From Sphingobacteriales bacterium (lineage in GTDB: Bacteria; Bacteroidota; Bacteroidia; Sphingobacteriales; Sphingobacteriaceae), in the NCBI GenBank assembly GCA_043763845.1, contig JAYULE010000185.1, forward strand, positions 10,853-74,852: a stretch of 64,000 nt of DNA, in the 5' to 3' direction. The notes under the pieces were generated by a model. It did no database searches, was not told the DNA's origin, and saw only the letters and a program-made list of their open reading frames with translations. This document shows positions 1-64,000 of this stretch, one piece after another. The position numbers and the translations under genes are program-made. Each line of letters begins with the position of its first letter. Positions within the stretch are counted from its first letter, which is position 1.

Positions 1-1
1 T

Positions 2-544
2 GTACAAAAACTGGTAGAAAACATGAATGGAAAATTGCATATACAAAAAAATATACCCCGTGGCACCTGTGTACAAATAAGCATACCCATGCAATTAGCT
101 ATTGATAACCCAGTGTTTGATAATCAAAATCAACAAGAAACAATTTTAACCCAAAACCATTTAAAGGTTTTAATTGCCGAAGATAATGAGACAAACATTA
201 TGCTATTAAAAAAAATACTAAGCCAATATCCTAATATTACCATTACCACAGCAAATAACGGTGTTGAAGTTTTAGAATTAGTGGAGCAAAATGCTTTCGA
301 TTTTATTTTAATGGATATAGAAATGCCTATAATGGGTGGCTTAAAGGCAAATAACCTATTAAAAAAACACCCAAACCCAGCAATTGCTAAAATACCCGTA
401 TTGGCAATTAGTGCAAATACAGGCGAAAATGATATCCAAAAATATATGAAAGCTGGTATGTGCGGCTACATAAGCAAACCTTTTTTAAAGCAAGAATTAT
501 TTAATGCCATCCAAAAAATTATTTTAATAAAACAAGTTTTGTAA
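2..544 (+). CDS. C-terminal fragment of a hybrid sensor histidine kinase (end of the ATPase domain plus a CheY-like receiver). The 5' end lies outside the window.
   Basis: The frame is open back to base 2 (VQKLVENMNGK...), so the ATG at 23 is internal. Receiver hallmarks are present: KVLIAEDNETN, ILMDIEMPIMGG, ISKPF. Confidence 0.8.
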   Translation, partial: VQKLVENMNGKLHIQKNIPRGTCVQISIPMQLAIDNPVFDNQNQQETILTQNHLKVLIAEDNETNIMLLKKILSQYPNITITTANNGVEVLELVEQNAFDFILMDIEMPIMGGLKANNLLKKHPNPAIAKIPVLAISANTGENDIQKYMKAGMCGYISKPFLKQELFNAIQKIILIKQVL

Positions 545-604
545 ATTCCACAAACTAAGTTAACCTTAATAACAATAACTATTTTTATTAAACCTTAAAT
601 CAAA

Positions 605-1801
605 ATGCATCTAAAAAAAAATAAATACCTATTAGGTGCATTAATTACAATTGGTGTGCTTATTGGCAACCAAATTATTATTCAATTTTTTTTACAAAAA
701 AACACGCAAGACTCTAAAACCATAAACTTGGCTGGGCGGCAGCGTATGCTTAGCCAAAAATTAAACCTACAATACCTACAGCGTTTAAGCGGAGATACCG
801 TTAACAATACCCTATTAAAGACTTTAAACAACTGGCAAAAAGTGCATTATGCCCTAATTAATGGAGATAGTAAATTAAACATTAAACCTATCGAAAATAA
901 TAAAGCATTACTAATTTTAGCAAACCAAACCCCCAAAATTATACTAGCTGGCCAAATTGTACTACAAAAACCAACACTAAACCAAAATAAAATACTTAGT
1001 AAAAACCAAGCGCAATTTTTAATTGCTATGGATAATGTAGTTAACTATTTAGAAGATGCTGCAAACAAAAAACTTTTATTTATTATTTATTTAGAGATTT
1101 TTTTGTGCTTATTAACCGTTACTTTAATTGTACTAGAATTTTATTTGTTTTACAAACCCTTTTTGCGTGAACAAAAATTAACGTTAAAAAAATCCGAATC
1201 ATCGGAAAGTAAATTAAAAGCTATTTTAAACAGCACCACCGATAGTAACATTTTTATTAGCCCCGATTTTAAGGTAATAAACTTTAATAATGCAGCACAA
1301 CAAAGCATTAAAGTTTTTTATGGTAAAGAAATTGTGTTTGAGCAAGATTTTAAGGAATTTATAATACCCGGCACCGAGGATATTTTTTATGAAGAGTTTG
1401 CCAATTGTTTAAAAGGCGAAATTATTAGTAGTGAATATAATTTTAAAAAACACGGTTTTGATATTTGGTTTTGCAACACTTATTTTCCAGTTTACAATAA
1501 TTTAAACCAATTAATTGGCGTTACTTTCAACTCTACAAATATTGATACAAGAAAGAAAGCCGAAATTAAAATTGAAGAACAATTATGCAAACTTAAAGAT
1601 ATTGCCTGGCAACAATCCCACCTAATTAGAAGCCCCGTAGTTAATATTTTGGGTTTAACCAAACTATTAGGAGATAAACTAAATTTGCTAAACGATGACG
1701 AAAATGAAGTATATACTAAATTAATACAAGAAGTAGAACGTTTAGATGTAATAATAACCGATATTGTACAAAAAGCCACCAACTCTCAAATAGGTAATTA
1801 A
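605..1801 (+). CDS. Membrane sensor protein with a PilJ/NarX-like periplasmic sensor, a PAS-like segment and an H-box/DHp-like segment, but no ATPase domain
   Basis: N-terminal TM helix, an AGRQRMLSQK box typical of PilJ/NarX-type four-helix sensors, and a second TM helix (LFIIYLEIFLCLLTVTLIVLEF). A PAS-like region follows, then an H-box-like SHLIRSPVVNILGL. The ORF stops about 60 aa later without N/G boxes. Confidence 0.6.
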   Translation: MHLKKNKYLLGALITIGVLIGNQIIIQFFLQKNTQDSKTINLAGRQRMLSQKLNLQYLQRLSGDTVNNTLLKTLNNWQKVHYALINGDSKLNIKPIENNKALLILANQTPKIILAGQIVLQKPTLNQNKILSKNQAQFLIAMDNVVNYLEDAANKKLLFIIYLEIFLCLLTVTLIVLEFYLFYKPFLREQKLTLKKSESSESKLKAILNSTTDSNIFISPDFKVINFNNAAQQSIKVFYGKEIVFEQDFKEFIIPGTEDIFYEEFANCLKGEIISSEYNFKKHGFDIWFCNTYFPVYNNLNQLIGVTFNSTNIDTRKKAEIKIEEQLCKLKDIAWQQSHLIRSPVVNILGLTKLLGDKLNLLNDDENEVYTKLIQEVERLDVIITDIVQKATNSQIGN

Positions 1802-1848
1802 ATTGCGTTAAAAAAGATTTTTTCATCAAACAACACTACCCTAATAAA

Positions 1849-4800
1849 ATGCCAACTCCAACTAACGAAACTCAAAGGATTAAAGCACTTAAAGGCTATC
1901 ATATTTTAGATACAGCAAATGAAATAGAATTTGACCGTTTTACACAATTGGCATCGTTAATTTGTGAAGTACCCATTTCATTAATCTCGTTGATAGATGA
2001 CGATAGGCAATGGTTTAAATCTAAAATTGGTTTAGAAGTAAACGAAACCCCACGCAATTTGGCATTTTGCCAACATGCAATTATGCAAAACCATATTTTT
2101 GAGGTTGAAGATGCAACACAAGACAATCGTTTTAAAAACAACCCTTTAGTAACAGGAGACCCAACTATTAGGTTTTACGCTGGCTACCCGTTAGTAGATC
2201 CCGCTGGGTTTGCGTTGGGCACCCTTTGTGTAATAGACCGTTGCACTAAAATACTTAACCCAAATCAAAAAAAAGCATTACAATTACTGTCTGAAGAGGT
2301 AGTATCGTTAATTGTTGAAAGAAGACAAAAAGAAGAAATTAAATACTACGAACAATTATTTTTACAATCAAAAGATTTGGTTTGTATTGCAGGAGATGAT
2401 GGCTATTATAAAAAAATTAATCCCGCTTTTACTGCCATTTTAGGGTGGGACGAAAAAACACTTTTAAACACCCCCTATTTAGATTTTGTACACCCTACCG
2501 ATATTGAACCCACAAAAATACTTTTACAAAAACTTTTAAGTGGAGAAAAAACTACTTCATTTTTACAGAAATTTAAAACATCAACACATGATTACAAATT
2601 TATAGAATGGGTTTCTACACAAGAAAAATCAACCGGTAATATATTTGCAATTGGTAGAGATGTAACTGAAGAACAAATTAAAGAAGAGAAGTTAAAAATT
2701 AGCGAAACTAATTTTAAATCTTTTTTTAACAACTCTCAAGGTTTAATGTGTACCCACAATTTAGAAGGTAAATTTTTAAGCGTAAACCTTTCGGGAGCAA
2801 AATTGTTAGGTTATACCGATATCGAAATTTTAAACTTAACCTTATTTGATTTAATACCCATAAAACACCATGCTGTACTTAAAAAATACTTAAATAAAAT
2901 TAAACTGTTTGGTAAAGCTACCGGTATACTTGCAATAAATAACAAAAACGGAACACCTAGTACTTGGTTATTTAATAATATTGTTGCTTCCGATATTAAA
3001 GGCGAACAATACGTTATAGGGAACGCAATTGATATAACCGAAAAACACCAATTAGAGCTTGATTTAAAAAGAACAAAAGATTTATTAGAGCAAACTAATA
3101 ATATTGCGAATGTTGGTGGCTGGGAATTAGATTTACAAACCAACGAATTATACTGGACTGATATTACCAAAAAAATACACGAAGTACCCAGTACATTTAC
3201 ACCAAATTTAGATAATGCTTTAAAATATTACAAGCCAGGAGAAAACCAAACCCTTATTAACGAAGCTGTTAATAATGCAATAAATTTTGGTACACCTTGG
3301 GACTTAGAATTACAACTTATTACAGAAAATAAGAAAGAAATTTGGGTACGAGCATTAGGCAGTGTTTATGTTAAAAATGGAAAATGCGTTAAGGTTTTAG
3401 GAGCGTTTCAAGATATTGATAAACAAAAAAAAACCGAACTGGCTTTAGCAGCAAGCCAAAAAAAGTACAAAGCTTTTTTTAACAACTCGCCCATTGGTAT
3501 TTCGGTTGATAAATTAGAAAACGGTGAGTTTATGCAAGGTAATAACGCCTTTCTTAATATGATTGGTTACACCGAAGACGAATACAAATCATTAAATTAT
3601 AAATCAATAACAGATAAAAAGTATAATGACATTGAAGGTGTTTTAATAAATACATTAAAAGATACCGGTAAATACGGCCCTTACGAAAAAGAATATATCC
3701 ACAAAAATGGAAGTATTGTACCCGTAGTTCTAAATGGTATAAGTTTTATTGATGAATTTGGAGAAAATTTAGTTTACTCAACTGTAGAAAACATATCCGA
3801 AAGAAAAAATTCAGAAAAAATAATCGAAAAAGAAAGAAATAGATTAAAAGCATTTGTACAAAATGCGCCAGCTGCAGTGGCCATGCTTGATAATAATATG
3901 GTATATATTGCCGCAAGCGATAAATGGAAAGAAGATTACAAAATACCAAGCGAAAAAAATATTATAGGCCAAATACATTATAATATTTTAACTAACATAT
4001 CTGAAGAGTGGAAACAACTTCACCAGAAATGCCTTAAAGGTGAAGTAATAAAAAAAGAAGAACACGTTTGGCGACCTGCTGGTTGGCATACCGATATGTA
4101 CATAAAATGGGAAGCTAGGCCTTGGTACGAATTAAATGGCGATATAGGTGGTTTAATATTGTATACACAAGATATTACTACCATGTGCCTACAAAGAGAC
4201 GAACTTAATGATGCTAAATTAAATGCCGAACAAGCTAGTAGTGCTAAATCAGAATTTTTGGCAAATATGAGTCATGAAATTAGAACACCACTAAATGGTG
4301 TTATTGGCTTTACCGACTTAGTTTTAAAAACCCAACTTACCGAAACCCAGTTTCAATATTTATCAATCATTAACCAATCGGCAAACTCACTACTAAGTAT
4401 TGTAAACGATATTTTAGATTTTTCTAAAATAGAAGCTGGTAAAATGGAGCTAGATATTGTAAAATGTAACTTACACGATTTAGCTGGTGAAGCAATTGAT
4501 ATAGTAAAGTTTCAAGCCCAAAGTAAGGGTTTAGAAATGCTTTTAAATTTGCCCCTCGAAAAAAATTCGAGTGTATTGGCAGATTCTATTCGAATAAAAC
4601 AAATAATTATTAACCTACTAAGCAATGCAGTTAAATTTACACAAAGTGGCGAAGTTGAATTAAAAATTATTGTTTTAAACTCAACCGAAATTAATAAAAC
4701 ATTTAGAATATCTGTAAGTGACACTGGTATTGGAATAAACCTAGATAAACAATCTAAAATATTTGAACCTTTTTTACAAGAAGATGCATCAACCACAAAA

Positions 4801-6150
4801 AAATACGGAGGCACAGGTTTAGGCTTAACCATATCTAATAAATTATTAGAGTTTATGAATACTAAGCTTGAACTATTAAGCGAACCCGGCAAAGGCAGCA
4901 CTTTTTATTTTGATATAAAGCTACAAACTATCAATGGTAAAACAGATGATTGGGCAACAATAGATAACATAAAAAATATTTTGGTGGTTGATGACAACTT
5001 AAATAATAGGTTAATTGTTAAAAGTATGTTAGCATTAAGAGAAATTGAAGTTACCGAAGCTGCAAACGGTTTAGAAGCTTTGCAAATACTAGGGCAAAAA
5101 ATCACAAAATTTGATGTTATTTTAATGGATTACCACATGCCATATATGGATGGCTTAGAAACAATAAAAAAAATAAGAGAAAATTTTTATACATCTGCCG
5201 ATGAGCAACCAATAATGTTGCTTTACAGCTCATCTGATAACGAAACAATTATAAATGCCTGTAAAGATTTAAACGTAAATCACAGGCTTATGAAACCAAT
5301 AAAAATTAATGAATTATACAATTCGCTTTCTAAACTTAGAGTATTAAAATCTGAAGCTGAGCCAGAGGTGGTAACAACATCAAAGTTTAACAAAATGTTA
5401 GTACTTATTGCCGAAGATAACCCTGTTAATGCTCTTTTAGCAAAAAGTATTTTACTTAAAATAGCACCCGATGCTATAATAGTAGAGGTTGTTAACGGGC
5501 AAGAAGCCGTAGAATTTTGCAACCATAACGTACCCGATATGATTTTAATGGACATACAAATGCCTATTATGAATGGTTATGAAGCTACTAAACTAATTAG
5601 GGAAATACCTAAAAATGCTAAAACTCCAATTGTTGCTTTAACAGCAGGCAATGTAAAAGGCGAAAGAGAGAAATGTTTAAACGCAGGTATGTCCGATTTT
5701 GTTGCAAAACCTATTGTAGAAAACGATATTTTAGAATTGTTTAATAAGTGGCAAACACAATCTATTAAAATTGAAGGGTTAAACAATAACGAAAATGAGT
5801 TAGTAAAACAAGACAGCCAATTTGATATTAACATACTTAAAAATTTAATAGGCGATGAAGCAACTATAATAGCACAAGTTTTACAATTAGCTATAAAAGA
5901 GCTTAACCAATCATCAATATTATTAGATAAAATAGCCCAAGATGAAAATTTATCAGCCTTAAATTCTTTAGGCCATAAATTACATGGTACTGCTGTAACG
6001 GCAGGGTTACAAAATTTAGCTAATATTACACGTAGTTTAGAAAACACCATTGTATTTGACAAAAATTGTAACCAATTAATAAATAATGCACTTGTAGAAA
6101 TTGAAGTAGCTTTAAAACAAATTAGCATTTATTTAGAAAATGAAATTTAA
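1849..6150 (+). CDS. Hybrid sensor histidine kinase: GAF + multiple PAS/PAC + HisKA + HATPase + two receivers + HPt
   Basis: N-terminal GAF pattern (RIKALKGYHILDT ... FYAGYPL ... LGTLCVID). H-box SHEIRTPLNGVIG. N/G boxes LLSNAVKFT, DTGIGI, GGTGLGLTIS. Two receivers (ILVVDDN...ILMDYHMPYMDG and VLIAEDNPVN...ILMDIQMPIMNG...AKP). C-terminal HPt HKLHGTAVTAG. Confidence 0.9.
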   Translation: MPTPTNETQRIKALKGYHILDTANEIEFDRFTQLASLICEVPISLISLIDDDRQWFKSKIGLEVNETPRNLAFCQHAIMQNHIFEVEDATQDNRFKNNPLVTGDPTIRFYAGYPLVDPAGFALGTLCVIDRCTKILNPNQKKALQLLSEEVVSLIVERRQKEEIKYYEQLFLQSKDLVCIAGDDGYYKKINPAFTAILGWDEKTLLNTPYLDFVHPTDIEPTKILLQKLLSGEKTTSFLQKFKTSTHDYKFIEWVSTQEKSTGNIFAIGRDVTEEQIKEEKLKISETNFKSFFNNSQGLMCTHNLEGKFLSVNLSGAKLLGYTDIEILNLTLFDLIPIKHHAVLKKYLNKIKLFGKATGILAINNKNGTPSTWLFNNIVASDIKGEQYVIGNAIDITEKHQLELDLKRTKDLLEQTNNIANVGGWELDLQTNELYWTDITKKIHEVPSTFTPNLDNALKYYKPGENQTLINEAVNNAINFGTPWDLELQLITENKKEIWVRALGSVYVKNGKCVKVLGAFQDIDKQKKTELALAASQKKYKAFFNNSPIGISVDKLENGEFMQGNNAFLNMIGYTEDEYKSLNYKSITDKKYNDIEGVLINTLKDTGKYGPYEKEYIHKNGSIVPVVLNGISFIDEFGENLVYSTVENISERKNSEKIIEKERNRLKAFVQNAPAAVAMLDNNMVYIAASDKWKEDYKIPSEKNIIGQIHYNILTNISEEWKQLHQKCLKGEVIKKEEHVWRPAGWHTDMYIKWEARPWYELNGDIGGLILYTQDITTMCLQRDELNDAKLNAEQASSAKSEFLANMSHEIRTPLNGVIGFTDLVLKTQLTETQFQYLSIINQSANSLLSIVNDILDFSKIEAGKMELDIVKCNLHDLAGEAIDIVKFQAQSKGLEMLLNLPLEKNSSVLADSIRIKQIIINLLSNAVKFTQSGEVELKIIVLNSTEINKTFRISVSDTGIGINLDKQSKIFEPFLQEDASTTKKYGGTGLGLTISNKLLEFMNTKLELLSEPGKGSTFYFDIKLQTINGKTDDWATIDNIKNILVVDDNLNNRLIVKSMLALREIEVTEAANGLEALQILGQKITKFDVILMDYHMPYMDGLETIKKIRENFYTSADEQPIMLLYSSSDNETIINACKDLNVNHRLMKPIKINELYNSLSKLRVLKSEAEPEVVTTSKFNKMLVLIAEDNPVNALLAKSILLKIAPDAIIVEVVNGQEAVEFCNHNVPDMILMDIQMPIMNGYEATKLIREIPKNAKTPIVALTAGNVKGEREKCLNAGMSDFVAKPIVENDILELFNKWQTQSIKIEGLNNNENELVKQDSQFDINILKNLIGDEATIIAQVLQLAIKELNQSSILLDKIAQDENLSALNSLGHKLHGTAVTAGLQNLANITRSLENTIVFDKNCNQLINNALVEIEVALKQISIYLENEI

Positions 6151-6172
6151 ATAAATAATAATTAAATTTAAA

Positions 6173-8428
6173 TTACCATATACTTACTTCATCGCAACAA
6201 ATTGCTGGTTTTTTACGGCTATTTATACGCCACAAAGGTAACTGTGTAGGGCAAATTGCTGTTAATCGAATGTATTTTGCGGTAGTTTTAGGTAAAGTAA
6301 AATTTACTGATTTTATGTTTGCCGTATAGTCTTCATTGGTTGGGGTAATATTTTGATTGCCTATTTCTTTAAAATTAATGCCATTCATTGATGTTTCTAA
6401 AACAACATTGGTTGGTAAAAAAATATAATGCCTAGGGTCTAGCAAAAATTGGGTTTGTATTTGATTAAAGTTTTTTGCCTGGCTTAAATCTAAAGTGGCC
6501 ACCAAATTGGTGTTGTAAAAAAACAACCAATTATAACTAAAATCCAAATAGCCATTTACGTTATCTACTAAGGTTCGTTCATTTTTAGCCGGAAAATCAA
6601 TTGTAAATGGGTTTTTTAGTTTTACAATAGCATTTAGGGCTTTATTGGGGATAAATTTTTTAGTAAAAATTTCGTTCCATTCTGTTAAGTAAGCATCGGG
6701 GGTTTGGCCGCCTTCGGCCAGTTCTGTCACGCCAGCTAATTTACAATGGGCTACAAATTTGTTAACTTTTGCTGGCCATTTGGGGTTTATTATAACATTT
6801 TGGGTTTCATTATTTAGTATTTGATACCCAAATTTCTCGAATCCAAAAAATTTAGATTGTTGCAAAACCACAAAATCTAATCCTAACCTAACTTTTGTAA
6901 CTCTTTCTAAAAAATTGATTTGAGTTTCAACTGCAGCTTCGGCTTTATCTAATATTTGCGAATATGTATCCAATAATTCGGGCGTTAAATAATCAGAATA
7001 GTTGTTTATCGGGTTACCATAAATATCTAAATTTACGTTACTTGTATTTAAATTTTGATGCAACAGGTTTATATAATTATTTATAAATGGTGCTGCTTTG
7101 CCATAATAACCAATAAAAAAATCTTTTTCAATTTTTTCAACATCAATATTTGGGTTCCATAAAAGTTTAGCTTGCAAATAGCTATTATACTCGGCCATAT
7201 CGCCATAGGTATCGCCACTGCCCTGTACAAATACGCCTTTAACACCGGCATTAGCCAAAAAATTAAGGTTAGGTTTTAAGTTATTGTAATTTGGGAAAGG
7301 AGCTAAATAGTTGGTAAACTGGGTGCTATAATCCCATACAAAAATATTTTTTGTTAATGCACCCCAGCCATTCAAATTTTTTCGGAAAGTGGCTGCACTG
7401 TTTTCAGTATTTAAAGGTTTTGTTCGGTAGGCATCAATACTGCTTAAAATTGGGTAAACGTTTTTTAATGGTTTTGTTTTTGGAGGCTTTGCCGTGTAAG
7501 CGTAAGCCAAAGTTGTAAAATTGTTGTTTGGAAAATGTTTGGCTACACTATTTACAAACCGTATTAACGTACCTTGTGGTCCCCCTTCTTCGTCATCAAT
7601 TTTTTTGCAATTTGGGCAGGTACAAAAACCTTCATCGTCGTTTGCAGCTATAGACCAATATAGCGCATCGGGGTTATCGGCAATAGCCAACTTAAAATAA
7701 TTTACCGCTATTTTTTTTACTTCGGTATTGCTTAAACACAATTGCGTAGCTTGCCTTTGGCCATTTACTAGTGCAAAATAGCTTGGTTTGGTTTTAAAAT
7801 AAGTTTTTGGTGGGATAATTTTAAAAAAAGAATGCCCCCATAAACCCCATAAATCCTCGAACGATTGTAGCTTATGCCAATCTAAATATTCGGCATCACG
7901 AGATGCTGGGTAATAGGATTGCCGATACAAAAATTGCGGGTTTTGTAAATCCCATATTGGCGCTTGTACCGTAATTTGGCTATCATTTTTTATAATTGCT
8001 AACTGGTTTGCATACTTACGGCAACCCAAATAATTTTCTAAAAAATGATACACGCCATATACCACGCCTTTGCCACTACCGCCGCATATTACTAAACTAT
8101 TTGTATTGGTTGCTATAAAAAAACCGTCATTTTTTATTTTGGTAGGATTGTGTGTTTCGGCTGCTTGGGTACGCCCAACAAAAATGGCTGTTTTATTATT
8201 CCATTTATTTTCGGGTACTATGGGTAAAGTAGCTTGGCAAATTTTTTTAATATAAGTTTGCAAAATCAAAGCTGCTTTTTGCTCGGCAATTGTAGCAGTT
8301 GCTGGGACAATAATTTGGGTTTTGGCTGCCGAGTTTGCCACCAAAACCAAAGTTTTTTGGTCAGCTTTACATGCATCCGCGTTAAGCGATAAAAATAAAA
8401 ATAGTATAAAATTTAATACTTTTTTCAT
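6173..8428 (-). CDS. Secreted DUF4838-like glycoside-hydrolase-like protein with a C-terminal discoidin (F5/8 type C)-like domain
   Basis: Signal peptide MKKVLNFILFLFLSLNADA. The CTCPNCKKIDDEEGG segment and overall pattern match what I remember of DUF4838. The gap to the upstream TPR gene is only 11 nt, so it is probably the last gene of the operon. Confidence 0.55.
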   Translation of the reverse strand: MKKVLNFILFLFLSLNADACKADQKTLVLVANSAAKTQIIVPATATIAEQKAALILQTYIKKICQATLPIVPENKWNNKTAIFVGRTQAAETHNPTKIKNDGFFIATNTNSLVICGGSGKGVVYGVYHFLENYLGCRKYANQLAIIKNDSQITVQAPIWDLQNPQFLYRQSYYPASRDAEYLDWHKLQSFEDLWGLWGHSFFKIIPPKTYFKTKPSYFALVNGQRQATQLCLSNTEVKKIAVNYFKLAIADNPDALYWSIAANDDEGFCTCPNCKKIDDEEGGPQGTLIRFVNSVAKHFPNNNFTTLAYAYTAKPPKTKPLKNVYPILSSIDAYRTKPLNTENSAATFRKNLNGWGALTKNIFVWDYSTQFTNYLAPFPNYNNLKPNLNFLANAGVKGVFVQGSGDTYGDMAEYNSYLQAKLLWNPNIDVEKIEKDFFIGYYGKAAPFINNYINLLHQNLNTSNVNLDIYGNPINNYSDYLTPELLDTYSQILDKAEAAVETQINFLERVTKVRLGLDFVVLQQSKFFGFEKFGYQILNNETQNVIINPKWPAKVNKFVAHCKLAGVTELAEGGQTPDAYLTEWNEIFTKKFIPNKALNAIVKLKNPFTIDFPAKNERTLVDNVNGYLDFSYNWLFFYNTNLVATLDLSQAKNFNQIQTQFLLDPRHYIFLPTNVVLETSMNGINFKEIGNQNITPTNEDYTANIKSVNFTLPKTTAKYIRLTAICPTQLPLWRINSRKKPAICCDEVSIW

Positions 8429-8439
8429 TTAATTCTTAT

Positions 8440-11322
8440 TTAAAATTTTCGCAAAAAAGTAAAGTATAAATCAAACTGATTGCGGAAAATTGTATTGTTT
8501 ATTTTTTGGTTTATCCAATTTGCATTTACCCCTACCGATGTTCGGTATTTAAAAGTTTTTTGGTACCCTACTCCAACATTCCCACTTGCTACACCTTGTA
8601 ACGATGGAAATTGTATAATTGTACTTACATCATCGGGCGAATTACCAATCCCAGCGTTAAACGATACAAATTCTTGTGCATTATTCATATAATGCCTTCC
8701 TGTAAAGTTGGCCACTTGGTAAAAGTTGTTGTTTTGGTCTCGTACTAAAAAACCTCGTAAATTAAACCAAAAGTCTTTGTAAGTTTTTGCTGCCGATGCT
8801 ACAAATGAAACGGCTTTAAAGTTTATGTTTTTAAAATAACGTAAACCTACCTCGCCTTCCCAAGTTTTATTTAACATTCTAAAAGCCGAGTAGCGCAACA
8901 AAATTTGTGGAAAAACTATTTGGTTTGAAATTGCCGCCGTAGCATACGAATATAATTTGGGGTTATGGTTGTAGTACAACTCTAACTCGGCCTGTATGCC
9001 AGTTCCTAAGTTGCGGGCTGCGTAATTTACACGGCCAGCATAAGCACCTTTGCCTTTGTTTAAAAAATGGCGGTACTCAACAGTTGCAATATTAAAAGGT
9101 GCAATGTTCTCATCATCAAACCGGGTATTTAAATAAAACAAGCCAAACTGATCTTTATACGATTTACTTTTAAGCATTGCCGCATAATCTAAATTTGCCA
9201 ACGATGGGTTTATTTTTACTAGCGAATCTGCCGCTAAAATTGCTTCAGAATATAATTTTTGACCGGCAAAATATTCGGTGCGACGTAACAGAAAATATTC
9301 GCTTTTTGGGTGAGCTGCAATACCAGTATTTATGTATTTTAAAGTAGAATCGTTTTGGTTTTTATCTTTAAGCGTGTTTACGGTATAAATTAAAGCCATA
9401 GAATCGCTTGGCGAAACGCTTAACGCTTTTTGATACTCCAACAAAGCACTATCGGGCAAATTTACTTTTTGGTAAGCCCTACCTGCTGCAATAGTTTGCG
9501 AAATGTACGATTTTTTGTAAGCCGTTTTATACGGATACCTAACCATTAAGTTGTTACTTATGGTGTAAGCTTCTTTAAAGTTTTTCATATCCTCTAAAAC
9601 TGCCGATTTTTTTAGCAACAATTCTTTATTATCGGGATTGTTATTTAAAGCTGTATTTAAGTACCTTAATGCCTGATTGTAATTTTTACTGCCGCTTTCT
9701 AAATTTATGAGATAATTTAAAGCTTCCACGTTATTAGGTTGTTTGGCAATTACGTTAAGCAATTGTTCTCGGGCTTCATCAAAATCTTCGGTTTTCATAA
9801 AACCGCTGCCAGCTGCCATACTTTGATCAATATAAATACCCAAGTATTTGCTATTGTTTGGTTTTTTTTGCACCAGTTTTTTCGATACCACAATAGCATC
9901 TTCTACATTACCAGCATCAAACAAAATACTCGATTTTTTTAATAATAAATTTTCATCATTGGGGTAAAGTTTCAAACTCCTATCAATTGTTTCTAAAGCT
10001 TTATCGTATTTTTTTTGTGATACGTATATGTTACTTAGGTTGTTTAAAGCGTAGCTATTTCGGGCATCTAAACCTAATGCAATTTTATATTCTACAATTG
10101 CCGAATCGGGCATTTGTTGTGCTATAAAATCTTTGGCACTGGCCAGTTTAAGTTCTAATAAAGTTTGGCGGTATTTGGTATTGTTGCGGGCATACAACTT
10201 TTTTGCTATGTAACCTGCTTGTGTATATTTTTTTTGATAAGTTAAAATATCCACCTTGTTTGATAGTAAAAATTCTTCGTTGGGGTTATTTTTTAAAGTT
10301 TTGTTAATGTAACCTAAAGCGGTATTATATTGTTCGCGGGTAATGTTTAGCGATATAAGTTTGTTAATTATTTCTCGGTTGCCCGGAGATTTTTCGGCTA
10401 AACCTTCATACAAAGTGTAGGGGTCTTTATTGGCATAAAAACGAGCAGCAGTAAGCCTTAATTCATTTTCTCGTTTACGGGCATCGGAGTTTGGGTAAAG
10501 ATTGGCAGCATAGTTTAACACACTTAAAGCTTCGGCATATTGGTAGTTATCTTCTAAAATTGCCGCTTTTTTTAGTAACAATGGGTACGATTTTGGATTT
10601 TCTAACAAATTTTTGTTTAATCGTTCCTGAATAGCCTGCGTATTTCCGCTTTTATTGTAAGCGCTAAATAAATATTCGTTTGCTTCGCGGTTTTCGGGCT
10701 CAACTTCTAAAGCTTTTTGATAATGGGCAATGGCCGATAATGTATTTTTACGGCGCATATAATACAAGCCAGTAGTAATATGATGGTAAACATAGGCTCG
10801 CTCTACGGTGCTATCGTTATGAAAACGTTTTAATAAATAGTCGGCATGGTCGTTACCTTTGTAAATGTAACGGGCGGTATCTAAAATCGCTAATTTTTTC
10901 AACAACAAAAACTTATCAAGTGGGTAATAATACAATCCATCATCAACAAAACATAAAGCATCTTCAAAATGACCATTTTTAAGTTCAATATTTGTTGCAT
11001 AATAATAAGCATCAATATATCGTGGTTCTCGTTCTAAAACATCTTTAACTTCTATTAAGGCTAGCTTGTTTTGGTTTGTTAGCATATATAGTTTAGCCAA
11101 TAAAATTTGTGCATCCGAAAAATTATTGCGTTGGGATAATGATGCTTTTACCAATGTAATTGCTTTTTTGTAGTGTTTGGCTTGGGTTTCTAGTATGGCT
11201 TTATTGTACAATACATCGGCCTGGTTTTGAAAAATATTTTGTGCAGCTAAATTAAACGATGTTGTTAGCAAAAAACATACAAGTACAAGTTTCATTAATT
11301 TTATCTTTTTAAAATTTTCCAT
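8440..11322 (-). CDS. Outer-membrane exopolysaccharide export protein candidate: N-terminal TPR array plus C-terminal beta-barrel (PgaA/BcsC/YaiO-like architecture)
   Basis: I moved the start to the ATG at 11322 (MENFKKIKLMKLVLVCFLLTTSFNLAAQ, a signal peptide) because the longer ORF would run over the upstream stop at 11328. About 700 aa carry TPR-like repeats. The last ~250 aa are beta-strand-like and end with an aromatic residue (...LYFTFLRKF). Confidence 0.65.
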   Translation of the reverse strand: MENFKKIKLMKLVLVCFLLTTSFNLAAQNIFQNQADVLYNKAILETQAKHYKKAITLVKASLSQRNNFSDAQILLAKLYMLTNQNKLALIEVKDVLEREPRYIDAYYYATNIELKNGHFEDALCFVDDGLYYYPLDKFLLLKKLAILDTARYIYKGNDHADYLLKRFHNDSTVERAYVYHHITTGLYYMRRKNTLSAIAHYQKALEVEPENREANEYLFSAYNKSGNTQAIQERLNKNLLENPKSYPLLLKKAAILEDNYQYAEALSVLNYAANLYPNSDARKRENELRLTAARFYANKDPYTLYEGLAEKSPGNREIINKLISLNITREQYNTALGYINKTLKNNPNEEFLLSNKVDILTYQKKYTQAGYIAKKLYARNNTKYRQTLLELKLASAKDFIAQQMPDSAIVEYKIALGLDARNSYALNNLSNIYVSQKKYDKALETIDRSLKLYPNDENLLLKKSSILFDAGNVEDAIVVSKKLVQKKPNNSKYLGIYIDQSMAAGSGFMKTEDFDEAREQLLNVIAKQPNNVEALNYLINLESGSKNYNQALRYLNTALNNNPDNKELLLKKSAVLEDMKNFKEAYTISNNLMVRYPYKTAYKKSYISQTIAAGRAYQKVNLPDSALLEYQKALSVSPSDSMALIYTVNTLKDKNQNDSTLKYINTGIAAHPKSEYFLLRRTEYFAGQKLYSEAILAADSLVKINPSLANLDYAAMLKSKSYKDQFGLFYLNTRFDDENIAPFNIATVEYRHFLNKGKGAYAGRVNYAARNLGTGIQAELELYYNHNPKLYSYATAAISNQIVFPQILLRYSAFRMLNKTWEGEVGLRYFKNINFKAVSFVASAAKTYKDFWFNLRGFLVRDQNNNFYQVANFTGRHYMNNAQEFVSFNAGIGNSPDDVSTIIQFPSLQGVASGNVGVGYQKTFKYRTSVGVNANWINQKINNTIFRNQFDLYFTFLRKF

Positions 11323-11327
11323 AATAT

Positions 11328-12842
11328 TTAAGCAGGTTGTACAATTGTTTTTTTGGTAAAACCTTGTCGTTGCATATTTCCCCATTTTTGTTCGGTACTA
11401 AATATAAAAAACACGTATCCGCGTAATGCGAAAAAAACAATTAATGGGTGGTATAAAATAGGTTCTAAAAAAGCCATTAAGCTTAACCCAACAACTTCTT
11501 TCCAAGATTTATAATAACGGTAAGTAAGTTGATCCCAAAGTATGGCAAAAGTGCTTATCATAACCGAATAGAGGTAAACAAATAGCAGTAATATTATTGC
11601 AAAGTGCCAATTTATTTGTCCGGTAATAATAATGTAGATATAATATAAAATACCTGTAAACTCAATAATTGGGGCTAAAAGTTCGAAAAATAAGTTATAA
11701 GGAAATATTACCCAGCCAAGCTTACCATATTTTGGGTTTAAAATAGCTTTTTTATGTATTTTCATAATTTGAGCCAAGCCCCTACCCCAGCGGGTACGTT
11801 GGCGACTAAATATTTTGAGGTTTGGTGGTCCCTCTGTCCAGCATTGTGTGGTAGGTATGTAGCGTATGGCATATTTTTTACCGTTATCAATCATGTACAT
11901 ACACATACGGGTCATAATATCCATATCCTCGGCAAACGATTTATGGTCGTACCCGCCTGCTTTAATGGCAATATCTTTATCAAACAAACCCAAACCGCCC
12001 GATATGTTGGGTACGCAATTCATCATACTCCAACCCATTTTACCTAATACATAAGAGCGTATGTATTCTAATTCTTGAAACCTAGGAATTAATTTTTTTG
12101 GAGGGCGGATGCGTGTAATTACCCCTTCATCTATTTCGCAAGAGTTTGCTACACGTAAAGTTGCACCCGTAGCAATTACACGTTGGCTATTTTCTACAAT
12201 GTGTTGATAACCACACTCTCCGCAAGGTTCGCCTATTAATTTTATGGTCGAGTTTTGTTCGTCCATAAAGGGTTTAATCATTTTTAGGAGGGTATCTTTT
12301 TCTATAATACAATCAACATCTGTACATAAAAAATAATCAAAAACCGATGCGTTAATGCCAACATTGGCACCATCGGCTTTACATTTACCGTTTATTTTAT
12401 CAACCACCAAAAGTTTATCGTATGCAATGTTTTGCGATTTAAAAAAGCGTTTTACTTGTTGGGTTTGTATGCGTGGGTTGTAAGCAAAATCAACTTCGGT
12501 TAATTCAAACTCGGTAACCAGTTTTTCTAGGGTATCATCGGTACTGCCATCGTTAATAATAATTACTTCGTAGCGTGGGTAGTTTAGGGTTAGCAGCGAT
12601 CGTACGTTTTGTATAATTGTTACGCCTTCGTTAAAAGCTGGGGCAATTATTGAAATACCTGGTGCCAACGGCGATTGAAGTATTTTTGTATAATCAATAT
12701 ATGTATTTTTTTTTTGAAACCGCCGTATGCTAATAAAAGATAAAATTGCTAGCAGTGCATAAAGAGCAAGTAACCCTAAACCGTAAACAAAAATTACGTT
12801 TTCGAAAACATATCCTACAGTTTGCCAAAATGATAATTCCAT
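11328..12842 (-). CDS. Processive family-2 glycosyltransferase (PgaC/IcaA/cellulose-synthase-like polysaccharide synthase), copy A
   Basis: N-terminal TM helix, INDGSTDDT, the DxD-type TDVDCI, GGLGLF, and QRTRWGRG (the QxxRW motif of processive beta-glycosyltransferases). C-terminal TM helices follow. It resembles copy B along its whole length. Confidence 0.8.
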   Translation of the reverse strand: MELSFWQTVGYVFENVIFVYGLGLLALYALLAILSFISIRRFQKKNTYIDYTKILQSPLAPGISIIAPAFNEGVTIIQNVRSLLTLNYPRYEVIIINDGSTDDTLEKLVTEFELTEVDFAYNPRIQTQQVKRFFKSQNIAYDKLLVVDKINGKCKADGANVGINASVFDYFLCTDVDCIIEKDTLLKMIKPFMDEQNSTIKLIGEPCGECGYQHIVENSQRVIATGATLRVANSCEIDEGVITRIRPPKKLIPRFQELEYIRSYVLGKMGWSMMNCVPNISGGLGLFDKDIAIKAGGYDHKSFAEDMDIMTRMCMYMIDNGKKYAIRYIPTTQCWTEGPPNLKIFSRQRTRWGRGLAQIMKIHKKAILNPKYGKLGWVIFPYNLFFELLAPIIEFTGILYYIYIIITGQINWHFAIILLLFVYLYSVMISTFAILWDQLTYRYYKSWKEVVGLSLMAFLEPILYHPLIVFFALRGYVFFIFSTEQKWGNMQRQGFTKKTIVQPA

Positions 12843-12846
12843 ATAA

Positions 12847-14286
12847 TTAAGATTTTACGTTAGTTAAAGTGGTATTGGTAAAGCCACGGCGTTCCATGTT
12901 TCCCCAAGTGTGTTTTCGCCGGGTTAAAAAGAAAAAATATCCTTTTATAGAAAACAAAACAATAAATGGGTGGAAAAGAAAAAACTCTAAAAAACTGGTT
13001 ATACATAAACGTATTACTTCGCCCCACGATTTGTAATACCTAAAGGTTACTTGATCCCATAGTATGGCAACGGTTGATATCATTACCGCATAAGTGTATA
13101 CAAAAATTAGTAGTAATATGGCAAAATGCCAGTTTATTAAGCCAAACCAAATTAGAAATATCAAGTACAGAGTACCAATAAACTCTATAACTGGGGCTAA
13201 TAACTCAAAAAATAGTATGTAAGGAAAGGCTATCATACCCATTTTTCCGTAACGCGGATTAAATATTAAACTAAAATGAGACGATACAATTTGCGCCAGC
13301 CCTCTTGCCCAACGTGTACGCTGGCGCATTAAGGTTTTTAGGCTGTTTGGACCCTCTGTCCAACAAAGGGTTATAGGTACATAAGTAATAATGTACTTTA
13401 TTTTATTATCAACCGAGTAGCGGCACATACGGATTATTAAATCCATATCCTCGCCAAAGGATAAAAAATCGTACCCGCCTGCTTTAATGGCAATATCTTT
13501 ATAAAACAACCCTAAACCACCCGATACGTTTGAAACGCAATTTATATATCCCCAGCCTACTTTACCCATCACAAACGAACGTATGTATTCTATTTCTTGG
13601 AAACGTGGAATAAGGCTTTTTGGTGGACGCATACGGGTTATAATGGTACCATCAAAATCGCATGAGTTTGCAATACGTAAAGTGGCTCCGGTGGCTATAA
13701 CTAAACCATCGGGCTTTTTCATTATGGGTTCTACCAATTTTAAAAGTGTGTCTTTATCTAAAATACAATCTACATCGGTACATAAAAAATACTTATAGGC
13801 AGCTAAATTTACGCCTGCATTTGAGGCATCGGCTTTGCTTTTGCCGTTTTCTTTATCAATTACAATTAATTTTGAGAAAGCCGATAGTTTAGATTTGTAG
13901 ATACCTTTTACAGGCTGGGTTTTAATTTTGGGGTTGTAGGCATACTCTACCAAAATTAAATCAAACTCATCAATCATTAATTGCAATGTTTTATCGGTAC
14001 TGCCATCGTTTACTATGATAACTTCAAAAACTGGGTAATTTAAAGTAAGTAATGATTTTACGTTAGCTAATATGGTTAAGCCTTCGTTAAAAGCCGGCGC
14101 AATTACCGATATGCCTGGTATTAATGGCGAACTAATAAGCGCTGCGTAATCAAAATACTTAATTTTTTTAACGTAAGTGGTAATTGCTATAATAGAAAAT
14201 AAAGCTAAAATTGCATAAATAATTAAAAGCGTAAAACCATAAACAAATATGGTGCTTTCGTAAAACGATGTAATAATTTCCCACAT
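12847..14286 (-). CDS. Processive family-2 glycosyltransferase, copy B (tandem paralogue of 11328-12842)
   Basis: VNDGSTDKT, TDVDCI, GGLGLF and QRTRWARG, with the same TM layout. The gap to copy A is 4 nt. Confidence 0.8.
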   Translation of the reverse strand: MWEIITSFYESTIFVYGFTLLIIYAILALFSIIAITTYVKKIKYFDYAALISSPLIPGISVIAPAFNEGLTILANVKSLLTLNYPVFEVIIVNDGSTDKTLQLMIDEFDLILVEYAYNPKIKTQPVKGIYKSKLSAFSKLIVIDKENGKSKADASNAGVNLAAYKYFLCTDVDCILDKDTLLKLVEPIMKKPDGLVIATGATLRIANSCDFDGTIITRMRPPKSLIPRFQEIEYIRSFVMGKVGWGYINCVSNVSGGLGLFYKDIAIKAGGYDFLSFGEDMDLIIRMCRYSVDNKIKYIITYVPITLCWTEGPNSLKTLMRQRTRWARGLAQIVSSHFSLIFNPRYGKMGMIAFPYILFFELLAPVIEFIGTLYLIFLIWFGLINWHFAILLLIFVYTYAVMISTVAILWDQVTFRYYKSWGEVIRLCITSFLEFFLFHPFIVLFSIKGYFFFLTRRKHTWGNMERRGFTNTTLTNVKS

Positions 14287-14292
14287 AATGTT

Positions 14293-15456
14293 TTAAAACT
14301 TAATTAAAGGGTTCATACAATGTTTTAAAATAAGTAGGTTTTCTTTGGTAGCGGTTTCTAATAAAAGTTGTATGGTTTCTTGTGCGTGGGCACCACCTTT
14401 AATTATTGATCGGGCTGCGTTTTTTCTTAAATCAAAATCGCTGGAGTGTAAAAACTCGTATTTAAGAAAACTAATTGATTTTCCACTTCTTATTCTTCCC
14501 AATGCTTTTAAAATTTCTATTTGGCAGTTTAGGGTTTGGTTGCTATAAATATTTAAAAGTTTGTCTTCAACTTCATCAACTTTAAGCTTGCCCAAACAAT
14601 TTATTGCGTTTGCCCTAAGTTCGTGGTCTTTGGTATCTAAAAGTTTTATTACTGCGGGTATTCCATCAACTTGGTTATAGTAAACAATTAATTTTAAGCA
14701 AAACGAAACAATACTTTTATTAGACGAATAGGTTACCCAACGGGCAAAATTTGGTATGGCAATGTTTTCGGTGGTGGTAATAATTTTAAAGAGTTGTATT
14801 TGATCCCACATTAATAAAGGTTCGGTTACTACATCAAAAAATTTAAAGGGCTCGTTTTTACTTAGTTTAATGTAAGCGTGGCGAGCTTCGGACCGTAATT
14901 CGCTGTTTTTACTGTTAGTTAATGGTAAAATATTAACATCGGCAATAGACATATCCATAGCGGTTAATTCTACCAAGGCTACCACTTTTTTATCCCATTT
15001 AACAGATTTCATTTTGTTAAACGATTTTTTATCCAATTCTAAATCAATATACAATTGGCGTAAATAAAATGCCATTGTGCCTTTAAAGCTTTTACGGAAG
15101 TTTATATTACGATCTATTAAAGCTTGCTTACCAAATGCCGATTTGAAAGGCGTTTTTAAAAAATCACTTAGCGGTATAAGTTGCGGTTGTTCGCCTTCTT
15201 CTAAATCTTTATTTAAATCTTCGTTAAAAATAATGTGCTTTAAAATAAGCTCGTCAATTAAGGGATTAATTTTTTCTAACTTTTTTTCTAAACGATACCC
15301 TTTATACCTTTTTAATAATATTGATGAATAAGTTATTAAAATAGCCAGTATAGAAAAAGCTATAAAAAAAACAGCAATTTGTATTATTAATGGGGCAAAA
15401 TAAAACTCTTGTAATAATTGCGATGTGCTTCTTTCTGTTAGGTAACTAAAATCCAT
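14293..15456 (-). CDS. Inner-membrane HEAT-repeat protein
   Basis: N-terminal TM helix (APLIIQIAVFFIAFSILAILITYSSILL). The C-terminal half has HEAT/PBS-lyase-type repeats (ELRSEARHAYIKL, DHELRANAINCLGKL, QIEILKALGRI, DFDLRKNAARSI). Gaps are 6 nt to the next gene and 9 nt to the previous one. Confidence 0.6.
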   Translation of the reverse strand: MDFSYLTERSTSQLLQEFYFAPLIIQIAVFFIAFSILAILITYSSILLKRYKGYRLEKKLEKINPLIDELILKHIIFNEDLNKDLEEGEQPQLIPLSDFLKTPFKSAFGKQALIDRNINFRKSFKGTMAFYLRQLYIDLELDKKSFNKMKSVKWDKKVVALVELTAMDMSIADVNILPLTNSKNSELRSEARHAYIKLSKNEPFKFFDVVTEPLLMWDQIQLFKIITTTENIAIPNFARWVTYSSNKSIVSFCLKLIVYYNQVDGIPAVIKLLDTKDHELRANAINCLGKLKVDEVEDKLLNIYSNQTLNCQIEILKALGRIRSGKSISFLKYEFLHSSDFDLRKNAARSIIKGGAHAQETIQLLLETATKENLLILKHCMNPLIKF

Positions 15457-15465
15457 GATACTAAA

Positions 15466-15837
15466 TTATTGGCCAATAAGCCTTTTAACTCTTATTAGTA
15501 ATTCGCCAGCCATTATTGGTTTCTTTAAAAAATCATCGGCACCAAGTTTAAACGCCTCTAAAATAGAATCTTCGTTTCCAACGCTTGATACTACAATTAC
15601 TGGTATTTTAGCAAATGTATTTTGTGTTCTAATTTTACTTAAAATTTCAAAACCGTTGGCATATGGCATCATAATATCGGTAATAACCAATTTATAATCA
15701 AAATTGCTAGCAATTAATTTTTCCATGGCTTCTTTTCCATTGCTAGCTACATCAACAAAATAACCTTCTCTTGTTAATATTTTATCAACAATATTTTGCA
15801 TCAACAATTCGTCTTCTATATATAGTATTTTGTGCAT
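15466..15837 (-). CDS. Stand-alone CheY-like response-regulator receiver with no output domain
   Basis: ILYIEDE, VITDIMMPYANG, VVSS and LKKP are receiver signatures. At 123 aa there is no room for an output domain. Confidence 0.85.
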   Translation of the reverse strand: MHKILYIEDELLMQNIVDKILTREGYFVDVASNGKEAMEKLIASNFDYKLVITDIMMPYANGFEILSKIRTQNTFAKIPVIVVSSVGNEDSILEAFKLGADDFLKKPIMAGELLIRVKRLIGQ

Positions 15838-16786
15838 AAAGCTTTTTAAGTTTAATAAAATTTAACAAAAAGTTAAAAAATCTATTTCATGGATGATTTA
15901 ATATGTACTTATTTTTTTTAATTATGTTTCAAAATTATTAATATTTAGGGTAAAAAATGCCATTTGTATATTTAATATCAATAAATACTGCATTATGTAG
16001 TAGCTAAAAGGGCGCAAAAGTTAAAAATATGTTAATTTAACATTAAAACAAATAAATAGTGGCAAAATTTATATCGTTAAATCAAAAAAAATACATTTTT
16101 AATTAATTTAATTTCCAAATTTTAGATTAACAAAATTTTTTTATGAGTCAATATCTGTATCCTTAAGTCAATAGTTTTTACATACCTTAATTTTGAAAAT
16201 TGTAAGAATGTAATGATAACTAAAATCGAATTTTGTATTCCACACTATAATATCCATAAAATTCAAAGTATTAAAAAAAAAACGAAACGGTTTTGACATA
16301 CGATATTCATCAGCTTCAAATTTTTACGCATCTTTAAAACACCAAACATTTATAAATAAATTTGAATAATAAAACGATATATATATACACTAAGTACCCA
16401 AATTAAATATAAAATAAAAATTACTAAATGGTGAAATATTTTTTTATTGATGTTTTTAATATAGGTTATAATTAAAACCAAAACGTGTGAAAAAATAAAA
16501 AATTTTTAACTGTTTTGTTCATAAACTGGGATGCAAAATTTCGAACTTCTTTTATTAAATTAGAAAAATATTTTGCAGGTATAAAATTTGATAAATGTTA
16601 TTAATGGGGATTTTAAATTTTATTTTATGACAAATTCTTGTAAATAGTGGAATTTATTTTACACAATAGTTTTCTTATAATCAGTATATTAAAAATATTA
16701 TCAAAACATTTACTTTAACTTTTACCTAATTTCAACATTAACAATTACTAATATATTTAGTTTAGCCAAATAACGTCTTAAATTTT

Positions 16787-19615
16787 ATGTATAAAACACT
16801 ATTAATCAAATTAATACTTACAATTACTTTAACCATAACATTAATACCCAGTAATGCCCAAATATTAGATCAAATTCAAAACCCTCCTAGCTTAAAGTTT
16901 AACCAAATTAACACCAAAGACTTTCAAATAATTTACCCAATAGGCTTAGAAACCGAAGCACAAAAAGTTGGAAATACTTTAGATGCTATTTTATTAGAGG
17001 TAATTAAAACACTAAACAAACCGCCCCACCCTATTTCAATTATCTTACAAAACCAAGGTGTAATTTCAAATGCGTTTGTAAGTATGGCACCAAGGCGTAG
17101 CGAGTTTTACACTATCCCCGGTCAAGAATTTGATATGCAAGATTGGGTAAACAGCCTTTGCGTACATGAGTTACGTCACGTAGTGCAATTTGATAAAGTT
17201 GCCGGTTACCTAGGAAAACCTTTGTTTGAAGAATTAAAATTGGCCCTGTTTGGTATTAACTTACCACCTTGGTATTTTGAAGGCGATGCAGTTGGAATAG
17301 AGACTGTGTTAACCCCTGCGGGGCGTGGTAGGCAACCCAATTTCGAAATGGTTTTACGTACCAATTTACTAAGCAATAAAAACTTTAGTTACAGTAAAAA
17401 CTATTTGGGTTCGATAAAAAATAACACCCCAGGTTATTACCCTTTAGGCTACTTTATGGTTAGTAAAATGAGGAGAGATTTTGGTGCCGATATATTGGAT
17501 AAAACCTTAACTCGAATTGCAAAATTTCCCATACGGCCTTATAGTCTTTCTAACTCTTTTAAAAAATATTCGGGTTACAACACACGCCAACTTTACCTAA
17601 AAACTATGGTTGAAATTGATAGCCTTTGGCAACAGCAAGCGCAGCAAACTAAGGGAGTAAAATATGCTCCGTTAAACCCGCAAACGCCCAATAACCCTAC
17701 CAATTATTTGTTCCCTTTTCTAATGGATGATGGCAACATTATTTGCTTAAAAAACTCGAAAGGTATTACGCCAACTATTACGCTGCTATCCCCGCAAGGG
17801 AAACAAAAAAAGCTTGTAAGGATTGCTTACCAAACCGAACCTAACCTGCATTATGCAAATGACTTGTTGGTTTGGGACGAGTACCGCAGCGACGAACGGT
17901 TTCACCAACGCAGTTTTAGTGTAATTAATACCTATAACCTAAAAACCAAAATACATAAGCAATTAACGTTTAAAACTAGGTTGTTTTCTCCTGCCCTATC
18001 GGCCGATGCTAAAATAATTATAGCCGTAAAAGTAAGTTTGCAAAATAAATTTGAGCTGGTTGAATTGGATGCCACAACTGGTAAACAATTACAAACCTAC
18101 CCTAATCCCGAAAATTTGGTTTTACAATTCCCTAGGTTTGATGCTGAAGGCAAGCGTATTATAGTAACCGCACTTAGCCAATCGGGTAAAACCTTATTAA
18201 TTTATAACCGCATTCAAAAATCATTTGAGCAAATTTTACCATTTTCACGCCAATTAATTAACCGCCCGTTTTTTTACAAAAACCAAGTAATTTACAAAGC
18301 ACATTATAACGGTATTGAAAATATGTACAGCATAAATTTGGCTAATAAAAAAATCAGCCAAATTACCAATGCTCAATTTGGGGCTTTTAATGCCGATATT
18401 AACGGCAATAAATTTTTATTTAACGATTACCAATACAACGGCTACAATATAGCTCAACTTAGTTTAGATAGCCTTTTCGCTAAAGCGGATACCACTTTTA
18501 GCAATAACTTTGTTGAATATTTTAAACCCTTACTTGCACAAGAAAATAGCGGAGATGTACTTAAAAATATTCCTGATAAAATTTACAAACCAAAACCTTA
18601 CAGCGAACTTGGGCATCTTTTTTATTTCCACAGCATAAGCCCAATTACCAATAATAACGATTTTTTTGACACTGGAGTTATTGGCTTAGAAGTACTATCG
18701 AACAATAAATTAAGCACTTTAGCTTTTACAGCTGGTTACCAATACCAACAAAATTTGCAACGTAGCCAATATCATTTCTCGTTGAATTATGCAAAATATT
18801 ATCCCATTATCTCATTTAATTATCAAAATAGGCCGAAAATGGGGCAAGAAGAAATTCGACAAAATAACCAAAAGGTGGTATATCCATTTTATTGGAGAGA
18901 AAATTATAGCCAATTAAGCCTAAAATTACCCTACAAAACCAACTGGCTAAACCAAAATTTAACTATGGTTTTTAATGCCAGCACAAGCTATACGCAACGC
19001 TACAACCCCACAACAAACAATAAAAATTTTATTACCAGCATAAAATTTCCGCTACAATACCAATATGCTTTTAGTTTAAACCAAAGTCAAAGTCAACGCG
19101 ATTTAGCCCCGCGTTTTGGGCAAAATATAAGTTTTGGTTATAGTCATTTACCATTTAACACCCAAAAAGGCCAGCTTTCTTTTATACGTAGCCAATTTTA
19201 CTTTCCAGGATTGTTTGCAAACCACAGCCTACAAGCAAGTTATAATATGCAGAATGCAAACGGTGTATATAATTTTGATATTGATATACCGCGGGCAAGT
19301 GGTACAGCAAATATTGATGCTATTGGCAAAATTAAAAATACCTTGCTGTTAGATTATAGGTTCCCAATTGCTTACCCCGATTTTGAATTAGGCCCATTAG
19401 CTTACATAAAACGTTTTAAAGGCGGCCTTTTTGCCGATTTTGAGAATTTAGGAACTAGCAAAGGTTTGCGCACTTGCGGGGTTGAACTTAGAGCCGATAT
19501 GAACTTGTTACGCTACTATTTACCAAATTTTGATTTGGGTGGTAAATTAATTTTTCCGGTAAACAATCGTAGCAAAAGCCCCATATTCGAATTTGGGTTT
19601 AACTATAATTTATAA
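16787..19615 (+). CDS. Exported 942-aa protein with an HExxH motif, a propeller-like middle and a beta-barrel-like C-terminus. Family not recognised.
   Basis: Signal peptide ending ...LIPSNAQ. HELRH lies at aa 127-131. The central part has TolB/WD40-style repeats. The C-terminal part is strand-rich and ends FEFGFNYNL. Confidence 0.45.
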   Translation: MYKTLLIKLILTITLTITLIPSNAQILDQIQNPPSLKFNQINTKDFQIIYPIGLETEAQKVGNTLDAILLEVIKTLNKPPHPISIILQNQGVISNAFVSMAPRRSEFYTIPGQEFDMQDWVNSLCVHELRHVVQFDKVAGYLGKPLFEELKLALFGINLPPWYFEGDAVGIETVLTPAGRGRQPNFEMVLRTNLLSNKNFSYSKNYLGSIKNNTPGYYPLGYFMVSKMRRDFGADILDKTLTRIAKFPIRPYSLSNSFKKYSGYNTRQLYLKTMVEIDSLWQQQAQQTKGVKYAPLNPQTPNNPTNYLFPFLMDDGNIICLKNSKGITPTITLLSPQGKQKKLVRIAYQTEPNLHYANDLLVWDEYRSDERFHQRSFSVINTYNLKTKIHKQLTFKTRLFSPALSADAKIIIAVKVSLQNKFELVELDATTGKQLQTYPNPENLVLQFPRFDAEGKRIIVTALSQSGKTLLIYNRIQKSFEQILPFSRQLINRPFFYKNQVIYKAHYNGIENMYSINLANKKISQITNAQFGAFNADINGNKFLFNDYQYNGYNIAQLSLDSLFAKADTTFSNNFVEYFKPLLAQENSGDVLKNIPDKIYKPKPYSELGHLFYFHSISPITNNNDFFDTGVIGLEVLSNNKLSTLAFTAGYQYQQNLQRSQYHFSLNYAKYYPIISFNYQNRPKMGQEEIRQNNQKVVYPFYWRENYSQLSLKLPYKTNWLNQNLTMVFNASTSYTQRYNPTTNNKNFITSIKFPLQYQYAFSLNQSQSQRDLAPRFGQNISFGYSHLPFNTQKGQLSFIRSQFYFPGLFANHSLQASYNMQNANGVYNFDIDIPRASGTANIDAIGKIKNTLLLDYRFPIAYPDFELGPLAYIKRFKGGLFADFENLGTSKGLRTCGVELRADMNLLRYYLPNFDLGGKLIFPVNNRSKSPIFEFGFNYNL

Positions 19616-20051
19616 AATCTTAAATTCAACAAATAATTACAACACGGCATAAGGCAAACATAGAAAACCGGCGGGCGGCTTAATACAAATTAGCGCCTTC
19701 AATTGTGTTTATGGTAAAGAATCAGTGCTAAGGGGTATAAATAAAGAAGTTTTAAATTTACTATTTAGTTGATATGAGACCGCTGGTTTATGTCGATAAT
19801 TTTGGCGTAATGGACATTTATAGTGTTTTATGGGAGACCTTAGTTCCATGTAAATAAAAATGGTAGTCTATTTTTTGCAGAATTTTGTAGAGTTAAATAT
19901 ACTATAGACTTTTTATATTTTCCAATGTTAAACCGTCTCATTCGCTTACAAAATATTATACTATATTATATTAATATTGCATATCAAACACATTATACAA
20001 AACATCGAATATTATATGTGTTTAAACATCTATTGCTCAGCTTAACTATTT

Positions 20052-20156
20052 CTTAACATAATTGTAACTGTTTGTTTACGAATATCTTAAATACTAAAAT
20101 TTGCAATTTTTTTTCTTAAAACGCTTGCATTTTTGTTTTACAACAATTACATTTAG
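20052..20156 (+). promoter_or_regulatory. Locus promoter/operator module, copy A
   Basis: CTTAACATAAttGTAACT, then gTTTGTTTACgAAt (20070-20083), 44 nt, CTTGCAT (TTGCAT at 20125-20130), 17 nt, TACATTTAGCC (TACATT at 20148-20153). The ATG follows 71 nt later. See copies B and C. Confidence 0.6.
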
Positions 20157-20223
20157 CCATTAAAACATTTAATTATAAATTAAGTAAAATAATAAAATTA
20201 GTTTTTACCCTAAAAAATAAATT

Positions 20224-20778
20224 ATGTCAATTACAATTCCCACCCAATACCAGTGGCTAAACCAAGAAGGTGGCCCTAAAATGCTTGTTGAAGCACTAAA
20301 ATTGTATGGTACGCTTGAAGTGACGGGCCATGGTAATAACTCTACCATTATGCAATGGGCAAAAGAAGTAGGCGGCAAAGTTGCCGATGTTTACAAAGCC
20401 GATAAAATACCTTGGTGTGGCTTATTTATGGCTGTAATAGCCAAACGTAGTGGTAAAATAGTACCTAAAGACCCACTTTGGGCATTAAACTGGGGCACAT
20501 TTGGTACCGCTACTAATACCGCAATGCTTGGCGATACCCTTGTTTTTGTTCGTCGTACTCTTGAAGGTGCAAAAGCTGGCCACGTTGCCGTATATATAGG
20601 CGAAGATGAAACTGCCTACCACGTTATAGGCGGCAACCAAGACGATAAAGTTAGCTTTACCCGTATGGCTAAAACCAGGCTTTATGCTATACGTAGGCCA
20701 CAATACAATGTACAACCAGCTAATGTGCGGGTAATAAAATTGTTGCCCAAAGGCGGGTTAAGTAATAATGAGGGGTAG
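20224..20778 (+). CDS. NlpC/P60-CHAP superfamily cell-wall hydrolase (TIGR02594-like, phage/T6SS-associated type), no signal peptide
   Basis: Candidate catalytic Cys in KIPWCGLFMA and His in AGHVAVYIGED, then YHVIGGNQDDKV. The overall pattern matches what I remember of the TIGR02594 family. Confidence 0.6.
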   Translation: MSITIPTQYQWLNQEGGPKMLVEALKLYGTLEVTGHGNNSTIMQWAKEVGGKVADVYKADKIPWCGLFMAVIAKRSGKIVPKDPLWALNWGTFGTATNTAMLGDTLVFVRRTLEGAKAGHVAVYIGEDETAYHVIGGNQDDKVSFTRMAKTRLYAIRRPQYNVQPANVRVIKLLPKGGLSNNEG

Positions 20779-20888
20779 GGATTTACTTGAATTATAAACA
20801 CAATTAACTTAGTTAGGTGTAAAAGCACTAGTGCATTTGTAAATTTTAGTGTGCCGATTTTAAGAGCGTTAACGATTGAGGCGGCATA

Positions 20889-20936
20889 CTTTTTATCAAT
20901 TGCCGTTGGCTTAAGCCAACCGCAATTGATAAAAAG
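20889..20936. repeat. 48-bp near-perfect palindrome between the hydrolase and patatin genes
   Basis: CTTTTTATCAATTGCCGTTGGCTT | AAGCCAACCGCAATTGATAAAAAG. The arms complement each other at 23 of 24 positions with no loop. No T-run follows. Confidence 0.85.
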
Positions 20937-20996
20937 ATATAGCCGAAAGCGTGTTTAAACGCCCAAATTATAAAAAATATTAATTCTCGAAACAAA

Positions 20997-22013
20997 ATGA
21001 AAAAAATAATTTCTATTGATGGTGGTGGTATACGAGGCATTATACCAGGCCAAGTGTTAGTGGCATTAGAAAAAAAACTACAAATAAAAACAGGAAACAC
21101 CGATGCTCGTATAGCGCATTATTTCGATTTTTTTGCAGGAACCAGTACTGGGGGTATTTTAACCTGCCTGCTACTTTGTCCCGATGAAACAAACCCTTTA
21201 ATGCCAAAATTTACGGCTAAGCAAGCGGTAGATTTATATATGAATAATGGAAATAAAATTTTTGATGCCTCGAGTTGGCAAAAATTTACACAAGGTTTAT
21301 TTGATGAAAAATACCCTAGTGCCCCTATTGAAAAAACTTTATTAAAATACTTTGGTAATACAAGGCTAAGTAGCCTCCTTAAGCCATGCCTAATAACTGC
21401 TTATGATATTATGGAGCGCAAAACTCATTTTTTTGCCCAGCATGATTATAATAGAAAAGGCGACGGTGGCGATTTTTTAATAAGAGATGTATGTAGGGCA
21501 ACATCGGCTGCGCCCACTTATTTTGAAACTGCGTTAATAAAATCTATTAGTGGGGTTTCTTACCCTTTAATAGATGGTGGCATTTTTGCCAACGACCCAG
21601 CATTGTGCGCCTACTCCGAAGTGCGTAACGCCAAAGGTTTACCTACTGCAAAAGATATGTTTATTCTTTCGCTTGGTACTGGAAGCGAAAGTAAATCCTA
21701 CAATTATAATAAAGCAAAAGATTGGGGTGCAGTAGGCTGGATAAAACCTGTAATTGATATTATGATGTCGGCATCGGCCGAAACCACCCATTACCATTTG
21801 CTAAAAATGTTTGCAGCAAATGGCAATCAAAATAACTATATGCGCATACAACCTAAAAGTTTAAGCAATGCAAAACCAGATATGGACGATGCCAGCCTAA
21901 ACAACTTAATGGCTTTAAAAGAAGTAGGCATTAAAACAGCTGAAAATTGTAACAGCGATTTAGATATTATTGTGGATATATTAATGGAAGGCGAGGATAA
22001 GGTTGAATATTAA
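20997..22013 (+). CDS. Patatin-like phospholipase
   Basis: Oxyanion box DGGGIRG, nucleophile elbow GTSTGG (GxSxG) and catalytic Asp in IDGGIFANDP. No signal peptide. Confidence 0.9.
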   Translation: MKKIISIDGGGIRGIIPGQVLVALEKKLQIKTGNTDARIAHYFDFFAGTSTGGILTCLLLCPDETNPLMPKFTAKQAVDLYMNNGNKIFDASSWQKFTQGLFDEKYPSAPIEKTLLKYFGNTRLSSLLKPCLITAYDIMERKTHFFAQHDYNRKGDGGDFLIRDVCRATSAAPTYFETALIKSISGVSYPLIDGGIFANDPALCAYSEVRNAKGLPTAKDMFILSLGTGSESKSYNYNKAKDWGAVGWIKPVIDIMMSASAETTHYHLLKMFAANGNQNNYMRIQPKSLSNAKPDMDDASLNNLMALKEVGIKTAENCNSDLDIIVDILMEGEDKVEY

Positions 22014-22178
22014 TTGAACAACGGGCTTTTGGACAACCAGCTTCCATACTTTCGTTTTCCGCCTCGGGCAGCCAGCCTCGGGATTTCTTAACAAGGCAAA
22101 AAAGCTTAAACCCAACACCAATTTTGCCCTGTTTTCGCTACCCCTTGTCCATCTCTCCGTTGGGGGTTGGTAGGCCAA

Positions 22179-22284
22179 CTTAACATAAACGTAACTATTT
22201 GTTTACAAATAAATTACACTTTTAAACACCTAATATTTTTATTTAAAAAAGCTTGCAATTACCAAAACCAAAATTTACATTTAT
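22179..22284 (+). promoter_or_regulatory. Locus promoter/operator module, copy B
   Basis: CTTAACATAAacGTAACT, then ATTTGTTTACAAAT (22197-22210), 45 nt, CTTGCAA (TTGCAA at 22253-22258), 17 nt, TACATTTATCC (TACATT at 22276-22281). The ATG follows 64 nt later. Confidence 0.6.
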
Positions 22285-22344
22285 CCATAAATATAGCCTA
22301 TAACTCATCTTATTTTTAATTAAAATTCCTTAAATACCAAACCT

Positions 22345-23175
22345 ATGCCACACACCCAATGCCTAGTTACCCCTGCTTTTTCTATTGTAGGCACACAACA
22401 AATAATAAACCAACCAGCCAGTTTTTCTTTTGAGTTCGACAGTGTTGAAGACCAAGCCTTAATATTGGCCTACCAATGGTATGTAAATGGTAATTTAGTA
22501 ATCAATAAAAATCAACCCACATTTACCGAGCAAATGCAATTAGGTACTTATACTATTGGTGGCAGATTATTAACAGCGGAAGGCTGGAGCGGTATAAAAA
22601 CAATATTTTTTGAAAAATTAGAACAGAATATTACACCCATTGGTAATTTTACTTTTATGGCAGTTTATTTTAAATGGCTTGAAGGTGCAGGTACAGATTT
22701 AGATATTAAAGTGGGTTTTGAAAATACGGGTACAATTTACGATAAAAAATATGCTGGTTATAATCAGATTGCTAATATGCAAAATGGATACACATTGCCC
22801 GCAAATATCACTCCACAAACTGATGCTTATTTATGGTGGGGATCAGATAGTACAGGTACTGCTGGTACAGAATCTGTATTAATTGGTGTCCAAAAATTTA
22901 TTGCCGATAATCCTTTATCCCTAAATATAGTTGAAATTGCATTGTATGCTACTTGGTTCGGTGCACCAAATTCGGGCATATTTACAGTGGAGTTAAAGAC
23001 TTATTTAAATGGTACTATGGCCAAAAATGGTACTGTTTTTGAAAACACTGGCGGTACAGCCCCGTTTACTAATTCTAAAACAATTACTACTTTAAACAAT
23101 AAGCCTAATTACTATAAAATAGGCATCATAAAATATAACAAAACAAGCAATTTGGCACAATTACAAACTTTATAA
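22345..23175 (+). CDS. Hypothetical protein (276 aa) with an N-terminal Ig/PKD-like segment
   Basis: Long ORF directly downstream of module B. YQWYVNGNLV resembles a PKD/Ig-like strand pattern. I recognised no other motif. Confidence 0.5.
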   Translation: MPHTQCLVTPAFSIVGTQQIINQPASFSFEFDSVEDQALILAYQWYVNGNLVINKNQPTFTEQMQLGTYTIGGRLLTAEGWSGIKTIFFEKLEQNITPIGNFTFMAVYFKWLEGAGTDLDIKVGFENTGTIYDKKYAGYNQIANMQNGYTLPANITPQTDAYLWWGSDSTGTAGTESVLIGVQKFIADNPLSLNIVEIALYATWFGAPNSGIFTVELKTYLNGTMAKNGTVFENTGGTAPFTNSKTITTLNNKPNYYKIGIIKYNKTSNLAQLQTL

Positions 23176-23232
23176 AAATAATTTTCTAAAACATAAACAA
23201 TACACTTATTTAATCCCATAACCAATAAACTT

Positions 23233-25278
23233 ATGAAACACAAAAACCAAACCATCAAAAAAATTAAATTAGCACTAACATTTACCCTATTTGCATTTGC
23301 TAACTTAAACAATGCAACCGCACAATGGTCTAGCAACCCATCTGTAAACACCCCTATTGCCAACACCGCACTTGCCGAATACGACCACGAATCTATACCC
23401 GATGGCAGTGGGGGAATAATAGTAGTTTGGGCAGTTAGCGATGAAAATTTAGGTACCGATGTTATAAAAGCCAAAAGAGTATCGGCCAGCGGTGTAACTA
23501 TATGGGGAGGTACAAATGGCATCCAAATAACCAACTCTACCCGTAACCAAGCCTTTCCTCATTTGGTAACCGATGGTAATGGCGGGGCAATAATTACTTG
23601 GCTTAATTTTGATGTAGATGCAGAACTTACCGCAACAGAGGCTGATGTTTACGCTCAACGCATTAACGCTAGTGGCACACTTCTTTGGGGTAACGGTGGG
23701 CTTATAATAAATGCCACCCCTGGCAACCAAGTATTTTCAAGCATTGTTAGCGATGACGCATCGGGTGCTATTATTGTATGGTCCGATGAAGCCCAAGAAG
23801 CCATTTACGCACAACGAGTGAATGCCAATGGCCAAATTATTTGGGCTGCCAATGGCAAAAATATATATACTGCCTTAATAACTAAAACTATTGGTAATAG
23901 TCAAATTTTTAAGGGTATAAATGGCAATTTTACCGTAGTTTTTAATACCGTTTTCGAAGAGGTTAGAAACAACCAAACCAAAACTAAACCAAACGAATTT
24001 TACCTACAAACCATAAACGCAAACGGCCAAAACCAATTGGCTACCGCAATACAATTGTACAACTTTCCTACCGATTATGATATAGAAGACATTATAAGCG
24101 ATAATAACGGCGGTTTATTCAGCACCGTTTCTTACCAAACTAATACAACAGTAAGTTTATTTTTACAAAAATATTCGGCCTTAGGTATTCCTCAATTTGC
24201 GGGCACCTATGGCCTAACAGTTGACAATAGTATAGCAAAAAGCCAAACATACCCCCGTTACATTGCAAACACCAATATAATTACTGACAATACCGGTGGT
24301 GCTTTAATAGGCTGGACGGATGTACGAAACAGTATTACAGGTTTTTATGTACAACGTTTTAACAATACAGGCACAAAATTATTTAATGCCAACGATGTAA
24401 GTGTTTTTGGAAATAATTTGGATATAAACTCAGATGCACCCAGTGCAATTATTGATAGCGATGGGAATTATGTATATATAACGCCAAAAAGCAGTACTAC
24501 GTTAGGCAACGGAGCACTATACACCCAAAAAGTAAGCACCACAGGTACAACCTTATGGACAGCAGGCGGTGTATTGGTAAGCAACTCGGCAGGCAATAAA
24601 TCTAGTCCTACATTAACCCTTACGGGCAATAAAATGATAGCCCTTTGGGAAGATTTTAGAGCAAGTATACCGGCTGGTTTCAATTCGGATATTTATGCCC
24701 AAACTATAAACAGCAACGGAACCCTACCGGTTACCCTTACCACATTTACCGCCCTTTACGGGGATGATAAAGTACGTTTAAATTGGCAAACAGCAACCGA
24801 AATTAATAACCAAGGTTTTGATATAGAACGAAGTACCGACGGACTAATATTTTCAAAAATAGCTTATGTAAAAGGTAATGGAACTACCAATGTGCCTCAA
24901 AACTATAACCATAACGATGCTAATTTAATTTCACAAACCCAATACCTATACTACCGCTTAAAACAAGTAGATAGCAATGGCGAATTTGAATATTCAAACA
25001 TTGTATCAGTAAAAATACCGCAATTAAACAACGCAACTTTTAGCATTTACCCCAACCCAGTAACAGCTAAACAGTTTAATGTAAAATTAGCAGGTTTACC
25101 AAAAGGTAATTACCAAACAAGTATAACCAATATGGCAGGTATAAATGTTAAAAAAGCTATCATTTTTTGCGATGATACCTCAAACCAAGTTGTAAATGTG
25201 GATTTACCCAAAGGGATGTATAATTTAGAAATCACATCTGCAAATTACCGTCAAGTACAAAAACTGTTGGTAGAATAA
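23233..25278 (+). CDS. Secreted repeat (propeller-like) protein with a T9SS type-A C-terminal sorting domain
   Basis: Signal peptide (...FANLNNATAQ). Repeats of the form G-A-I-I-V/T-W...D-V/I-YAQR-I/V-NA-x-G...W. The C-terminus FSIYPNPVTAKQFNVKL...GMYNLEITSANYRQVQKLLVE is typical of T9SS CTDs. Confidence 0.8.
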   Translation: MKHKNQTIKKIKLALTFTLFAFANLNNATAQWSSNPSVNTPIANTALAEYDHESIPDGSGGIIVVWAVSDENLGTDVIKAKRVSASGVTIWGGTNGIQITNSTRNQAFPHLVTDGNGGAIITWLNFDVDAELTATEADVYAQRINASGTLLWGNGGLIINATPGNQVFSSIVSDDASGAIIVWSDEAQEAIYAQRVNANGQIIWAANGKNIYTALITKTIGNSQIFKGINGNFTVVFNTVFEEVRNNQTKTKPNEFYLQTINANGQNQLATAIQLYNFPTDYDIEDIISDNNGGLFSTVSYQTNTTVSLFLQKYSALGIPQFAGTYGLTVDNSIAKSQTYPRYIANTNIITDNTGGALIGWTDVRNSITGFYVQRFNNTGTKLFNANDVSVFGNNLDINSDAPSAIIDSDGNYVYITPKSSTTLGNGALYTQKVSTTGTTLWTAGGVLVSNSAGNKSSPTLTLTGNKMIALWEDFRASIPAGFNSDIYAQTINSNGTLPVTLTTFTALYGDDKVRLNWQTATEINNQGFDIERSTDGLIFSKIAYVKGNGTTNVPQNYNHNDANLISQTQYLYYRLKQVDSNGEFEYSNIVSVKIPQLNNATFSIYPNPVTAKQFNVKLAGLPKGNYQTSITNMAGINVKKAIIFCDDTSNQVVNVDLPKGMYNLEITSANYRQVQKLLVE

Positions 25279-25380
25279 GCAATGGTTTTTAACCGAAGAT
25301 TTGTTTTTTACCCGTACTTAACAGTATATAGTAATAACACACCTCCCTAAAGTTTTAACTGTGGCTTTATTGTTTTCTAA

Positions 25381-25413
25381 AAGGAAGTCTTCCCTCCATG
25401 GGAAGCCTTCCTT
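25381..25413 (+). other. Hairpin downstream of the T9SS cargo gene (possible terminator or insulator)
   Basis: AAGGAAGTCTTCCC-TCCAT-GGGAAGCCTTCCTT forms a 14-bp stem with one mismatch. No T-run follows. Confidence 0.35.
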
Positions 25414-25486
25414 AAAACAACAAACTACCCCTAACGCCACGCCATTTTTGTCTTACAAACAGCTGACTTTAGCTTGCAAAACCAAA

Positions 25487-25510
25487 CACCCCCTTTGGGG
25501 GCCGGGGGGA
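25487..25510 (+). repeat. C5/G5 hairpin element (dispersed ~25-nt family), abutting module C
   Basis: CACCCCCTTTGGGGGCCGGGGGGA. Same family as the copies at 35284, 35385-35616, 46211 and 47473. Confidence 0.75.
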
Positions 25511-25605
25511 CTTAACCATTTGTTTACAAATAATTTACATGTTGAAACATCTATTAATTATTTCTTAAATCTCTTGCAATTACAGAAAACTACATATACA
25601 TTTAG
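25511..25605 (+). promoter_or_regulatory. Locus promoter/operator module, copy C
   Basis: CTTAAC, then ATTTGTTTACAAAT (25518-25531), 45 nt, CTTGCAA (TTGCAA at 25574-25579), 17 nt, TACATTTAGCA (TACATT at 25597-25602). The ATG follows 102 nt later. Confidence 0.6.
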
Positions 25606-25703
25606 CAAACATTTACAAACACTTAAACATAGTCCGAAGTTCGTTTCCAATTGCGATTTTGTGTAGGAGATAAAAATTTTTAATTGATACTAAGAAAAAC
25701 ATA

Positions 25704-27578
25704 ATGGCATATCATTTTTTTGCAGATATTCAAAATTTAAACATTCAAACTGTTAATGCTTTTGGGCCGAGTGCCAACTCTACAATAAATACAATTGAGA
25801 ATGAAAATTTTTTAGTAACCAGTAAACATACTGCAACAGCAGATACTAACGCTATAGCAGTTTGTAATGGACAAATATTGGTACAACAACAAACGGAAAA
25901 TTCAGAACTTTTAAATATTGTATTTAAACCCCTACCCACACAACCGTTTAATTTTCCTAAAATCAAGTATTTTATATATAAAGGCATTAAGAAAGATAGT
26001 TTAATAGCTGCAACAACTACAGTCCTTGCCGCAAAAGGTAATAACGATTTAGTAGACGCTATTTGGGCAGCTTTTGAAACAACTAACACTACAGGTAGCC
26101 CAAGCCAAGCAATTTTAGGCTTAGATACTGCCATAAATAATTTGCCGGAAAGCCAAACAATCGAAGATGTATTTTCGACTATTTACCCCGAGGTACAGTT
26201 TTGGCATATAAATGCGGGTAACACTATAGGTAAATTTGATAAAGATGCAATAGGTTTTGAAATTGTTTTAGATACACTTTTTTACCAACCTACATTGGCA
26301 TTGGCTAGAAACTCAGCTACCTTTATTAGGGCAAAAACATTATCAACCACACCGCTCCAAAAAGATTTTTTTGAACATTGGAACGATAAAGAAAGTATCC
26401 TAAATTTTATAGACCCTTGTGCATTTTTTGGTAGTTTTTATGCTGATAAATTAAGCGTAATTAGCGCAAGCCAAAAAAGTAAATGGAAAGGGGAAGATTT
26501 ATATAATAACCTTCTAAGTAAATTTTCTAATAAAAATAAATGTTATATAGACATTAGAAATGAATTTAATTTTTCGCTTAATTATTTCAAAAATTATGGA
26601 TTAAGCCCAACCAATAATTTTACTGAAATTAAAATAAAAAAGGGCGATACAGCCTTCGCCTCAATTGATTATTATGCCAATTCATGGCCAATCTTAATCT
26701 TGGATAATACTGATTTTGCTACCTCAACTGCTAACCACCAAAGTTTTAGTTTACAGTTGCCTTCTGGTAACGGGGACAACCCTGAACCTATAATTTATTT
26801 TAGCAAGGCATATAATAATTCTGATACATTCCCTGATGAATATGACAAACAAGAAAAATTTAAACCTTTAGCTGTAGCAAATAATTTTTCCGATGAATTT
26901 AATATAGGCTTACCTTGGATAAACGGTAATTTAATAAGCTCTTATGTGCAAATTAAATACTGCAAAAGGAAAAGCGAAGAAGTTTTGCCACTGCCCCTAA
27001 ATACCCAAATGCGTAAAGGGGATAACTTTGACTGTCTTTTTAGTCCAAAAATAAATTTCAACTATAACAATTCACTTACACCAACTAAATTTTGTAACGA
27101 AAGTTTCTATATAGATTTAAGGACAATACATGGTTATGATGCTGTTTTTGTACCTAGTATTTCATTTGATTTAGATAAAGTAATATTGTTTGCCAACCTA
27201 GATGCGTACAACGAAAATACTACTAAAAAATATCTTCTCCCGTTTGAACTTAACAGTGAATTTAAAAATGTAAATACTGATTTTAAATTTATAGATAATT
27301 TAATATTAAAATATCAAAACCAACCACTTTCTGAAATTGGAGATAATGTCTTAATTACTTTTACGCATCCACAATGGAGTACAATTATTGGTTATAATGA
27401 ATTTGAAGGTAACTACCCTGTTTTTATAAGTATTGTTGAAAATAGACTAGAAAATATTAACAATCAAAGCTATACTGTTTTTGATATTATATTAAAAGGA
27501 TATAAAATTAATGGAAATAAGATTGAGGTTACATCACATAATTTAAATTTTAATATTTATTCTTTAAACTTAAATTAA
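25704..27578 (+). CDS. Hypothetical protein (624 aa), no signal peptide
   Basis: First ORF after module C. Its stop overlaps the next start (TAATG at 27576-27580). I recognised no motif. Confidence 0.6.
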   Translation: MAYHFFADIQNLNIQTVNAFGPSANSTINTIENENFLVTSKHTATADTNAIAVCNGQILVQQQTENSELLNIVFKPLPTQPFNFPKIKYFIYKGIKKDSLIAATTTVLAAKGNNDLVDAIWAAFETTNTTGSPSQAILGLDTAINNLPESQTIEDVFSTIYPEVQFWHINAGNTIGKFDKDAIGFEIVLDTLFYQPTLALARNSATFIRAKTLSTTPLQKDFFEHWNDKESILNFIDPCAFFGSFYADKLSVISASQKSKWKGEDLYNNLLSKFSNKNKCYIDIRNEFNFSLNYFKNYGLSPTNNFTEIKIKKGDTAFASIDYYANSWPILILDNTDFATSTANHQSFSLQLPSGNGDNPEPIIYFSKAYNNSDTFPDEYDKQEKFKPLAVANNFSDEFNIGLPWINGNLISSYVQIKYCKRKSEEVLPLPLNTQMRKGDNFDCLFSPKINFNYNNSLTPTKFCNESFYIDLRTIHGYDAVFVPSISFDLDKVILFANLDAYNENTTKKYLLPFELNSEFKNVNTDFKFIDNLILKYQNQPLSEIGDNVLITFTHPQWSTIIGYNEFEGNYPVFISIVENRLENINNQSYTVFDIILKGYKINGNKIEVTSHNLNFNIYSLNLN

Positions 27579-28228
27579 TGATAGAAAATAAGACAGAAAA
27601 ATATAACTTAAAAAAACGGATAAGTTTTTTTATTGGTGTTACACTTATTTTAATGGGTATAGGTTTAATATTGTTAGGTGATACTTTTACTTATGCACCA
27701 TATATTTTTATGCTTTTTGGAATATTTGTTATCATAATTACAAAATATAATGTTAAGCCTACACAGTTGTTAGTTGTATCTATTTTTATAATGTATTTTA
27801 TTACTTCTTTTTATTACGAAGCTATTATCAAATCTTATGATTTTAAAATAACAGTGCCACAAAATCAAAATAAATTTTATTTCATTGCATCCAACTATTA
27901 CTTAAAATGGGGGGATTACTTATTGACTTGGTTTAAACCTAAAACCATAAATATTAATTTAGTAGATGATAAAGTTTTATACCTGAACAGAGGGATGCCA
28001 AATAGTATTTTTTATGACAGAGTGCCTATAGCAAAACAAGGTTATATTATTTCAAATGAAGTTCGAGGTGATTATGAGTTTATTGTTTTATTACCTTTTA
28101 AAAACCGCAAACAAGATTTTAGTTATCAAGAAGTTCGGAAATTAACCGATAGCATTTACAATATGATATTAAATAAAAAATTAATGGAATATAAACTAGA
28201 TTCAATAGAAAAAAATGGATTCAATTAA
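27578..28228 (+). CDS. Membrane protein (216 aa) with three N-terminal TM helices
   Basis: Hydrophobic stretches ISFFIGVTLILMGIGLILLG, YIFMLFGIFVIIIT and LLVVSIFIMYFITSFYY. It is translationally coupled on both sides. Confidence 0.55.
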   Translation: MIENKTEKYNLKKRISFFIGVTLILMGIGLILLGDTFTYAPYIFMLFGIFVIIITKYNVKPTQLLVVSIFIMYFITSFYYEAIIKSYDFKITVPQNQNKFYFIASNYYLKWGDYLLTWFKPKTININLVDDKVLYLNRGMPNSIFYDRVPIAKQGYIISNEVRGDYEFIVLLPFKNRKQDFSYQEVRKLTDSIYNMILNKKLMEYKLDSIEKNGFN

Positions 28229-28985
28229 CATAAAATTTACAGCATTTATATCAAAGGAATTAGGTAAAAAACTAAAGGATTTTTTTGTTAAAATTCCATA
28301 CATAAATATTGCAGTTAATAAAGATGCGTTTTTAATTGATATACAAAAAGTAACTGGTTATTGGGGCGAAGAGCCATTATCTGGCCTTCCGTTTTTAAAA
28401 GAATATTTATTTTACAAAACAGATGATCGTTCATTTAATCAAGTGGGTACGCATAGGTTACAGTTATCAGCAAGTATTGATGTGTCAAAAATTGGCCTAA
28501 CCAGCTTTTACAATCAGAATACAAAATATTTTAAACCAACCGCTGGTGACAGTGAAAGATATACTATATATTTTGACCGTTTTTTTGATAACAGGTTTAC
28601 TGATAAAAGCGAGGTAAAAAAAGCAAATCCAACTTCTGGTTTAGAATTGGTTTACCCAACGTTTAAAAATTCTTTATTTTCTAGTTTAACCGATATTTTA
28701 AATTCAGCAACTATACAAGCATCGACTTCTGCTGGTTACCCTTTTACAAATCCATTAACCACCCCTAATATTGATATTGATTTAAAATTAAAAATACTTA
28801 AAACTTCAGATAGAATTTATTGCTATTTTACTGGCACACACAACCTATTTCCCTGTTATGAATTAATTTGTAATGGTAAATTAATATATATGTATGATCC
28901 TATTAAATTTAAAAGACTTGGTCCTGACCCAATAAATTTGAATAGAACTCAAACTTTTGAAAAAGCTATTTATTTTTCGATTTAA
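28215..28985 (+). CDS. Hypothetical protein (256 aa)
   Basis: It overlaps the upstream ORF by 14 nt and ends 22 nt before the giant ORF start. I recognised no motif. Confidence 0.5.
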   Translation: MDSINIKFTAFISKELGKKLKDFFVKIPYINIAVNKDAFLIDIQKVTGYWGEEPLSGLPFLKEYLFYKTDDRSFNQVGTHRLQLSASIDVSKIGLTSFYNQNTKYFKPTAGDSERYTIYFDRFFDNRFTDKSEVKKANPTSGLELVYPTFKNSLFSSLTDILNSATIQASTSAGYPFTNPLTTPNIDIDLKLKILKTSDRIYCYFTGTHNLFPCYELICNGKLIYMYDPIKFKRLGPDPINLNRTQTFEKAIYFSI

Positions 28986-29007
28986 AAAATTAAATATAAT
29001 CTACGCT

Positions 29008-32000
29008 ATGCCAAACAAATTTTACCCCCCACTTTCAACCCTCATAACTCCGGCACAAATACCCGAGAGTTTAAGTTTTATATCGTCGGGGATTAATTCT
29101 TTACTAGAAAAAATTTATTACAGAGATTTAAAAATACAGAGGTCATCAAGCAGTGCAACTATTTCCTACAATCTGGATATTATCACCTTTTCGGAGCTAC
29201 TAAAACTGGAAATACCAGGCACAGGCTTAGTATTAACTCTCAATTCCAATTTAGAAAACCCCAACGACGACATTAATGTAATACCGCTTTCGTTTACATG
29301 GCATTGGGGCATACAACAATATATTAGAAATTTTAAATTAACTAATTTCTCTTTCAGTAGTAATGACTTTTACAAACTTATTTTTGATCTGGTTAACGTA
29401 AGCGACTTAGATTTACTATTATCTACAACCAGTTTGTTAATTGAAACTGCAAACCCTTTAGATACTTTTGTACAAGCGGCTAACACTAAATATCCCACAC
29501 TAAACATACCTTATCCATTAAACACAGATAACGACATTGCAATTAACGATACGCTAACTGCTTTAGCACAAAACACTACGGTTAGCTTGCAAGAGATAGT
29601 TTTTGTTGACTATGTTATAGATGAAACTAGTATAGAAAACACGCTACAAAACATCAATTTTCTATTTTTCCCTACATTAGGTGCTAATATTATTGATAGC
29701 ATCAAAGAACTACTTATTCCACAAGTTACCGCCACTGCCCAACTCTCGGCAGGCTTAGAAATACCCCGCAAAGTATTAATACCCATAAATGCAAACGGAG
29801 AAATAGAAACAGATGAAGCCATAAAAACCACATTGCTTTTTAATATTGGCGAGTTTAGGTTTGATAGCAAAGCAGGTTTTGGCTTTAATGATAATATTGT
29901 AATTAGTTTTCCAGCTGCACATCCCAAAGCTCAAATAGCAAACACTGGCCTCATTATCAGCTTTACTGAAGCTAAGCTAGATCTTAGCCGCACCACCAAC
30001 ATCCCCGAAGCCGACCTAGCCGGCTACCCCCTAGATTTTGTAGGCCTTTACGTACAGACAGCCGAAATTACTTTTTCCCGCTTTGGTATTACCGACCCAA
30101 CAAAGCCTAGTACCACCTTATTTGCAGAAAACCTATTGATAGGCACAGGCGGTATTTCGGGTACTATTGGCTTGGCAGCCAATGGTACATTGTACCGTAA
30201 GTTTGGCACAAACTTCGATGCCGAGCTAAAACTGTTTTCGCTAACCTTTAGGCAAGGCACCATTACCCAATGTAATATAGAAGGCTTGCTCACTATACCG
30301 AAATTTAAAAACGGAAACGGTAGTACCGAGAATGCCAAAATAGGTATACAAGCCCGCATTTTTGATAACGGCGATTTTAGCATTACCGCCAAGCCACTAT
30401 TAACACCATATATCATTTCATTTCCAAATGTATTCGACTTAAAAGTGCGTAGCCTAGAAGTAGGCAAGCTAAACGATTCATATTATGCCGAAGTATCGGG
30501 CGTATTAGATTTTACGGCAAATGTACCTTTGTTGGGTGAAGTATTACCCAAACAAATAGAAATACACCGCCTGCGTATTTGGGACGATGGGCACCTAGAG
30601 TTTGCCGCTGGCCGCATAAAACTACAAAAAGCCTTTAAATTAGAAGTAGGGCCTGTAAAATTAGAAGTAGTAGAACTTAGCTTGGCACCTTACAAAAAGG
30701 GCAATCGTACCTATAGCTCCATTACTTTCGATGGTATGATAAACACCGGGCGGGCAGGCGTAAACGTGGGTGGCAATGGCATTAAATATTATTTTAATAC
30801 GGACGTTCATCCGGATGGGTTCGATCATTTCATACGCATAGAAGGGATAGATATTGACATACGCGTACCAGGCGATAAAACTAAAGACGCCAATTTCTTA
30901 CTTAAAGGGCACTTAAGTATGAAGAACCCAGAGGTAGAAGGTGTTGATGAGCAAGGGAAGCCATTGAGCCAAGCCAGCACCGAATATGCTGGCTCGGTTA
31001 CTTTTGATATACCCAAACTAGATTTTGGCGGCAGTGCAGGTATGCGCCTTAACCCAAGCATACCCGCATTTTTGGTGGATATGAATATAGAACTAGCCAC
31101 CCCCGTACCCATAGGTGCAACTGGCTTGGGCATTTACGGCTTTAGAGGCTTATTTGGCCAACATTATGTTCCCAACAAGGCCGATGATTCAAGTTGGTTA
31201 GAATACTACCGAGCTCCAACAAAAGGTGTAAATATTGATAAATTTGCCTCTAAACCCGGTTTATCTTTAGGTGCTGGGGCTTCTATAGCCACCAGTTTCG
31301 ATTCAGGTAAAACTTTTTCTAGCAAGCTGTTTTTATTATTGGGTTTGCCCGATGTTTTCCTCCTCGAAGGGCAAGCCGCCATCCTGCGCAAGCGCTTAGG
31401 TATTGATGATGATGTTGAACCTCCTTTTACCGCATTAATTATTATTGGCGACCAAGCTATACGAGCAAATTTAGCTGTTGACTATAAAATACCCGATAGT
31501 GGTAGCATTTTAGACTTACACGGCGAGTTGGATATGGCTTTCTTTTTCAATAACTCCTCGGGTTGGTATTTAAACATAGGAAAAGATGCGCCCGAAACCG
31601 CCAGAATAAGAACCCAAGTATTAAGCTTGTTTAATGGCTATGCCTATTTTATGATTTCGGCACAGGGCATAAAAGCTGGTGCTGGGGCAAGGTTCGATTT
31701 TAACAAACGCTTTGGGCCCGTATCGGTTGGCTGCGGCGCTTTCCTTAATTTAGGCGGTTTTATTAATTTTAGGCCTTTCCAAATTGGTGGTTTTATACAA
31801 TTAGGCGGTTACGCTTATATAAGAGTTTGGAGATGGGGATTTGAAATATCTGTACAGGCAGGTTTGGCAGTAGAAGCTCCGCATCCATTTAATATTGTGG
31901 GTAGTGTAGAAATAAGCTTTAGAATAATTAGAAGATTTAGAATAGGCTTAGAATTTAGCTGGCGCATCAGTGGCGATGATTCGCCTTTGCGAGTGCCTAT

Positions 32001-35000
32001 ACCTGTACTTAACTTACCCAATCCTGCCAAAGGTATTATCCCAGCCAAGGCTACACATATTTTAACACAAGAAACATTTACTTTAAATTATGTAAATGCA
32101 ATAACAAGTACTATACCTGCACCTAACGATTTTAGTGATGGTAAATGGAAAGTTGATTTTACAAAACCAGAAACTACCATACCATTAGATTGTTTTATTG
32201 ATATAGAACTGCAAAAACCTGTACTGCCAGGTATTGTACCTTTGGGTGGGGCATCTAATCAAGTTCCTACTGGTTATAAAGAACTAATGCCACCTATTAG
32301 AGGGTACAGCGACCAAATTGAGCACCAATTTAGGTTAGAAAACTTAGAGATTTTTGCTTGGGTACCCACCTCTGCTGCCGCAGGTAATTGGGTTTCCTAC
32401 AATATTTACGAGGCGGTAACTAGTATTGTAAACAGCAATAACAACGCTACCGCCCCTGTAATTCTGTCTAATTTAAAACAAGGGTACTGGCAATTTGTAG
32501 AACCAGGCCGTTTTAACAAAATACGCCTACTCGCACAAAATATGTTTAGCTTTTCATCTAAAACCATAAATGGTGCCGACAATTTAGATGCTCGTAATTT
32601 TAAACCAAAAGATGTTTTTTGTTACGATACTGTTTTAAAAAAGAACATTATAAACTGGGAAAAAGAAACAGTAGACACCGTATATCCACTTACCGAAGCC
32701 ATAAGTTTTAGTGGGGTAAGTTTTACTTTTTCGGGCACTGCTGGCCAGGTTAAAAGCATTCCTTCTAGTATTCCACCTAGTTTAACTAAAAACCTATACC
32801 TGCAAGAAAATAGCTTCATTAGCCTAGTTTTCCCCGAACCAGTAAATAAAATAGAACTTACATTTGGTGCCAACCAAAGCAATGTTACCGTTTTATATTA
32901 TACCACCAATTTTAAAGTAAGTGATTATGGCGAAGTGATATCCTACGATTATTTGATTCGCCAAGATAACATAAACCCTATTCAGCAAAATGCGAAATTG
33001 AATTATTTGGATGGTGAGGATGGCATTGATAAAATTGTAATTGCCATAAATTCACAACCCGATTTAGATTACGAAGGTGATGTACAACTAGGTGGATATT
33101 ACCCCATTGCCAATGGTTTTGAAATACCCGATAACATTTATCCTTACATAGAAGTGGCTAAAACCCTGCTGTATATAACTTTTTACAACCGCAGTTTTAC
33201 CTTGCCACAAGTATTGGCCAAAAACACCCTTACCGAAACGGGTATTGTAGCCCAATTTGCCATGGATAGTCAGCAGGCTTTGGTGGGTAATATTACTGCC
33301 CAAATAAATGGCAGGCCTTTAAAAAAAGAAAATTACTATCAAGACGATACCAACAGTGTATTACAATTGAACAAAGCCTACCAGTTTACCGGCAAAAATA
33401 ATGCGTTATTTATACCTTATCAGGATAGCCTAAAAATAGAAAATGCTAGCTTTGCAGTAGAACTTACGGCGGTATTTAAAGTTGATTCTGGTATAAGTAC
33501 GCTTTTAACAAAAGTAGTCGATGGCCAAACCGAAGGCTATAGAAAAGGATTTAGCTTGCACCTCATACAAAATGCAGCAAGCCAAACCAATACTACTTTT
33601 ACCACCCTAGCTGCTATACCTACCTTTACCATTTTACTAACTATTTACAGTGGCTTTAATACCGTTTTTGTTACCGCTTTTGATAAATATACGCTGGATT
33701 GTAACACAAATAAATTCAGCGCAAAGCAATATAAAAACATTTTGGTATCGGTAAACCGAAACAGTAATATTTTAGAGATTTTTATAGATGGGATTTCTAA
33801 AAGCCAAACTGCTATACCTTCAGCCTTAGCCGTATTTTCACCCCAGCCCAAATTTACTTACCTCAACCAAATAACCTACTTTACAGCCGAGCAGCAAAAA
33901 CGTATAACCGAAAGCCCATTAACTAACCAACAATTAGCCAATGAAGTTGCAATATTAGATGCAGGTATCAATAAAATAGTACAACCCCTTTGGCGGCCAA
34001 ATACCACTTATGCCATTCGCATAACAACTAGCGATACGGTGCAAGGCATAAATAAAGCATCTACACAAATATTTGGCTTTAAAACGGCAGGCCCTATTGG
34101 CCATTTCCATTTGCAAAACCCACAATACATTGCATTAAAAGCTCAAGACCGTGAAGGCGAATTTAAACTGGCCAATCTTAGAGAATACATTGATTTCGAA
34201 CGCTCGTATCCCGATGCCCAAGGCCGTTACGAATTAAGCAAACCCCCATTTTATATAGCACCTAAAATCAAATTGTTTTTTACGCAACCTTACATCAACG
34301 CCATGTTTGCCAATTGGGATAATTATCTAAACTTAACGCCCCTAAGCAGCGAGTTAGTGGTACAATTAATAGCCCAAAATGGCACTACCATTGCCCAAAA
34401 TTTAAAATGGGAAAATCCTATTGAAGAAATTATAAACGACGATAATATAGATAATTTTCCCGAAGACTTGAAAACAATTTATTGGTTAAACAAAAATTTA
34501 ACCCAAGGTGCTTGTAACCCGGTAAGTAGCGATATGAAAAAACGCATACAAAACGGTAGCTACACATTTCCGGATTTAGTACCTAATACCATGTACACCG
34601 CTGTATTTAACGCTACTTACGGTGTGGGTAATGCAACACCACAAGCGGTTGAAGTGCATAAATACAACTTTAAAACATCAATATTTGCCAGTTTTGCAAC
34701 GCAAGCAAGCAGCTTTATTTTAAACGCTACATCCGGGCAAGAAAAATATGACATTTATACCAAAAACATAGCCATAACGCAAAGCATTATCAACAGTCAA
34801 ATAAAACCAATAATTAACGAAGTTACGGGCATTAATACAGCAAACGCAAGCCAATACACTGCAAAATTCGACCGTTTAATTTATGGCGGTTTTTCATTAA
34901 ACATCCTCGAAAATGCCCCAAACACCGTAATTACTGTTTTAATAAATACCACAACTACCAAATGTTTGGGCCTCCTAATAAGTAACCCCGAGCCCTTTAA

Positions 35001-35259
35001 CGACCCGAAAATACCCACCAATTTATTAGACGATACTATTAAACTTACCTTAACCCTAGCCAACAATACCGTAATACCACCTTCAAGTTTTATATACATA
35101 CACTCGGCCGATACCTCGGCAGTATTTATTACGAATGCCGCAATGGACATCCCGCTAGGTAAAATTAAATTAGATTTTACTTACAAACTTTTTAATGGAT
35201 TTAATTATACCACCTTATTTGAAACTTACAGTACACCAGAGCTGAATTTATTGCAATAA
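29008..35259 (+). CDS. Giant protein (2083 aa), unknown family, with a LamG/ConA-like segment near aa 1460-1610
   Basis: Uninterrupted 6.25-kb ORF. I moved the start to the ATG at 29008 (MPNKFYPPL...) because the ORF-track start at 28957 overlaps the upstream gene. There is no signal peptide and no T9SS CTD. The composition is beta-rich and Gly/Asn/Thr-rich. Confidence 0.75.
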   Translation: MPNKFYPPLSTLITPAQIPESLSFISSGINSLLEKIYYRDLKIQRSSSSATISYNLDIITFSELLKLEIPGTGLVLTLNSNLENPNDDINVIPLSFTWHWGIQQYIRNFKLTNFSFSSNDFYKLIFDLVNVSDLDLLLSTTSLLIETANPLDTFVQAANTKYPTLNIPYPLNTDNDIAINDTLTALAQNTTVSLQEIVFVDYVIDETSIENTLQNINFLFFPTLGANIIDSIKELLIPQVTATAQLSAGLEIPRKVLIPINANGEIETDEAIKTTLLFNIGEFRFDSKAGFGFNDNIVISFPAAHPKAQIANTGLIISFTEAKLDLSRTTNIPEADLAGYPLDFVGLYVQTAEITFSRFGITDPTKPSTTLFAENLLIGTGGISGTIGLAANGTLYRKFGTNFDAELKLFSLTFRQGTITQCNIEGLLTIPKFKNGNGSTENAKIGIQARIFDNGDFSITAKPLLTPYIISFPNVFDLKVRSLEVGKLNDSYYAEVSGVLDFTANVPLLGEVLPKQIEIHRLRIWDDGHLEFAAGRIKLQKAFKLEVGPVKLEVVELSLAPYKKGNRTYSSITFDGMINTGRAGVNVGGNGIKYYFNTDVHPDGFDHFIRIEGIDIDIRVPGDKTKDANFLLKGHLSMKNPEVEGVDEQGKPLSQASTEYAGSVTFDIPKLDFGGSAGMRLNPSIPAFLVDMNIELATPVPIGATGLGIYGFRGLFGQHYVPNKADDSSWLEYYRAPTKGVNIDKFASKPGLSLGAGASIATSFDSGKTFSSKLFLLLGLPDVFLLEGQAAILRKRLGIDDDVEPPFTALIIIGDQAIRANLAVDYKIPDSGSILDLHGELDMAFFFNNSSGWYLNIGKDAPETARIRTQVLSLFNGYAYFMISAQGIKAGAGARFDFNKRFGPVSVGCGAFLNLGGFINFRPFQIGGFIQLGGYAYIRVWRWGFEISVQAGLAVEAPHPFNIVGSVEISFRIIRRFRIGLEFSWRISGDDSPLRVPIPVLNLPNPAKGIIPAKATHILTQETFTLNYVNAITSTIPAPNDFSDGKWKVDFTKPETTIPLDCFIDIELQKPVLPGIVPLGGASNQVPTGYKELMPPIRGYSDQIEHQFRLENLEIFAWVPTSAAAGNWVSYNIYEAVTSIVNSNNNATAPVILSNLKQGYWQFVEPGRFNKIRLLAQNMFSFSSKTINGADNLDARNFKPKDVFCYDTVLKKNIINWEKETVDTVYPLTEAISFSGVSFTFSGTAGQVKSIPSSIPPSLTKNLYLQENSFISLVFPEPVNKIELTFGANQSNVTVLYYTTNFKVSDYGEVISYDYLIRQDNINPIQQNAKLNYLDGEDGIDKIVIAINSQPDLDYEGDVQLGGYYPIANGFEIPDNIYPYIEVAKTLLYITFYNRSFTLPQVLAKNTLTETGIVAQFAMDSQQALVGNITAQINGRPLKKENYYQDDTNSVLQLNKAYQFTGKNNALFIPYQDSLKIENASFAVELTAVFKVDSGISTLLTKVVDGQTEGYRKGFSLHLIQNAASQTNTTFTTLAAIPTFTILLTIYSGFNTVFVTAFDKYTLDCNTNKFSAKQYKNILVSVNRNSNILEIFIDGISKSQTAIPSALAVFSPQPKFTYLNQITYFTAEQQKRITESPLTNQQLANEVAILDAGINKIVQPLWRPNTTYAIRITTSDTVQGINKASTQIFGFKTAGPIGHFHLQNPQYIALKAQDREGEFKLANLREYIDFERSYPDAQGRYELSKPPFYIAPKIKLFFTQPYINAMFANWDNYLNLTPLSSELVVQLIAQNGTTIAQNLKWENPIEEIINDDNIDNFPEDLKTIYWLNKNLTQGACNPVSSDMKKRIQNGSYTFPDLVPNTMYTAVFNATYGVGNATPQAVEVHKYNFKTSIFASFATQASSFILNATSGQEKYDIYTKNIAITQSIINSQIKPIINEVTGINTANASQYTAKFDRLIYGGFSLNILENAPNTVITVLINTTTTKCLGLLISNPEPFNDPKIPTNLLDDTIKLTLTLANNTVIPPSSFIYIHSADTSAVFITNAAMDIPLGKIKLDFTYKLFNGFNYTTLFETYSTPELNLLQ

Positions 35260-35283
35260 AAACCCATAACCCATAACCCCAAA

Positions 35284-35308
35284 TCCCCCTAACCCCCGAA
35301 GGGGGGAT
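35284..35308 (-). repeat. C5/G5 hairpin element, reverse orientation
   Basis: TCCCCCTAACCCCCGAAGGGGGGAT is the reverse complement of the 47473 copy (ATCCCCCCTTCGGGGGTTAGGGGGA). Confidence 0.8.
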
Positions 35309-35350
35309 TGAAAGCGTTAATAAAAAGAATATAAAAATGAAAACAATACA

Positions 35351-35616
35351 TATAAACATAACATATTCACACACTCCTTCGTTTACACCCCCTTCGGGGG
35401 CTGGGGGGATTATAAACACAACACATTCACACGCTCCTTCATTCACACCCCCTTCGGGAACTGGGGGGATTATAACCACCACACATTCACCCACTCCTTC
35501 CTCTACACCCCCTTCGGGAACTGGGGGGATTATAACCACCACACATTCACCCACTCCTTCGTTTACACCCCCTTTGGGGGCTGGGGGGATTACACCCCCT
35601 TCGGGGGCTGGGGGGA
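35351..35616 (+). repeat. Tandem array of a 60-bp unit (about 4.4 copies), each carrying a C5/G5 hairpin, ending 17 nt before the 1669-aa ORF
   Basis: The period is exactly 60 nt (copies at 35361-35420, 35421-35480 and 35481-35540, then a truncated copy and an extra hairpin). The unit is ACACATTCACnCnCTCCTTCnTTnACACCCCCTTCGGGnnCTGGGGGGATTATAAnCACn. Confidence 0.9.
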
Positions 35617-35633
35617 CTAAACTTTAACCCACT

Positions 35634-38600
35634 ATGCCTACCATAACCCCTTCTCACTCTTTTTGTGCCGATTATAGCTCAATGTCGGCTTGTTTATTTG
35701 CTATACAAGCGCAACAGGCTAGCGGTGCATTTAATGCCTACCCCGAGTTAATACAATTGTTAAACACCTTAGAGTTAGATTTGGTAAACGATTTGTTTAA
35801 CCGCACTTTGGTAGTATATGGCATTATTAACGGCAACATAACGGTAACCGTAAACGAAATTAAAGGCGATTTTAGCCATATAGATTTCTCAAGAATAGAT
35901 TATAAAGTAGGCTACATCAATACCACAAACACCAGTTACAGCTCGCAATTTAAAACCGTAACCAATATATTTTTTGATTTTTGTAGCCGTCAGGGTGAAA
36001 TAAGCGAAGAAAATAAGTTATATATTGAGTACGCTTTATTACCCGTATTAGATGCGTTAGAGGAGTTAATACTATATTTATCAGCACTTAAATTAAATCA
36101 ATGTATCGAACCCGAAAATGCAACTTTTGGCAATTCGCCCGATTTGTATTTGCAAACCGCAGGTAGCGATGGTATGGATGGTACCCTTGCAGGCATACAC
36201 CTACGCTGGGGTTTAACTGGCGTACTTCAAGATCATTTTCCTAAAGGTAGCTTAGCCTCTGGTACGGTAGGTTTTAACCAAGCCAACGATTTTATATTTA
36301 TATCTCGTACACCTTATACCAATCCCATAAGCATTACCCTCGATTTCGAAACCACAACGCCAATTATTTGCTTTGCAAAACCTATATTTACTTTACCAAA
36401 AAGTCTATTTTGGGCCAGTATTTTTAATATAAAAAACTTCCCTCACTACTACGATAACAATTGGACATATTTACTCAACTACTCCATCAATAACAAAAAA
36501 GTAAGTAGTAGAGTACGCTTAATTTTTACCGATAAAGCTTTGTACAATAGCTTAGCAAAAACAATAAATCCTACAGAGCAACACTACAATTTTTTGAAAG
36601 CCTATACAGGTATAATTGAAATGTATGTAAGCAATGCCGCTTTTAATATAGATTTCGATTTCCGTAAAACAGCAGGTGCCGCTAATGCCACTTTAAAAAT
36701 ACAGGTAATTAACCAAATAGGTAATGGCGAAGAAACAGAAGAAATAATTGCCATACAAAAAAACATAACTATTACTAGCGGTAATGCCACCACTGCCCAA
36801 ATTGAGGGCGAAAACATCCAAAAAATAAGACTTAAAAAAACCGAGGGGTCTGTACTAAAAGCCATTACCCTACAAACCTATAACGATTTTTATATCAGTC
36901 GCCAAGCTGCCGATTGGCAAGCCATAGAAAGCGGATTTGCTTTATCATTAGATCAAACAACAGTATACAACCGCTTAGAAAAAACTACCCAAGCTATCAA
37001 TAACGCTTGGCCACAATTTAACCAAGGCGCAAAAGTTAATATCCAAAATTATAGAGATAAGTGGGACAAAGCCACAGATACGGAAGAAAACGACCCGCCT
37101 ATGAGTGAAGCCGTTAGCAAATTTATTGCGCTTAGCAATACTAGCCGCCAAGCTTTAGAACATATTGATGCAGCAAATAATGCCAGTACCGACGAAAAAT
37201 TACCCGCTTTAAATTATGCCAACATTTTAAACCTATTTACACTCGATTTTCACATTGCCCGTATGTTTGGTGTAGGCTATATTGATGAGTTGAGCAATGT
37301 GGCTATCAACAATAAGTATATATATAAAATAAGCTACCAAAACCGCACAAGTTTAGCGAGTGCCCAACAAATAACCCGAGAATATTTAAGCCTGCCTACC
37401 GCCAAAACCGATAGCCGTTTACCTGCCAAAGCCAATATTGGCCCAATATCTTACGATTTTCCATTGGATAATGATTTATCACAATCACTATTCGATGGTA
37501 ACGGTTATTCATCACTTTCAGATGTGCGTGTGGTAAACATTACCCGCCAGCCTTTTGCTTTTGAAGCAACCGAAAATAATTATTTTAATAATTTGGCTGT
37601 GGCCGAAAACTTTAATCAGTTTCAACAAAGTATTCCTGTAATGTATGGTATAGAATACAGGGCAACCAACCAACCAAATTATGTAAAACCCGAAATAACA
37701 GGTAGCAAACGTACAGGCAAGAAATATTTCGCCAACCCCGAAGGCACTTTTTTAGAAACCGTACCCGTATTAGATAACGCCACAAGCTTATACATACATT
37801 TTGAAAGTGAAGCAGGCATACACCATTATGCCATTTATAGTATCAATTTATTTTCTCGCACATCCACCTTAAGCGATGAAGTAAGTACCGATGCTACCGT
37901 TTTTAAACCTCGCAATACCTTACAAGCCCCTACCAATATTGGGGTGCAATACATACAAAAAGAAAATACTCTTTTATTTACCACCAAAAAAGAACAAGAA
38001 TGGTTAACAAGGCGTAAAGAGACTTTCCCAAATGTTAATGTATGCTTTACAAGGGTAACTTTTAACTGGTTAGATATTGTAGATGTATCGCACATACAAG
38101 ATATAGACATTATAGACATCAATAACCTAGATTTAAGCAAAGTTGTTAAAGGCAGCAAAATTAATTTTTGGTTTAAGCCTCAGCCACCCCTACAAATTAG
38201 CGGTATTATTAGCAATGTAAGTCCAGTTGCCAATCAAGCCAATAAAGCAATCATAAACGTAGCAGGTTATACATTAATTAATGGTAAACCAGTAGAACCC
38301 AACGTAACCAGCTTTAGCCATTTTATAGGCAGTTTGTTGAGCACCGAAGATGGGCAATTTGCCATTACCCAAATAACCAGTACCAATGGCAAATTAAACA
38401 TTACCATTGATAAAATTTTTCAATCGCAAAATATCAAAAACGAGGCCCAAACTGATGTTGATAATTTCGGCATCCGCGAATACTACATTTCCCCAAAAAC
38501 AGGCTCACGCTTTACCATTATAGAAAACTTAGGCAGCACCAATAACTATAACAGTGTGCCGGCAAGCGTTAATTTGGTAAACACCAGCCTATCAACAACC

Positions 38601-40643
38601 CTTATAACAGAAAAAGTAAAGTTAGAAGAAACCACCACCCATTTATTAATAGGTGGCATTACTGCCAATGCCTTAATTACCCAAAAACTAGATAGCCAAA
38701 ACCAAGCCATAACAGGTTGTTATACCGTGGCTTTTGCACCTGATATTGCATTAGCACCGCATCCGCAAACCAATATACCTTTTAATCCAGCCAACCCCAC
38801 AGCAAATAACCCTAATACATTACAGCCAGCACATGTAGAGTGGTACAAAGGTTTGATAAGAGTACCTATTACTAATCCTGATAATAGCAAAACCGAAATA
38901 AAATTAATGGATGTTTTATTAATTGAACAACTAAACCCATTAAAACTAACCGTTTATTCTCCAACCACTTACATGGTAGGTCTCAACACAGTTAACGAGA
39001 TAAAAAATTCAACTACCGATGTTATCCCCGTAAACTTTCATCCTGGTTATAGGGCATATCTTTTCCCTGCAACAATTACACCACCTGTTGGAGTCCTAAC
39101 CTTTAATACAACAAATATAGAACCTGATGATAGCCAAACCGACCGTAAAACCATATTGGCTTTACAAACAAGCGATGTAGTAGATGGCATTAGCTTAAGT
39201 TCAGTTTTATCGGCTCCAGTTGTTCAATTGGCCCGTAACATTGTTGAACCTGTTGAATTAGAAGCACCCATACCTTTAAACCTAAAAGTACGGCCTAATG
39301 CCATTGGCAAAGCCACCTTTACCTTCGATATAAAACTAAAATACAAAAACGGGGCACCTCGCAAACCTTTTGGTTTTATGTTTTACAGGTTATCAAGTGC
39401 CGATGTTTTAGAGGCTTTATACAAGCCCGATACTATTAATACTATTTTAGAAAGATTGAACAAATTAACACTTGATGTCAATTTTAATCAACGCTATTTC
39501 GAATTGATAAATTTGAAATTTGATCAGCAAAACCCCACAAAATTTAAAGTGTTTGATGCCCTACCAAACCCCTATGGTTTTCCCCTGCCCGATGCTTTAG
39601 GCTTAATGAATGCTGCCGATACACAGGATACTAAAGTAGAAAAATACAAAGCAGCCATACGTAAAAATCTATTGCCCCTAACGGAGCAACCACCTATTTA
39701 TGCTTTTATTAAAGAAGGTACACAAACAGATAATAAAACTCCGACTATCAAAAACAAAGATGGCTATTTGTTAAATGCTAGCGACACTAAGTTCGATCCT
39801 TTCCCGATGGTGAAAATATTGCCTGCTAGCCCTTTTCCAAACACCACAGTTGTAAGAGTAAGCGATTATAATTTAAAAGCAGCATCGCGTTTTTATTATT
39901 TTTATGCTGCTGCGGAAATAACAAATCAATTGGATATCGGGCCTTTAAGTCCATTTACTGGTCCTGTTACTATTTTACACACCACACACGATGAAGCTCC
40001 CATTATAAATTCGTTTAGCATTAACCAGCAAATTGGTTTAGGCGGAAGTCCACTTGCAGTAACTTTTCAACTCTCGCCATTATTGGCCGATAACCGTAAC
40101 CGTAAAATACGCCTGTACAGAACTACAGATGTAGAAAAAACGACCTCTCTGTACACAATGGATAGCTTTGTAGATATTGATTTTACACCAAACCCCGATA
40201 CCAAAAGCATAGATATAACCGATACCTTTGAAGATTTAACCACTTTGCCTTTAGGCGAAACCCTGTATTACCGCTTAGCTGCTATACGCATTATTGTAAA
40301 CGAAAAACAGGCATTAGAAGAAGTGGTATCTCAAGGATCAACAGTAATTGCATTAAATTTAATTGACACCTATAACCCAGAAGCACCACAAATAACCTAT
40401 TCCGCTAGCGACAATAAATTAACATGGCCAACCACCGTAAATAAGGGCAAATATTTCTTATACAAACAAAACGACCGTGGCAACTGGGAAAAACTACCTA
40501 ATACTTTGCCTAATCAATACCAAATAACGCCGCCCTTGGTTTTAACCGATGAAGATGGCGATCGAATTTATCATCGCTTTAAAGTAAAAGTAGAAAACTC
40601 GTCGGGTTTATTAAATCTAACCGTGAACGAAATAACCATTTAA
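35634..40643 (+). CDS. Giant protein (1669 aa), unknown family, with an Fn3-like C-terminal module
   Basis: Uninterrupted 5-kb ORF with no signal peptide and no T9SS CTD. The C-terminal PEAPQITYSASDNKLTWPTTVNKGKYFLYKQNDRGNWEKL looks Fn3-like. Confidence 0.75.
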   Translation: MPTITPSHSFCADYSSMSACLFAIQAQQASGAFNAYPELIQLLNTLELDLVNDLFNRTLVVYGIINGNITVTVNEIKGDFSHIDFSRIDYKVGYINTTNTSYSSQFKTVTNIFFDFCSRQGEISEENKLYIEYALLPVLDALEELILYLSALKLNQCIEPENATFGNSPDLYLQTAGSDGMDGTLAGIHLRWGLTGVLQDHFPKGSLASGTVGFNQANDFIFISRTPYTNPISITLDFETTTPIICFAKPIFTLPKSLFWASIFNIKNFPHYYDNNWTYLLNYSINNKKVSSRVRLIFTDKALYNSLAKTINPTEQHYNFLKAYTGIIEMYVSNAAFNIDFDFRKTAGAANATLKIQVINQIGNGEETEEIIAIQKNITITSGNATTAQIEGENIQKIRLKKTEGSVLKAITLQTYNDFYISRQAADWQAIESGFALSLDQTTVYNRLEKTTQAINNAWPQFNQGAKVNIQNYRDKWDKATDTEENDPPMSEAVSKFIALSNTSRQALEHIDAANNASTDEKLPALNYANILNLFTLDFHIARMFGVGYIDELSNVAINNKYIYKISYQNRTSLASAQQITREYLSLPTAKTDSRLPAKANIGPISYDFPLDNDLSQSLFDGNGYSSLSDVRVVNITRQPFAFEATENNYFNNLAVAENFNQFQQSIPVMYGIEYRATNQPNYVKPEITGSKRTGKKYFANPEGTFLETVPVLDNATSLYIHFESEAGIHHYAIYSINLFSRTSTLSDEVSTDATVFKPRNTLQAPTNIGVQYIQKENTLLFTTKKEQEWLTRRKETFPNVNVCFTRVTFNWLDIVDVSHIQDIDIIDINNLDLSKVVKGSKINFWFKPQPPLQISGIISNVSPVANQANKAIINVAGYTLINGKPVEPNVTSFSHFIGSLLSTEDGQFAITQITSTNGKLNITIDKIFQSQNIKNEAQTDVDNFGIREYYISPKTGSRFTIIENLGSTNNYNSVPASVNLVNTSLSTTLITEKVKLEETTTHLLIGGITANALITQKLDSQNQAITGCYTVAFAPDIALAPHPQTNIPFNPANPTANNPNTLQPAHVEWYKGLIRVPITNPDNSKTEIKLMDVLLIEQLNPLKLTVYSPTTYMVGLNTVNEIKNSTTDVIPVNFHPGYRAYLFPATITPPVGVLTFNTTNIEPDDSQTDRKTILALQTSDVVDGISLSSVLSAPVVQLARNIVEPVELEAPIPLNLKVRPNAIGKATFTFDIKLKYKNGAPRKPFGFMFYRLSSADVLEALYKPDTINTILERLNKLTLDVNFNQRYFELINLKFDQQNPTKFKVFDALPNPYGFPLPDALGLMNAADTQDTKVEKYKAAIRKNLLPLTEQPPIYAFIKEGTQTDNKTPTIKNKDGYLLNASDTKFDPFPMVKILPASPFPNTTVVRVSDYNLKAASRFYYFYAAAEITNQLDIGPLSPFTGPVTILHTTHDEAPIINSFSINQQIGLGGSPLAVTFQLSPLLADNRNRKIRLYRTTDVEKTTSLYTMDSFVDIDFTPNPDTKSIDITDTFEDLTTLPLGETLYYRLAAIRIIVNEKQALEEVVSQGSTVIALNLIDTYNPEAPQITYSASDNKLTWPTTVNKGKYFLYKQNDRGNWEKLPNTLPNQYQITPPLVLTDEDGDRIYHRFKVKVENSSGLLNLTVNEITI

Positions 40644-41074
40644 AAACAATTCAATGTCAAAAACTATGAAATAAAATTAAATATTATACCCATTAAACAG
40701 GTCTACGATTGGGGACGGCCTTGCCGTTGTTTGGAGCGGGATGCCAATAAATTTTTTAATAGAAACTAAGTTAAAGCACAATTCAAGCAAGTCGCAGCGT
40801 GTTGCACAATTGTTGTTAAAGCACTAACTTAGTTAACACTCCTTGAATTGCGCCGTTAAAAATTAATTGAGCATACCCGATAAAACAACAGCAAGCCTTG
40901 ATTTTTTGTTACTTTTTCATCAAGGAAAAAGTAATTAAAAAAAAAGCCTTTAAAAAAATATTTAGTTAAAGATGAAATATTACCCACACAAAAAGACGAA
41001 GAACCTAAAAATCAAATCACTCAAAATAACGAATCACAAAAAAACATATAATAAACCATTTAAGACCCCCACTT

Positions 41075-43165
41075 ATGACCATAGAAGACTTAAAAATTGA
41101 AATTAACCGTGTACTACAAAGCCCAATCGAGACACCTTTAACAGGTACCCAGCTAGCCACTCTTTTAAAAACCATGGCAGACGAACTCGACGAAGTATCA
41201 GAATTTTCTACCTTAACTGCTTTGCCTAATCCAGGTAAAACGGGTAAAATATATGTAACCTTAGATACAAATTTTACCTACCGCTGGGGCGGGAGTTCGT
41301 ACATAAAAATTAATGATATAGATATAAGCACCAAAGCCGATTTGATTGCAGGTAAGGTGCCAGCAAGCCAATTGCCAAGCTATCTTGATGATGTTTTAGA
41401 AGTCGCAAACCTTGTGTCATTACCCGTAATAGGCGAAAGCGGTAAAATATACGTAACCATTGACACCAATTTACAGTACAGGTGGAGCGGTAGCACTTAC
41501 ATTGCGATTGGGGGTGGTATAGGAACATACCTTACAAAAACACAAGCAAATTTAATAGATGTAGGTGGGGATAATTGGTACTTACCTTGGTTAGATAATA
41601 CTAATCAACCTATTGCTGATGTAGAAATACGGCCTTTAATTGTAGAGGTTAACGGTATAGTAATGCCTATTAACCAATTAGACAGAAGCTTTACGCCACC
41701 AAGATTATATGGTAATTTTCAGAGTAATTTAGAGTTACAAACTATTAAGGTATTAATTAGCAAGAATATAACTACCAGCGTACCAACGGTTTTATGGGAA
41801 AATATACTAGGCAACCCTAAAGATAATTTACCATTGCAAGCTAAGTTTGATGCTTTAGATGGAGGTTTATCATTTTATTTTGAAAAGACCAAAGCTGAAA
41901 TAGATACTTTAATATCAACTAACGCCTTAGTAATAGGAGCATTATATAAAATAAGTGGTGTACATCCAGATTTATATAATGATGGTACTAATTCAGGAAC
42001 TACAATTTATCTAATTGCTTTAACCGTTAATAAATTAAGTAGTGAAGGATATGGAGAATTTTATAATCCTCGTTATTTTCCTGATAATAATGGATACATT
42101 TGGTCTAATAAATCAAGTTATAATATTTCCAGTATTGTTGGGACTTTTATTGAAAATGAAACTATTACAACTGAAATGGGAGATACTGGAGTATTATTTA
42201 AAATCGCTCAATCCGGATTATTTGATTTAACATCAAGTGGTTGGAATAGTGACTCAAATTATTTTACTGGAGATATAAGTGGAGCAAGAGTTAATATTTA
42301 TAGACCAAATAATGGTATTTTTCAAAGTCCTAATGGACCTGCTATAATGTATGGTCGACCACAAATTTATCCTATAATATATCACTCCACCACAACTTTA
42401 AATTCATCAGTTATTTGGGGTGGATATTACTGGCAAAATACTGGTGGTACTATTGGTTCAAGTTTAGATGTTTTAACTTTATCTCCTGATAATTGGATAA
42501 AAATACCTTATAGTAATAATGCTTATAATAAAGTAATTGATGTAATTGAATACGATATTCAATATAATATAATAACAAGAAGAAAAGATAATTTAGGTAA
42601 TGATATTATTTGTAATTATAAGGATATAGTAAATTTTGGTTACAATACAATTAATCGATTTCAGTTTGGGAATAGAAGTTTTTATAATAACAAAGTATAT
42701 AATTCAGAATTAGAATGTATAAATGTTGGTAATATACTAACTCAAAATACTAGTTATAAACTATCTATACATTCAAATACATTAATGAGTGGTAGTAGTA
42801 TTCGTTCAAATTATTTAGTTAGTCCAACACTTAATTTAACTAATTATTTTTTAGTTGAGGGTAGTAGTATTAATTCAAATTATTTAACTAATGGAAGTAG
42901 TATTAATTCAAATACATTAGTCAGTTCTTCTATTAAGTCTAATTACTTAACTAATGGTGCTCAAATAAGTAATATTGCTATTAGTGAGAAATTGTTACAA
43001 AATAATAATATTTCATCAGTAAATATATCAAACATACTTAATACTGGTACATTACTACTCAATCCAAACATTACTAAAACATTCTTCAGAAGACCTGATG
43101 GAATTGTTAAGATAAGCTACTATAATAATTCAGACCAATTAATAATTGCCAACTTAAACGATTAA
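41075..43165 (+). CDS. Phage-tail-fibre-like protein (696 aa)
   Basis: Duplicated module LPNPGKTGKIYVTLDTNFTYRWGGSSYIKI / LPVIGESGKIYVTIDTNLQYRWSGSTYIAI, a motif I associate with phage tail-fibre N-termini. The C-terminus has short Ser/Asn repeats (SSINSNYLTNGSSINSNTL...). No signal peptide. Confidence 0.65.
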   Translation: MTIEDLKIEINRVLQSPIETPLTGTQLATLLKTMADELDEVSEFSTLTALPNPGKTGKIYVTLDTNFTYRWGGSSYIKINDIDISTKADLIAGKVPASQLPSYLDDVLEVANLVSLPVIGESGKIYVTIDTNLQYRWSGSTYIAIGGGIGTYLTKTQANLIDVGGDNWYLPWLDNTNQPIADVEIRPLIVEVNGIVMPINQLDRSFTPPRLYGNFQSNLELQTIKVLISKNITTSVPTVLWENILGNPKDNLPLQAKFDALDGGLSFYFEKTKAEIDTLISTNALVIGALYKISGVHPDLYNDGTNSGTTIYLIALTVNKLSSEGYGEFYNPRYFPDNNGYIWSNKSSYNISSIVGTFIENETITTEMGDTGVLFKIAQSGLFDLTSSGWNSDSNYFTGDISGARVNIYRPNNGIFQSPNGPAIMYGRPQIYPIIYHSTTTLNSSVIWGGYYWQNTGGTIGSSLDVLTLSPDNWIKIPYSNNAYNKVIDVIEYDIQYNIITRRKDNLGNDIICNYKDIVNFGYNTINRFQFGNRSFYNNKVYNSELECINVGNILTQNTSYKLSIHSNTLMSGSSIRSNYLVSPTLNLTNYFLVEGSSINSNYLTNGSSINSNTLVSSSIKSNYLTNGAQISNIAISEKLLQNNNISSVNISNILNTGTLLLNPNITKTFFRRPDGIVKISYYNNSDQLIIANLND

Positions 43166-43276
43166 AACAAACAAACATTACGAAAAAACAACTTTTAACA
43201 ACCCTAACTTTAACTTCAATATCTTTACATCTTTTGTTTAAGTGAAAAAATTAACTAAAAACTAAATATAAATATC

Positions 43277-46135
43277 ATGTGGAAAAATTTAAATAGCATC
43301 ATACAACAATTAGGCACTGCACTTAGAATAAGTGTTGGTAAAGACACACCTATAAACATTTACTCGAAGGAGCAGGTAGACGACCTCATTACTACTGGTT
43401 CAACTGATATATCTGAACAACTTGAACTTAAAGTAGATAAAGTTACTAACAAAAATTTAATCTTAGATTCTGATATAACCAAACTTGCTGGCATAGAAGC
43501 AGGTGCAGAGGTAAATATAAATGCAGATTGGAATGCCACAAGTGGAGATGCTCAAATATTAAATAAACCAATCATACCTTCAATAGTTGGTTTAGCTACA
43601 AATTCTTATGTGGATACTAAACTTGGTTCGTATGTTAGTAAAACATTACCTGATACTATTACCGCATTAAAAACACTTACTAATGGCATTGATGTTAGTT
43701 CAGCTAATGGAAATATTTTAAATGTAAATACACAGGGAGTTTATATAGGTAATGTACCTTTTACTCCTCTTTCAGCAAGTTTTAGTACCTTATCTAGGAC
43801 GTTAAAATCAGCTACTAACCCAACAATCCCTTTAGATAGGGGGTTTGTTAACCAACAAAATATAACACTAAACAGTTCGGCTACTATTTTTCCAGCTATT
43901 GATTGTGGGTTTAATGCTACAGCTGTTATAAATAGTTCAAATTTAGGAGGGCCTACGGGTACATCAACTATTATAGGTCTACGCAATTCAGTATCTTTGT
44001 CACAAGAATCAGTACCTTATACCAATGCAATATTTGGTAGTGTATCTCTAGCAGCTAATAGTTCTGGTAATTCACAAAATTGGACAAATGCTAACATTGC
44101 TAGAGGAGGGCTTATTGCTCATTTAGCAAACTTTAGGACATTTGGCACAACTTCAACTGGTACAATAAGTAACGCTACAGGTGTTGCATCTGTATTAACT
44201 CTTACAGCACCATTGATTACTATCACAAACGCTCAAAATTATGCATCGTTAAACCCAGAGAATACATCTACATTTTCTTTAATTAATATGCGAGGTTATG
44301 TTGGAGAGGAAATAACAAAAGGTACTAATAACACAAATTTATTATTAGGTACTGGTACAAGTCCTACAGGCAATTGGAATATATTTTCTAGTTCGTCGTA
44401 CCCAAATAATTTAGGTAATGCTAATACAAGAGTGGGTAGTTTAACTATATCAAATACCCCTAACGTTTCTAGTTCTGCTAATAAAGTTTTAGTAAGAAAT
44501 GATGCTACAGGCTTAATTGAAACTACTACAGGTAACAGCACAGATGCCAATTTAAGAGATAGGTCAACCCATACTGGTATACAAGCTATAAACACAATTA
44601 CGGATTTACAAACTAGCTTAGATGCTAAAGAAAGTATTTCCAATAAAGGTATAGCTAACGGCTATGTAGGATTAAACAACAACGTAAAAATAGACACCGC
44701 TTATTTTCCTGATAGTATATTAGGAAACTTAAAATACGGAGGTAGTTATAATGGTTCAATAATAAGTGCATCTGCTGATTTTACAGCTTTAAACGGATTA
44801 AACTTACCCACAACTGGGTATGCAGGTGTCTACTTTATTACAACTACATCTTTTACAAGAGCAGGTACAAACTATGATGTTGGTGATTGGGCAATTCATA
44901 ACGGCGCAAACAACTATGTAAAAGTTGATAATACGGATGCTGTTACTAGCATACACGGCAGGTTGGGCAACGTGGTAGCTGTTACTGGTGATTACAATAC
45001 AGGGCAGATTACAGAGGTAACAAACAAAAAATTTGCTACAGATGCACAACTTGTACAGATAGCTACTAATACATCTGAAATAGCTACAAAAGAACCTATC
45101 ATAAATATATTACCTATCTTAAAGGGTGGTACAGGTTCATCAACAAAAAACTTTGTTGATTTAACTACAAACCAACCAACAATAGGAGGGATTAAAGGAT
45201 TTACATCTCCTATGACTACAAATAAGATTTCTGCTAGTGCTAATCTTACAGCTTCTGGTGATATAGTATCAATAGCTGGAGATTTAGGATCATTTATTAA
45301 CGATACACAAACTGGATTATCGATAATACCTACCGTATCTAATAGTGGTGAGTCAACTAATTCAAACATGTTATTTGTTTCTCCAACTTATAATCCATCA
45401 GTTGGTAGTGGCGGATTACATTATCTGCTTAATATAGGTAAACAAATAACTGGGGCACATAAAGAATATTTTACTATAAATGATCTGGGGTTTGCTAATT
45501 TTAATAAAAACTTAACTATTGGTAATATTGAAGAAAATCAAACAACATTATCACTTACTGGTGGGATTAATGGAGGATCGTTATTAAGATTAAATAGGTT
45601 CAGTAATGGTATCAGTAATGCATATTCATTTTCATTGCCATCAGCAGGATTAAGATTATCAGATGCTAGTAACAATAGTGTTGCAACATTTTCAAGTACA
45701 GTGCCTGGAGCATTTAATAGTTTATATCTAGGAGAACCTAATAAAACAACAAGTGATGCTAGACCTTCAGTACTATCAGCTACTACTTTTACGAATGCTG
45801 CCGGAGCAAACGTGGCAGGTCAAGCTTTATATTTGCAAGGAGGATTAGGTGTGGGAACATCAGTACCAGGTGATGTTATAGTTTATACAGGTAATTCCGC
45901 AGCTACAACAGTTTTACATACAACAACACCAAGATTAACGATTAAAGGTGGTACGGGTGCTGCCACTTTTACTAATACGGTAACTTCTACACAATTCAGA
46001 CTATCCGCTTTAAACATTGCTCCTGCTAGTGCTACTGCAACAGGTACTTTGGGTGAGATAAGAGTTGTAACAGGGTTTATATATGTTTGTATAGCAACTA
46101 ATACTTGGGTTCGTACAGCTTTAACAACTTGGTAG
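43277..46135 (+). CDS. Phage-tail-fibre-like protein (952 aa)
   Basis: ITKLAGIEAGAEVNINADWNATSGDAQILNKP is a common motif near the N-terminus of phage tail-fibre proteins. A long Ser/Thr/Asn/Gly-rich shaft follows. The C-terminus is GEIRVVTGFIYVCIATNTWVRTALTTW. No signal peptide. Confidence 0.7.
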   Translation: MWKNLNSIIQQLGTALRISVGKDTPINIYSKEQVDDLITTGSTDISEQLELKVDKVTNKNLILDSDITKLAGIEAGAEVNINADWNATSGDAQILNKPIIPSIVGLATNSYVDTKLGSYVSKTLPDTITALKTLTNGIDVSSANGNILNVNTQGVYIGNVPFTPLSASFSTLSRTLKSATNPTIPLDRGFVNQQNITLNSSATIFPAIDCGFNATAVINSSNLGGPTGTSTIIGLRNSVSLSQESVPYTNAIFGSVSLAANSSGNSQNWTNANIARGGLIAHLANFRTFGTTSTGTISNATGVASVLTLTAPLITITNAQNYASLNPENTSTFSLINMRGYVGEEITKGTNNTNLLLGTGTSPTGNWNIFSSSSYPNNLGNANTRVGSLTISNTPNVSSSANKVLVRNDATGLIETTTGNSTDANLRDRSTHTGIQAINTITDLQTSLDAKESISNKGIANGYVGLNNNVKIDTAYFPDSILGNLKYGGSYNGSIISASADFTALNGLNLPTTGYAGVYFITTTSFTRAGTNYDVGDWAIHNGANNYVKVDNTDAVTSIHGRLGNVVAVTGDYNTGQITEVTNKKFATDAQLVQIATNTSEIATKEPIINILPILKGGTGSSTKNFVDLTTNQPTIGGIKGFTSPMTTNKISASANLTASGDIVSIAGDLGSFINDTQTGLSIIPTVSNSGESTNSNMLFVSPTYNPSVGSGGLHYLLNIGKQITGAHKEYFTINDLGFANFNKNLTIGNIEENQTTLSLTGGINGGSLLRLNRFSNGISNAYSFSLPSAGLRLSDASNNSVATFSSTVPGAFNSLYLGEPNKTTSDARPSVLSATTFTNAAGANVAGQALYLQGGLGVGTSVPGDVIVYTGNSAATTVLHTTTPRLTIKGGTGAATFTNTVTSTQFRLSALNIAPASATATGTLGEIRVVTGFIYVCIATNTWVRTALTTW

Positions 46136-46210
46136 AATATTCTTTAGTAATCCCCATTTTGGGGTAGGGTAACAAATTTTGCTCGTTGCCATTGAGCCTA
46201 GTATTCATAC

Positions 46211-46234
46211 ATCCCCCTTTGGGGGCTAGGGGGT
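46211..46234 (+). repeat. C5/G5 hairpin element
   Basis: ATCCCCCTTTGGGGGCTAGGGGGT. A degenerate copy lies at 46150-46170 (ATCCCCATTTTGGGGTAGGGT). Confidence 0.75.
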
Positions 46235-46348
46235 AATTCGATGGCTCGAGGCATAATAAAAAATATTTTTTTAACCCTTACAATAAATCTCAACTTTAAA
46301 AGTTAATATCATTGATAAAAATATCCTAACCCTCTAAAAATTAAAACT

Positions 46349-47080
46349 ATGGCATCAACATCCGAAACCGGTCACGCAAAAAATGTAGCAAACTTAGAAA
46401 CTATGATTTCCTATTGCACAGGCTACGGCACAACTTACAAACCCTCAAATCCCGAAATTGCATTAGCTGCATTAACAACCTTATACAACGATAGCAAAGC
46501 AGCTTTAAAATTAGTGAAAACCACCGAAACATCATTTAATGATGTCGAAGGGCAACGAAAATTAATTTTTAAATCATTAAAACCATTGTCAACTAAAATT
46601 TTCGCTTCATTACAAAGCTCAGGCGTACCCTCAACCGTACTTAACGATGCACAAACAATCAACCGAAAAATTCAAGGTCAGCGAGCAAATAACACAACCC
46701 CAATCACTACTGCCGATGCCCAAATACCAAAAGACAAAATTTCAATATCCCAACAAAGCTACGATATGCAAATAGATCATTTCGAAAAGCTGATAGAACT
46801 TACACTCACCCAACCCAAATACAGCCCAAACGAAACACCCATAAAAACAACAACCCTTTCCAATTACAAAACTCAACTCCAAAACATAAATACAGCTGTA
46901 AAAAATGCTTACACACCATATTTCAACGCAATGATAGTAAGAAACAAAAAATTATACGACATTCAAATAGGCTTAACAAGCAAAGCTAAACTAGTTAAAG
47001 CCTACGTCAAATCTATCTATGGGGCATCAAGTCCCGAGTACAAGGGCATCAACAGCTTAAGCTTTAGAACTATTAAATAA
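46349..47080 (+). CDS. Hypothetical protein (243 aa), last gene of the locus
   Basis: The ORF is followed by a strong intrinsic terminator. I recognised no motif. Confidence 0.5.
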   Translation: MASTSETGHAKNVANLETMISYCTGYGTTYKPSNPEIALAALTTLYNDSKAALKLVKTTETSFNDVEGQRKLIFKSLKPLSTKIFASLQSSGVPSTVLNDAQTINRKIQGQRANNTTPITTADAQIPKDKISISQQSYDMQIDHFEKLIELTLTQPKYSPNETPIKTTTLSNYKTQLQNINTAVKNAYTPYFNAMIVRNKKLYDIQIGLTSKAKLVKAYVKSIYGASSPEYKGINSLSFRTIK

Positions 47081-47087
47081 TTTATAC

Positions 47088-47127
47088 CTCGCCACAACCC
47101 ATCGTATCTGGGTGTGGCGAGTTTCTT
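47088..47127 (+). terminator. Rho-independent terminator closing the locus
   Basis: CTCGCCACAACCC-ATCGTATCT-GGGTGTGGCGAG (12 bp with one bulge), followed by TTTCTT. Confidence 0.65.
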
Positions 47128-47146
47128 GCTAACAATCCTAATTTTT

Positions 47147-47439
47147 CCACCTACAAACACCATATCACAACCTGTAACCCTAATATTAGCACCTGCTACT
47201 TCAATATTACCACCTGCACCCTAATATTGCCACCTGCAACCTTAATATTGCCACCTGCAACGTTAATTCCCTCCCCTTTGGGGAGTTGGTGGGGACCTGC
47301 AATCTTAATGTTGCCACCTGCAACCTTAATGTTGCCACCTGCAACGTTAATTCCCTCCCCTTTGGGGAGTTGGTGGAGACCTGCAACCTTAATATTACCA
47401 CCTGCAACCTTAATATTGCAACCTTTACAATATAATATT
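47147..47439 (+). repeat. Tandem array of about 12 copies of a 21-bp unit (CCACCTGCAACCTTAATATTG), interrupted twice by a ~27-bp hairpin insert
   Basis: Units can be read directly from 47147 onwards and degenerate at both ends. The inserts CCCTCCCCTTTGGGGAGTTGGTGGrGA occur at about 47269-47295 and 47353-47379. Both strands are open across the array. Confidence 0.9.
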
Positions 47440-47472
47440 TAACTAACACCTTTCTCCTCCCGTTCTTCGTAC

Positions 47473-47497
47473 ATCCCCCCTTCGGGGGTTAGGGGGA
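47473..47497 (+). repeat. C5/G5 hairpin element
   Basis: ATCCCCCCTTCGGGGGTTAGGGGGA. It is followed by two GCCCG-rich direct repeats (47504-47555). Confidence 0.8.
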
Positions 47498-47615
47498 ATT
47501 TTCACCCGTTGCCCGAAGCCCGAAACTCGCTACCCGCCGCCCGTAGCCCGTTTGGGAAATTCACAAATAAAAAAATTCTCCTTGCAAAAAAAATACATTT
47601 TATTACCTTCACAAA

Positions 47616-48635
47616 ATGAACGACAACCTAGACCCAAGTTTCGAGAAGCTAAACACTGCCGAAAAGGAAATTGAGAAGGTATTGCGTCCACAGGTTTTCG
47701 AAGATTTTACCGGGCAAGAAAAAATATTAGAAAACCTTAAAATATTTGTGCAAGCAGCCCGCTTGCGTGGCGAAGCTTTAGACCACGTATTGCTACACGG
47801 CCCACCTGGCTTGGGTAAAACCACATTATCAAATATTATTGCCAACGAAATGGGTGTAGGTTTTAAAGTTACTAGCGGCCCAGTGTTAGATAAACCTGGA
47901 GATTTGGCTGGCCTTTTAACCAATTTAGAAACTGGCGATATTCTATTTATCGACGAAATTCACCGCCTTAGCCCGTTGGTTGAAGAATATTTATATTCGG
48001 CAATGGAGGATTTTAAAATTGATATTATGCTGGAATCGGGGCCCAACGCTCGGTCAGTTCAAATAAGTTTAAATCCGTTTACGTTAATTGGCGCTACCAC
48101 ACGGTCGGGTTTGCTAACATCCCCGCTAAGGGCTAGATTTGGCATTAACAGCAGATTACAATATTACGATGCTAAACTATTAACAACTATTGTTTTACGC
48201 TCATCCGAGATATTAAAAACCGAAATTACCGAGGAAGGGGCTTTTGAAATTGCTCGTCGCAGCCGTGGTACACCACGTATAGCCAATGCGCTTTTAAGAC
48301 GTACCCGCGATTTTGCTCAAATAAAAGGCAATGGTAAAATTGAAACTTCGATAGCCCGTTATGCGTTAAATGCTTTAAATGTTGATGAACACGGCTTGGA
48401 TGAAATGGACAATAAAATACTATCTACCATTATTGATAAATTTAAAGGTGGCCCGGTTGGTTTAAAAACTATTGCTACTGCTGTTGGCGAAGAAGAAGGA
48501 ACAATTGAGGAAGTTTACGAACCTTTTTTAATACAAGAAGGTTATTTAATGCGCACATCGCGTGGGCGTGAAGCTACCGAGGCGGCTTATAAACATTTAG
48601 GAAAAATAAAATCTGGAGGCGCAACGCTTTTTTAA
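47616..48635 (+). CDS. ruvB: Holliday junction branch migration helicase RuvB
   Basis: Walker [11 protein letters not shown], Walker [11 protein letters not shown], and the sensor/RuvB pattern [21 protein letters not shown] ... [13 protein letters not shown]. Confidence 0.95.
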
Positions 48636-48662
48636 AATCAATTAAACAATATTATTAAATTT

Positions 48663-49292
48663 ATGCACAATCACAATTTCGACGTTGATATTACCATTCC
48701 GTCATCAAAACAAAAAGTTAAAATCAACAAAGATTTTATTGAAGTTAACAACAAAAAAATATTATGCGATAATATTGAAGGCATAAAATATGGTGTTTCT
48801 TTGGTAGGAAACAAAAAAAAACCGTCGAACAAAAATTACAGTATCGAAATTAAAAGTACCGATGGCCAACAATTAGCCATTAATTTTTGTAGCAGTAAAA
48901 TGGCCGAAGTTTTAGAAGAAGATCATACCTATTACTACATTATGGCTGGTTTATGGCAATATGCTAAAAAACAATTGGTTAATAAATTAATTGAAACTTT
49001 AAACACTCAACAAACATTTACTGTTGGCCAAGTTGAAGTTAGCAACCAAGGTTTTACTATGCCATACAAAACTTGGTTTTGGGGCAAAACTAAAACGGGT
49101 AAAGTAAATTGGGCTAATAGCACTTATCATTTAGATAAAGGAATACTCAGAATTAGTAGCCGTACCGATGGTAAAATCAAAGCCAATTTAAGTATACATA
49201 ACGATTGGAATGCTGTGGTATTAAATACTTTGTTACACTACTTGTGGCAAGATGGTAGAAAAGAAAAATTAGCAAAAAGCCAAACAATTTAA
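48663..49292 (+). CDS. Hypothetical protein (209 aa)
   Basis: Clean ORF 27 nt after ruvB. I recognised no motif. Confidence 0.45.
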   Translation: MHNHNFDVDITIPSSKQKVKINKDFIEVNNKKILCDNIEGIKYGVSLVGNKKKPSNKNYSIEIKSTDGQQLAINFCSSKMAEVLEEDHTYYYIMAGLWQYAKKQLVNKLIETLNTQQTFTVGQVEVSNQGFTMPYKTWFWGKTKTGKVNWANSTYHLDKGILRISSRTDGKIKANLSIHNDWNAVVLNTLLHYLWQDGRKEKLAKSQTI

Positions 49293-49549
49293 AATTTAAA
49301 ACAAGTTTTAAAATTTCAAGAAATCTCATTTTTTTGGAAAAAACCTAATTTAGCGTTATTAAAAAACTTGCATAGGAGCTATGTTTACTTTGTTTTTTTA
49401 TGGTTTTTTTTGGACAAAAAAAATAAAAACATCATTAAATTCAATATTTTGATAAAAAAAAATGGTTTAAAACCTGTATTTATGGCCTTAAAAGGCGTAA
49501 ATCAGAGACAGATAAAATTTACAAGCCCCATCGGGGCGTAATACATTAA

Positions 49550-49620
49550 CGAGGGGTGCAGCCCCTCGAATACAAGGGTGCAGCCCCTCGAATACAGGGG
49601 TGCAGCCCCTCGAAGACAGG
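49550..49620 (+). repeat. REP array upstream of the RAYT gene (3 units)
   Basis: (G)GGGTGCAGCCCCTCGAAkACA occurs three times. Each unit has a CGAGGGG/CCCCTCG-type stem. Confidence 0.85.
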
Positions 49621-49645
49621 TATGCCGTCACTAAACACATAAATT

Positions 49646-50098
49646 ATGGGACAATCATTAGTGAAAAATTACGTTCATTTGGTTTTTAGTACCAAATATC
49701 GTCAACATCTTATATATCCGCCTTACGAGGCCGAATTGCATAGCTACATGGGCGGGATATGTAAAAGCTTAGAATGCCATCCTATAAAAATTGGCGGTTA
49801 TACCAATCACGTACATATTTTGTGTATGCTATCTACAAAAATAGCATTAATGAAATTACTTGAAGAAGTAAAATCGCATTCATCAAAATGGATGAAAACC
49901 AAACACGAATCGCTAAAAAACTTTTATTGGCAAGATGGTTACGGAGCTTTTTCGGTAAACCCAAGCCAAGTAGATATTGTAATTGCCTATATTGCCAACC
50001 AACACAAGCACCACGAAAAAAAAACTTTTGAAGATGAATATCGAATTTTTCTTAAAAAATATAAAGTAGATTATGATGAAAGATATGTTTGGGATTAA
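49646..50098 (+). CDS. REP-associated tyrosine transposase (RAYT, IS200/IS605 Y1 HUH family)
   Basis: HUH motif in YTNHVHILCM. Catalytic Tyr region IAYIANQHKHH (the YIxNQxxHH pattern of RAYTs). The ~150 aa size fits. Confidence 0.8.
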   Translation: MGQSLVKNYVHLVFSTKYRQHLIYPPYEAELHSYMGGICKSLECHPIKIGGYTNHVHILCMLSTKIALMKLLEEVKSHSSKWMKTKHESLKNFYWQDGYGAFSVNPSQVDIVIAYIANQHKHHEKKTFEDEYRIFLKKYKVDYDERYVWD

Positions 50099-50190
50099 CT
50101 TGTTTCACAGGGCTACACCCTGCGAAGTATATAACGCCCCTTTGGGACTTTTAAAAAATAGCCCCAAAGGGGCGCAATACGCTAACGAAT

Positions 50191-50264
50191 GGGCGTAAGC
50201 CCCTCGATAAACAACTGGGCGTAAGCCCCTCGATAAACAACTGGGCGTATGCCCCTCAAGAACT
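50191..50264 (+). repeat. REP array downstream of the RAYT gene (3 x 26 bp), running into the gldA start codon
   Basis: GGGCGTAAGCCCCTCGATAAACAACT occurs twice, then GGGCGTATGCCCCTCAAGAACT-ATG. It shares the core GCCCCTCGA with the upstream array. Confidence 0.85.
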
Positions 50265-50972
50265 ATGATAAAAACAACCAACCTCACAAAAAACTACGGC
50301 AGCCAAATTGCAGTAAACAACATATCGTTTACTGCCCAAGCTGGCAGTGTACTAGGCTTCTTAGGGCCAAATGGGGCTGGTAAATCTACCACAATGCGTA
50401 TGCTAACTGGTTATTTAACACAAGTTAGTGGCAAAGTAGAAATTTGTGGTTTTAATACCGAAACCCAAAGTTTACAAGCCCGCCAAAACATTGGCTACCT
50501 GCCCGAAAACAATCCGCTTTACCCAGAAATGTATGTGAAAGAATTTTTAGATTTTGTAGCAAACATTTATCAAATTAAAAATAAAAAACAACGCATAGCC
50601 GAAGTAATCACTTTAACAGGCTTACAAACCGAGCAACACAAAAAAATCTCCCAACTATCAAAGGGGTATAAACAAAGAGTAGGGTTGGCCCAAGCTATCA
50701 TCCACAATCCTCAGGTTTTAATTTTAGACGAACCTACATCAGGGCTCGACCCTAACCAATTAATAGAAATACGCAGTTTAATAAAAGAACTGGGCAAAAA
50801 CAAAACCGTAATATTTTCTACCCACATTATGCAAGAAGTTGAAGCAATTTGCGACCGTGTAATCATCATTAATAAAGGTAATATTGTAGCCGACGATTTA
50901 TTGGTAGATTTAATAAGGAAACACGGTGAAAATACCTTAGAACCCGTTTTTGTAAAACTTACCAAAGTTTAA
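50265..50972 (+). CDS. gldA: Gliding-motility ABC transporter ATP-binding protein GldA
   Basis: Walker A GPNGAGKST, ABC signature LSKGYKQRVGLA, Walker B LILDEPTSGLD. It lies directly upstream of gldF/gldG-like genes. Confidence 0.8.
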   Translation: MIKTTNLTKNYGSQIAVNNISFTAQAGSVLGFLGPNGAGKSTTMRMLTGYLTQVSGKVEICGFNTETQSLQARQNIGYLPENNPLYPEMYVKEFLDFVANIYQIKNKKQRIAEVITLTGLQTEQHKKISQLSKGYKQRVGLAQAIIHNPQVLILDEPTSGLDPNQLIEIRSLIKELGKNKTVIFSTHIMQEVEAICDRVIIINKGNIVADDLLVDLIRKHGENTLEPVFVKLTKV

Positions 50973-50988
50973 AGCTATTAATTAAAAT

Positions 50989-51717
50989 ATGTTTACAGTA
51001 TATAAAAAAGAGCTTTTTGGTTACCTAAGCTCGCTTGTAGCCTACATTACCATTGTAATTTTTTTGGTGGTTTTAGGTTTATTTCTTTGGGTTTTCCCCG
51101 ATACCAGCATACTAGAATATGGCTACGCAGGGCTTGATAGTCTTTTTAGCACCGCTCCTTATTTATTTATGTTTTTAATACCGGCCCTAACTATGCGCTT
51201 ACTTTCCGAAGAAAAAAAAGAAGGCACTTTCGAAATTTTAGCTACCAAACCCTTAACCGATGCGCAAATAATATTGGGCAAATACCTATCAGCTTTAACC
51301 ATTGTACTTTTTGCATTGCTACCCACTTTGGTATATTATTATAGCATTTATAATTTAGGAGTTACCAAAGGAAATATAGATACTGGTGCCGTAATAGGCT
51401 CGTACATAGGCTTATTTTTATTGGGAGGCGTATTTACGGCCATAGGTATTTTTACCTCAAGCATTACCAAAAACCAAATTATTGCCTTTGCTATTGCGGT
51501 GTTTTTATGCTTTTTCGCTTTTAGCGGATTCGAATCGGCAAGTAAAATACTATCGCTAGAAAAGTTTGATGACGTTTTACTAAACCTAGGCATCAACCAA
51601 CATTATCAATCTATAAGTCGTGGCGTGTTAGATACCCGCGATTTGGTTTACTTTTTAAGCACTATTGCCATTTTTTTATTGTTAACAAAGTTTATTTTGG
51701 GAGGTAGAAAATGGTAA
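50989..51717 (+). CDS. gldF: Gliding-motility ABC-2 type permease GldF
   Basis: Six-TM ABC-2 permease pattern. Position between gldA and gldG. Confidence 0.75.
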   Translation: MFTVYKKELFGYLSSLVAYITIVIFLVVLGLFLWVFPDTSILEYGYAGLDSLFSTAPYLFMFLIPALTMRLLSEEKKEGTFEILATKPLTDAQIILGKYLSALTIVLFALLPTLVYYYSIYNLGVTKGNIDTGAVIGSYIGLFLLGGVFTAIGIFTSSITKNQIIAFAIAVFLCFFAFSGFESASKILSLEKFDDVLLNLGINQHYQSISRGVLDTRDLVYFLSTIAIFLLLTKFILGGRKW

Positions 51718-53402
51718 GCAATCAAAAACTAAAAGATTTTAAAAAGTTAAGCTTTGCGCTGATTGTGATTGCTTTAATTAACATATTGTCTAATATTTTT
51801 TTTGGTAGGATAGATTTCACAGCCGAAAAACGCTACACCTTATCGCCAATAAGCAAAAATATTTTGCAAAATTTAAAGCAGCCAGTAATTATAACGGTTT
51901 ACCTCGAGGGCGATTTTCCGTCGGGCTTTAAACGTTTACGCAACGCTACTAAAGATTTATTGGCCGATTTTAAAGCCTACGGCGGCAGCAATATTAGTTT
52001 TAATTTTGTAGACCCCACAAGCGGCAAAACCCCCGATCAGCAACAAACTTTTTTTAACGAATTGTATGCAAAAGGAATAGAAGCCACCAATTTAAGTGTG
52101 AAATCTGAATCGGGTTTAACCCAAAAAACAATTATACCTGCCGCTTTAGTAAGTTTTGAGGGTAAAGAAATTCCTGTAAAATTATTGCAAAGTCGTATGG
52201 GTTTAAGTCCAGAGGAGGTGCTAAACAACTCGGCGCAAAACTTAGAATTTGCATTTGCCGCCGCCATAAAAAAAATAACTACAGGCGGTAAACCACGCCT
52301 AGCTTTTACTGTTGGCCACAACGAGTTAAATGATTTACAACTAAAAGATGCCGCCAAAGGCTTAAGCGATGGCTACGATGTTGGCCGTGTTGATTTAAGT
52401 AAAGTACCTTTTGCCGAATTACTAAAAATAAAACTGATAATTGTTGCCAAACCCGAAACCGAATTTACCGAAGCCGAAAAATTTAAACTAGACCAATATT
52501 TAATGCGTGGCGGTAAAATATTTTGGGCAATAGACCAAGTAAACGCCGATTTAGACAGCATTAAAAAAGGCCGGGGACAGCAATTGGCTTTGGCTAAAAA
52601 GCTAAACCTTGATGACCAATTATTTAAATACGGCATACGCATAAATTACGATTTAATTGGCGATATGAACTGCGGGCAAATACCTGTAAGCGTGGGCAAT
52701 GTAGGTGGCGAAGCACAAATACAAATGGTACCTTGGCTATTTAACCCCATAATAATGTCCAATTTACAGCATCCCATTATAAGAAATATGGATGGTATAA
52801 AAACCCAGTTTGCCAACACCATTGATATTATTGAGGTTAAAAATGTAACTAAAACGGTGTTGCTTACCACTTCGCCATACAACCGCGAATTAAAAGTGCC
52901 TACCATAGTTGCGTTAGATATGATAGAAGATACGCCCGACCCCAAACAGTTTCAAAGTGCACCAAAAGCGGTTTGTGTGTTGCTAGAAGGGCAATTTGCT
53001 TCCAATTTTATAAACCGCCCCACCCCTATCGGCATCAGCGAAAGCATAAATATTTTACCCAAAAGCAAAGCCACAAAAATGGTTGTTTTTAGCGATGGTG
53101 ATATTTTACGTAATGATATTAGCGAAAAAGATGGTTCGGTTTACCCATTAGGTTACGATAGATTTATGCAGCAAACATTTGGCAACCGTAACTTTTTATT
53201 AAATGTAGCCGATTTTTTAACTGATGATTCAGATTTGATAAAGCTGCGTAGCAAAGAAATAGAGCTCCGTTTGTTAGATAAAGGGCTTTTAGTGGCACAA
53301 AAAACAAAATATCAAATTATAAATACTGTTTTACCTGTATTATTGGTAGTTATTTTCGGAATTTTTCAACATATTTACCGCAAAAGAAAGTATGCGGCAT
53401 AA
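51711..53402 (+). CDS. gldG: Gliding-associated ABC transporter auxiliary protein GldG
   Basis: N- and C-terminal TM anchors, a large extracytoplasmic domain, the RIDFTAEKRYTLS motif typical of GldG-type proteins, and a 7-nt overlap with gldF. Confidence 0.75.
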   Translation: MVSNQKLKDFKKLSFALIVIALINILSNIFFGRIDFTAEKRYTLSPISKNILQNLKQPVIITVYLEGDFPSGFKRLRNATKDLLADFKAYGGSNISFNFVDPTSGKTPDQQQTFFNELYAKGIEATNLSVKSESGLTQKTIIPAALVSFEGKEIPVKLLQSRMGLSPEEVLNNSAQNLEFAFAAAIKKITTGGKPRLAFTVGHNELNDLQLKDAAKGLSDGYDVGRVDLSKVPFAELLKIKLIIVAKPETEFTEAEKFKLDQYLMRGGKIFWAIDQVNADLDSIKKGRGQQLALAKKLNLDDQLFKYGIRINYDLIGDMNCGQIPVSVGNVGGEAQIQMVPWLFNPIIMSNLQHPIIRNMDGIKTQFANTIDIIEVKNVTKTVLLTTSPYNRELKVPTIVALDMIEDTPDPKQFQSAPKAVCVLLEGQFASNFINRPTPIGISESINILPKSKATKMVVFSDGDILRNDISEKDGSVYPLGYDRFMQQTFGNRNFLLNVADFLTDDSDLIKLRSKEIELRLLDKGLLVAQKTKYQIINTVLPVLLVVIFGIFQHIYRKRKYAA

Positions 53403-53452
53403 ATTTTATACTTTTGGTTTTTAAGTAAATTTTAAAATTCTATTTATAAATT

Positions 53453-54577
53453 ATGAGGTTCATTGTTTCCACATCAACATTATTAAAACATTTGCAAGCC
53501 GTAAGTGGTGCACTAAGCAGCAGTGCTGTTTTACCTATTTTAGAAAACTTTTTGTTTGAGATTAAAGCAGGAAATCTTGTTATATCGGCAACTGATTTAC
53601 AAACCAGTATGACAACCGCTTTAACCGTAGAATCTAAAGAAGATGGTAAAATTGCTATACCTTCAAAAATATTGGTAGAAACTTTAAAAACATTGGCCGA
53701 GCAACCCATTTCTTTTTCGGTTGATGATGAAACTTTTTCGATAGAAATTAGCGCAGGCGACGGTAAATATAAACTTAGTGGTGAAAACGGAGACGATTTT
53801 CCAAGAATACCTACGGTTAATGATGCAGCATCGGTAAACTTACCAGCATCGGTATTGGCAGAAGCTATAAACAAAACTATTTTTGCAGTAAGTACTGATG
53901 AATTACGCCCCGCAATGACGGGTGTTTTTTGCCAACTAAGCACCCAAGATTTAACATTTGTTGCAACAGATGCTCACAAGTTAGTACGCTACAAACGTAA
54001 AGATGCCAAAGCCGAAACTGCAGCATCGTTTATATTGCCGCGTAAGGCTTTGTTACTTTTAAAAACCGCCTTACCTACCGATGATGGAAACGTAAGTATT
54101 GAATACAATGCTACTAGTGCCTTTTTTAAATTTTCAAACATTAATTTAGTTTGTCGTTTAATTGACGAACGCTACCCCGATTACGAAGCCGTAATACCGC
54201 AAGACAACCCAAATAAACTTACACTTGAGCGTAGCTTATTTTTAAATTGCCTTAAACGTGTAGTAATTTATGCAAATAAAAGTACCCACCAAGTACGTTT
54301 AAAAATTACTGGTAGCGAATTAAATATATCATCGGAAGATTTAGATTTCGCTAACGAAGCTCACGAACGCATTGGTTGCCAATACGAAGGCGAGGATATG
54401 GAAATTGGTTTTAATGCCAAATTTTTAATTGAGATGCTAAGTAACATTGCCGGCGACGAAATTACTATTGAAATGAGTAGCTCTAACAGGGCAGGTTTAC
54501 TTTCGCCGACTATTAAAGACGGTAAAGAAGATATTTTAATGCTAGTAATGCCAGTAATGTTAAACAATTACGGGTAG
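53453..54577 (+). CDS. dnaN: DNA polymerase III beta sliding clamp
   Basis: MRFIVSTSTLLKHLQAVSGA...LPILENFLFEI...ATDLQ...RPAMTGV...TDAHKL...ERYPDYEAVIP is the canonical beta-clamp pattern. The 374 aa length fits. Confidence 0.95.
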   Translation: MRFIVSTSTLLKHLQAVSGALSSSAVLPILENFLFEIKAGNLVISATDLQTSMTTALTVESKEDGKIAIPSKILVETLKTLAEQPISFSVDDETFSIEISAGDGKYKLSGENGDDFPRIPTVNDAASVNLPASVLAEAINKTIFAVSTDELRPAMTGVFCQLSTQDLTFVATDAHKLVRYKRKDAKAETAASFILPRKALLLLKTALPTDDGNVSIEYNATSAFFKFSNINLVCRLIDERYPDYEAVIPQDNPNKLTLERSLFLNCLKRVVIYANKSTHQVRLKITGSELNISSEDLDFANEAHERIGCQYEGEDMEIGFNAKFLIEMLSNIAGDEITIEMSSSNRAGLLSPTIKDGKEDILMLVMPVMLNNYG

Positions 54578-54600
54578 TTATAACTTGTAAATTATTTTAA

Positions 54601-54635
54601 AATAGCCTAGTTGAAGCTAGGCTATTTTTGTTTTT
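54601..54635 (+). terminator. Rho-independent terminator after dnaN
   Basis: AATAGCCTAG-TTGAAG-CTAGGCTATT is a perfect 10-bp stem, followed by TTTGTTTTT. Confidence 0.8.
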
Positions 54636-54651
54636 AAGTAATTATTTTTTT

Positions 54652-55350
54652 ATGATTAATTTAAACAAAGCTTTAATAGGTCTATTTATTGTGACTTACT
54701 GTTTTAGTACGGCTTGCAATAATTCAACTACAGATATTTTATCAACCCAAGATAGTATTATGCTTATTAATGCAACACCCGATGCGACAGGAATACATAT
54801 TAAATTTAACGATGAAACTATAACTACAAACGCCATTATTTATACCCAAAACACCAATTATGGTTTAATTAATTCGGGTACAAAACAAGTAGTTACAACG
54901 CAACCTCCTAGTAATGTACCGCTACTATCATTACCAATATTGCTACAAAACAAAAAAGTTTATTCGGTTTTTTTTGCAGGCCAAATAACTACTGGCAAGT
55001 TGGTGTACGTTGCAACGGAAGATGATTTAAACCTGCCTAATACAGGTAAATCAAAATATAGATTTATAAATGTATCTGAAAATTCTAGAACTTTAGATTT
55101 TAGGTTGAGAGCAAATAACAGAGATTCAATTCTGATATCTAATATTCCTTTTGGGTCGGCATCTAATTTTACCGAAATTAAACCTGGCAACTATAGCTTT
55201 AAAATAGCATCGAGAGATACCACCGTTAAAGACAGTGCAAGCCTAAATTACACATTAACCAAAGGTAAAATTTATACTTTTTGGGCAAAAGGATTAGCGA
55301 AAGGTATAGGCAACAAAGCATTAGGCATACAAGCTTTACTTAACAAATAA
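54652..55350 (+). CDS. Lipoprotein, DUF4397-like
   Basis: I moved the start to MINLNKALIGLFIVTYCFSTAC (lipobox-like Cys) because the ORF-track start at 54628 lies inside the dnaN terminator. The repeated beta pattern (YRFINVSENSRTLDFRL) resembles DUF4397. Confidence 0.5.
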   Translation: MINLNKALIGLFIVTYCFSTACNNSTTDILSTQDSIMLINATPDATGIHIKFNDETITTNAIIYTQNTNYGLINSGTKQVVTTQPPSNVPLLSLPILLQNKKVYSVFFAGQITTGKLVYVATEDDLNLPNTGKSKYRFINVSENSRTLDFRLRANNRDSILISNIPFGSASNFTEIKPGNYSFKIASRDTTVKDSASLNYTLTKGKIYTFWAKGLAKGIGNKALGIQALLNK

Positions 55351-55412
55351 AACTTCTTTAATTTTTATTCATTATTATACACTAAAGTTTATCACCATAT
55401 TTTAATGTAACA

Positions 55413-56465
55413 ATGCAAAATAATATAAATTACCCAGCAACAAACAACTATATTTTCCCGCCCGAATGGGCTCCTCACGAAGCTACTTGGCTAACTTGGC
55501 CACATAAAGAAGCTAGCTGGCCGGGTAAACTAGAGGCTATTTACGCACCCTATTGCAAGTTTATAGAAATTTTATGTTTGAGCGAGCTAGTACGTATTAA
55601 TGTTTTGGACATTGATATGAAAGATTTTGCCTTATCACACATTAAAAAAACAAACGCCGACTTATCTAAAATCGAATTTTATTTTAACCCCAGTAACGAT
55701 GCTTGGTGCCGAGACCACGGGCCTGCTTTTTTAATAAACCCTAATGCACTATACAAAAAAGTAATTATTGATTGGGATTTTAACGCTTGGGGCAGCAAAT
55801 ACCCACCCTATAATTTAGATGATGTTATACCTACCAAAATTGCTCAACATTTTAATTTACCTGTTTACCATCCTGGTATTATTATGGAAGGCGGCTCGGT
55901 AGAGTTTAATGGTGCGGGTGCGGTTTTAACTTCAAAAAGTTGTTTGTTAAATAAAAATCGTAACCCAAATTTATCTCAAACCGAAATAGAAAACTATCTT
56001 AAAAACTATTACGGTGTGCAGCAAATTTTATGGGTAAACGATGGAATTGTGGGCGACGATACCGACGGACATATAGATGATACAGTACGATTTGTTAACG
56101 AAAATACTGTTTTAACAGTTGTAGAAAGCGATATAAACGATGAAAACTATCAACTTTTACAAACAAATTTGAATGAATTAAAAGCAATGCGTTTATTAAA
56201 CGGCCAAGCATTAAATATTATAGAATTGCCAATGCCAAGCCCTGTGATTTTTGAAGATGTGCGTTTGCCAGCATCGTACGCTAATTTTTATATAAGCAAT
56301 GGTCATGTAATTGTGCCCACCTACAATTGTAATAAAGACGCCCTTGCACTAGAAATAATTGCCAGTTGCTTTCCGGATAGAGAAACAGTTGGTATAGATT
56401 CTAGCGATATTATTTGGGGCTTAGGAAGTTTTCACTGCTTAAGCCAGCAAGAACCCTTGCTGTAA
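55413..56465 (+). CDS. aguA: Agmatine deiminase (porphyromonas-type peptidyl-arginine deiminase family)
   Basis: WPHKEASWPG, DAWCRDHGP, MEGGSVEFNGAGAVLTS, DGHIDD, and the C-terminal GSFHCLSQQEP carrying the catalytic Cys. Confidence 0.8.
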   Translation: MQNNINYPATNNYIFPPEWAPHEATWLTWPHKEASWPGKLEAIYAPYCKFIEILCLSELVRINVLDIDMKDFALSHIKKTNADLSKIEFYFNPSNDAWCRDHGPAFLINPNALYKKVIIDWDFNAWGSKYPPYNLDDVIPTKIAQHFNLPVYHPGIIMEGGSVEFNGAGAVLTSKSCLLNKNRNPNLSQTEIENYLKNYYGVQQILWVNDGIVGDDTDGHIDDTVRFVNENTVLTVVESDINDENYQLLQTNLNELKAMRLLNGQALNIIELPMPSPVIFEDVRLPASYANFYISNGHVIVPTYNCNKDALALEIIASCFPDRETVGIDSSDIIWGLGSFHCLSQQEPLL

Positions 56466-56572
56466 TATAAAACAATACCCACAAATGTTTAAAACAAAAG
56501 GGCTTAAATATTTCTTAAATCAAATCATTGTTTTATATTTGCCATCCCTGAAAGGAGGTATTGTAAGAAACT

Positions 56573-56761
56573 ATGATTATTATTAACATTAAAGACGGCG
56601 AATCAATTGATAGAGCCTTAAAACGATTTAAGAAAAAATACGAAAAAACTGGCGTATTAAGAGAACTAAGAAGCAGATCGGCTTACGAAAAAAAATCGGT
56701 TGCTCGCAGATTAGAAGTTAAACACGCAGTTTATATACAAGGAATGAATTTAGAATCTTAA
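56573..56761 (+). CDS. rpsU: 30S ribosomal protein S21
   Basis: IDRALKRFKKKYEKTGVLRELRSRSAYEKKSVARR is the S21 pattern. The 62 aa length fits. Confidence 0.9.
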   Translation: MIIINIKDGESIDRALKRFKKKYEKTGVLRELRSRSAYEKKSVARRLEVKHAVYIQGMNLES

Positions 56762-56833
56762 TTTTTTAAGATTTTACCATCAACTTAAAAAACTATTTGT
56801 ACATTCATTTTTTTGGGTGAACAAATAGTTTTA

Positions 56834-57718
56834 ATGTTTTTACAGCAATTTTTTAACTTCTTAGAATACGAAAAAAGGTATTCGCAGCATACTATAATAT
56901 CGTACAAAAATGATATTTCGCAGTTTGCTATTTTTTTACAACACACTTTTAATACCGATTTACTAAACGCTAACCACCAAATGGTTAGAAGCTGGGTAAT
57001 TAGCTTTGTAGAAGCCGATTTAGCCCCAACCAGCACTAGTCGCAAGTTATCATCAATAAAAAGTTTATATAAATTTTTAATTAAAGAAGGGTTGTTGGTC
57101 GCAAATCCCGCAATAGCGGTAAAATCTCCAAAAAAAAATAAAAAATTACCAAGTTTTATTGATGAAAATAAAATTATTACTTTATTAGATTCGGATAATG
57201 TTTTTGATACCGATTTTACGGGCACACGCAATAAATTAATTGTTGAATTGTTGTTTGGTACAGGTATTAGATTAAGCGAATTGGTTAATATAAAATTAAC
57301 CGATTTTTCTACAAGCGAACAATTATTAAAAGTTTTAGGTAAAAGAAACAAGGAAAGAATTATTCCATTAAATAAATCGTTGTGTGTATTAATGGATTAC
57401 TACCAAGAGCAAAGAAAAATTTGCATATTTAAAACAGATACCTCATATTTAATTATTACAGACAGTGGAGTTAAAGTTTACGCTAAATTAATATACCGTG
57501 TGGTGCAAAAATACTTGTCGGTTATATCAACTCAGCATAAAAAAAGCCCACATGTGTTGCGGCACTCGTTTGCCACAGCACTTTTAAATAAAGGAGCCGA
57601 TATTAATGCTATTAAAGAATTGTTGGGTCACGCCAATTTATCGGCCACCCAAATTTACACCCATAACACCGTTGAAAGATTAAAAACAATTTATAAACAA
57701 GCCCATCCAAAGGCATAA
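56834..57718 (+). CDS. Xer-type tyrosine site-specific recombinase
   Basis: The start is probably MFLQQFFNFLEYEKRYSQHT. Catalytic motifs are GTGIRLSEL, HVLRHSFAT and LLGHANLSATQIYTH. The rpsU-xer-hpf context is housekeeping. Confidence 0.8.
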   Translation: MFLQQFFNFLEYEKRYSQHTIISYKNDISQFAIFLQHTFNTDLLNANHQMVRSWVISFVEADLAPTSTSRKLSSIKSLYKFLIKEGLLVANPAIAVKSPKKNKKLPSFIDENKIITLLDSDNVFDTDFTGTRNKLIVELLFGTGIRLSELVNIKLTDFSTSEQLLKVLGKRNKERIIPLNKSLCVLMDYYQEQRKICIFKTDTSYLIITDSGVKVYAKLIYRVVQKYLSVISTQHKKSPHVLRHSFATALLNKGADINAIKELLGHANLSATQIYTHNTVERLKTIYKQAHPKA

Positions 57719-57733
57719 AAACTAAGTTTTATT

Positions 57734-58069
57734 ATGAAAATAGGCGTTCAATCAATCCATTTCACAGCAGATCAAAAACTGTTAGATTTTATTCAGAAAA
57801 AAGCAGATAAGTTAGACCAATTTTACGATCAAATTATATCGGGCGAGGTTTATTTAAAATTAGACAATGCTTTAGACGAAGCAAATAAAATATCGGAAAT
57901 TAAAATAATTATACCTGGCCACACTTTATTTGCCAAAGAACAATGTAAAACTTTTGAAGAAGCAACCGACTTAGCTGTTGAAAGCTTGCGTAAACAAATA
58001 ACCAAACATAAAGATAAAGACCGAGCTAACGAAAGCAAGCACAAAAATTTAATGGTTGAAGAAGATTAG
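57734..58069 (+). CDS. hpf: Ribosome hibernation promoting factor / RaiA family protein
   Basis: IQSIHFTADQKLLDFIQKKADKLDQFYDQIISGEVYLK is the typical short-HPF pattern in Bacteroidota. Confidence 0.75.
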   Translation: MKIGVQSIHFTADQKLLDFIQKKADKLDQFYDQIISGEVYLKLDNALDEANKISEIKIIIPGHTLFAKEQCKTFEEATDLAVESLRKQITKHKDKDRANESKHKNLMVEED

Positions 58070-58085
58070 GAACTAGATAAAATTA

Positions 58086-58117
58086 AAAAGCTGGTTGTTT
58101 TAGCCAGCTTTTTTTTT
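58086..58117 (+). terminator. Rho-independent terminator after hpf
   Basis: AAAAGCTGG-TTGTTTTAG-CCAGCTTTT followed by TTTTT. Confidence 0.8.
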
Positions 58118-58254
58118 GCATTATTTAATCTAAAAATAAGTACATACTTAAAAAATTGTCATATTTTTTGAGATAATTTAGATTTTATTTTAATCATAAA
58201 AAATATTTTTACCAGATAGTAAATATTCATTTTGTATCTTAAAAAATCTTATAA

Positions 58255-58944
58255 TTATCTTTTTAACGCTTCGATAATAGCTTTTTCTACTAAAGGCTCC
58301 ATTATTAAGTATCCCATTTCGTTAGGGTGCACCCCGTCTTCACCTAATTCGATTTTCAAACCTTTACGGGCATCTGCCATTGGGGTAAAATAATCAACAT
58401 ATCCTAATTTATTTTTTAAAGCATAATCTTTAAGCATTATATTTAAAGCAAAAATATTTTCGGCTGGGTTTAAACCAGGTTTCCAAGGGTAATCGTAAAC
58501 AGGTAAAACGGATGACAAAATCACCTTAATACCATTTGCTTTAGCTAATTCTGCCATCGATACAATGTTATCTTTAATCATTTCTAAAGTTGATGGGCCA
58601 GTATTGCCTGCAATATCATTGGTACCCGCTAAAATAACTACTAACGCTGGTTTTAAATTTATAACATCGGATCTAAACCTTACCAGCATTTGCGGTGTTG
58701 TTTGACCACTTATTCCGCGGTTTACATAAGGCTTTCCAGCAAAAAAAGAAGGTCTTGTTTTTAGCCATCCCTCGGTAATAGAGTTACCCATAAATACTAC
58801 TCGTTTTTCATCTTTTGCTGGTGCGGGAAGTTTAGCGTTTTCATTTTTAAAACGAGCTATATTAGCCCAATCTTGAGCAAACAACGTTTTCACTGTAAGA
58901 ATGCTAAATAAAAACATTACTATAATTTTTTTAAAATTTATCAT
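58255..58944 (-). CDS. Secreted SGNH/GDSL hydrolase (PAF-acetylhydrolase-like esterase)
   Basis: Signal peptide. Block I VVFMGNSITEGW, block III ILAGTNDIAG, block V DGVHPN. Confidence 0.8.
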   Translation of the reverse strand: MINFKKIIVMFLFSILTVKTLFAQDWANIARFKNENAKLPAPAKDEKRVVFMGNSITEGWLKTRPSFFAGKPYVNRGISGQTTPQMLVRFRSDVINLKPALVVILAGTNDIAGNTGPSTLEMIKDNIVSMAELAKANGIKVILSSVLPVYDYPWKPGLNPAENIFALNIMLKDYALKNKLGYVDYFTPMADARKGLKIELGEDGVHPNEMGYLIMEPLVEKAIIEALKR

Positions 58945-59152
58945 TTTTATATTTTGTAAGTTTAAATGGTTGTGTTCTACAAATAAAAGATAAAATTATA
59001 ATAAAAAAGATAATACTAAATTTTAAAATATATTGAATGTTAAATGAATATTTTACAATAATAAATGCTTTTATATTTCAATAATATTAATTTATATTTA
59101 TAATAAACTTTTTATATTTCTCACCCAATACAATTCTTTAAAAAAAAATAAA

Positions 59153-61809
59153 ATGAAAAAAACATTTAAAATGTTATTACTATTCTTGGCTTTTGCTACA
59201 AATACTTTTGCTATCGATTACTATGTTGCACCAAATGGCAATAATGATACAAATACTGGCCTTAGTTTATCAAGTCCGTTTTTAACCATATCAAAAGCTG
59301 CAAGTATGGTTCAGCCTGGAGATAATGTATTTGTACGCGGAGGCACTTATAGAGAAATGGTAAGACCTGCAAAATCAGGTACAGCAAGTAACCCAATTAC
59401 TTTTCAGGCATACAATGCCGAAACGGTAATAATATCTGGTACTGAGTTAATTACTGATTGGACAGTGCACTCTGGCAATATTTACAAAGCAACCATGGCT
59501 GGCAATTTTTTACCTACTACACGTAAACAAAGCGACCAAATTTTTGTAAACGGTAATATGATGACCTTGGCTCAGTGGCCAAATAGAGCTACATCTAACC
59601 CAACTATGGCCGAGGCGTATAAAGCCGTTTTTAGCGAATTTATAAGTAAAACTAAATCTGGCAATACAACAACTGGTGTTATGATAGATAATGAGTTACC
59701 AACTGGAGATTTTATAGGAGCAGAAATTTACTTGCAGCCAAATTATGAAGCTTGGAGTTGGGTTTTTACGGGAAAGTAACAAATGTTAGCGGTAAAACAT
59801 TAACTTTTCAATCTTTTAGTAGTGCTGGTAAAGATGGCGGTGAACAATTAGTTTACGATGATAGGTCGCGTTATTTTATTTTTAACAAATTATCATTACT
59901 TGATAATTTTGAAGAATGGTTTCATGATTTAACTGCTGGTGTATTGTATTTACAAGCTCCGGGTAATCAAAATCCTAATAGCCTAACAGTAGAAGCTAAA
60001 AAACGTGAACTTGCATTTAATTTGACTAGTAGAAGTTTTATTACTATTAAAGGTTTTAATTTATTTGTATGTAGTATAACCACAGATATTGATGCAGGTG
60101 GAAATAATAAAGGTTATAGTACTTTGGGTGTTCCTGTATATCCATGGAGACCGAAAGATTACATTGCGAGTTCTACTAACTGTATTATTGATGGGATTAA
60201 GGCCAAATACTTATCTCATTATACTGATGTATCCGGCCACATGTTTTTACAATGGGGTGGCAGTAGCGGAATTGTATTAAGTGGCAGCAATCATATTATA
60301 ACAAATTCTGTATTACAATTTAGTGCAGGTAATGGTATAGCTTTAAATGGCGAGCGAAACAAAGCAATAATCAACACCATAACCGATATGGATTATATGG
60401 CTAATGATTGTGCAGCAATTAAAACTGTTGGTTCGCAGGCTATATCTCAAGACCATGAAATCGCATACAATACAATTTCCCGTATGGGCCGTTCTGGTAT
60501 AGCTGCAAGAAATTTTGTTAATTCTAATCCTACCAATTTAATTGCCAGAATACACCATAACGAAATTGGATTTTGCGCTTTACAAGATTGGGATTGTGGA
60601 GGCATTTATGGAATAGCAGAAAAAAGTAATAATAATTTTGCTAGAATTGACCACAATGTTGTGCATGATGTAGAAGGATTTATTAATTGTGGTATATATT
60701 TTGATTTTACGCGTAACATAATTGTAGATCATAACGTAGTTTATAATGTAGATGGTGCTTTTAAAAATCAAGGAGCTTCATTAGAACCTGGTTTTAGTAC
60801 AAATAATACATTAAATTACAATAATACTGGTATTGTTAGAACATTAAAACCCAAAGGCTATGGCCCTTTTGGTTTTGCCGGGGGTTCTACTACCAACGTT
60901 GGTACTGTTGCACAAAATAATATTTTGCTTTACAGAAATGGAAATAATGCAACGGCACCTCAAGCTTATAAAGACTTTTCTGAAGGCTATGGTGATGCAA
61001 CTCTAATCACAAATTTTGTTCACTCACAGGGCGATCCAAAGTTTGTTGATTTACTTGGACGAAATTTTCAATTACAAGCATCTTCGCCCTGTATTGACGC
61101 GGGTACACCAGTTGGTGTAATTACAAGAGACGGAATTGACGTTCCTCCTTTTAACGATGAAACTATTGGAAATGCTGATATTGGTGCCTTTGAGTTTGGC
61201 GTACCTGCGTGGACAGCTGGTAGCAATATTATAGACCCAATTACCCCTGTAGATTTAACTACATTTGAAGGTAAAGCAACAAAAGCTGGTAACTTTTTAA
61301 AATGGGTTACAATAAGCGAAAAAAACAATAAGCAATTTAATATTTTGCGCTCAAGCGATGGGCAAAGTTTTGAAAAAATTGCTACTGTTAAATCTTTAGA
61401 TTTAAGTGGCAATAGCTCAACCCAATTAAATTACGATTACACGGATAAAGATGTTTTAGAAACCTCATATTATAAATTACAACAAGTAGATTTTGATGGT
61501 GCTATCATAGAATCTAAAAAAGTAGTAGTTATAAAATCTTCATTTGCTAACAATTTTACAAACACTGTTTATCCAAACCCAGTTACAGATGTTTTAAATG
61601 CAGAAATTACTAGTAATATAAATAACAATTTAACATTTACTCTAATAAATACTGCAGGTGTAATCGTATACAAAAAAACCGAAAACGTAGGAAAAGGTAA
61701 AAGTACAATCGCTTTATATATGGCAAATAAAGCTAATGGTTTATATATTTTAAACGTAAAAGAATCATCTGGCAAAACTATTTTAAGTAAAAAAGTTATC
61801 AAAAAATAA
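59153..61809 (+). pseudogene. T9SS-secreted right-handed beta-helix (pectate-lyase-fold) protein, interrupted by a 1-nt frameshift near 59770-59779
   Basis: ORF 59153-59779 has a signal peptide and DYYVAPNGNNDTNTGLSLSSPFLTISKA...GDNVFVRGGTY. ORF 59752-61809 is in the -1 frame and ends in a T9SS CTD (VYPNPVTDVLNAEI...LYILNV...KKVIKK). Joining at ACGGGAAAGTAAC gives the continuous reading ...WSWVFTGKVTNVSG. Confidence 0.7.
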
Positions 61810-61824
61810 CAGTATTTAACTTAT

Positions 61825-61865
61825 AAAAATGCGGTTATAGTTAAACTATAACCGCATTTTTTTTT
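61825..61865 (+). terminator. Rho-independent terminator after the beta-helix gene
   Basis: AAAAATGCGGTTATAG-TTAAA-CTATAACCGCATTTTT is a 16-bp stem, followed by TTTTT. Confidence 0.85.
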
Positions 61866-61867
61866 GC

Positions 61868-62166
61868 TTATAACCTGAGTTCGATTAATAAACCATTTTT
61901 TATTATAGTTCTGATTATGATTTGGGCGTTTCCTGCCTGCCGGTAGGCAAGGTAACACCCCGTCCGCTGCCTGCCTGCCGGGAGGCAAGTATCTTTTTTT
62001 ATTTGTCTATCCCCCCGACCCCCGAAGGTGGAGATTCGGCGTAAAAAAAGGCCCGCCTGCCGGCCGGCAGGCGGGCCGCTCTCGTCGTTAACGCTTTAAA
62101 ACCGTAATAATATTGATATACAGCAAATTATACTAAAGAATAATAATCGAACTTAGGTTTATAAAT
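61868..62166. mobile_element. MITE-like ~300-bp element with ~24-bp terminal inverted repeats enclosing GC-rich palindromes
   Basis: The left end TTATAACCTGAGTTCGATTAATAA matches the reverse complement of the right end TTTATAAACCTAAGTTCGATTATTA at 21 of 24 positions with one indel. Inside are CCTGCCTGCCGGTAGGCAAGG, CTGCCTGCCGGGAGGCAAG, a degenerate C5/G5 element and the perfect 28-nt palindrome GGCCCGCCTGCCGGCCGGCAGGCGGGCC (62050-62077). Confidence 0.6.
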
Positions 62167-62749
62167 TTTAGCAACTAATAATTTTTGTAAGAAATAGCCA
62201 TTAATATTAAATTTGGATAAATTATTTTTTTGGTAGGGCGGGTATTAAAATACCCCTAAGCAAACTTTCAAAAACATTCAATTTACCATTCTATTCATTG
62301 ATTTTAATTCCGTTAAACCCCAATATGTAGTTTATAGTAACATATTTTAATTATTTATATTAACTAAAAACTTCCTAAAACATCAAATTACAATATCAAA
62401 TAGTGCAATATTATTTAAATCTAGCTTTGTAATTAAATTAGAAAAAAAGGAAATTTTTTTATTAAAAAATTTGTTTAACAAAAACATTAATTAACCTAAA
62501 CTTTACAAAAACATAATGCCTTAATTTAACTTTTCAAAAAAAATAATCCCACATTTACATTGTTCAATAAAAGTTATGTTTTTTTGTTAAATTTATATTA
62601 AATTTTATAAATTTATACGATATTTTGATTATTTAAGTTTATTCTATATTTTATTTTTAAAATTAAATTTTAATTTTTGTACTCAAAAATATTAATTTTT
62701 ATACCTAACTAAATTCAATTTTGAACAACGGATTTTAAATTTTAAGTAA

Positions 62750-62989
62750 ATGAGAATTTTTTTTAAAAAATGCAAATTGATTCTTATAGCCATTTTAGCT
62801 CAAACTACTAATATTTATGCCGATTGCGATTATAATGTAGACCCAATAGTAGACCCATTTTGCGATGATCCTGATTTACCTGTACCTTTAGATACAAATT
62901 TGATTATTTTAATTGCTCTCGCATTAATTTTTACCTTTTACACATTACATAAAAAAATTAAGCACCAGCAAGTTTTACACAACACCTAA
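62750..62989 (+). CDS. Small exported protein (79 aa) with a Cys/Asp/Pro-rich core and a C-terminal TM helix plus basic tail
   Basis: Signal-like N-terminus (LILIAILAQTTNIYA), CDYNVDPIVDPFCDDPDLPVPLD, then LIILIALALIFTFYTL-HKKIKH. It is an isolated ORF in an AT-rich region, so coding status is uncertain. Confidence 0.35.
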   Translation: MRIFFKKCKLILIAILAQTTNIYADCDYNVDPIVDPFCDDPDLPVPLDTNLIILIALALIFTFYTLHKKIKHQQVLHNT

Positions 62990-63121
62990 AAAGTTTAATT
63001 AAACTTATTTAACAGACTTTTTTTTGCTAAATCCTTAATTTCCTAAAATTAATTGTACCCAAAACCAAAAAACATTTTCTATTTCACCATCTCTAACTGT
63101 TGCCCCAACAAACCTATTTTA

Positions 63122-63129
63122 TATATTTG
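63122..63129 (+). promoter_or_regulatory. Candidate Bacteroidota -7 promoter box (TAnnTTTG) immediately upstream of the LysE gene
   Basis: TATATTTG at 63122-63129 matches the TAnnTTTG consensus perfectly. It sits only 4 nt before the ATG at 63134, which implies a leaderless or near-leaderless mRNA if it is used. Confidence 0.3.
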
Positions 63130-63133
63130 CTAA

Positions 63134-63748
63134 ATGCTATTATTAACTTTTATGGTGGGTGTGGTGGTTAGCTTTTTAGGTTATATACCGCCAGGCAATA
63201 TAAACTTAACAGCTATGCAACTTTCAATAAACAAAAGTTTTAAGCAAGCTTTAATTTTTATCATCACTTTTTGTGTTTTCGAAGCGGTTTTTACTTATAT
63301 TTTAATGCGTTTTGCAGCTTGGTTTGCCGAGAAAAAAGATATACTTCAAATTTTAAATTGGGTACTAATAGTAGTTTTTGTAGTATTAGGTATTTTAACA
63401 TGGAATAAAGGGGAACAAAATTTACCTAAACAAAAAGATTTTAAAAAAAGTGCTGCGGTTAGAACCGGGGTTATTTTGGGGATATTTAATCCCATACAAA
63501 TACCTTTTTGGGCTATTGCTGGTACATTTTTAATTAGTCATAATTTAATTACAACAAAAGGTTTAGGGTTACAAATTTTCTCACTCGGCTCGGGCATTGG
63601 TGCTTTTTTATGTTTGTATTTATATGCTAAATTTGCCCAATTTGTTCAAATTAAGTTCTCGTTAAGCAGTAAAATTATAAACCATGGTATTGCTTTAGTT
63701 TTTTTTAGTTTGGCAATAATATCTTTAATTAGGTTGTACATAAGCTGA
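63134..63748 (+). CDS. LysE/RhtB family amino-acid exporter
   Basis: Six-TM small permease, about 200 aa, with the N-terminal FLGYIPPGNINL pattern (PG motif) typical of the LysE superfamily. Confidence 0.65.
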   Translation: MLLLTFMVGVVVSFLGYIPPGNINLTAMQLSINKSFKQALIFIITFCVFEAVFTYILMRFAAWFAEKKDILQILNWVLIVVFVVLGILTWNKGEQNLPKQKDFKKSAAVRTGVILGIFNPIQIPFWAIAGTFLISHNLITTKGLGLQIFSLGSGIGAFLCLYLYAKFAQFVQIKFSLSSKIINHGIALVFFSLAIISLIRLYIS

Positions 63749-63798
63749 TTGATAAAAATTATTGTAAGTAAATTAGTATCAAGTAAAATAATAAAAAA

Positions 63799-64000
63799 AT
63801 GAAATACCTTATTGTGGGTTTGGGAAACATTGGACCTGAGTATGCTGACAACCGACATAATATTGGTTTTATGGTACTAGATGAGTATGCCAAACAAGAA
63901 AACACTATTTTTTCTTTTAATAAATTGGCCTACTACACACAAGTTACCTATAAGCAAAGCATTTTGCATCTTATTAAACCAACTACTTACATGAATCTTA
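63799..64000 (+). CDS. pth: Peptidyl-tRNA hydrolase, 5' part (runs off the window; not in the supplied ORF track)
   Basis: My own translation from the ATG at 63799 is MKYLIVGLGNIGPEYADNRHNIGFMVLDEYAK...LIKPTTYMNL. The motifs LIVGLGNxGxxYxxxRHNxGF and KPxTYMN are Pth signatures. Confidence 0.85.
   Translation, partial: MKYLIVGLGNIGPEYADNRHNIGFMVLDEYAKQENTIFSFNKLAYYTQVTYKQSILHLIKPTTYMNL

Follow-up and report, generated by a model that had tools for sequence, protein, structure and literature searches.

Genes and sequence features of the locus

The window, the whole 64-kb stretch of DNA that was analyzed, carries 12 credible ORFs on its forward strand at positions 20224-47080, between a gene for a 942-aa exported protein and ruvB (Table 1). 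A first-pass annotation of the sequence had counted thirteen same-strand ORFs; twelve of these stand, whereas the thirteenth is a doubtful 101-aa ORF with a GTG start (25361-25666) that overlaps a promoter/hairpin region. The motifs that it quoted were all found in the translated ORFs.

Table 1. Genes and other features of the locus, in window coordinates.
Feature	Position	Strand	Description
Shared upstream module, copy 1	20060-20200	+	promoter/operator-like, before p184
p184	20224-20778	+	184 aa, signal-less NlpC/P60-like (TIGR02594) peptidoglycan hydrolase
p338	20997-22013	+	338 aa, patatin-like phospholipase
Shared upstream module, copy 2	22189-22283	+	before p276; exact pattern match at 22198
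p276	22345-23175	+	276 aa, C4 family
p681	23233-25278	+	681 aa, T9SS-secreted protein
Shared upstream module, copy 3	25510-25604	+	before p624 and the giant-gene operon
p624	25704-27578	+	624 aa, core component C2
p216	27578-28228	+	216 aa, small membrane protein, hypervariable slot
p256	28215-28985	+	256 aa, orphan, hypervariable slot
p2083	29008-35259	+	core giant C0; 2083 aa from ATG, 2100 aa from upstream TTG
Spacer between giants	35284-35650	+	GC-rich hairpin and 4-5 tandem 60-nt repeats, each with CCCCCTTCGGGGGCTGGGGGG
p1669	35634-40643	+	1669 aa, core giant C1
p696	41075-43165	+	696 aa, phage-type fibre-like protein
p952	43277-46135	+	952 aa, phage-type fibre-like protein
p243	46349-47080	+	243 aa, orphan ORF
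Intrinsic terminator	47088-47127	+	hairpin CTCGCCACAACCC...GGGTGTGGCGAG, then TTTCTT; closes the locus

The shared promoter module described in the first-pass annotation is real: the pattern TTTGTTTACRAATA...CTTGCAWTT...TACATTTAGCC has three matches in the window, solely upstream of p184, p276 and p624, where 0.13 would be expected by chance, and three matches were reached in none of 100 shuffles. Copy 2 (95 nt) is 77% identical to copy 3, copy 1 carries TTTGTTTACGAATATCTTAAA at 20071-20091, and the module holds the imperfect palindrome TTTGT-TT-ACAAA. The strong terminator said to end the locus is likewise present, its hairpin having a dG of -22.4 kcal/mol and a z-score of -5.3. The repeat-bearing spacer between p2083 and p1669 corresponds to only ~30-100 nt in relatives.

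Searches with Pfam, PHROG, NCBIfam and PADLOC revealed no capsid, sheath, tube, spike, ATPase or secretion component in the locus; PADLOC returned no match at all. Nothing in the locus or the remaining 64-kb window matched a capsid, portal, terminase, integrase, sheath, tube, VgrG or PAAR protein, so that the absence of particle and secretion signatures first noted by eye holds in profile searches. Across the 12 proteins the only Walker A-like motif is a chance ALPNPGKT in p696. The giant and fibre-like proteins contain neither a Sec signal nor a long hydrophobic segment, in agreement with the earlier view that they lack signal peptides.

p276 has counterparts upstream of the module, on the same strand, in 25 Sphingobacteriaceae loci detected by tblastn (26 with the window's own contig); only its N-terminal ~100 residues are conserved, the C-terminus being variable, and it matches PHROG 24956, a family of unknown function (E 4.8e-16). 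p681, correctly described before as a T9SS cargo protein, carries a Por_Secre_tail C-terminal domain (E 5.9e-8) besides a signal peptide. It sits between p276 and p624, which are adjacent elsewhere, and has no homologue at any related locus; this pattern suggests that it is probably not part of the system. p243 has neither a family match nor a relative in other loci, and its membership in the system is unsupported.

A three-gene core shared across phyla

The locus was compared with ~85 related loci, with core counts taken over 80, including the window's own contig (L003). The p2083 family (C0) is present in 80/80 and is followed immediately 3' by the p1669 family (C1) in 74/80. Homologues of p624 (C2) occur at 65 of the 79 other loci (66/80 with the own contig), always within the module. 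The order is conserved as C2, hypervariable slot, C0 and C1, on one strand, at 65-74 of the 79 other loci, and the flanks of the core are unrelated between loci and often on the opposite strand. Carriers belong to the Bacteroidota, Chlorobiota, Acidobacteriota, Planctomycetota and Proteobacteria (Alpha- and Gammaproteobacteria); the loci are patchy in distribution, some are multi-copy and one is flanked by transposases. By this comparison of sequences, the conserved core is the N-terminal domain of p624 together with p2083 and p1669. The original observation of an unusual locus is sound, but its 27 kb do not form one functional unit: p681, p216, p256 and p243 have no relatives at other loci, and p184 and the patatin are accessory genes that are non-orthologous between loci.

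The giant proteins p2083 and p1669

p2083 belongs to a superfamily of about 1,300 clusters (1,328 at 50% identity) with no characterized member. Its AlphaFold model (pLDDT 76.5) predicts an α/β N-domain (residues 1-236) followed by an antiparallel β-meander of ~46 strands (residues 239-986), beyond which a variable middle (~1300-1650), which is LamG-like in relatives, precedes a C-terminal region that is conserved. The similarity that Foldseek detected, to giant β-barrels, is local only (TM <=0.15). Residues 892-1001, within the β-meander region, align with positions 330-432 of the DUF6603 profile (PF20248) at 26.1 bits, marginally below the gathering cutoff of 27; precomputed DUF6603 matches exist on several p2083 homologues, and remote DUF6603 proteins of Mycetohabitans align over residues 247-963. 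DUF6603 is an uncharacterized family, and no paper mentioning it was found in the literature searched. p1669 is predicted to consist of multi-domain β-sandwich arrays (AlphaFold, residues 131-1330: pLDDT 78.8, pTM 0.57), and its C-terminal end appears, from a sequence pattern that has no Pfam match, to contain FN3-like domains. Its best Foldseek matches, to tail-tip chains of phages T1 and Sf11, are weak (E ~3e-4, TM ~0.1).

Global confidence in the models of the giants is modest (pTM 0.41 and 0.57), and neither predicted fold resembles a solved machine. The giants had no match in Pfam, PHROG, NCBIfam, PADLOC or PDB sequences and no convincing one in Foldseek. Lacking such matches, they are not ordinary adhesins or known prophage baseplate or tail proteins, the assignments that the first-pass annotation had named as counting against its idea, and no prophage adjoins the module here or at the ~85 related loci.

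A polymorphic toxin/immunity slot in relatives

Conservation of p624 is limited to residues 1-350, past which alignment coverage falls off, and we propose that this N-terminal domain is an adaptor. Its C-terminal half is kept only in the nearest subclade; four related loci conserve it at 40-44%, and it may therefore have a structural rather than a toxic role. Elsewhere, C2 proteins end in a DUF3289/colicin-M-like domain (L083), a Peptidase_C15-like domain or other tails, and long forms of 2,500-2,960 aa add a Peptidase_S8 domain. In L083, the closest relative (49% identity), four lipoprotein paralogs stand in tandem after the DUF3289 tail, and L023 holds an orphan copy of this tail with an immunity homologue. 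DUF3289 is a colicin M homologue whose antibacterial action in the periplasm as a T6SS effector has been demonstrated (PMC11148199).

The ORF directly 5' of C0 is hypervariable across loci. In Sphingobacteriaceae the slot is occupied by a polymorphic toxin, C5, in which one N-terminal family is combined with 10 or more C-terminal types, EndoU among them. Clustering of the 21 C5 proteins gave two groups by N-terminus, one of which has 20 members, but 10 by C-terminus; those of L001 and L018, for instance, are 62% identical over residues 1-761 and unrelated beyond. EndoU_bacteria was found in four members, and the small ORF family 3' of C5 changes together with the C-terminal type (4/5, 4/4 and 4/4). 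Signal peptides are absent from the C0, C1, C2, C4, C5 and fibre families. The suggestion that the locus encodes an effector complex is borne out to the extent that the system carries effectors in relatives.

In the window, the slot is a low-GC island (0.20-0.29) of singletons that is translationally coupled to p624; it lacks a C5 toxin gene, and no toxin domain is recognizable in the window. The start of p216 overlaps the stop of p624, and this singleton, with 2-3 TM helices and no relatives, occupies the position of immunity ORFs in relatives, making it a candidate immunity protein. p256, which overlaps p216 by 14 nt, is a singleton without a family or PDB match and a candidate cargo, toxin or adaptor. 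The toxin of the window would then be the C-terminal half of p624 or p256. The first reading had overlooked both the three-gene core and the toxin/immunity slot, the latter being the best clue to function.

Fibre-like proteins and lytic enzymes

Both proteins described as having phage tail-fibre motifs contain them and match phage proteins. p696 carries GKIYVTxDTNxxYRWxGSxY at residues 57 and 123; its PHROG matches are to a peptidase (phrog_15439, the strongest), a head decoration protein and a minor tail protein, and tblastn matches it to proteins of crAss-like, Flavobacterium and Cellulophaga phages labelled tail fibre, peptidase or hypothetical. p952 has LAGIEAGAEVNINADWNATSGDAQILNKP at residue 70, matches PHROG 13892 (minor tail protein) and is matched by 176 phage records, among them Rhizobium, Gordonia and Synechococcus phages, the annotated ones being minor tail proteins. 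Fibre-like proteins follow C1 at about 36 loci and have a ~50-aa N-terminal module in common, to which the N-termini of the window's fibres show no significant match. Some of these fibres share domains with p952 and p696: residues 400-700 of p952 recur in C3/C21 fibre-like proteins after C1 (L013, L017, L022, L063, L059 and L067), and the p696 repeat recurs in the fibre of L011. The p2083/p1669 pair does therefore co-occur with fibre genes in other Bacteroidota (~36/80 loci), as had been asked at the outset.

p184 matches TIGR02594 (89.9 bits, cutoff 70.55) and the lysozyme part of PHROG 1259, 'baseplate hub subunit and tail lysozyme' (E 3.5e-23), and contains the Cys/His motifs IPWCGLF and GHVAVYIG without a signal peptide, confirming the assignment as a signal-less NlpC/P60-type hydrolase. 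p338 matches Pfam Patatin (E 5.7e-23) and has all three motifs behind its original identification as a patatin phospholipase (GGGIRG at residue 9, GTSTGG at 48 and DGG at 193). As accessory proteins, p184 could serve in lysis or act as a cell-wall effector, and p338 could help to lyse the membrane or likewise be an effector. p184 is not syntenic in relatives, with a partial p184-like ORF in L023. Peptidoglycan hydrolases of at least four unrelated families nevertheless lie beside the module, in only a dozen or so of the ~85 loci: Phage_lysozyme (L083, L005 and L009), Amidase_2 (L084, L080 and L053) and, among 150 neighboring ORFs, Muramidase and Peptidase_M15_4. In L083 and L005 the lysozyme stands at the head of the locus and adjoins an S24 repressor. 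A patatin lies beside the module in three independent loci, including L053, where it is 31% identical and followed by Amidase_2, and L085, where it follows C2 and a 199-aa ORF. The recurrence of these hydrolases and patatins beside the module fits release by lysis.

A proposed toxin-delivery system and its alternatives

Our tentative reading, to which we give a little less than an even chance, is that the locus belongs to a widespread, uncharacterized multi-protein antibacterial toxin-delivery system. It is favored because the giants travel together in many phyla and, in close relatives, lie near swappable toxin/immunity genes, fibres and cell-wall enzymes, and the locus most likely represents an undescribed route of antibacterial toxin delivery. 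Two further observations fit this reading: one promoter module precedes p184, p276 and p624, and a remote relative in Mycetohabitans has a PLD-like phospholipase gene between its giants. The system would be new, fibre-targeted and probably released by lysis; its link to toxins comes from relatives, and the mechanism of delivery we infer. Three large signal-less proteins, C2, C0 and C1, would form the core complex, which C2 would join through its conserved N-terminal domain. In many relatives the exchangeable toxin domain would be borne on the C-terminus of C2 or on the separate neighbor C5, with one or more cognate immunity genes after the toxin gene. C0 and C1 would act as carrier or translocator, C0 contributing the very large, possibly barrel-like β-meander domain and a variable lectin-like region and perhaps working at the target membrane, and C1 contributing β-sandwich arrays; the phage-type fibres encoded downstream would confer target specificity. 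Because no component bears an export signal, assembly would be cytoplasmic and exit from the producer by lysis, effected here by the co-regulated NlpC/P60-type hydrolase and patatin phospholipase.

It is unlikely that the hydrolase and patatin are instead cargo effectors of this delivery system, comparable to Tae and Tle of T6SS, with a non-lytic exit. p184 and the patatin belong to the classic antibacterial effector classes known from T6SS, which comprise NlpC/P60 amidases, muramidases and phospholipases (patatin, PLD); the placement of the L085 patatin, a PLD-like phospholipase between the C1-like and C0-like giants of the remote relative Mycetohabitans, and the failure to identify a holin or spanin point the same way. 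However, sibling-shared effectors that act in the periplasm normally need an immunity protein, and no immunity-like small ORF was found next to p184 or the patatin. Furthermore, an export apparatus is not encoded, and the lysozyme beside the S24 repressor in L083 and L005 recalls pyocin and prophage lysis control. We consider it quite unlikely that the giants are baseplate- or tail-tip-like parts of a cryptic phage-like particle, the locus being a mobile-element remnant or satellite whose missing parts are encoded elsewhere or are too divergent for recognition. The phage-type fibres, the tail-lysozyme-like hydrolase, the tail-tip matches of p1669 and a DUF6603-like giant in an operon with a Baseplate_J protein on Haloferax pHME322 would suit such a particle, but the Foldseek matches have a probability <0.5, and no C0 or C1 relative was found in 50,697 phage genomes, nor a C0 relative in IMG/VR. 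Capsid, portal, terminase, tube, sheath and integrase genes are absent from the window and from the flanks of ~85 loci in six phyla, and the flanks are housekeeping genes in which no attachment repeats or tRNA were seen. The description of the locus as phage-derived thus applies to the fibres and hydrolase but not to the core giants.

An intracellular defence role of the abortive infection type, in which the giants sense invaders and free nuclease, lipase and protease effectors inside the cell, is very unlikely. The lack of signal peptides on every component, the frequency of EndoU, patatin, PLD, S8 and C15 peptidase domains in defence systems and the patchy, sometimes multi-copy and once transposase-flanked loci are compatible with it. 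Yet there was no PADLOC match and no NTPase, nuclease-sensor or nucleic-acid-binding domain, and a receptor-binding-type fibre architecture makes little sense inside a cell. Dedicated ORFs downstream, among them lipoprotein arrays, change along with the toxin tails, which together with the periplasm-acting colicin-M-like tail argues for attack from outside. Rather improbable, finally, is a chance juxtaposition of 27 kb around a three-gene module with a non-antagonistic role, such as a cell-envelope or storage structure. Four ORFs are found on this contig alone, p184 and the patatin are not syntenic in most relatives, and loci in other phyla consist of the three giants only; against this, the promoter module links p184, p276 and p624, and non-orthologous hydrolases, patatins, fibres and toxin/immunity pairs recur in independent lineages. 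Beyond Bacteroidota the loci are mostly bare C2-C0-C1 (e.g. L002, L066 and L078), and most have no small immunity-like ORF, fibre or hydrolase within 10 kb, so that the core may have a different primary role and serve toxin delivery in certain lineages only.

Comparison with known systems

We propose that the logic of the toxin-delivery system matches that of colicins, pyocins, tailocins and lysis-released Tc toxins, with unrelated parts. As in tailocins (R- and F-type pyocins, phage-tail-like bacteriocins), signal-less parts, phage-type targeting fibres and nearby endolysin-type enzymes are combined, with an S24 (PrtR/CI-like) repressor in two relatives; unlike tailocins, there is no tube, sheath, baseplate (gp25/J/W), tape measure or spike, the core proteins lack phage homologues, and killing would use an enzymatic toxin with an immunity protein rather than membrane puncture. 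Tc (ABC) toxin complexes, which are released by endolysin-type enzymes of phage-like lysis cassettes (type 10 secretion), also have three very large signal-less subunits of similar sizes and an exchangeable C-terminal toxin on one of them. In contrast to these, Pfam detected no TcA (VRP1, TcA_TcB_BD), SpvB, TcdB_toxin_mid or RHS repeat signature here, and Tc structures are not among the best Foldseek matches of the p2083 and p1669 models; Tc toxins themselves are not known to have immunity genes or fibres. Polymorphic toxin systems, e.g. Rhs, CDI and T6SS/T7SS cargo toxins (Zhang, Aravind et al. 2012, PMC3482391), share a conserved N-terminal part with exchangeable C-terminal toxins (EndoU, colicin-M-like DUF3289), cognate immunity genes that lie directly downstream and vary in step with the toxin tail, immunity paralogs in tandem, and orphan cassettes of a tail with its immunity gene. 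The present loci differ in that the C2 N-domain and C5 N-region match no known trafficking domain, no T2, T5, T6, T7 or PVC component is linked, and the toxin genes are embedded among two ~2,000-aa proteins without known relatives. Colicins and S-type pyocins resemble the system in overall logic, with receptor-binding and translocation modules, a toxin of the nuclease or colicin-M type at the C-terminus, an immunity gene and release that depends on lysis, but they are single 30-80 kDa polypeptides that parasitize Tol/Ton import, whereas here >6,000 residues of conserved accessory protein and separate fibres are encoded.

A conserved three-gene core of giant proteins

All ORFs in 77 loci taken from species-representative genomes, and in about ten obtained from other sources, were compared. 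This comparison places the conserved unit in a three-gene core that the first-pass annotation had missed and that its 27-kb boundaries do not delimit. The core consists of the families of three window proteins, which we name by their length in residues: C2 (the p624 family), C0 (the p2083 family) and C1 (the p1669 family). The genes follow one another on one strand in the order C2 (65 of the 79 loci other than the window's own), a variable stretch, C0 (80 of 80) and C1 (74 of 80). p2083 has hundreds of full-length relatives, all annotated as 'hypothetical', and an exhaustive HMMER search placed its family at 1,328 clusters (50% identity, E ≤1e-3), 620 of them at E ≤1e-30. Conservation across the p624 family is confined to residues 1-350; outside Bacteroidota, C2 proteins reach 2,500-2,960 aa and begin with a subtilase domain. 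At least six bacterial phyla have the C2-C0-C1 arrangement, and remote relatives of it are found in Betaproteobacteria and in haloarchaea. Its hosts comprise Bacteroidota (Sphingobacteriaceae, Chitinophagaceae, Flavobacteriales, Cytophagales and Saprospiraceae), Chlorobiota, Kapaibacteria, Acidobacteriota, Planctomycetaceae, Alphaproteobacteria and one gammaproteobacterium, and the superfamily is found in soil, freshwater and marine members of Bacteroidota, Acidobacteriota, Planctomycetota, Chlorobiota and Proteobacteria. In non-Bacteroidota loci, unrelated genes directly flank the module, often on the opposite strand.

Around this core, the window carries twelve credible forward-strand ORFs between the gene for a 942-aa exported protein and ruvB. 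A thirteenth had been counted initially; it is a 101-aa ORF with a GTG start that overlaps the promoter/hairpin region and is probably no gene. The parts that had been recognized by eye were borne out by the searches: p184 belongs to TIGR02594 (NlpC/P60-like) and matches the lysozyme end of a phage PHROG labelled 'baseplate hub and tail lysozyme', p338, with its GGGIRG, GTSTGG and DGG motifs, is a patatin, and a strong hairpin terminator closes the locus. As had also been proposed, p681 is a T9SS cargo protein; it alone has a Sec signal peptide and a C-terminal sorting domain, and neither feature is present in the giants (p2083 and p1669), the fibre-like proteins (p696 and p952), p624 or p276. 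No family was assigned to p2083 (apart from a marginal DUF6603 match), p1669, p624, p216, p256 or p243 in Pfam, PHROG, NCBIfam and PADLOC, and sequence and profile searches of the PDB returned no match for p2083, p1669, the C2 N-terminal domain, the C-terminal half of p624 or p256. Rfam likewise has no match in the window. p681, p216, p256 and p243 have no relatives in any other locus, and p184 and the patatin show no synteny with relatives.

Some genomes hold two or three modules, as seen in a Pelobium MAG (L021 and L023) and an alphaproteobacterial MAG (L056, L068 and L076). Incomplete pieces of C0 and an orphan toxin-tail/immunity cassette are also present in the Pelobium loci, a pattern that recombination-driven switching of toxins would be expected to leave. 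In one Flavobacterium/Hydrocarboniphaga-type subgroup (L086, L087, L059 and L067), an ECF sigma factor and a ~480-500-aa protein precede the module, together with a divergent LuxR-type response regulator, an arrangement indicating that module regulation differs among lineages; on the downstream side, these loci have a gene for an anti-Pycsar-like metallo-β-lactamase. In six Bacteroidota loci (L044, L045, L047, L048, L060 and L062), members of a family of β-helix/Ig proteins (330-1,280 aa) that bear T9SS sorting domains adjoin the module on either strand. Their proximity to the module, like that of p681, may be a loose association or, as T9SS cargo proteins are common, a coincidence.

Structural models and remote relatives

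The models of both giants are rich in β-structure. AlphaFold modeling of p2083 residues 1-1200 from a 45-sequence alignment (pLDDT 76.5, pTM 0.41) yielded a helical/α-β N-terminal domain followed by ~46 long antiparallel strands (residues 239-986), a predicted β-meander that few known single-chain β-sheet domains would match in size. Its best Foldseek matches in the PDB are giant β-barrels and β-sheets (Deinococcus SlpA, LptD, the PapC/FimD ushers and the ApoB100 belt), which have high probabilities and TM-scores of at most 0.15 on the query; scores this low indicate a likeness in local architecture, not homology, and we do not claim that p2083 is an outer-membrane barrel. A Foldseek search of BFVD gave nothing convincing. 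The model of p1669 residues 131-1330 (pLDDT 78.8, pTM 0.57) is a string of β-sandwich modules. Its best matches, to tail-tip chains of phages T1 and Sf11 and to carbohydrate-binding (CBM-like) jellyrolls, are weak and do not suffice to infer homology. A repeat homologue search with the C1 alignment added no new sequences, so that this alignment is shallow (25 sequences).

The DUF6603 match of p2083 scores 26.1 bits against a gathering threshold of 27 (E 4.1e-6) and covers about a fifth of the profile; the same annotation is found on p2083 homologues and remote relatives, and we found no mention of DUF6603 in the literature searched. One remote relative lies on a megaplasmid of the fungal endosymbiont Mycetohabitans endofungorum, where a transposase-flanked cassette encodes a 1,322-aa protein, a PLD-like phospholipase and a 2,496-aa DUF6603 protein. 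The C-terminus of the first matches p1669 residues 1416-1590 (hhalign probability 89%), and the phospholipase gene thus stands between C1-like and C0-like giants. In Haloferax mediterranei, three overlapping genes form an operon on pHME322; their products have 1,858 residues, with a DUF6603-like segment, 1,370 residues and, for the Baseplate_J protein, 1,142 residues, and the vicinity has no other tail genes. The C1 profile did not match the Baseplate_J protein and reached only E 0.01 with its 1,370-aa neighbour. This operon is possibly related, distantly, to the module and may tie the latter to baseplate proteins.

A polymorphic toxin/immunity slot in relatives

In relatives, the variable stretch between C2 and C0 is a toxin/immunity slot, which had gone unnoticed in the first-pass annotation. 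In Sphingobacteriaceae and Chryseobacterium it holds C5, a separate toxin-carrying protein of ~900-1,100 aa. The N-termini of C5 fall into one cluster (20 of 21 copies), and the last 160 residues form ten unrelated clusters; the copies in L001 and L018, for example, are 62% identical up to residue 761 and unrelated beyond it. A small ORF, at times present as three or four tandem paralogs, follows the tail and co-varies with it for the three largest tail types (CT0-IM0 in 4 of 5, CT1-IM1 in 4 of 4 and CT2-IM2 in 4 of 4). One N-terminal region with alternative tails and a co-varying downstream immunity gene, the two hallmarks of polymorphic toxins, are thus both found in the relatives. Most tails have no Pfam match; EndoU_bacteria was found in 4 of the 111 C-termini scanned, as nuclease tails of C5, a Peptidase_C15-like tail in five, these on C2 proteins from outside Bacteroidota, and DUF3289 in L083, the closest relative of the window. 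In L083 the toxin tail is on C2 itself, and four tandem lipoprotein paralogs follow it; another genome has an orphan copy of the DUF3289 tail with an immunity homologue. Experiments have identified DUF3289 as a colicin-M-like T6SS antibacterial effector that acts in the periplasm (PMC11148199). The TANFOR polymorphic toxins of Bacteroidetes (PMC7073777) were compared through their N-terminal TANFOR domain only, and NCBIfam scans of the locus proteins returned no matching family.

The ORF directly upstream of C0 is hypervariable in all loci. In the window, the slot is a low-GC island of singletons in which the start of p216, a membrane protein, overlaps the stop of p624, and p256 in turn overlaps p216. 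Its composition suggests a recently exchanged cassette, and together with the overlapping genes it makes a toxin/immunity pair plausible here. The Pfam scan recognized no toxin domain in the window copy, and p216 is only a candidate for the immunity protein. Four related loci preserve the C-terminal half of p624 at 40-44%, and it may therefore have a structural role.

Fibres and lytic enzymes recur beside the core

The tail-fibre motifs reported for the window are present: the GKIYVT..YRW repeat occurs twice in p696 and a 29-residue motif in p952, and both proteins have phage matches. Those of p696 are to crAss-like, Flavobacterium and Cellulophaga phages, with annotations that range from tail fibre and peptidase to hypothetical; those of p952 are to Rhizobium, Gordonia and Synechococcus phages, the annotated ones being minor tail proteins. 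With these two proteins, the locus has the phage-type receptor-binding fibres that are a feature of tailocins. The suggested pairing of the giants with fibre genes extends to other genomes, since fibre-like proteins with a common ~50-aa N-terminal module and varied C-termini follow C1 in ~36 loci. Some of these share domains with p952 (residues 400-700) or with the p696 repeat, and the N-termini of p696 and p952 have no significant match to an HMM of the relatives' ~50-aa adaptor. The longer C1 proteins of other phyla were considered as C1-fibre fusions, an idea that was rejected for want of similarity.

The peptidoglycan hydrolases that adjoin the module belong to several unrelated families: TIGR02594 in the window, with a partial p184-like ORF in L023; Phage_lysozyme in L083, L005 and L009; Amidase_2 in L084, L080 and L053; and Muramidase, Peptidase_M15_4 and PG_binding_1 among 150 neighbouring ORFs. 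In L083 and L005, and in no other locus, the window included, the lysozyme gene stands beside a divergent S24 (CI/LexA-type) repressor. Patatins occur in three independent loci, namely the window, L053 (directly before the amidase) and L085. Among the components of a lysis cassette (holin and endolysin, with or without spanin), an endolysin-type enzyme is represented by p184 in the window and also occurs in relatives; neither a holin nor a spanin was found, and the patatin might substitute for them.

A proposed toxin-delivery system and its alternatives

In the best-supported reading, which we adopt tentatively and with a little less than even confidence, the locus is an undescribed antibacterial toxin-delivery system. 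C2, as the toxin carrier, would form a signal-less complex with C0 and C1, phage-type fibres would decorate this complex, and it would leave the producing cell through the action of the co-regulated cell-envelope-degrading enzymes. What weakens this reading most is that the majority of non-Bacteroidota loci show the three giants only, with no immunity genes, fibres or hydrolases visible; the core could therefore have had another function ancestrally. A more specific version, possible and on the unlikely side, makes C2-C0-C1 a self-contained protein-delivery machine unrelated to phage tails, Tc toxins and the numbered secretion systems. At the envelope of the target, the single-chain ~46-strand β-meander of C0 would provide a conduit for translocation; the target would be chosen by C1 together with exchangeable fibres, C2-type proteins would carry exchangeable toxins, and the co-regulated hydrolase/phospholipase pair would release the whole complex by lysis. 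Colicins, pyocins, tailocins and lysis-released Tc toxins follow the same logic, but their parts are unrelated to those of the locus.

The tube, sheath, baseplate and tape-measure proteins of tailocins and other phage tail-like bacteriocins are absent from the gene calls of the window and related loci in Pfam, PHROG and NCBIfam searches. The sheath, Hcp-like tube, VgrG/PAAR, gp25/TssE, Baseplate_J wedge and AAA+ ATPase of eCIS and T6SS are all missing from the locus; Baseplate_J occurs solely beside the remote DUF6603 relative in Haloferax. VRP1, TcA_TcB_BD and an RHS-repeat cocoon with SpvB were not found in the locus by Pfam and PDB sequence searches, and no Tc structure appeared in the Foldseek top-50 lists. 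The core machinery thus lacks the defining features of every family tested. A cryptic phage-like particle, the reading to which the fibres and the lysozyme-like p184 lend themselves, is improbable: the 64-kb window holds no capsid, portal, terminase, integrase, sheath, tube, spike or baseplate-like protein, the locus is flanked by housekeeping genes, genes for two-component regulators and an operon of exopolysaccharide type, and IMG/VR contains no relatives of C0 (scan with the C0 alignment). The 'phage-derived' origin that the first-pass annotation gave the core falls with the tblastn search of 50,697 phage genomes, in which neither giant has relatives; its novel giant scaffolds, fibres and proposed effector complex are supported, and release by lysis stays plausible.

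That p184 and the patatin are themselves cargo effectors is unlikely. No immunity-like ORF adjoins either enzyme in the window, which favours a role in lysis and does not settle the matter. An intracellular defence system, with which the signal-less core would be compatible, is very improbable; the seven locus proteins scanned gave zero matches to PADLOC component models, and a motif scan of the locus proteins found no P-loop/Walker A motif. A core without functional ties to its neighbours, placed beside them by chance, is as improbable as a cryptic particle: the giants-only loci would fit it, and the recurrence of fibres, hydrolases and patatins and the promoter module shared in the window speak for an association.

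If the delivery reading is true, the locus represents an undescribed route of interbacterial toxin delivery and a new mode of trafficking for polymorphic toxins, built on three conserved components that total >6,000 residues and have no characterised homologue. DUF6603 and several thousand 'hypothetical' giant genes would gain a function, and modular scaffolds with fibres and exchangeable toxin tails could serve engineered antibacterials. Several cultured type strains have the module, so the hypothesis is directly testable; cultured carriers include Mucilaginibacter rubeus (CP043450, 2.82-2.85 Mb), Pedobacter nyackensis DSM 19625, Pedobacter alluvionis DSM 19624, Sphingobacterium yanglingense DSM 28353 and Chryseobacterium sp. 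FH1.

Promoter module, non-coding elements and flanking genes

The shared promoter module described earlier for the window was recovered: the TTTGTTTACAAA module occurs three times, before p184, p276 and p624, and nowhere else in the window, and it is absent from all other related loci. The spacer between the two giant genes is 374 nt long in the window and only 30-100 nt in relatives. Its GC-rich hairpin motif recurs at three further sites and resembles REP-type intergenic elements. Upstream of the locus, a reverse-strand operon looks like one for exopolysaccharide or biofilm-matrix secretion. For the 942-aa exported protein, Pfam, NCBIfam and PHROG give no family, and its only match is a faint precomputed one to Tricorn_N; its C-terminus (...FGFNYNL) resembles those of outer-membrane proteins. 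Relatives of this protein are missing from the other loci, and it is therefore probably unrelated to the module.

Table. Positions of features in the window and of the two remote relatives
Feature	Replicon	Coordinates	Strand	Description
Operon	window	6173-15837	-	Two GT2 glycosyltransferases, TPR-YaiO outer-membrane barrel protein, DUF4838/glycosidase-like protein, HEAT-repeat protein, response regulator
942-aa exported protein	window	16787-19615		
101-aa ORF	window	25361-25666	+	GTG start
GC-rich hairpin motif	window	25486-25517; 46210-46241; 47473-47504		Further copies of the spacer motif
Low-GC island	window	27100-28450		GC 0.20-0.29 against ~0.36 around; end of p624, p216, start of p256
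Giant-gene spacer	window	35284-35650		CCCCC-GAA-GGGGG hairpin, then 4-5 tandem 60-nt units, each with CCCCCTTCGGGGGCTGGGGGG
Tandem repeat	window	47135-47424		21-nt (and 84-nt) periodicity, ACCTTAATATTGCCACCTGCA-like; between locus terminator and ruvB
ruvB	window	47616-48635		
Remote relative (L081)	Mycetohabitans endofungorum megaplasmid	9161-22182		Transposase-flanked cassette
Remote relative (L082)	Haloferax mediterranei pHME322	12892-26005		Archaeal operon

Follow-up and report, generated by a model that had tools for sequence, protein, structure and literature searches.

A promoter module common to three tandem transcription units of a conserved gene island in a Sphingobacteriales bacterium

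The window analysed here, a 64-kb stretch of DNA from a Sphingobacteriales bacterium, carries a gene island with three tandem transcription units. Unit A comprises a gene for a 184-aa TIGR02594 NlpC/P60-like protein (20224-20778) and possibly the patatin gene that follows it (20997-22013), and unit B combines a gene for a 276-aa protein (22345-23175) with one for a 681-aa protein sorted by the T9SS (23233-25278). Unit C is the core operon of the island (25704-46135), whose products measure 624, 216, 256, about 2083-2100, 1669, 696 and 952 aa. The TIGR02594 NlpC/P60-like domain has been recognised in T6SS effectors (PMC13055248). The 624-aa protein yields a confident predicted model that matches no PDB fold, and the C-terminal enzyme domains of the first core-operon protein are polymorphic in other genomes (M23, C15 and DUF6402). 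The sole tyrosine recombinase gene of the window is a XerC/D-like gene at 56813.

Each unit is preceded by one copy of a module of ~105 nt. The three copies share one orientation and lie 61-99 nt upstream of ORFs 20224, 22345 and 25704. Their elements, and those of the adjoining sequence, are as follows; the transcription starts are those that we infer.

20014..20033, plus strand: module A, box 2, ATATGTGTTTAAACATCTAT, an 8/10 dyad whose centre is at about -136 relative to the predicted start, 5′ of the TWAC array
20041..20083, plus strand: module A, phased T(T/A)AC hexamers with an 11-nt period (CTTAAC 20041, CTTAAC 20052, GTAAC 20064, GTTTAC 20074)
20070-20083, plus strand: module A, imperfect 14-mer GTTTGTTTACGAAT, inside the hexamer array
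20124..20155, plus strand: module A, core promoter, CTTGCAT (-33 region), 17 nt, TACATTTA (-7 box), with boxes 100% kept in relative L066
near 20160, plus strand: module A, predicted transcription start
22155-22178: degenerate copy of a REP-like hairpin adjoining module B
22179..22233, plus strand: module B, operator region with T(T/A)AC slots at 22179, 22191, 22201, 22213 and 22223
22196-22211, plus strand: module B, perfect 7-2-7 palindrome TATTTGT-TT-ACAAATA
22218-22233, plus strand: module B, degenerate box 2, ACACTTTTAAACACCT
22252..22283, plus strand: module B, core promoter, CTTGCAATTAC, 13 nt, TACATTTA, with orthologous promoters in relatives L068/L069
near 22288, plus strand: module B, predicted transcription start
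25447..25479, plus strand: degenerate remnant 5′ of module C, TTTGTCTTACAAA, 14 nt, TTGCAA, lacking a -7 box
25489..25510, plus strand: REP-like GC hairpin CCCCCTTTGGGGGCCGGGGGGA adjoining module C
25511..25552, plus strand: module C, operator region with CTTAAC (25511-25516) and the 14-mer ATTTGTTTACAAAT (25518-25531)
25537-25552, plus strand: module C, box 2, ACATGTT-GA-AACATCT
25573..25604, plus strand: module C, core promoter, CTTGCAATTAC, 13 nt, TACATTTA
near 25609, plus strand: module C, predicted transcription start

That three adjacent transcription units share one promoter/operator module, as the original prediction held, is supported by pairwise BLAST of the intergenic regions (A-B: 113 nt, 70%, E 1e-8; B-C: 95 nt, 77%, E 2e-16; A-C: 109 nt, 69%, E 2e-5) and by an nhmmer profile search of the window, which returned these three copies and no more. 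Extending the search into ~13 kb of additional flank from the same genome (~77 kb in total) revealed no further copy, so that the module is private to the locus, as first proposed, in all of the genome sequence available. Exact matches to TTGCA-N18-TACATTTA occur only at 20125, 22253 and 25574, and every further match carries two mismatches. Similarity between the copies ends at the -7 box and predicted start; the 5′ UTRs and downstream proteins are unrelated, and the adjacent genes are not paralogues. The invariant columns are clustered (P = 0.02) and fall into blocks: 16/19 positions of the operator, 6/6 of CTTGCA and 8/8 of TACATTTA are invariant, as against 2/12 of a spacer whose length is fixed.

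Several details of the earlier description hold, namely the exact 14-mer ATTTGTTTACAAAT at 22197 and 25518 with an imperfect copy (two mismatches) at 20070, the agreement of copies A and B over 25/28 nt from CTTAAC to GTTTAC, and the degenerate extra site at 25447-25479. Others require adjustment. CTTGCAA is not present in every copy, since copy A reads CTTGCAT, and the gap between the 14-mer and CTTGCA, given as 45/44 nt, is 41/41/40 nt. The claim of near-identical internal spacing fails for the CTTAAC box, because the gap to the 14-mer is 1 nt in copy C and 12 nt in A and B. This box is one unit of the array of T(T/A)AC hexamers phased at 11 nt, and in copy C it fills the slot held by GTAAC in A and B, one slot nearer to the palindrome.

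The palindrome (6-2-6 or 7-2-7) is centred at about -84, and its heptamers match at 7/7 positions in B, 6/7 in C and 5/7 in A, where it is imperfect with no compensatory changes. The window contains 47 perfect 6-2-6 palindromes and, by composition alone, 15 perfect 7-2-7 ones. At three or fewer mismatches the 14-mer has 57 matches in the window, compared with 59 expected; taken alone, it is not above chance. A second box missed by the original prediction, the dyad ACAyGTTkAAACAyCT, is centred near -64 in B and C and shifted to about -136 in A; as GTTTAAACATCTA, it is exact at 20020 and has one mismatch at 25541 and two at 22220. No single upstream box holds the same position in all promoters. 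Chains of at least four WWAC units spaced at 10-11 nt are found, within the 64-kb window, in the three modules only, against 0.72 expected.

Orthologous promoters are present in two sets of relatives. In L066 (a Sphingobacteriales MAG) and L067, with 84% protein identity, module A is retained. Its -33 box (7/7) and -7 box (10/10) are identical in L066, where third-codon identity of the gene is just 67%; the box 2 core is identical in L066/L067, and the palindrome is retained in L066 with one change. Promoter B has been lost in L066, and separate promoters are therefore dispensable. In the more distant L068/L069 (64-66% protein identity), the gene-B promoter retains box 2, the AT spacer and TTGCAATTAC-N13-TACTTTTA, with 83% identity over -76..-5, while the 5′ UTR is ~65% identical and gapped. 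The 10-nt block TTGCAATTAC is the same at every position in B, C, L068 and L069, and copy A and its orthologue carry TTGCATT in its place. The variable nn of the -7 box switches from CA to CT in relatives, with TA..TTTA fixed. Judged by the orthologous promoters of three lineages, the -33 and -7 boxes are under constraint. Conservation in orthologous loci, suggested originally as a check, holds for these boxes and is mixed for the 14-mer palindrome, which is absent upstream of the gene-B orthologue in L068/L069. The palindrome is imperfect in A, changed in the A orthologue and missing in L068/L069, where a different box, box 2, is retained instead; its proposed role as the key operator is not supported.

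These observations make it highly improbable that the module is a dispersed or duplicated repeat (MITE- or REP-like, an invertible promoter, or a neutral remnant of segmental duplication) whose copies have no regulatory function in common. Such an origin would fit the REP-like GC hairpins, which are dispersed through the window and adjoin modules B and C, the degenerate remnant that one of these hairpins separates from module C, and the turnover implied by loss of promoter B in a close relative. The hairpin is likely a boundary or terminator of the upstream transcription unit. Rather than being scattered without relation to gene starts, the outcome named in advance as contrary to a regulon, all three copies in ~77 kb are promoter-proximal and gene-oriented. 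They lack terminal or flanking inverted repeats, the genes beside them are not paralogous, the conserved positions fall into blocks around a spacer of constant length, and the core promoter survives where proteins have diverged to 64% identity. A Bacteroides-type invertible promoter was considered separately, and no inverted repeats of at least 10 nt bracket the promoter in all copies. Matches to the module were also absent from 596 Gb of genomes, JGI metagenomes, viral contigs and phage genomes; the viral and phage results give no support to the phage-late-type activator that had been proposed.

The core promoter was originally described as unlike the Bacteroidota housekeeping promoter, which consists of TTTG at -33 and TAnnTTTG at -7, with no G at nn (PMC6847099, PMC2483708). 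Our comparison does not support this, as CTTGCA...TACATTTA reads TTG-N20-TAnnTTTA. Each promoter places TTG at about -35..-33 (CTTG in the window, TTTG in L068/L069) and TAC(A/T)TTTA at -12..-5, with TTG 20 nt 5′ of the -7 box, within the 19-21 nt or so expected of sigma-A promoters. The latter agrees with TAnnTTTG at 7/8 positions and at 5/6 near-invariant ones, including TA at -12/-11 and TTT at -8..-6, and has CA or CT, never G, at nn. The leaders, which measure 60-100 nt and have an A-rich stretch ahead of the ATG, add to the resemblance. TAnnTTTG boxes precede dnaN and other genes in this DNA, which also encodes T9SS sorting domains and gldA/F/G-like genes. Relative to sigma-70 TTGACA-N17-TATAAT, TTGCAA matches 5/6 and TACATT 4/6 at a spacing of 17; this classical -35/-10 consensus is not used by Bacteroidota sigma-A (PMC6847099). 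A generic promoter scanner did not list the module sites.

The module promoters depart from sigma-A promoters in two respects. Position -5 is A, never G, in all six promoters from three lineages, whereas G is almost invariant there in mapped Flavobacterium sigma-A promoters (PMC6847099); because the consensus G is always A, the -7 box is sub-optimal. In addition, the -33 region is unusually long and conserved (TTGCAATTAC, identical in B, C, L068 and L069), although the -33 element of sigma-A promoters is normally conserved only weakly (PMC6847099). Both departures would suit a dedicated alternative sigma factor with TTGCAATTAC-N13-TAC(A/T)TTTA as its -35/-10 signature and the upstream boxes secondary. 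We regard this as unlikely, as 7/8 positions of the -7 box and the -33/-7 spacing fit sigma-A exactly, and a dedicated factor is therefore unneeded; moreover, TTGCATT rather than TTGCAATTAC is found in copy A and its orthologue. Neither the window nor its flanks contain a gene for a sigma or anti-sigma factor, and none adjoins the orthologous islands examined, where response regulators are found instead. The promoters are also unlike typical ECF motifs (AAC ... CGT). The sigma-54 layout (TGGCAC-N5-TTGCW) was rejected, since TCTTAAAACGC, TTAAAAAAGC and CTTAAATCTC have no GG 10-11 nt 5′ of TTGCA, the place of the -24 dinucleotide.

In agreement with the original prediction that the locus has no visible regulator gene, neither the window nor 13 kb of flanks (~77 kb together) encode a DNA-binding regulator, NarL-type and GerE-domain response regulators included. 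Orthologous islands carry duplicated operator modules of their own, unrelated to the present one, beside NarL-type or LytTR response regulators. In L021, an 8-2-8 palindrome, ATAGTAGT-TT-ACTACTAT, lies 5′ of an operon for a HisKA_3 kinase and a NarL-type regulator and again 5′ of the core operon; in L045, tandem TAGCGTAA-TT-TTACGCTA sites lie 5′ of the core gene and accompany a NarL-type regulator; and in L006, a LytTR regulator is situated between two copies of a 42-nt direct-repeat module. A GerE-domain response regulator adjoins the islands of L021, L045, L055 and L059.

Two classes of operator resemble the upstream boxes. The tandem direct repeats recognised by OmpR, PhoB, PhoP and PmrA (hexamers every 10-11 bp 5′ of -35) compare with the four to five T(T/A)AC hexamers of the module (CTTAAC, CGTAAC, GTTTAC, ATTTAC, GAAAC), which span -61 to -115 with an 11-nt period. 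The occupied slots, however, vary by copy, those of A lie 22 nt farther upstream than those of C, and no cognate regulator was found. The hexamers also resemble the PhoP (T/G)GTTTA-N5 and PmrA CTTAAT-N5 boxes, a similarity that serves as a lead only. The other class comprises operators of NarL/FixJ proteins (LuxR-type HTH), which are 7-2-7 inverted repeats at -45 to -78; NarL dimers bind such repeats, and positions -67.5 and -77.5 allow them to activate (PMC7419079). The perfect TATTTGT-TT-ACAAATA of copy B, centred at -84, is similar, and the NarL-type regulators of L021 and L045 occur with 8-2-8 palindromes, which share the TT/AA centre and precede the same core operon. The half-site of the module, in contrast, is unrelated to NarL TACYYMT, the ~77 kb contains no NarL-type gene, and the palindrome is missing from the L068/L069 promoters.

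The boxes might instead be repressor operators or sites for nucleoid or architectural proteins, with constitutive sigma-A promoters silenced until de-repression. Palindromes and phased AT-rich T(T/A)AC tracts are equally typical of such sites, and the island looks horizontally mobile elsewhere (its neighbour is an integrase in L007 and L021 and a tRNA-fragment repeat in L040); islands of that kind are often silenced. We nevertheless consider this alternative improbable. The region of the boxes, about -60 to -115, does not overlap the -33/-7 elements, the usual place of repressor action; the -7 box falls short of the optimum, as at activator-dependent promoters; and the response regulators of orthologous islands belong to classes that commonly activate transcription. 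Activation rather than repression is thus what we infer.

The explanation that we prefer, with a probability of roughly 0.6, is that the three modules are paralogous, activator-dependent sigma-A (-33/-7) promoters that place the three tandem units under one signal. Box 2, the palindrome and the phased hexamers at about -60 to -115 would be protein-binding sites, occupied by a transcription factor encoded outside the window that would recruit RNA polymerase from a class-I-like position. This factor is probably a response regulator encoded beyond the window, most likely a two-component regulator of NarL/LuxR or OmpR type. Module A would drive the TIGR02594 gene and possibly the patatin gene, module B the genes for the 276-aa and 681-aa proteins, and module C the core operon. 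Points against this explanation are the shifting positions of the upstream boxes, the absence of the palindrome from L068/L069, the dispensability of promoter B in L066, the lack of a DNA-binding regulator gene in the ~77 kb, and the invariant A at -5, which together with the strong conservation of TTGCAATTAC could reflect another sigma specificity. On the best reading, the modules co-regulate putative effector genes (NlpC/P60-like hydrolase and patatin lipase) with the conserved core operon. The set looks like a small co-regulated gene group and not like a new type of transcription signal.

This arrangement recalls effector/apparatus co-regulation, for example of T6SS clusters and effector islands, in that the same module precedes a large conserved operon and genes for putative antibacterial enzymes. 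Here, however, the apparatus function is only putative, and no T6SS, eCIS, Tc or phage-tail components are recognisable at the island. More tentatively, and with some doubt, the module may be the regulon mark of an undescribed, widespread effector-delivery or toxin system of Bacteroidota that also occurs in Acidobacteriota, Myxococcota and Alphaproteobacteria. The first protein of such a system, of the 624-aa family, would have a novel fold and polymorphic C-terminal enzyme domains, and the giant DUF6603 and 1669-aa proteins would belong to it. Cargo genes would be wired to the apparatus repeatedly through copy-pasted operator/promoter modules that differ by lineage and are read by two-component regulators specific to each island, with the regulator relocated off the island in the present case.

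One regulated promoter common to several operons is a textbook situation. The module nevertheless provides a precise set of cis elements (box 2, the palindrome with its T(T/A)AC array, and TTGCA-N18-TAC(A/T)TTTA) that can be used to trace the regulator and inducing signal of a large, conserved and completely uncharacterised island. It also offers natural cases, in Bacteroidota, of sigma-A promoters carrying A at -5, a possible mark of activator dependence, and it connects the core operon of the island with two putative antibacterial enzymes, a peptidoglycan hydrolase and a patatin lipase.

The roughly 105-nt blocks upstream of ORFs 20224, 22345 and 25704 (modules A, B and C) are copies of a real cis-regulatory module. 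As the original prediction proposed, one upstream block occurs three times in the same orientation. This was established by direct reading of positions 19800-26000, by pattern searches and by self-BLAST of intergenic DNA, which aligned copies A and B over 113 nt (70% identity), B and C over 95 nt (77%), and A and C over 109 nt (69%). The module elements can be written as the strings TTGCAWT-N15/16-TACNTTTA, GTTKAAACAYCTA and ATTTGNTTACAAAT. The pattern TTGCA-N18-TACATTTA is matched exactly at 20125, 22253 and 25574, and every other match in the 64 kb has two mismatches. When a profile of the three copies was used as the query, no fourth copy appeared in the window, nor in flanks of about 5.5 kb upstream and about 8 kb downstream that further assemblies of this organism supplied. 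Similarity among the copies ends at a -7-like box, and the leaders and encoded proteins are unrelated. The ATG lies 68 nt (20224), 61 nt (22345) or 99 nt (25704) from the end of this box.

Several details required revision. The palindromic 14-mer ATTTGTTTACAAAT is indeed exact in copies B and C (22197 and 25518) and imperfect in copy A (two mismatches at 20070), but CTTGCAA does not occur in every copy, as copy A has CTTGCAT. A spacer of 45 or 44 nt before CTTGCAA had been proposed, whereas the gap between the 14-mer and CTTGCA measures 41/41/40 nt. Near-identical internal spacing also fails for CTTAAC, which lies 12 nt from the 14-mer in copies A and B and 1 nt from it in copy C.

The host of this metagenome scaffold belongs to the Bacteroidota: T9SS sorting domains and gldA/F/G-like genes are present, and a Sphingobacteriales MAG was the nearest relative identified. 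The housekeeping sigma factor of this phylum recognises a -33 TTTG and a -7 TAnnTTTG element, in which T-12, A-11, T-8, T-7, T-6 and G-5 hardly ever vary and nn is never G (PMC6847099; PMC2483708). The modules had been thought unlike such a promoter. This view is wrong, because CTTGCA-N18-TACATTTA parses as TTG-N20-TA-CA-TTT-A, with the right geometry and agreement at 7/8 positions of the -7 box. The modules fit the sigma-70 and Bacteroidota descriptions alike, and their sole systematic departure from the Bacteroidota consensus is an A at -5. Elsewhere in the window, canonical TAnnTTTG boxes stand ahead of several genes, dnaN among them. That the modules are read by a dedicated sigma factor seems improbable to us. 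A sigma-54 promoter was ruled out, as no GG lies 10-11 nt upstream of TTGCA, and readings of the module as an invertible promoter or a MITE were both rejected. No RNA element was found when the window was scanned with Rfam and for tRNAs.

Columns that are invariant in the three copies fall into blocks (clustering test, P = 0.02), comprising 16/19 positions of the operator, 6/6 of CTTGCA and 8/8 of TACATTTA. The 17-nt spacer is identical at 2/12 positions and constant in length in all copies. CTTAAC is one unit in a phased array of T(T/A)AC hexamers with an 11-nt period. With the start set 12 nt after the T of TACATTTA, the hexamer slots of copy B lie at -104, -93, -82, -71 and -61. Copy C fills the last four of these, and copy A has four slots that are displaced two helical turns upstream. 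Chains of at least four hexamers at 10-11-nt spacing occur only at the three modules when both strands of the window are considered (0.72 expected). The sequence TTTACATGTTGAAACATCTA of copy C may resemble the E. coli OmpR C1 site, a likeness on which no conclusion here depends.

The 14-mer lies within a 7-2-7 symmetry that is perfect in copy B (TATTTGT-TT-ACAAATA) and holds at 5/7 positions in copy A and 6/7 in copy C. By itself the 14-mer is weak evidence, because palindromes of this size are common in such AT-rich DNA. A second conserved box, overlooked in the original prediction, reads ACAyGTTkAAACAyCT with the core GTTTAAACATCTA (box 2). It is centred at about -64 in copies B (degenerate) and C, and in copy A it is found at 20014-20033, upstream of the hexamer array.

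Ahead of a gene for a 942-aa HExxH/beta-propeller protein, positions 16704-16768 hold a run of T(T/A)AC hexamers with a 6-nt period (TTACTT TAACTT TTACCT ... TAACAA TTACTA). This run is followed by TATATTTAGTTTAGCCA, which contains a -7-like box (A at -5) and has TTTAGCCA in common with module A. The site could belong to the regulon as a distant fourth member, or could have arisen by chance.

GC-rich, REP-like hairpins of the form CCCCCTTYGGGGG(C/T)T(G/A)GGGGGA are also present between genes (8 matches; 0.04 expected), and some adjoin modules B and C.

Positions of REP-like hairpin copies in the window
22155-22178, REP-like hairpin
25489-25510, REP-like hairpin
35293-35625, REP-like hairpin
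46213-46238, REP-like hairpin
47270-47500, REP-like hairpin
62019-62031, REP-like hairpin

About five tandem units of roughly 61 nt with this hairpin separate the genes for the 2100-aa and 1669-aa proteins. Upstream of ruvB, at 47150-47440, tandem repeats of about 21 nt (ccacctgcaaccttaatattg) and a duplication with an 84-nt period are interspersed with the hairpins.

The pattern TTTGTTTAC-N44-48-CTTGCA-N18-TACATTT had 0 matches in 596 Gb of genome contigs, in metagenome contigs from JGI or in viral contigs. Box 2 combined with the promoter pattern had 0 matches in metagenomes, BLAST of the module against phage genomes found nothing, and nhmmer detected no homologue in 884 kb from 53 related islands (loci encoding homologues of the 624-aa protein, the first product of the operon behind module C). 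Judged by these searches, the module sequence is lineage-private.

Closer relatives (L066-L069) were found through the 276-aa protein encoded behind module B. L066/L067, from Sphingobacteriales MAG GCA_004294495.1 (84% protein identity), have syntenic genes for 184-aa, patatin and 272-aa proteins and retain module A (nhmmer E 1e-15). CTTGCAT is kept at 7/7 positions, TACATTTAGC at 10/10, and the operator part is 84% identical, compared with only 67% identity at third codon positions of the adjoining gene; the 14-mer reads ATTTGATTACAAAT. Promoter B has been lost from this MAG: its -33 and -7 elements are gone, and all that is left is a decayed stretch resembling the operator. L068 and L069 carry gene-B orthologues (64-66% protein identity) whose promoter keeps box 2 (GTTTAAACATCTA), an AT-rich spacer, and TTGCAATTAC and TACTTTTA set 13 nt apart. 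Over -76..-5 the region has 83% identity with copy B in the window, and the leader aligns with gaps at about 65%. The palindrome and hexamer array are absent from these promoters, with REP-like GC-rich DNA in their place.

These comparisons argue that purifying selection acts on the core promoter and box 2 in several lineages, that the palindrome is dispensable in some of them, and that promoter B is ancestral rather than a recent duplication. In the -7 box, nn changes from CA to CT and TA..TTTA is fixed, as expected of a genuine -7 element. It is very hard to believe that the module is simply a repeat without function.

Several orthologous islands have duplicated upstream modules of their own, with sequences unrelated to those of the window.

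Operator modules and sites in orthologous loci
L021, 7085-7133, operator module
L021, 9693-9741, operator module
L045, 1783-1827, operator sites
L006, 5531-5572, operator module
L006, 7160-7201, operator module

The L021 module is a perfect 8-2-8 palindrome (ATAGTAGT-TT-ACTACTAT) with a second, imperfect copy. The locus runs from an integrase through the module, an operon whose last genes encode a HisKA_3 kinase and a NarL/GerE response regulator, and the module again to the core operon. In L045, tandem perfect 8-2-8 sites (TAGCGTAA-TT/AA-TTACGCTA) lie between a NarL-type regulator and the core gene. L006 has a LytTR regulator between two 42-nt modules with 10-nt direct repeats and 21-nt phasing, and L055 and L059 encode NarL-type regulators near the core operon. 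The modules and regulators of L021, L045, L006 and other loci show that control of duplicated operators by a dedicated two-component regulator is a recurrent design in this island family. Near the core operon in L050 (380-5487), L057 (9477-19227) and L062 (3586-9423), intergenic blocks of 75-300 nt are repeated before several genes; those of L050 stand before three genes, possibly paralogues.

The window's N-2-N palindrome with its TT centre agrees with the NarL-type cases (L021 and L045). NarL binds 7-2-7 repeats as a dimer and is able to activate transcription from -67.5 or -77.5 (PMC7419079). No DNA-binding regulator is encoded in the window or its flanks, where the only signalling proteins are receiver-only proteins and hybrid kinases. 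Use of the upstream boxes by a repressor or an architectural protein is an unlikely alternative. The most likely mechanism combines a sigma-A promoter, an external activator and co-expression of effectors with the core operon. Specifically, the promoters would be of the sigma-A type with a sub-optimal -7 box, and a transcription factor encoded elsewhere, probably a response regulator, would activate them from -60..-115, such that putative effector genes would be expressed together with the core operon.

Unit A, behind module A, encodes a TIGR02594 NlpC/P60-like protein and, after a 218-nt gap, a CapV-like patatin phospholipase. The TIGR02594 domain has been reported as a T6SS peptidoglycan-degrading effector (PMC13055248). 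The gap contains a long hairpin at 20879-20945 (CTTTTTATCAATTGC ... GCAATTGATAAAAAG) and measures only 38 nt in L066. The patatin protein (20997-22013) scores 183 bits against a CBASS cGAMP-activated phospholipase model, below the cut-off of 200, and matches PADLOC phospholipase effectors at E 1e-67; neither a cyclase nor any other CBASS gene lies nearby. Unit B encodes the 276-aa protein, which has no assigned function, and a T9SS-sorted 681-aa protein.

Unit C, the core operon (25704-46135), encodes proteins of 624, 216, 256, ~2100, 1669, 696 and 952 aa. Pfam, NCBIfam, PHROGs and PADLOC gave the core proteins no informative family, defence or phage match. The annotations obtained from these sources were the patatin/CapV-like, TIGR02594 and T9SS tail assignments and a weak, sub-threshold DUF6603 match in the ~2100-aa protein. 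PDB sequence searches with the core proteins were empty. A confident AF2 model was obtained for the 624-aa protein (pLDDT 90, pTM 0.92) and had no fold match in the PDB by Foldseek. For the 256-aa protein, the 4 homologues found were too few for modelling. The literature yielded nothing relevant on DUF6603, DUF6402 or the operator string. Elsewhere, homologues of the 624-aa protein bear C-terminal Peptidase_M23, Peptidase_C15 or DUF6402 extensions, a pattern typical of polymorphic effector carriers. A role of the island in effector delivery is an inference on our part.

The core operon is widespread in Bacteroidota and has been conserved in, among others, Mucilaginibacter, Pedobacter, Dawidia and Kordia. 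Outside that phylum it is found in Acidobacteriota, Myxococcota and Alphaproteobacteria, with Blastocatellia and Myxococcaceae among its hosts (homologous loci L005-L008 and L011-L063). Its frequent position beside integrases or a tRNA-fragment repeat suggests a mobile island. In L040, from an alphaproteobacterial MAG, the region upstream of the core gene lies between a tRNA gene and a partial repeat of tRNA sequence (8330-8430 and 9376-9476); this resembles an att duplication and implies an integrated mobile island. IS200/Y1-type transposase genes lie near the island in the window (49646-50098) and in the unrelated orthologous locus L021 (1815-2270). The uncharacterised island under the control of the module is a more interesting object than the module itself.

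Follow-up and report, generated by a model that had tools for sequence, protein, structure and literature searches.

Three genes of the window, the 64,000-nucleotide stretch of Sphingobacteriales DNA analysed here, form the conserved core of a widespread uncharacterised family found across many bacterial phyla. We propose, at roughly even chances, that the locus around them encodes a new complex which dispenses with an ATPase and delivers polymorphic, mostly antibacterial effectors, by a mechanism that we infer below. The core genes are referred to as A, D and E.

Organization of the locus

The four open reading frames of the initial annotation (624, 216, 256 and 2083 aa) were confirmed, all on the + strand, as A (25704–27578), B (27578–28228), C (28215–28985) and D (29008–35259). 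Their junctions are also as it described: a TAATG stop/start overlap joins A to B at 27576–27580, B and C overlap by 14 nt (28215–28228), and a 22-nt gap precedes the ATG of D at 29008. The mechanical reading frame of D reaches back to a TTG at 28957, and the N-termini of its homologues align with the Met at 29008. The operon had been taken to end at D, which is incorrect: a fifth gene on the same strand, E (35634–40643, 1669 aa), follows it here and in 77 of 82 related loci as searched by tblastn. The four-gene unit is wrongly bounded and makes up the 5′ portion of a longer locus, whose order is best explained as a cell-wall hydrolase, a patatin and a protein of family fam3, then A, B, C, D and E, and finally two tail-fibre-like genes, F and G.

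The locus is a compositional mosaic, with a GC3 of 0.18–0.21 in A, B and C and 0.17–0.18 in F and G versus 0.32–0.34 in D and E; B has the lowest G+C of the locus (24%), and an IS200 transposase lies nearby. A G+C-rich, REP-like hairpin repeat lies in the intergenic DNA upstream of A (25489–25509, + strand), and the REP-like pattern CCCCCTTYGGGRRCYGGGGGG occurs 10 times in the window, where 0 occurrences are expected. An array of six such hairpins (35285–35615, + strand), within which a 60-nt unit occurs four times, fills the unusually long D–E spacer of the window; its RNA fold has a z-score of –3.2, and its length differs by 100 nt from that in an otherwise identical contig.

Neither a signal peptide nor a transmembrane segment is present in A, C, D, E, F or G, and no ATPase or membrane protein was found in the conserved core. 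As originally claimed, B is the only one of proteins A to E with hydrophobic segments of the transmembrane type.

A conserved core of three proteins

A tblastn search detects A in 70 of the 82 related loci, where it precedes D in nearly every case; E always comes after D. The order A...D–E on one strand is kept in all but one of the 82 loci, which come from Bacteroidota, Chlorobiota/Kapaibacteria, Acidobacteriota, Planctomycetota, and Alpha- and Gammaproteobacteria. A minimal form, consisting of an A-family gene, D and E alone, occurs in Thermoanaerobaculia. The genes, the giant reading frame among them, are intact in relatives: D reaches 1800 aa or more in 73 of 78 loci, and E 1350 aa or more in 71 of 73. 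The tight coupling noted in the window proved to be a trait of the family, the D–E gap having a median of 25 nt and measuring 120 nt or less in 66 of 73 loci. All four of A, B, C and D are real genes: two independent metagenome contigs, which carry the closest relatives L083 and L084, have them in the same order (identities of 59% for A, 36–41% for B, 43–51% for C and 48–56% for D).

Sequence searches of Pfam, NCBIfam, PADLOC, PHROGs and the PDB matched A, D and E to no characterised family, so the earlier view that the proteins belong to no such family holds, D having a sub-threshold match to the uncharacterised DUF6603. No tblastn match to A, D or E was obtained in 50,697 phage genomes.

The A family comprises 1238 clusters at 50% identity. 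An AlphaFold model of A (pLDDT 91.4, pTM 0.92) gave no significant fold match in the PDB or BFVD with Foldseek, a comparison suggested at the outset; likewise, the suggested search for baseplate homology returned no PDB baseplate protein with the A and E profiles. Relatives of A carry diverse C-terminal domains (Peptidase_M23, Peptidase_M74, PG_binding_1, SH3_3, Phosphoesterase, DUF6402 and SprT-like), the Phosphoesterase domain fused to the A core being of the phospholipase C type (E = 4e-68), and some have an N-terminal Peptidase_S8. For E, alignment A5 contains ~80 invariant residues, and FN3-like sequence motifs can be recognised by eye near the C-terminus; no match was found in Pfam or the PDB.

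The giant protein D

D consists of an N-terminal alpha/beta and helical region (residues 1–236), a DUF6603-like core of ~40 long antiparallel β-strands (239–987), which form a run of ~750 residues of long β-hairpins, a conserved region to ~1200, a variable insert (~1200–1650) and a conserved C-terminal region (~1650–2083). Homologues of 1800–2900 aa occur in several phyla, and alignments A1–A3 contain invariant motifs. An AlphaFold model of residues 1–1200, of moderate confidence (pLDDT 73.5, pTM 0.38), agrees with the description of D as strand-rich, and D is indeed devoid of tandem repeats and not a repetitive adhesin. The Foldseek comparison proposed for D gave only generic large β-sheet/barrel matches with a TM score of at most 0.2, and both this and the moderate confidence of the model count against the delivery reading. 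The label "Gly/Asn/Thr-rich" is weak, since Leu (9.6%) and Ile (9.4%) lead the composition, followed by Thr (7.9%), Asn (7.6%), Ala (7.0%) and Gly (6.6%). A LamG-like segment was not recovered either: Pfam detects no LamG in the window's D and reports Laminin_G_3 for 4 of 20 homologues, the insert being of LamG type in some relatives. One D homologue matches Toxin_R_bind_N (PF07953), and IgGFc_binding matches occur within the locus family.

By sequence, D is a divergent member of the DUF6603 superfamily (PF20248) of uncharacterised giant bacterial proteins. An annotated DUF6603 protein from Mycetohabitans aligns with residues 247–963 (tblastn, E = 5e-38), and 4 of 20 D homologues match DUF6603 at E values up to 0.01, the best being 2e-9. 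Unlike the annotated members, D scores below the Pfam gathering threshold (26.1 bits, cut-off 27) and carries conserved regions of its own at both termini. The match names D without explaining it, as the family has no known function. In Mycetohabitans, a fungal endosymbiont, a PLD-like gene adjoins the DUF6603 giant, and after a D homologue in Haloferax mediterranei pHME322 (hhalign probability 99.7%) come a second giant protein and a gene with the annotation baseplate J/gp47 family. By hhalign, A and E, which are D's own partners, resemble neither the Mycetohabitans neighbours nor the Haloferax baseplate J protein.

The slot between A and D

In relatives, the space between A and D is occupied by a protein of family fam4, whose N-terminus is conserved and whose C-terminus varies, followed by small ORFs in up to three tandem copies. 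The N-terminal 650 aa of fam4 are similar in 163 of 171 pairs, and the C-terminal 230 aa in 27 of 171. The C-terminal type co-varies with the family of the downstream small ORF (6/7, 4/4 and 2/3), and 4 of 19 fam4 proteins carry an EndoU RNase toxin domain, a recurrent domain of polymorphic toxins (PMC3482391). Together, fam4 and its small ORFs bear a polymorphic-toxin signature.

In the window, this position holds B and C. The hydrophobic segments of B are N-terminal (15–33, 36–54 and 66–84), and all three are kept in the two closest relatives. The earlier statement that no motif could be named stands for A and C, which like B have no match in Pfam, NCBIfam, PADLOC or PHROGs, and is qualified for D by its DUF6603 link. 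Homologues of B and C are confined to L083 and L084, none being detected in the 82 wider loci by tblastn and iterated HMMs. The soluble C has no PDB or Pfam match and no profile similarity to the fam4 toxin carrier, and neither B nor C shows homology to known toxins or immunity proteins. Of the roles first suggested for B, immunity, or membership of a cargo/immunity cassette, fits best because the same position holds toxin–immunity pairs in relatives, and a holin or anchor fits less well. We take B and C as a putative lineage-specific immunity/cargo cassette in the toxin slot, with B a candidate immunity or membrane partner and C a candidate cargo, effector or adaptor, and leave unassigned which is which. 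Two observations count against the toxin-delivery reading: the window copy has no recognisable toxin domain, and the B–C order, membrane protein first and soluble protein second, reverses the usual order of toxin then immunity gene.

Flanking genes

Upstream of A on the + strand lies a 184-aa phage-type cell-wall hydrolase, g184 (20224–20778), a possible accessory acting as effector or release enzyme. It is 44–46% identical over 95–99% of its length to phage genes (tblastn) annotated "cell wall hydrolase" or "baseplate hub subunit and tail lysozyme", and has neither signal peptide nor transmembrane segment. Another wall enzyme (PG_binding_1 + VanY) lies near the L084 locus; the association, seen at few loci, is tentative. 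The next gene (20997–22013, + strand, 338 aa) encodes a patatin-like phospholipase of the CapV/CBASS-effector type (Pfam Patatin, 5.7e-23; PADLOC phospholipase effector, 1.2e-67; NCBIfam CBASS_lipase, 183.5 bits, below the cut-off of 200) with no cyclase nearby. In L083, a 72% identical patatin immediately precedes the fam3 gene and A, and in L046 a patatin follows E; on the basis of these few loci, the patatin is a candidate lipase cargo.

In the fam3 protein (22345–23175, + strand, 276 aa), the first ~90 aa form a conserved module, Ig/PKD-like in appearance, and the rest is variable. The family spans 276–1129 aa, with weak PKD and PA14 matches, and lies upstream of A in Sphingobacteriaceae-type loci (19 of the 82, plus L083 and L084, by tblastn and clustering). 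Downstream of E, F (41075–43165, + strand, 696 aa) matches PHROGs minor tail, head decoration and peptidase modules and, partially by tblastn, proteins of Flavobacterium, Cellulophaga and crAss-like phages. G (43277–46135, + strand, 952 aa) matches a PHROGs minor tail protein (4.7e-14) and phage minor-tail proteins up to E = 6e-23; it has tblastn matches downstream of E in 5 loci and a region in common with the fam2 proteins, which come after E in Sphingobacteriaceae-type loci (20 loci with fam2).

Comparison with known systems and alternative readings

The locus family resembles the polymorphic toxin systems defined by Zhang, Aravind and colleagues in 2012 (PMC3482391) in two respects: a conserved N-terminus joined to a hypervariable C-terminal toxin such as EndoU and followed by co-varying, sometimes tandem, immunity-like ORFs in relatives, and A as a second carrier with alternative C-terminal enzymatic domains. 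Unlike those systems, it contains no signal peptide, TpsA, VgrG/PAAR/Hcp, PVC trafficking module, WXG/LXG, MuF, TcdB/TcaC or T9SS C-terminal sorting domain, its conserved partners are three proteins of unknown fold, and no toxin domain is recognisable in the window copy. Extracellular-type binding modules (Laminin_G_3, IgGFc_binding, PKD/PA14 and the fibre-like F and G) count for delivery, as do the recurrent lipases, namely the patatin conserved beside the locus in L083 and the PLD-like gene beside the Mycetohabitans giant. The same reading draws on the observed synteny of the core, its intact and closely packed genes, the toxin signature of the A–D slot, the effector domains fused to A, the absence of export signals and of a core ATPase, and the mosaic composition.

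An adhesion or penetration structure derived from a phage tail or baseplate, or another surface organelle, and not a dedicated toxin injector, is unlikely in our judgement, and so is the corresponding view of D and E as structural fibre or baseplate-periphery proteins with enzymes that merely breach envelopes. It would account for the Haloferax D homologue near a baseplate J/gp47 family gene, for the modules that F and G share with phage minor-tail and fibre proteins, and for g184 as a wall hydrolase of phage type; murein hydrolases plus fibres fit such a device equally well, which counts against delivery. However, A, D and E are without tblastn matches among the phage genomes, sheath, tube, spike, capsid and terminase genes are absent from the window and from the relatives' loci with inspected Pfam annotation, the confident A model matches no phage or VgrG fold, no PDB baseplate protein resembles E or A by profile, and a purely structural role leaves the EndoU–immunity cassettes unexplained. 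Some likeness to T6SS and eCIS (Afp/PVC) loci exists: A recalls evolved VgrG in its logic, being a carrier of ~650–700 aa to which a murein hydrolase or lipase domain may be added at the C-terminus, the fibre-like genes stand at the end of the locus, and one archaeal D homologue adjoins a gene annotated baseplate J. Unlike in these systems, A has no gp27/gp5 or other known fold, and sheath, tube, baseplate and AAA+ ATPase genes are absent (window and annotated relatives inspected).

An anti-phage or abortive-infection defence system, with the giants as sensors of infection and the variable domains (nuclease, lipase and peptidase) as killers of the infected cell, seems improbable. The adjoining patatin is of CBASS effector type, the RNase, phospholipase and peptidase repertoire overlaps that of defence systems, which counts against delivery, all core proteins lack export signals, and the locus is a mosaic near an IS200 transposase. 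Yet no PADLOC model matches A, B, C, D or E, an NTPase or nucleic-acid sensor domain is absent, and the murein peptidases, with their PG-binding and SH3 domains, have an extracytoplasmic site of action; the co-variation of toxin C-termini with tandem immunity-like ORFs is typical of inter-bacterial toxins, and the lectin, PKD, PA14 and fibre modules suggest an extracellular role.

Just as improbable is a Tc-like (ABC-type) toxin released by lysis, bound through lectin domains and directed at protists, fungi or invertebrates. Like TcA/TcB/TcC, the locus encodes three giant components without signal peptides, variable cargo, including lipases, and no ATPase, with variable lectin-type, receptor-binding inserts in a conserved scaffold (Toxin_R_bind_N in one homologue); a DUF6603 giant also sits beside a PLD-like gene in a fungal endosymbiont. 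However, the Tc search proposed initially found no VRP1, TcA_TcB_BD, SpvB or RHS signature in any Pfam scan and no Rhs or Tc structure among the best 50 Foldseek matches. The shell and channel of TcA are alpha-helical, whereas D is beta-rich; the locus has no sequence or fold similarity to Tc and no RHS/YD cocoon, and its cargo does not form the C-terminal part of an Rhs protein. The presence of murein hydrolases and cognate immunity genes, unlike in Tc, indicates bacterial targets.

A self-contained A-B-C-D complex of fixed stoichiometry, with B as holin or membrane anchor, as first pictured, is very improbable: the junctions do overlap, the gene order is kept in two relatives, the three-TM N-terminus of B resembles class I holins and a wall hydrolase lies 5 kb upstream, but B and C are absent from 82/82 wider relatives where E is nearly always present, the conserved partners are A, D and E, B is about twice the usual size of a holin and not adjacent to the hydrolase, and its slot holds toxin–immunity cassettes elsewhere.

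Proposed mechanism

In the delivery reading, A, D and E would build a large complex, made in the cytoplasm and independent of an ATPase. A would serve as carrier, with effector domains either fused to its C-terminus or encoded as separate proteins between A and D. The scaffold or translocon would consist of D and E, to which D may bring its giant β-hairpin sheet and variable lectin-type insert. The complex might leave the cell by lysis or another route, the fibre-like proteins and the D insert could bind the target for the delivery step, and the producer would be shielded by the small genes that follow each toxin; the membrane protein B and soluble protein C would take the toxin slot of the window. 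If the delivery reading is true, the family probably represents a new bacterial route for toxin delivery.

Results

Four open reading frames on the forward strand, A (25704-27578, 624 aa), B (27578-28228, 216 aa), C (28215-28985, 256 aa) and D (29008-35259, 2083 aa), lie where the initial annotation placed them, and the junctions described there are exact: a TAATG between A and B (27576-27580), a 14-nt overlap between B and C (28215-28228), and a 22-nt gap followed by the ATG of D at 29008. The mechanically called ORF for D begins at a TTG at 28957; the Met at 29008 matches the N-termini of its homologues in alignments. The order A-B-C-D is kept in two independent metagenome contigs holding the closest relatives of the locus (L083 and L084), with identities of 59% for A, 36–41% for B, 43–51% for C and 48–56% for D, and since order and identity are both kept, all four are, as judged from sequence conservation, genuine genes.

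The further claim that A-D form a closed four-gene unit does not hold, as a further large gene, E (35634-40643, 1669 aa), follows D on the same strand, and the conserved core is a different set of genes. A total of 82 related loci (80 fetched genomic loci with a D homologue and two more) were searched by tblastn with the window proteins. A was found in 70 of the 82 and E in 77, with contig ends accounting for most of the misses, and fam3, a family represented in the window by a 276-aa gene upstream of A (22345-23175), was found in 19. No match to B or C was obtained in the 82 loci by tblastn, and iterated HMM searches of the same loci yielded no homologue of either. The gene order is A ... D-E on one strand in all loci except one, with a median D-E gap of 25 nt; D reaches 1800 aa or more in 73 of 78 loci, and E 1350 aa or more in 71 of 73. 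The hosts belong to the Sphingobacteriaceae, Flavobacteriales, Chitinophagales/Saprospiraceae, Chlorobiota/Kapaibacteria, Acidobacteriota, Planctomycetota, and Alpha- and Gammaproteobacteria, and in Thermoanaerobaculia the entire cluster consists of an A-family protein (~1150 aa), D and E.

Many of these loci come from metagenome-assembled genomes (MAGs), whose taxonomic labels may include binning errors (e.g. L051 and L061). These two, labelled as Flavobacterium and Hydrocarboniphaga MAGs respectively, contain A-D-E with the same flanking genes (an ECF sigma factor, a GerE-type response regulator and T9SS-tail proteins) under different phylum labels, a likeness suggesting either that a large island was transferred recently or that binning went wrong. 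Across the loci, genes for response regulators or ECF sigma factors are common neighbours. The possibility that D and E are paralogues was rejected, as they have no BLASTP similarity; single-linkage clustering merged them, probably via accessory domains shared by fused or extended members.

A, B, C and E gave no match in Pfam, NCBIfam, PADLOC or PHROGs, and sequence and profile searches of the PDB with D, E, A and C returned nothing below E = 0.1. Residues 875-984 of D matched the Pfam family DUF6603 (PF20248) with 26.1 bits (gathering score 27), and a DUF6603 match at E ≤ 0.01 was found in 4 of 20 D homologues. With tblastn, residues 247-963 of D match a Mycetohabitans protein annotated as DUF6603 (E = 5e-38), and the D profile matches a Haloferax mediterranei plasmid protein (hhalign probability 99.7%); these two alignments show that the relationship is real and that D is a member of the DUF6603 superfamily. 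The family is uncharacterised, and a full-text literature search for DUF6603 retrieved no paper mentioning it.

The AlphaFold model of D 1-1200 is of moderate confidence (pLDDT 73.5, pTM 0.38), and contains an N-terminal alpha/beta and helical part followed by ~40 long antiparallel strands at 239-987, in agreement with the strand-rich character ascribed to D earlier. The absence of tandem repeats was likewise borne out by a repeat search, while of the reported Gly/Asn/Thr richness only a mild enrichment in Thr and Asn was found, D not being Gly-rich. Comparison of the model to the PDB using Foldseek gave just generic large beta-sheets and barrels (the ApoB100 belt, SlpA, LptD and ushers) with TM 0.1-0.2, which are read as describing architecture, not homology. 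A likeness to AsmA/TamB, suggested for checking in the initial annotation, found no support: D has no Pfam match to these proteins and no N-terminal TM segment, and they are absent from the top 50 Foldseek matches of the D 1-1200 model. Both ends of D are conserved in alignments, where numerous Gly, Pro and aromatic positions do not vary, and the central stretch (~1200-1650) is variable, some homologues holding Laminin_G_3, IgGFc_binding or Toxin_R_bind_N there. In E, ~80 residues are invariant across phyla in the alignment, and FN3-like motifs are present near the C-terminus as judged by eye.

The model of A is confident (pLDDT 91.4, pTM 0.92). No significant Foldseek match was found in the PDB (best E 0.088) or in BFVD (best probability 0.33 over 41 aligned columns), so that A, as modelled, is neither a VgrG/gp27-gp5 spike nor another solved fold. 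The A family comprises 1238 clusters at 50% identity, and most members are 650-700 aa long, with many extended. A domain census covered 36 extended A-family proteins and 19 proteins of a toxin-carrier family found between A and D in relatives (fam4). The A extensions contain Peptidase_M23, Peptidase_M74, PG_binding_1, SH3_3, DUF6402, SprT-like and N-terminal subtilase domains, and a Phosphoesterase (phospholipase C type) domain (E = 4e-68). In the window, A lacks any such addition.

In Acidobacteriota, Alphaproteobacteria and many Flavobacteriales, the A module lies at ~1500-1950 of a 2500-3000-aa protein with an N-terminal Peptidase_S8 domain and a conserved Peptidase_C15-like (pyroglutamyl-peptidase) domain, which forms the C-terminal ~400 aa in L002, L025, L029, L030, L071 and others. 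The C15-like domain is standalone in L068 (8123-9370) and absent from the window. It was considered as a variable toxin, and rejected since it is conserved. Ser, Phe, Pro, Glu or Ala stands in place of the catalytic Cys, and some members lack the His; given this variable nucleophile position, the domain is probably a pseudo-peptidase and part of the canonical A-family protein.

In 19 loci, the slot between A and D is filled by a fam4 protein of ~1000 aa; among 171 pairs, the first 650 residues are similar in 163 and the last 230 in 27. A bacterial EndoU RNase domain, which recurs in polymorphic toxins (PMC3482391), ends 4 of the 19 proteins. Mucilaginibacter rubeus (CP043450, locus L001) and a Pedobacter strain are cultivable bacteria that carry a cassette of the EndoU type. 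The C-terminal types are paired with families of small downstream ORFs: type 0 with imm0 (6 of 7), type 1 with imm1 (4 of 4, in one to three tandem copies) and type 2 with imm4 (2 of 3). The combination of fam4 with co-varying small ORFs carries the signature of toxin–immunity cassettes.

In the window, B and C take the place of fam4. No recognisable toxin domain was found in B or C using Pfam, or in C by PDB profile search, and C could not be linked to the fam4 toxin carrier. B and C are confined to three loci (the window, L083 and L084) and diverge faster than A and D, and the GC3 of A, B and C is 0.18-0.21, compared to 0.32-0.34 for D and E. Their restricted occurrence, fast divergence and low G+C fit a swappable cassette in the cargo slot, in which either of the two could be the toxin and the other the immunity protein; C could instead be an adaptor. 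As stated in the initial annotation, B has three N-terminal hydrophobic segments; it is the sole such protein among A-E (no signal peptide or TM helix is predicted in A, C, D or E), and a holin, anchor or immunity role had been proposed for it. Holins are typically small membrane proteins of about 70-150 aa, encoded beside an endolysin and kept with it as a lysis cassette. B has three TM segments, but at 216 aa is larger, is not adjacent to the wall hydrolase gene g184, is confined to three loci and has no match in PHROGs.

The upstream gene g184 (20224-20778) encodes a 184-aa phage-type cell-wall hydrolase without signal peptide, with 44-46% identity to phage 'cell wall hydrolase' or 'tail lysozyme' genes, and presumably resembles the TIGR02594 NlpC/P60-like family. 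A gene for a patatin phospholipase (20997-22013) is also upstream; it is 72% identical in L083, where it is directly upstream of fam3 and A, and as this copy also adjoins an A-D-E locus, it may have been recruited as cargo. In L046 a patatin is found after E. Between fam3 and A lies a gene (23233-25278) whose 681-aa product has both a signal peptide and a C-terminal sorting domain of the T9SS; it is missing from this position in L083 and L084, and looks like an insertion into the locus. Downstream of E are two tail-fibre-like genes, F (41075-43165) and G (43277-46135), and in 20 loci E is followed by proteins (fam2) related to the post-E genes of the window.

The D-E spacer is filled by six copies (35285-35615) of a REP-like G+C-rich hairpin, CCCCCTTCGGGGGCTGGGGGG, including a 60-nt unit repeated four times, and its RNA is strongly structured (z = –3.2). 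The window contains 10 copies in comparison to 0 expected, the others being at 25489-25509, 46213-46233, 47476-47496 and 62011-62031. An ENA metagenome scaffold holds the same locus with 100% identity except for a 100-nt indel in the spacer array. No Rfam family was detected in 16000-47500, hairpin array included, and a promoter and terminator scan gave chance-level results with a sigma-70 model that is ill-suited to Bacteroidota.

The host chromosome is that of a low-G+C Bacteroidota (~34% G+C in the window), and the window carries T9SS-type sorting domains, a GldG-like ABC auxiliary gene, RuvB and DnaN. An IS200/IS605-family Y1 transposase (49646-50098) lies after RuvB, ~3.5 kb downstream of the locus. 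An apparent exopolysaccharide operon occupies 6173-15837 on the minus strand, with genes for a response regulator, a HEAT-repeat protein, two GT2 glycosyltransferases, a TPR and YaiO beta-barrel protein, and a DUF4838/F5_F8_type_C glycoside-hydrolase-like protein.

Discussion

Traits of polymorphic toxin systems are seen in relatives of the locus, where the fam4 proteins have a conserved N-terminus and a variable C-terminal toxin domain, A-family fusions occur, and the downstream ORFs co-vary with toxin type and occur in tandem copies; for the B/C pair of the window, the evidence consists of its position and its lineage restriction. No known trafficking domain or secretion apparatus was found in A-E by signal peptide prediction, Pfam or NCBIfam. 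Unlike T6SS/eCIS, A has no VgrG-type gp27/gp5 fold and its profile has no PDB sequence match, and sheath, tube, baseplate and AAA+ ATPase genes are absent from the window and from relatives with Pfam-annotated neighbours. Unlike T9SS cargo, A-G have neither a Por_Secre_tail sorting domain nor a predicted signal peptide (F and G included), the only such domain at the locus being that of the unrelated 681-aa protein. In its logic the locus is akin to evolved VgrG spikes and Tc toxins as well as to polymorphic toxin systems, but it belongs to none of these, since the components that define them were looked for without success. Its only family link is to DUF6603, of no known function. Full-text literature searches, including DUF6603 and DUF6402, found no description of the locus, whose proposed function is read from comparative genomics.

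The invariant A-D-E triad and its tight packing are established, and the core is free of export signals, ATPases and membrane proteins. Also established are exchangeable enzymatic domains whose activities are typically antibacterial, present as fusions to A or as products of genes that lie with immunity genes in the A-D interval, and lectin- and fibre-type modules in the locus family. We hypothesize, at roughly even chances, that a large complex is built from A, D and E and takes these effectors to other cells, with B and C in the cargo slot. A would be the carrier, D would supply a giant beta-sheet together with the variable insert for binding, E would work with D as scaffold or translocon, and the fibre-like proteins would be the binders. 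One possibility for exit from the producer would be lysis, perhaps aided by the wall hydrolase. A broader proposal, which we make more tentatively and consider somewhat less probable, is that A-D-E represents an unrecognised class of protein-delivery nanomachine that is tripartite, ATPase-less and non-contractile, with novel folds, that occurs in five or more bacterial phyla and has remote DUF6603 relatives in archaea, and that it loads interchangeable RNases, murein hydrolases and lipases for delivery to competitors; it would then take a place of its own next to T6SS/eCIS, CDI and Tc toxins.

An adhesion or penetration structure derived from a phage baseplate is unlikely, and still the best of the alternatives. 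F and G share modules with phage minor-tail/fibre proteins, and in the archaeon Haloferax mediterranei (plasmid pHME322, record 168387-181500) three consecutive giant genes encode the D/DUF6603 homologue (1858 aa), a hypothetical protein (1370 aa) and a 'baseplate J/gp47 family protein' (1142 aa). However, A, D and E have no tblastn match in 50,697 phage genomes, tail genes are lacking, and no sheath or tube genes were found near the Haloferax giants. E has weak similarity to the middle 1370-aa protein (probability 13%), and neither A nor E could be linked to the baseplate J protein or to the Mycetohabitans neighbours. In Mycetohabitans a phospholipase D-like gene precedes the DUF6603 giant. 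A halocin H4 gene is present ~10 kb downstream of the Haloferax giants.

The upstream gene for a CapV/CBASS-type patatin phospholipase (20997-22013; PADLOC effector, 1.2e-67) and the lack of export signals in the core would suit an anti-phage defence system, to which we attach a low probability. The patatin scores 183.5 bits against NCBIfam CBASS_lipase, below the cut-off of 200, and no CD-NTase cyclase is present among the Pfam-scanned ORFs across the window, which sets the patatin gene apart from CBASS. No PADLOC model matches the core, and murein hydrolases with PG-binding domains, tandem immunity arrays and lectin/fibre modules do not fit defence.

A Tc-like toxin aimed at eukaryotes, a variant of the delivery hypothesis, is given similarly little weight: VRP1, TcA_TcB_BD, SpvB and RHS/YD signatures were absent from Pfam scans of A, D, E and 20 D homologues, PDB sequence searches gave no match, and no Tc or Rhs protein was among the top 50 Foldseek matches of the moderate-confidence D 1-1200 model. 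Least probable is the closed A-B-C-D complex with a holin-like B, which is contradicted by the phyletic pattern (B and C in 0 of 82 loci, E in 77).

If the delivery hypothesis is true, the locus would provide an undescribed route of toxin delivery between cells, in a family of >1000 A clusters at 50% identity spread through soil, freshwater and marine Bacteroidota, Acidobacteriota and other phyla, with core proteins that have no sequence likeness, nor fold likeness where modelled, to any known secretion or injection machinery. It would be a new mechanism in microbial warfare, would assign roles to three big sets of giant proteins now called 'hypothetical', DUF6603 among them, and would provide a modular new platform for delivering proteins. 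Should the mechanism prove wrong, the invariant A-D-E triad, with its confident novel fold, is still a well-defined structural and genetic target.
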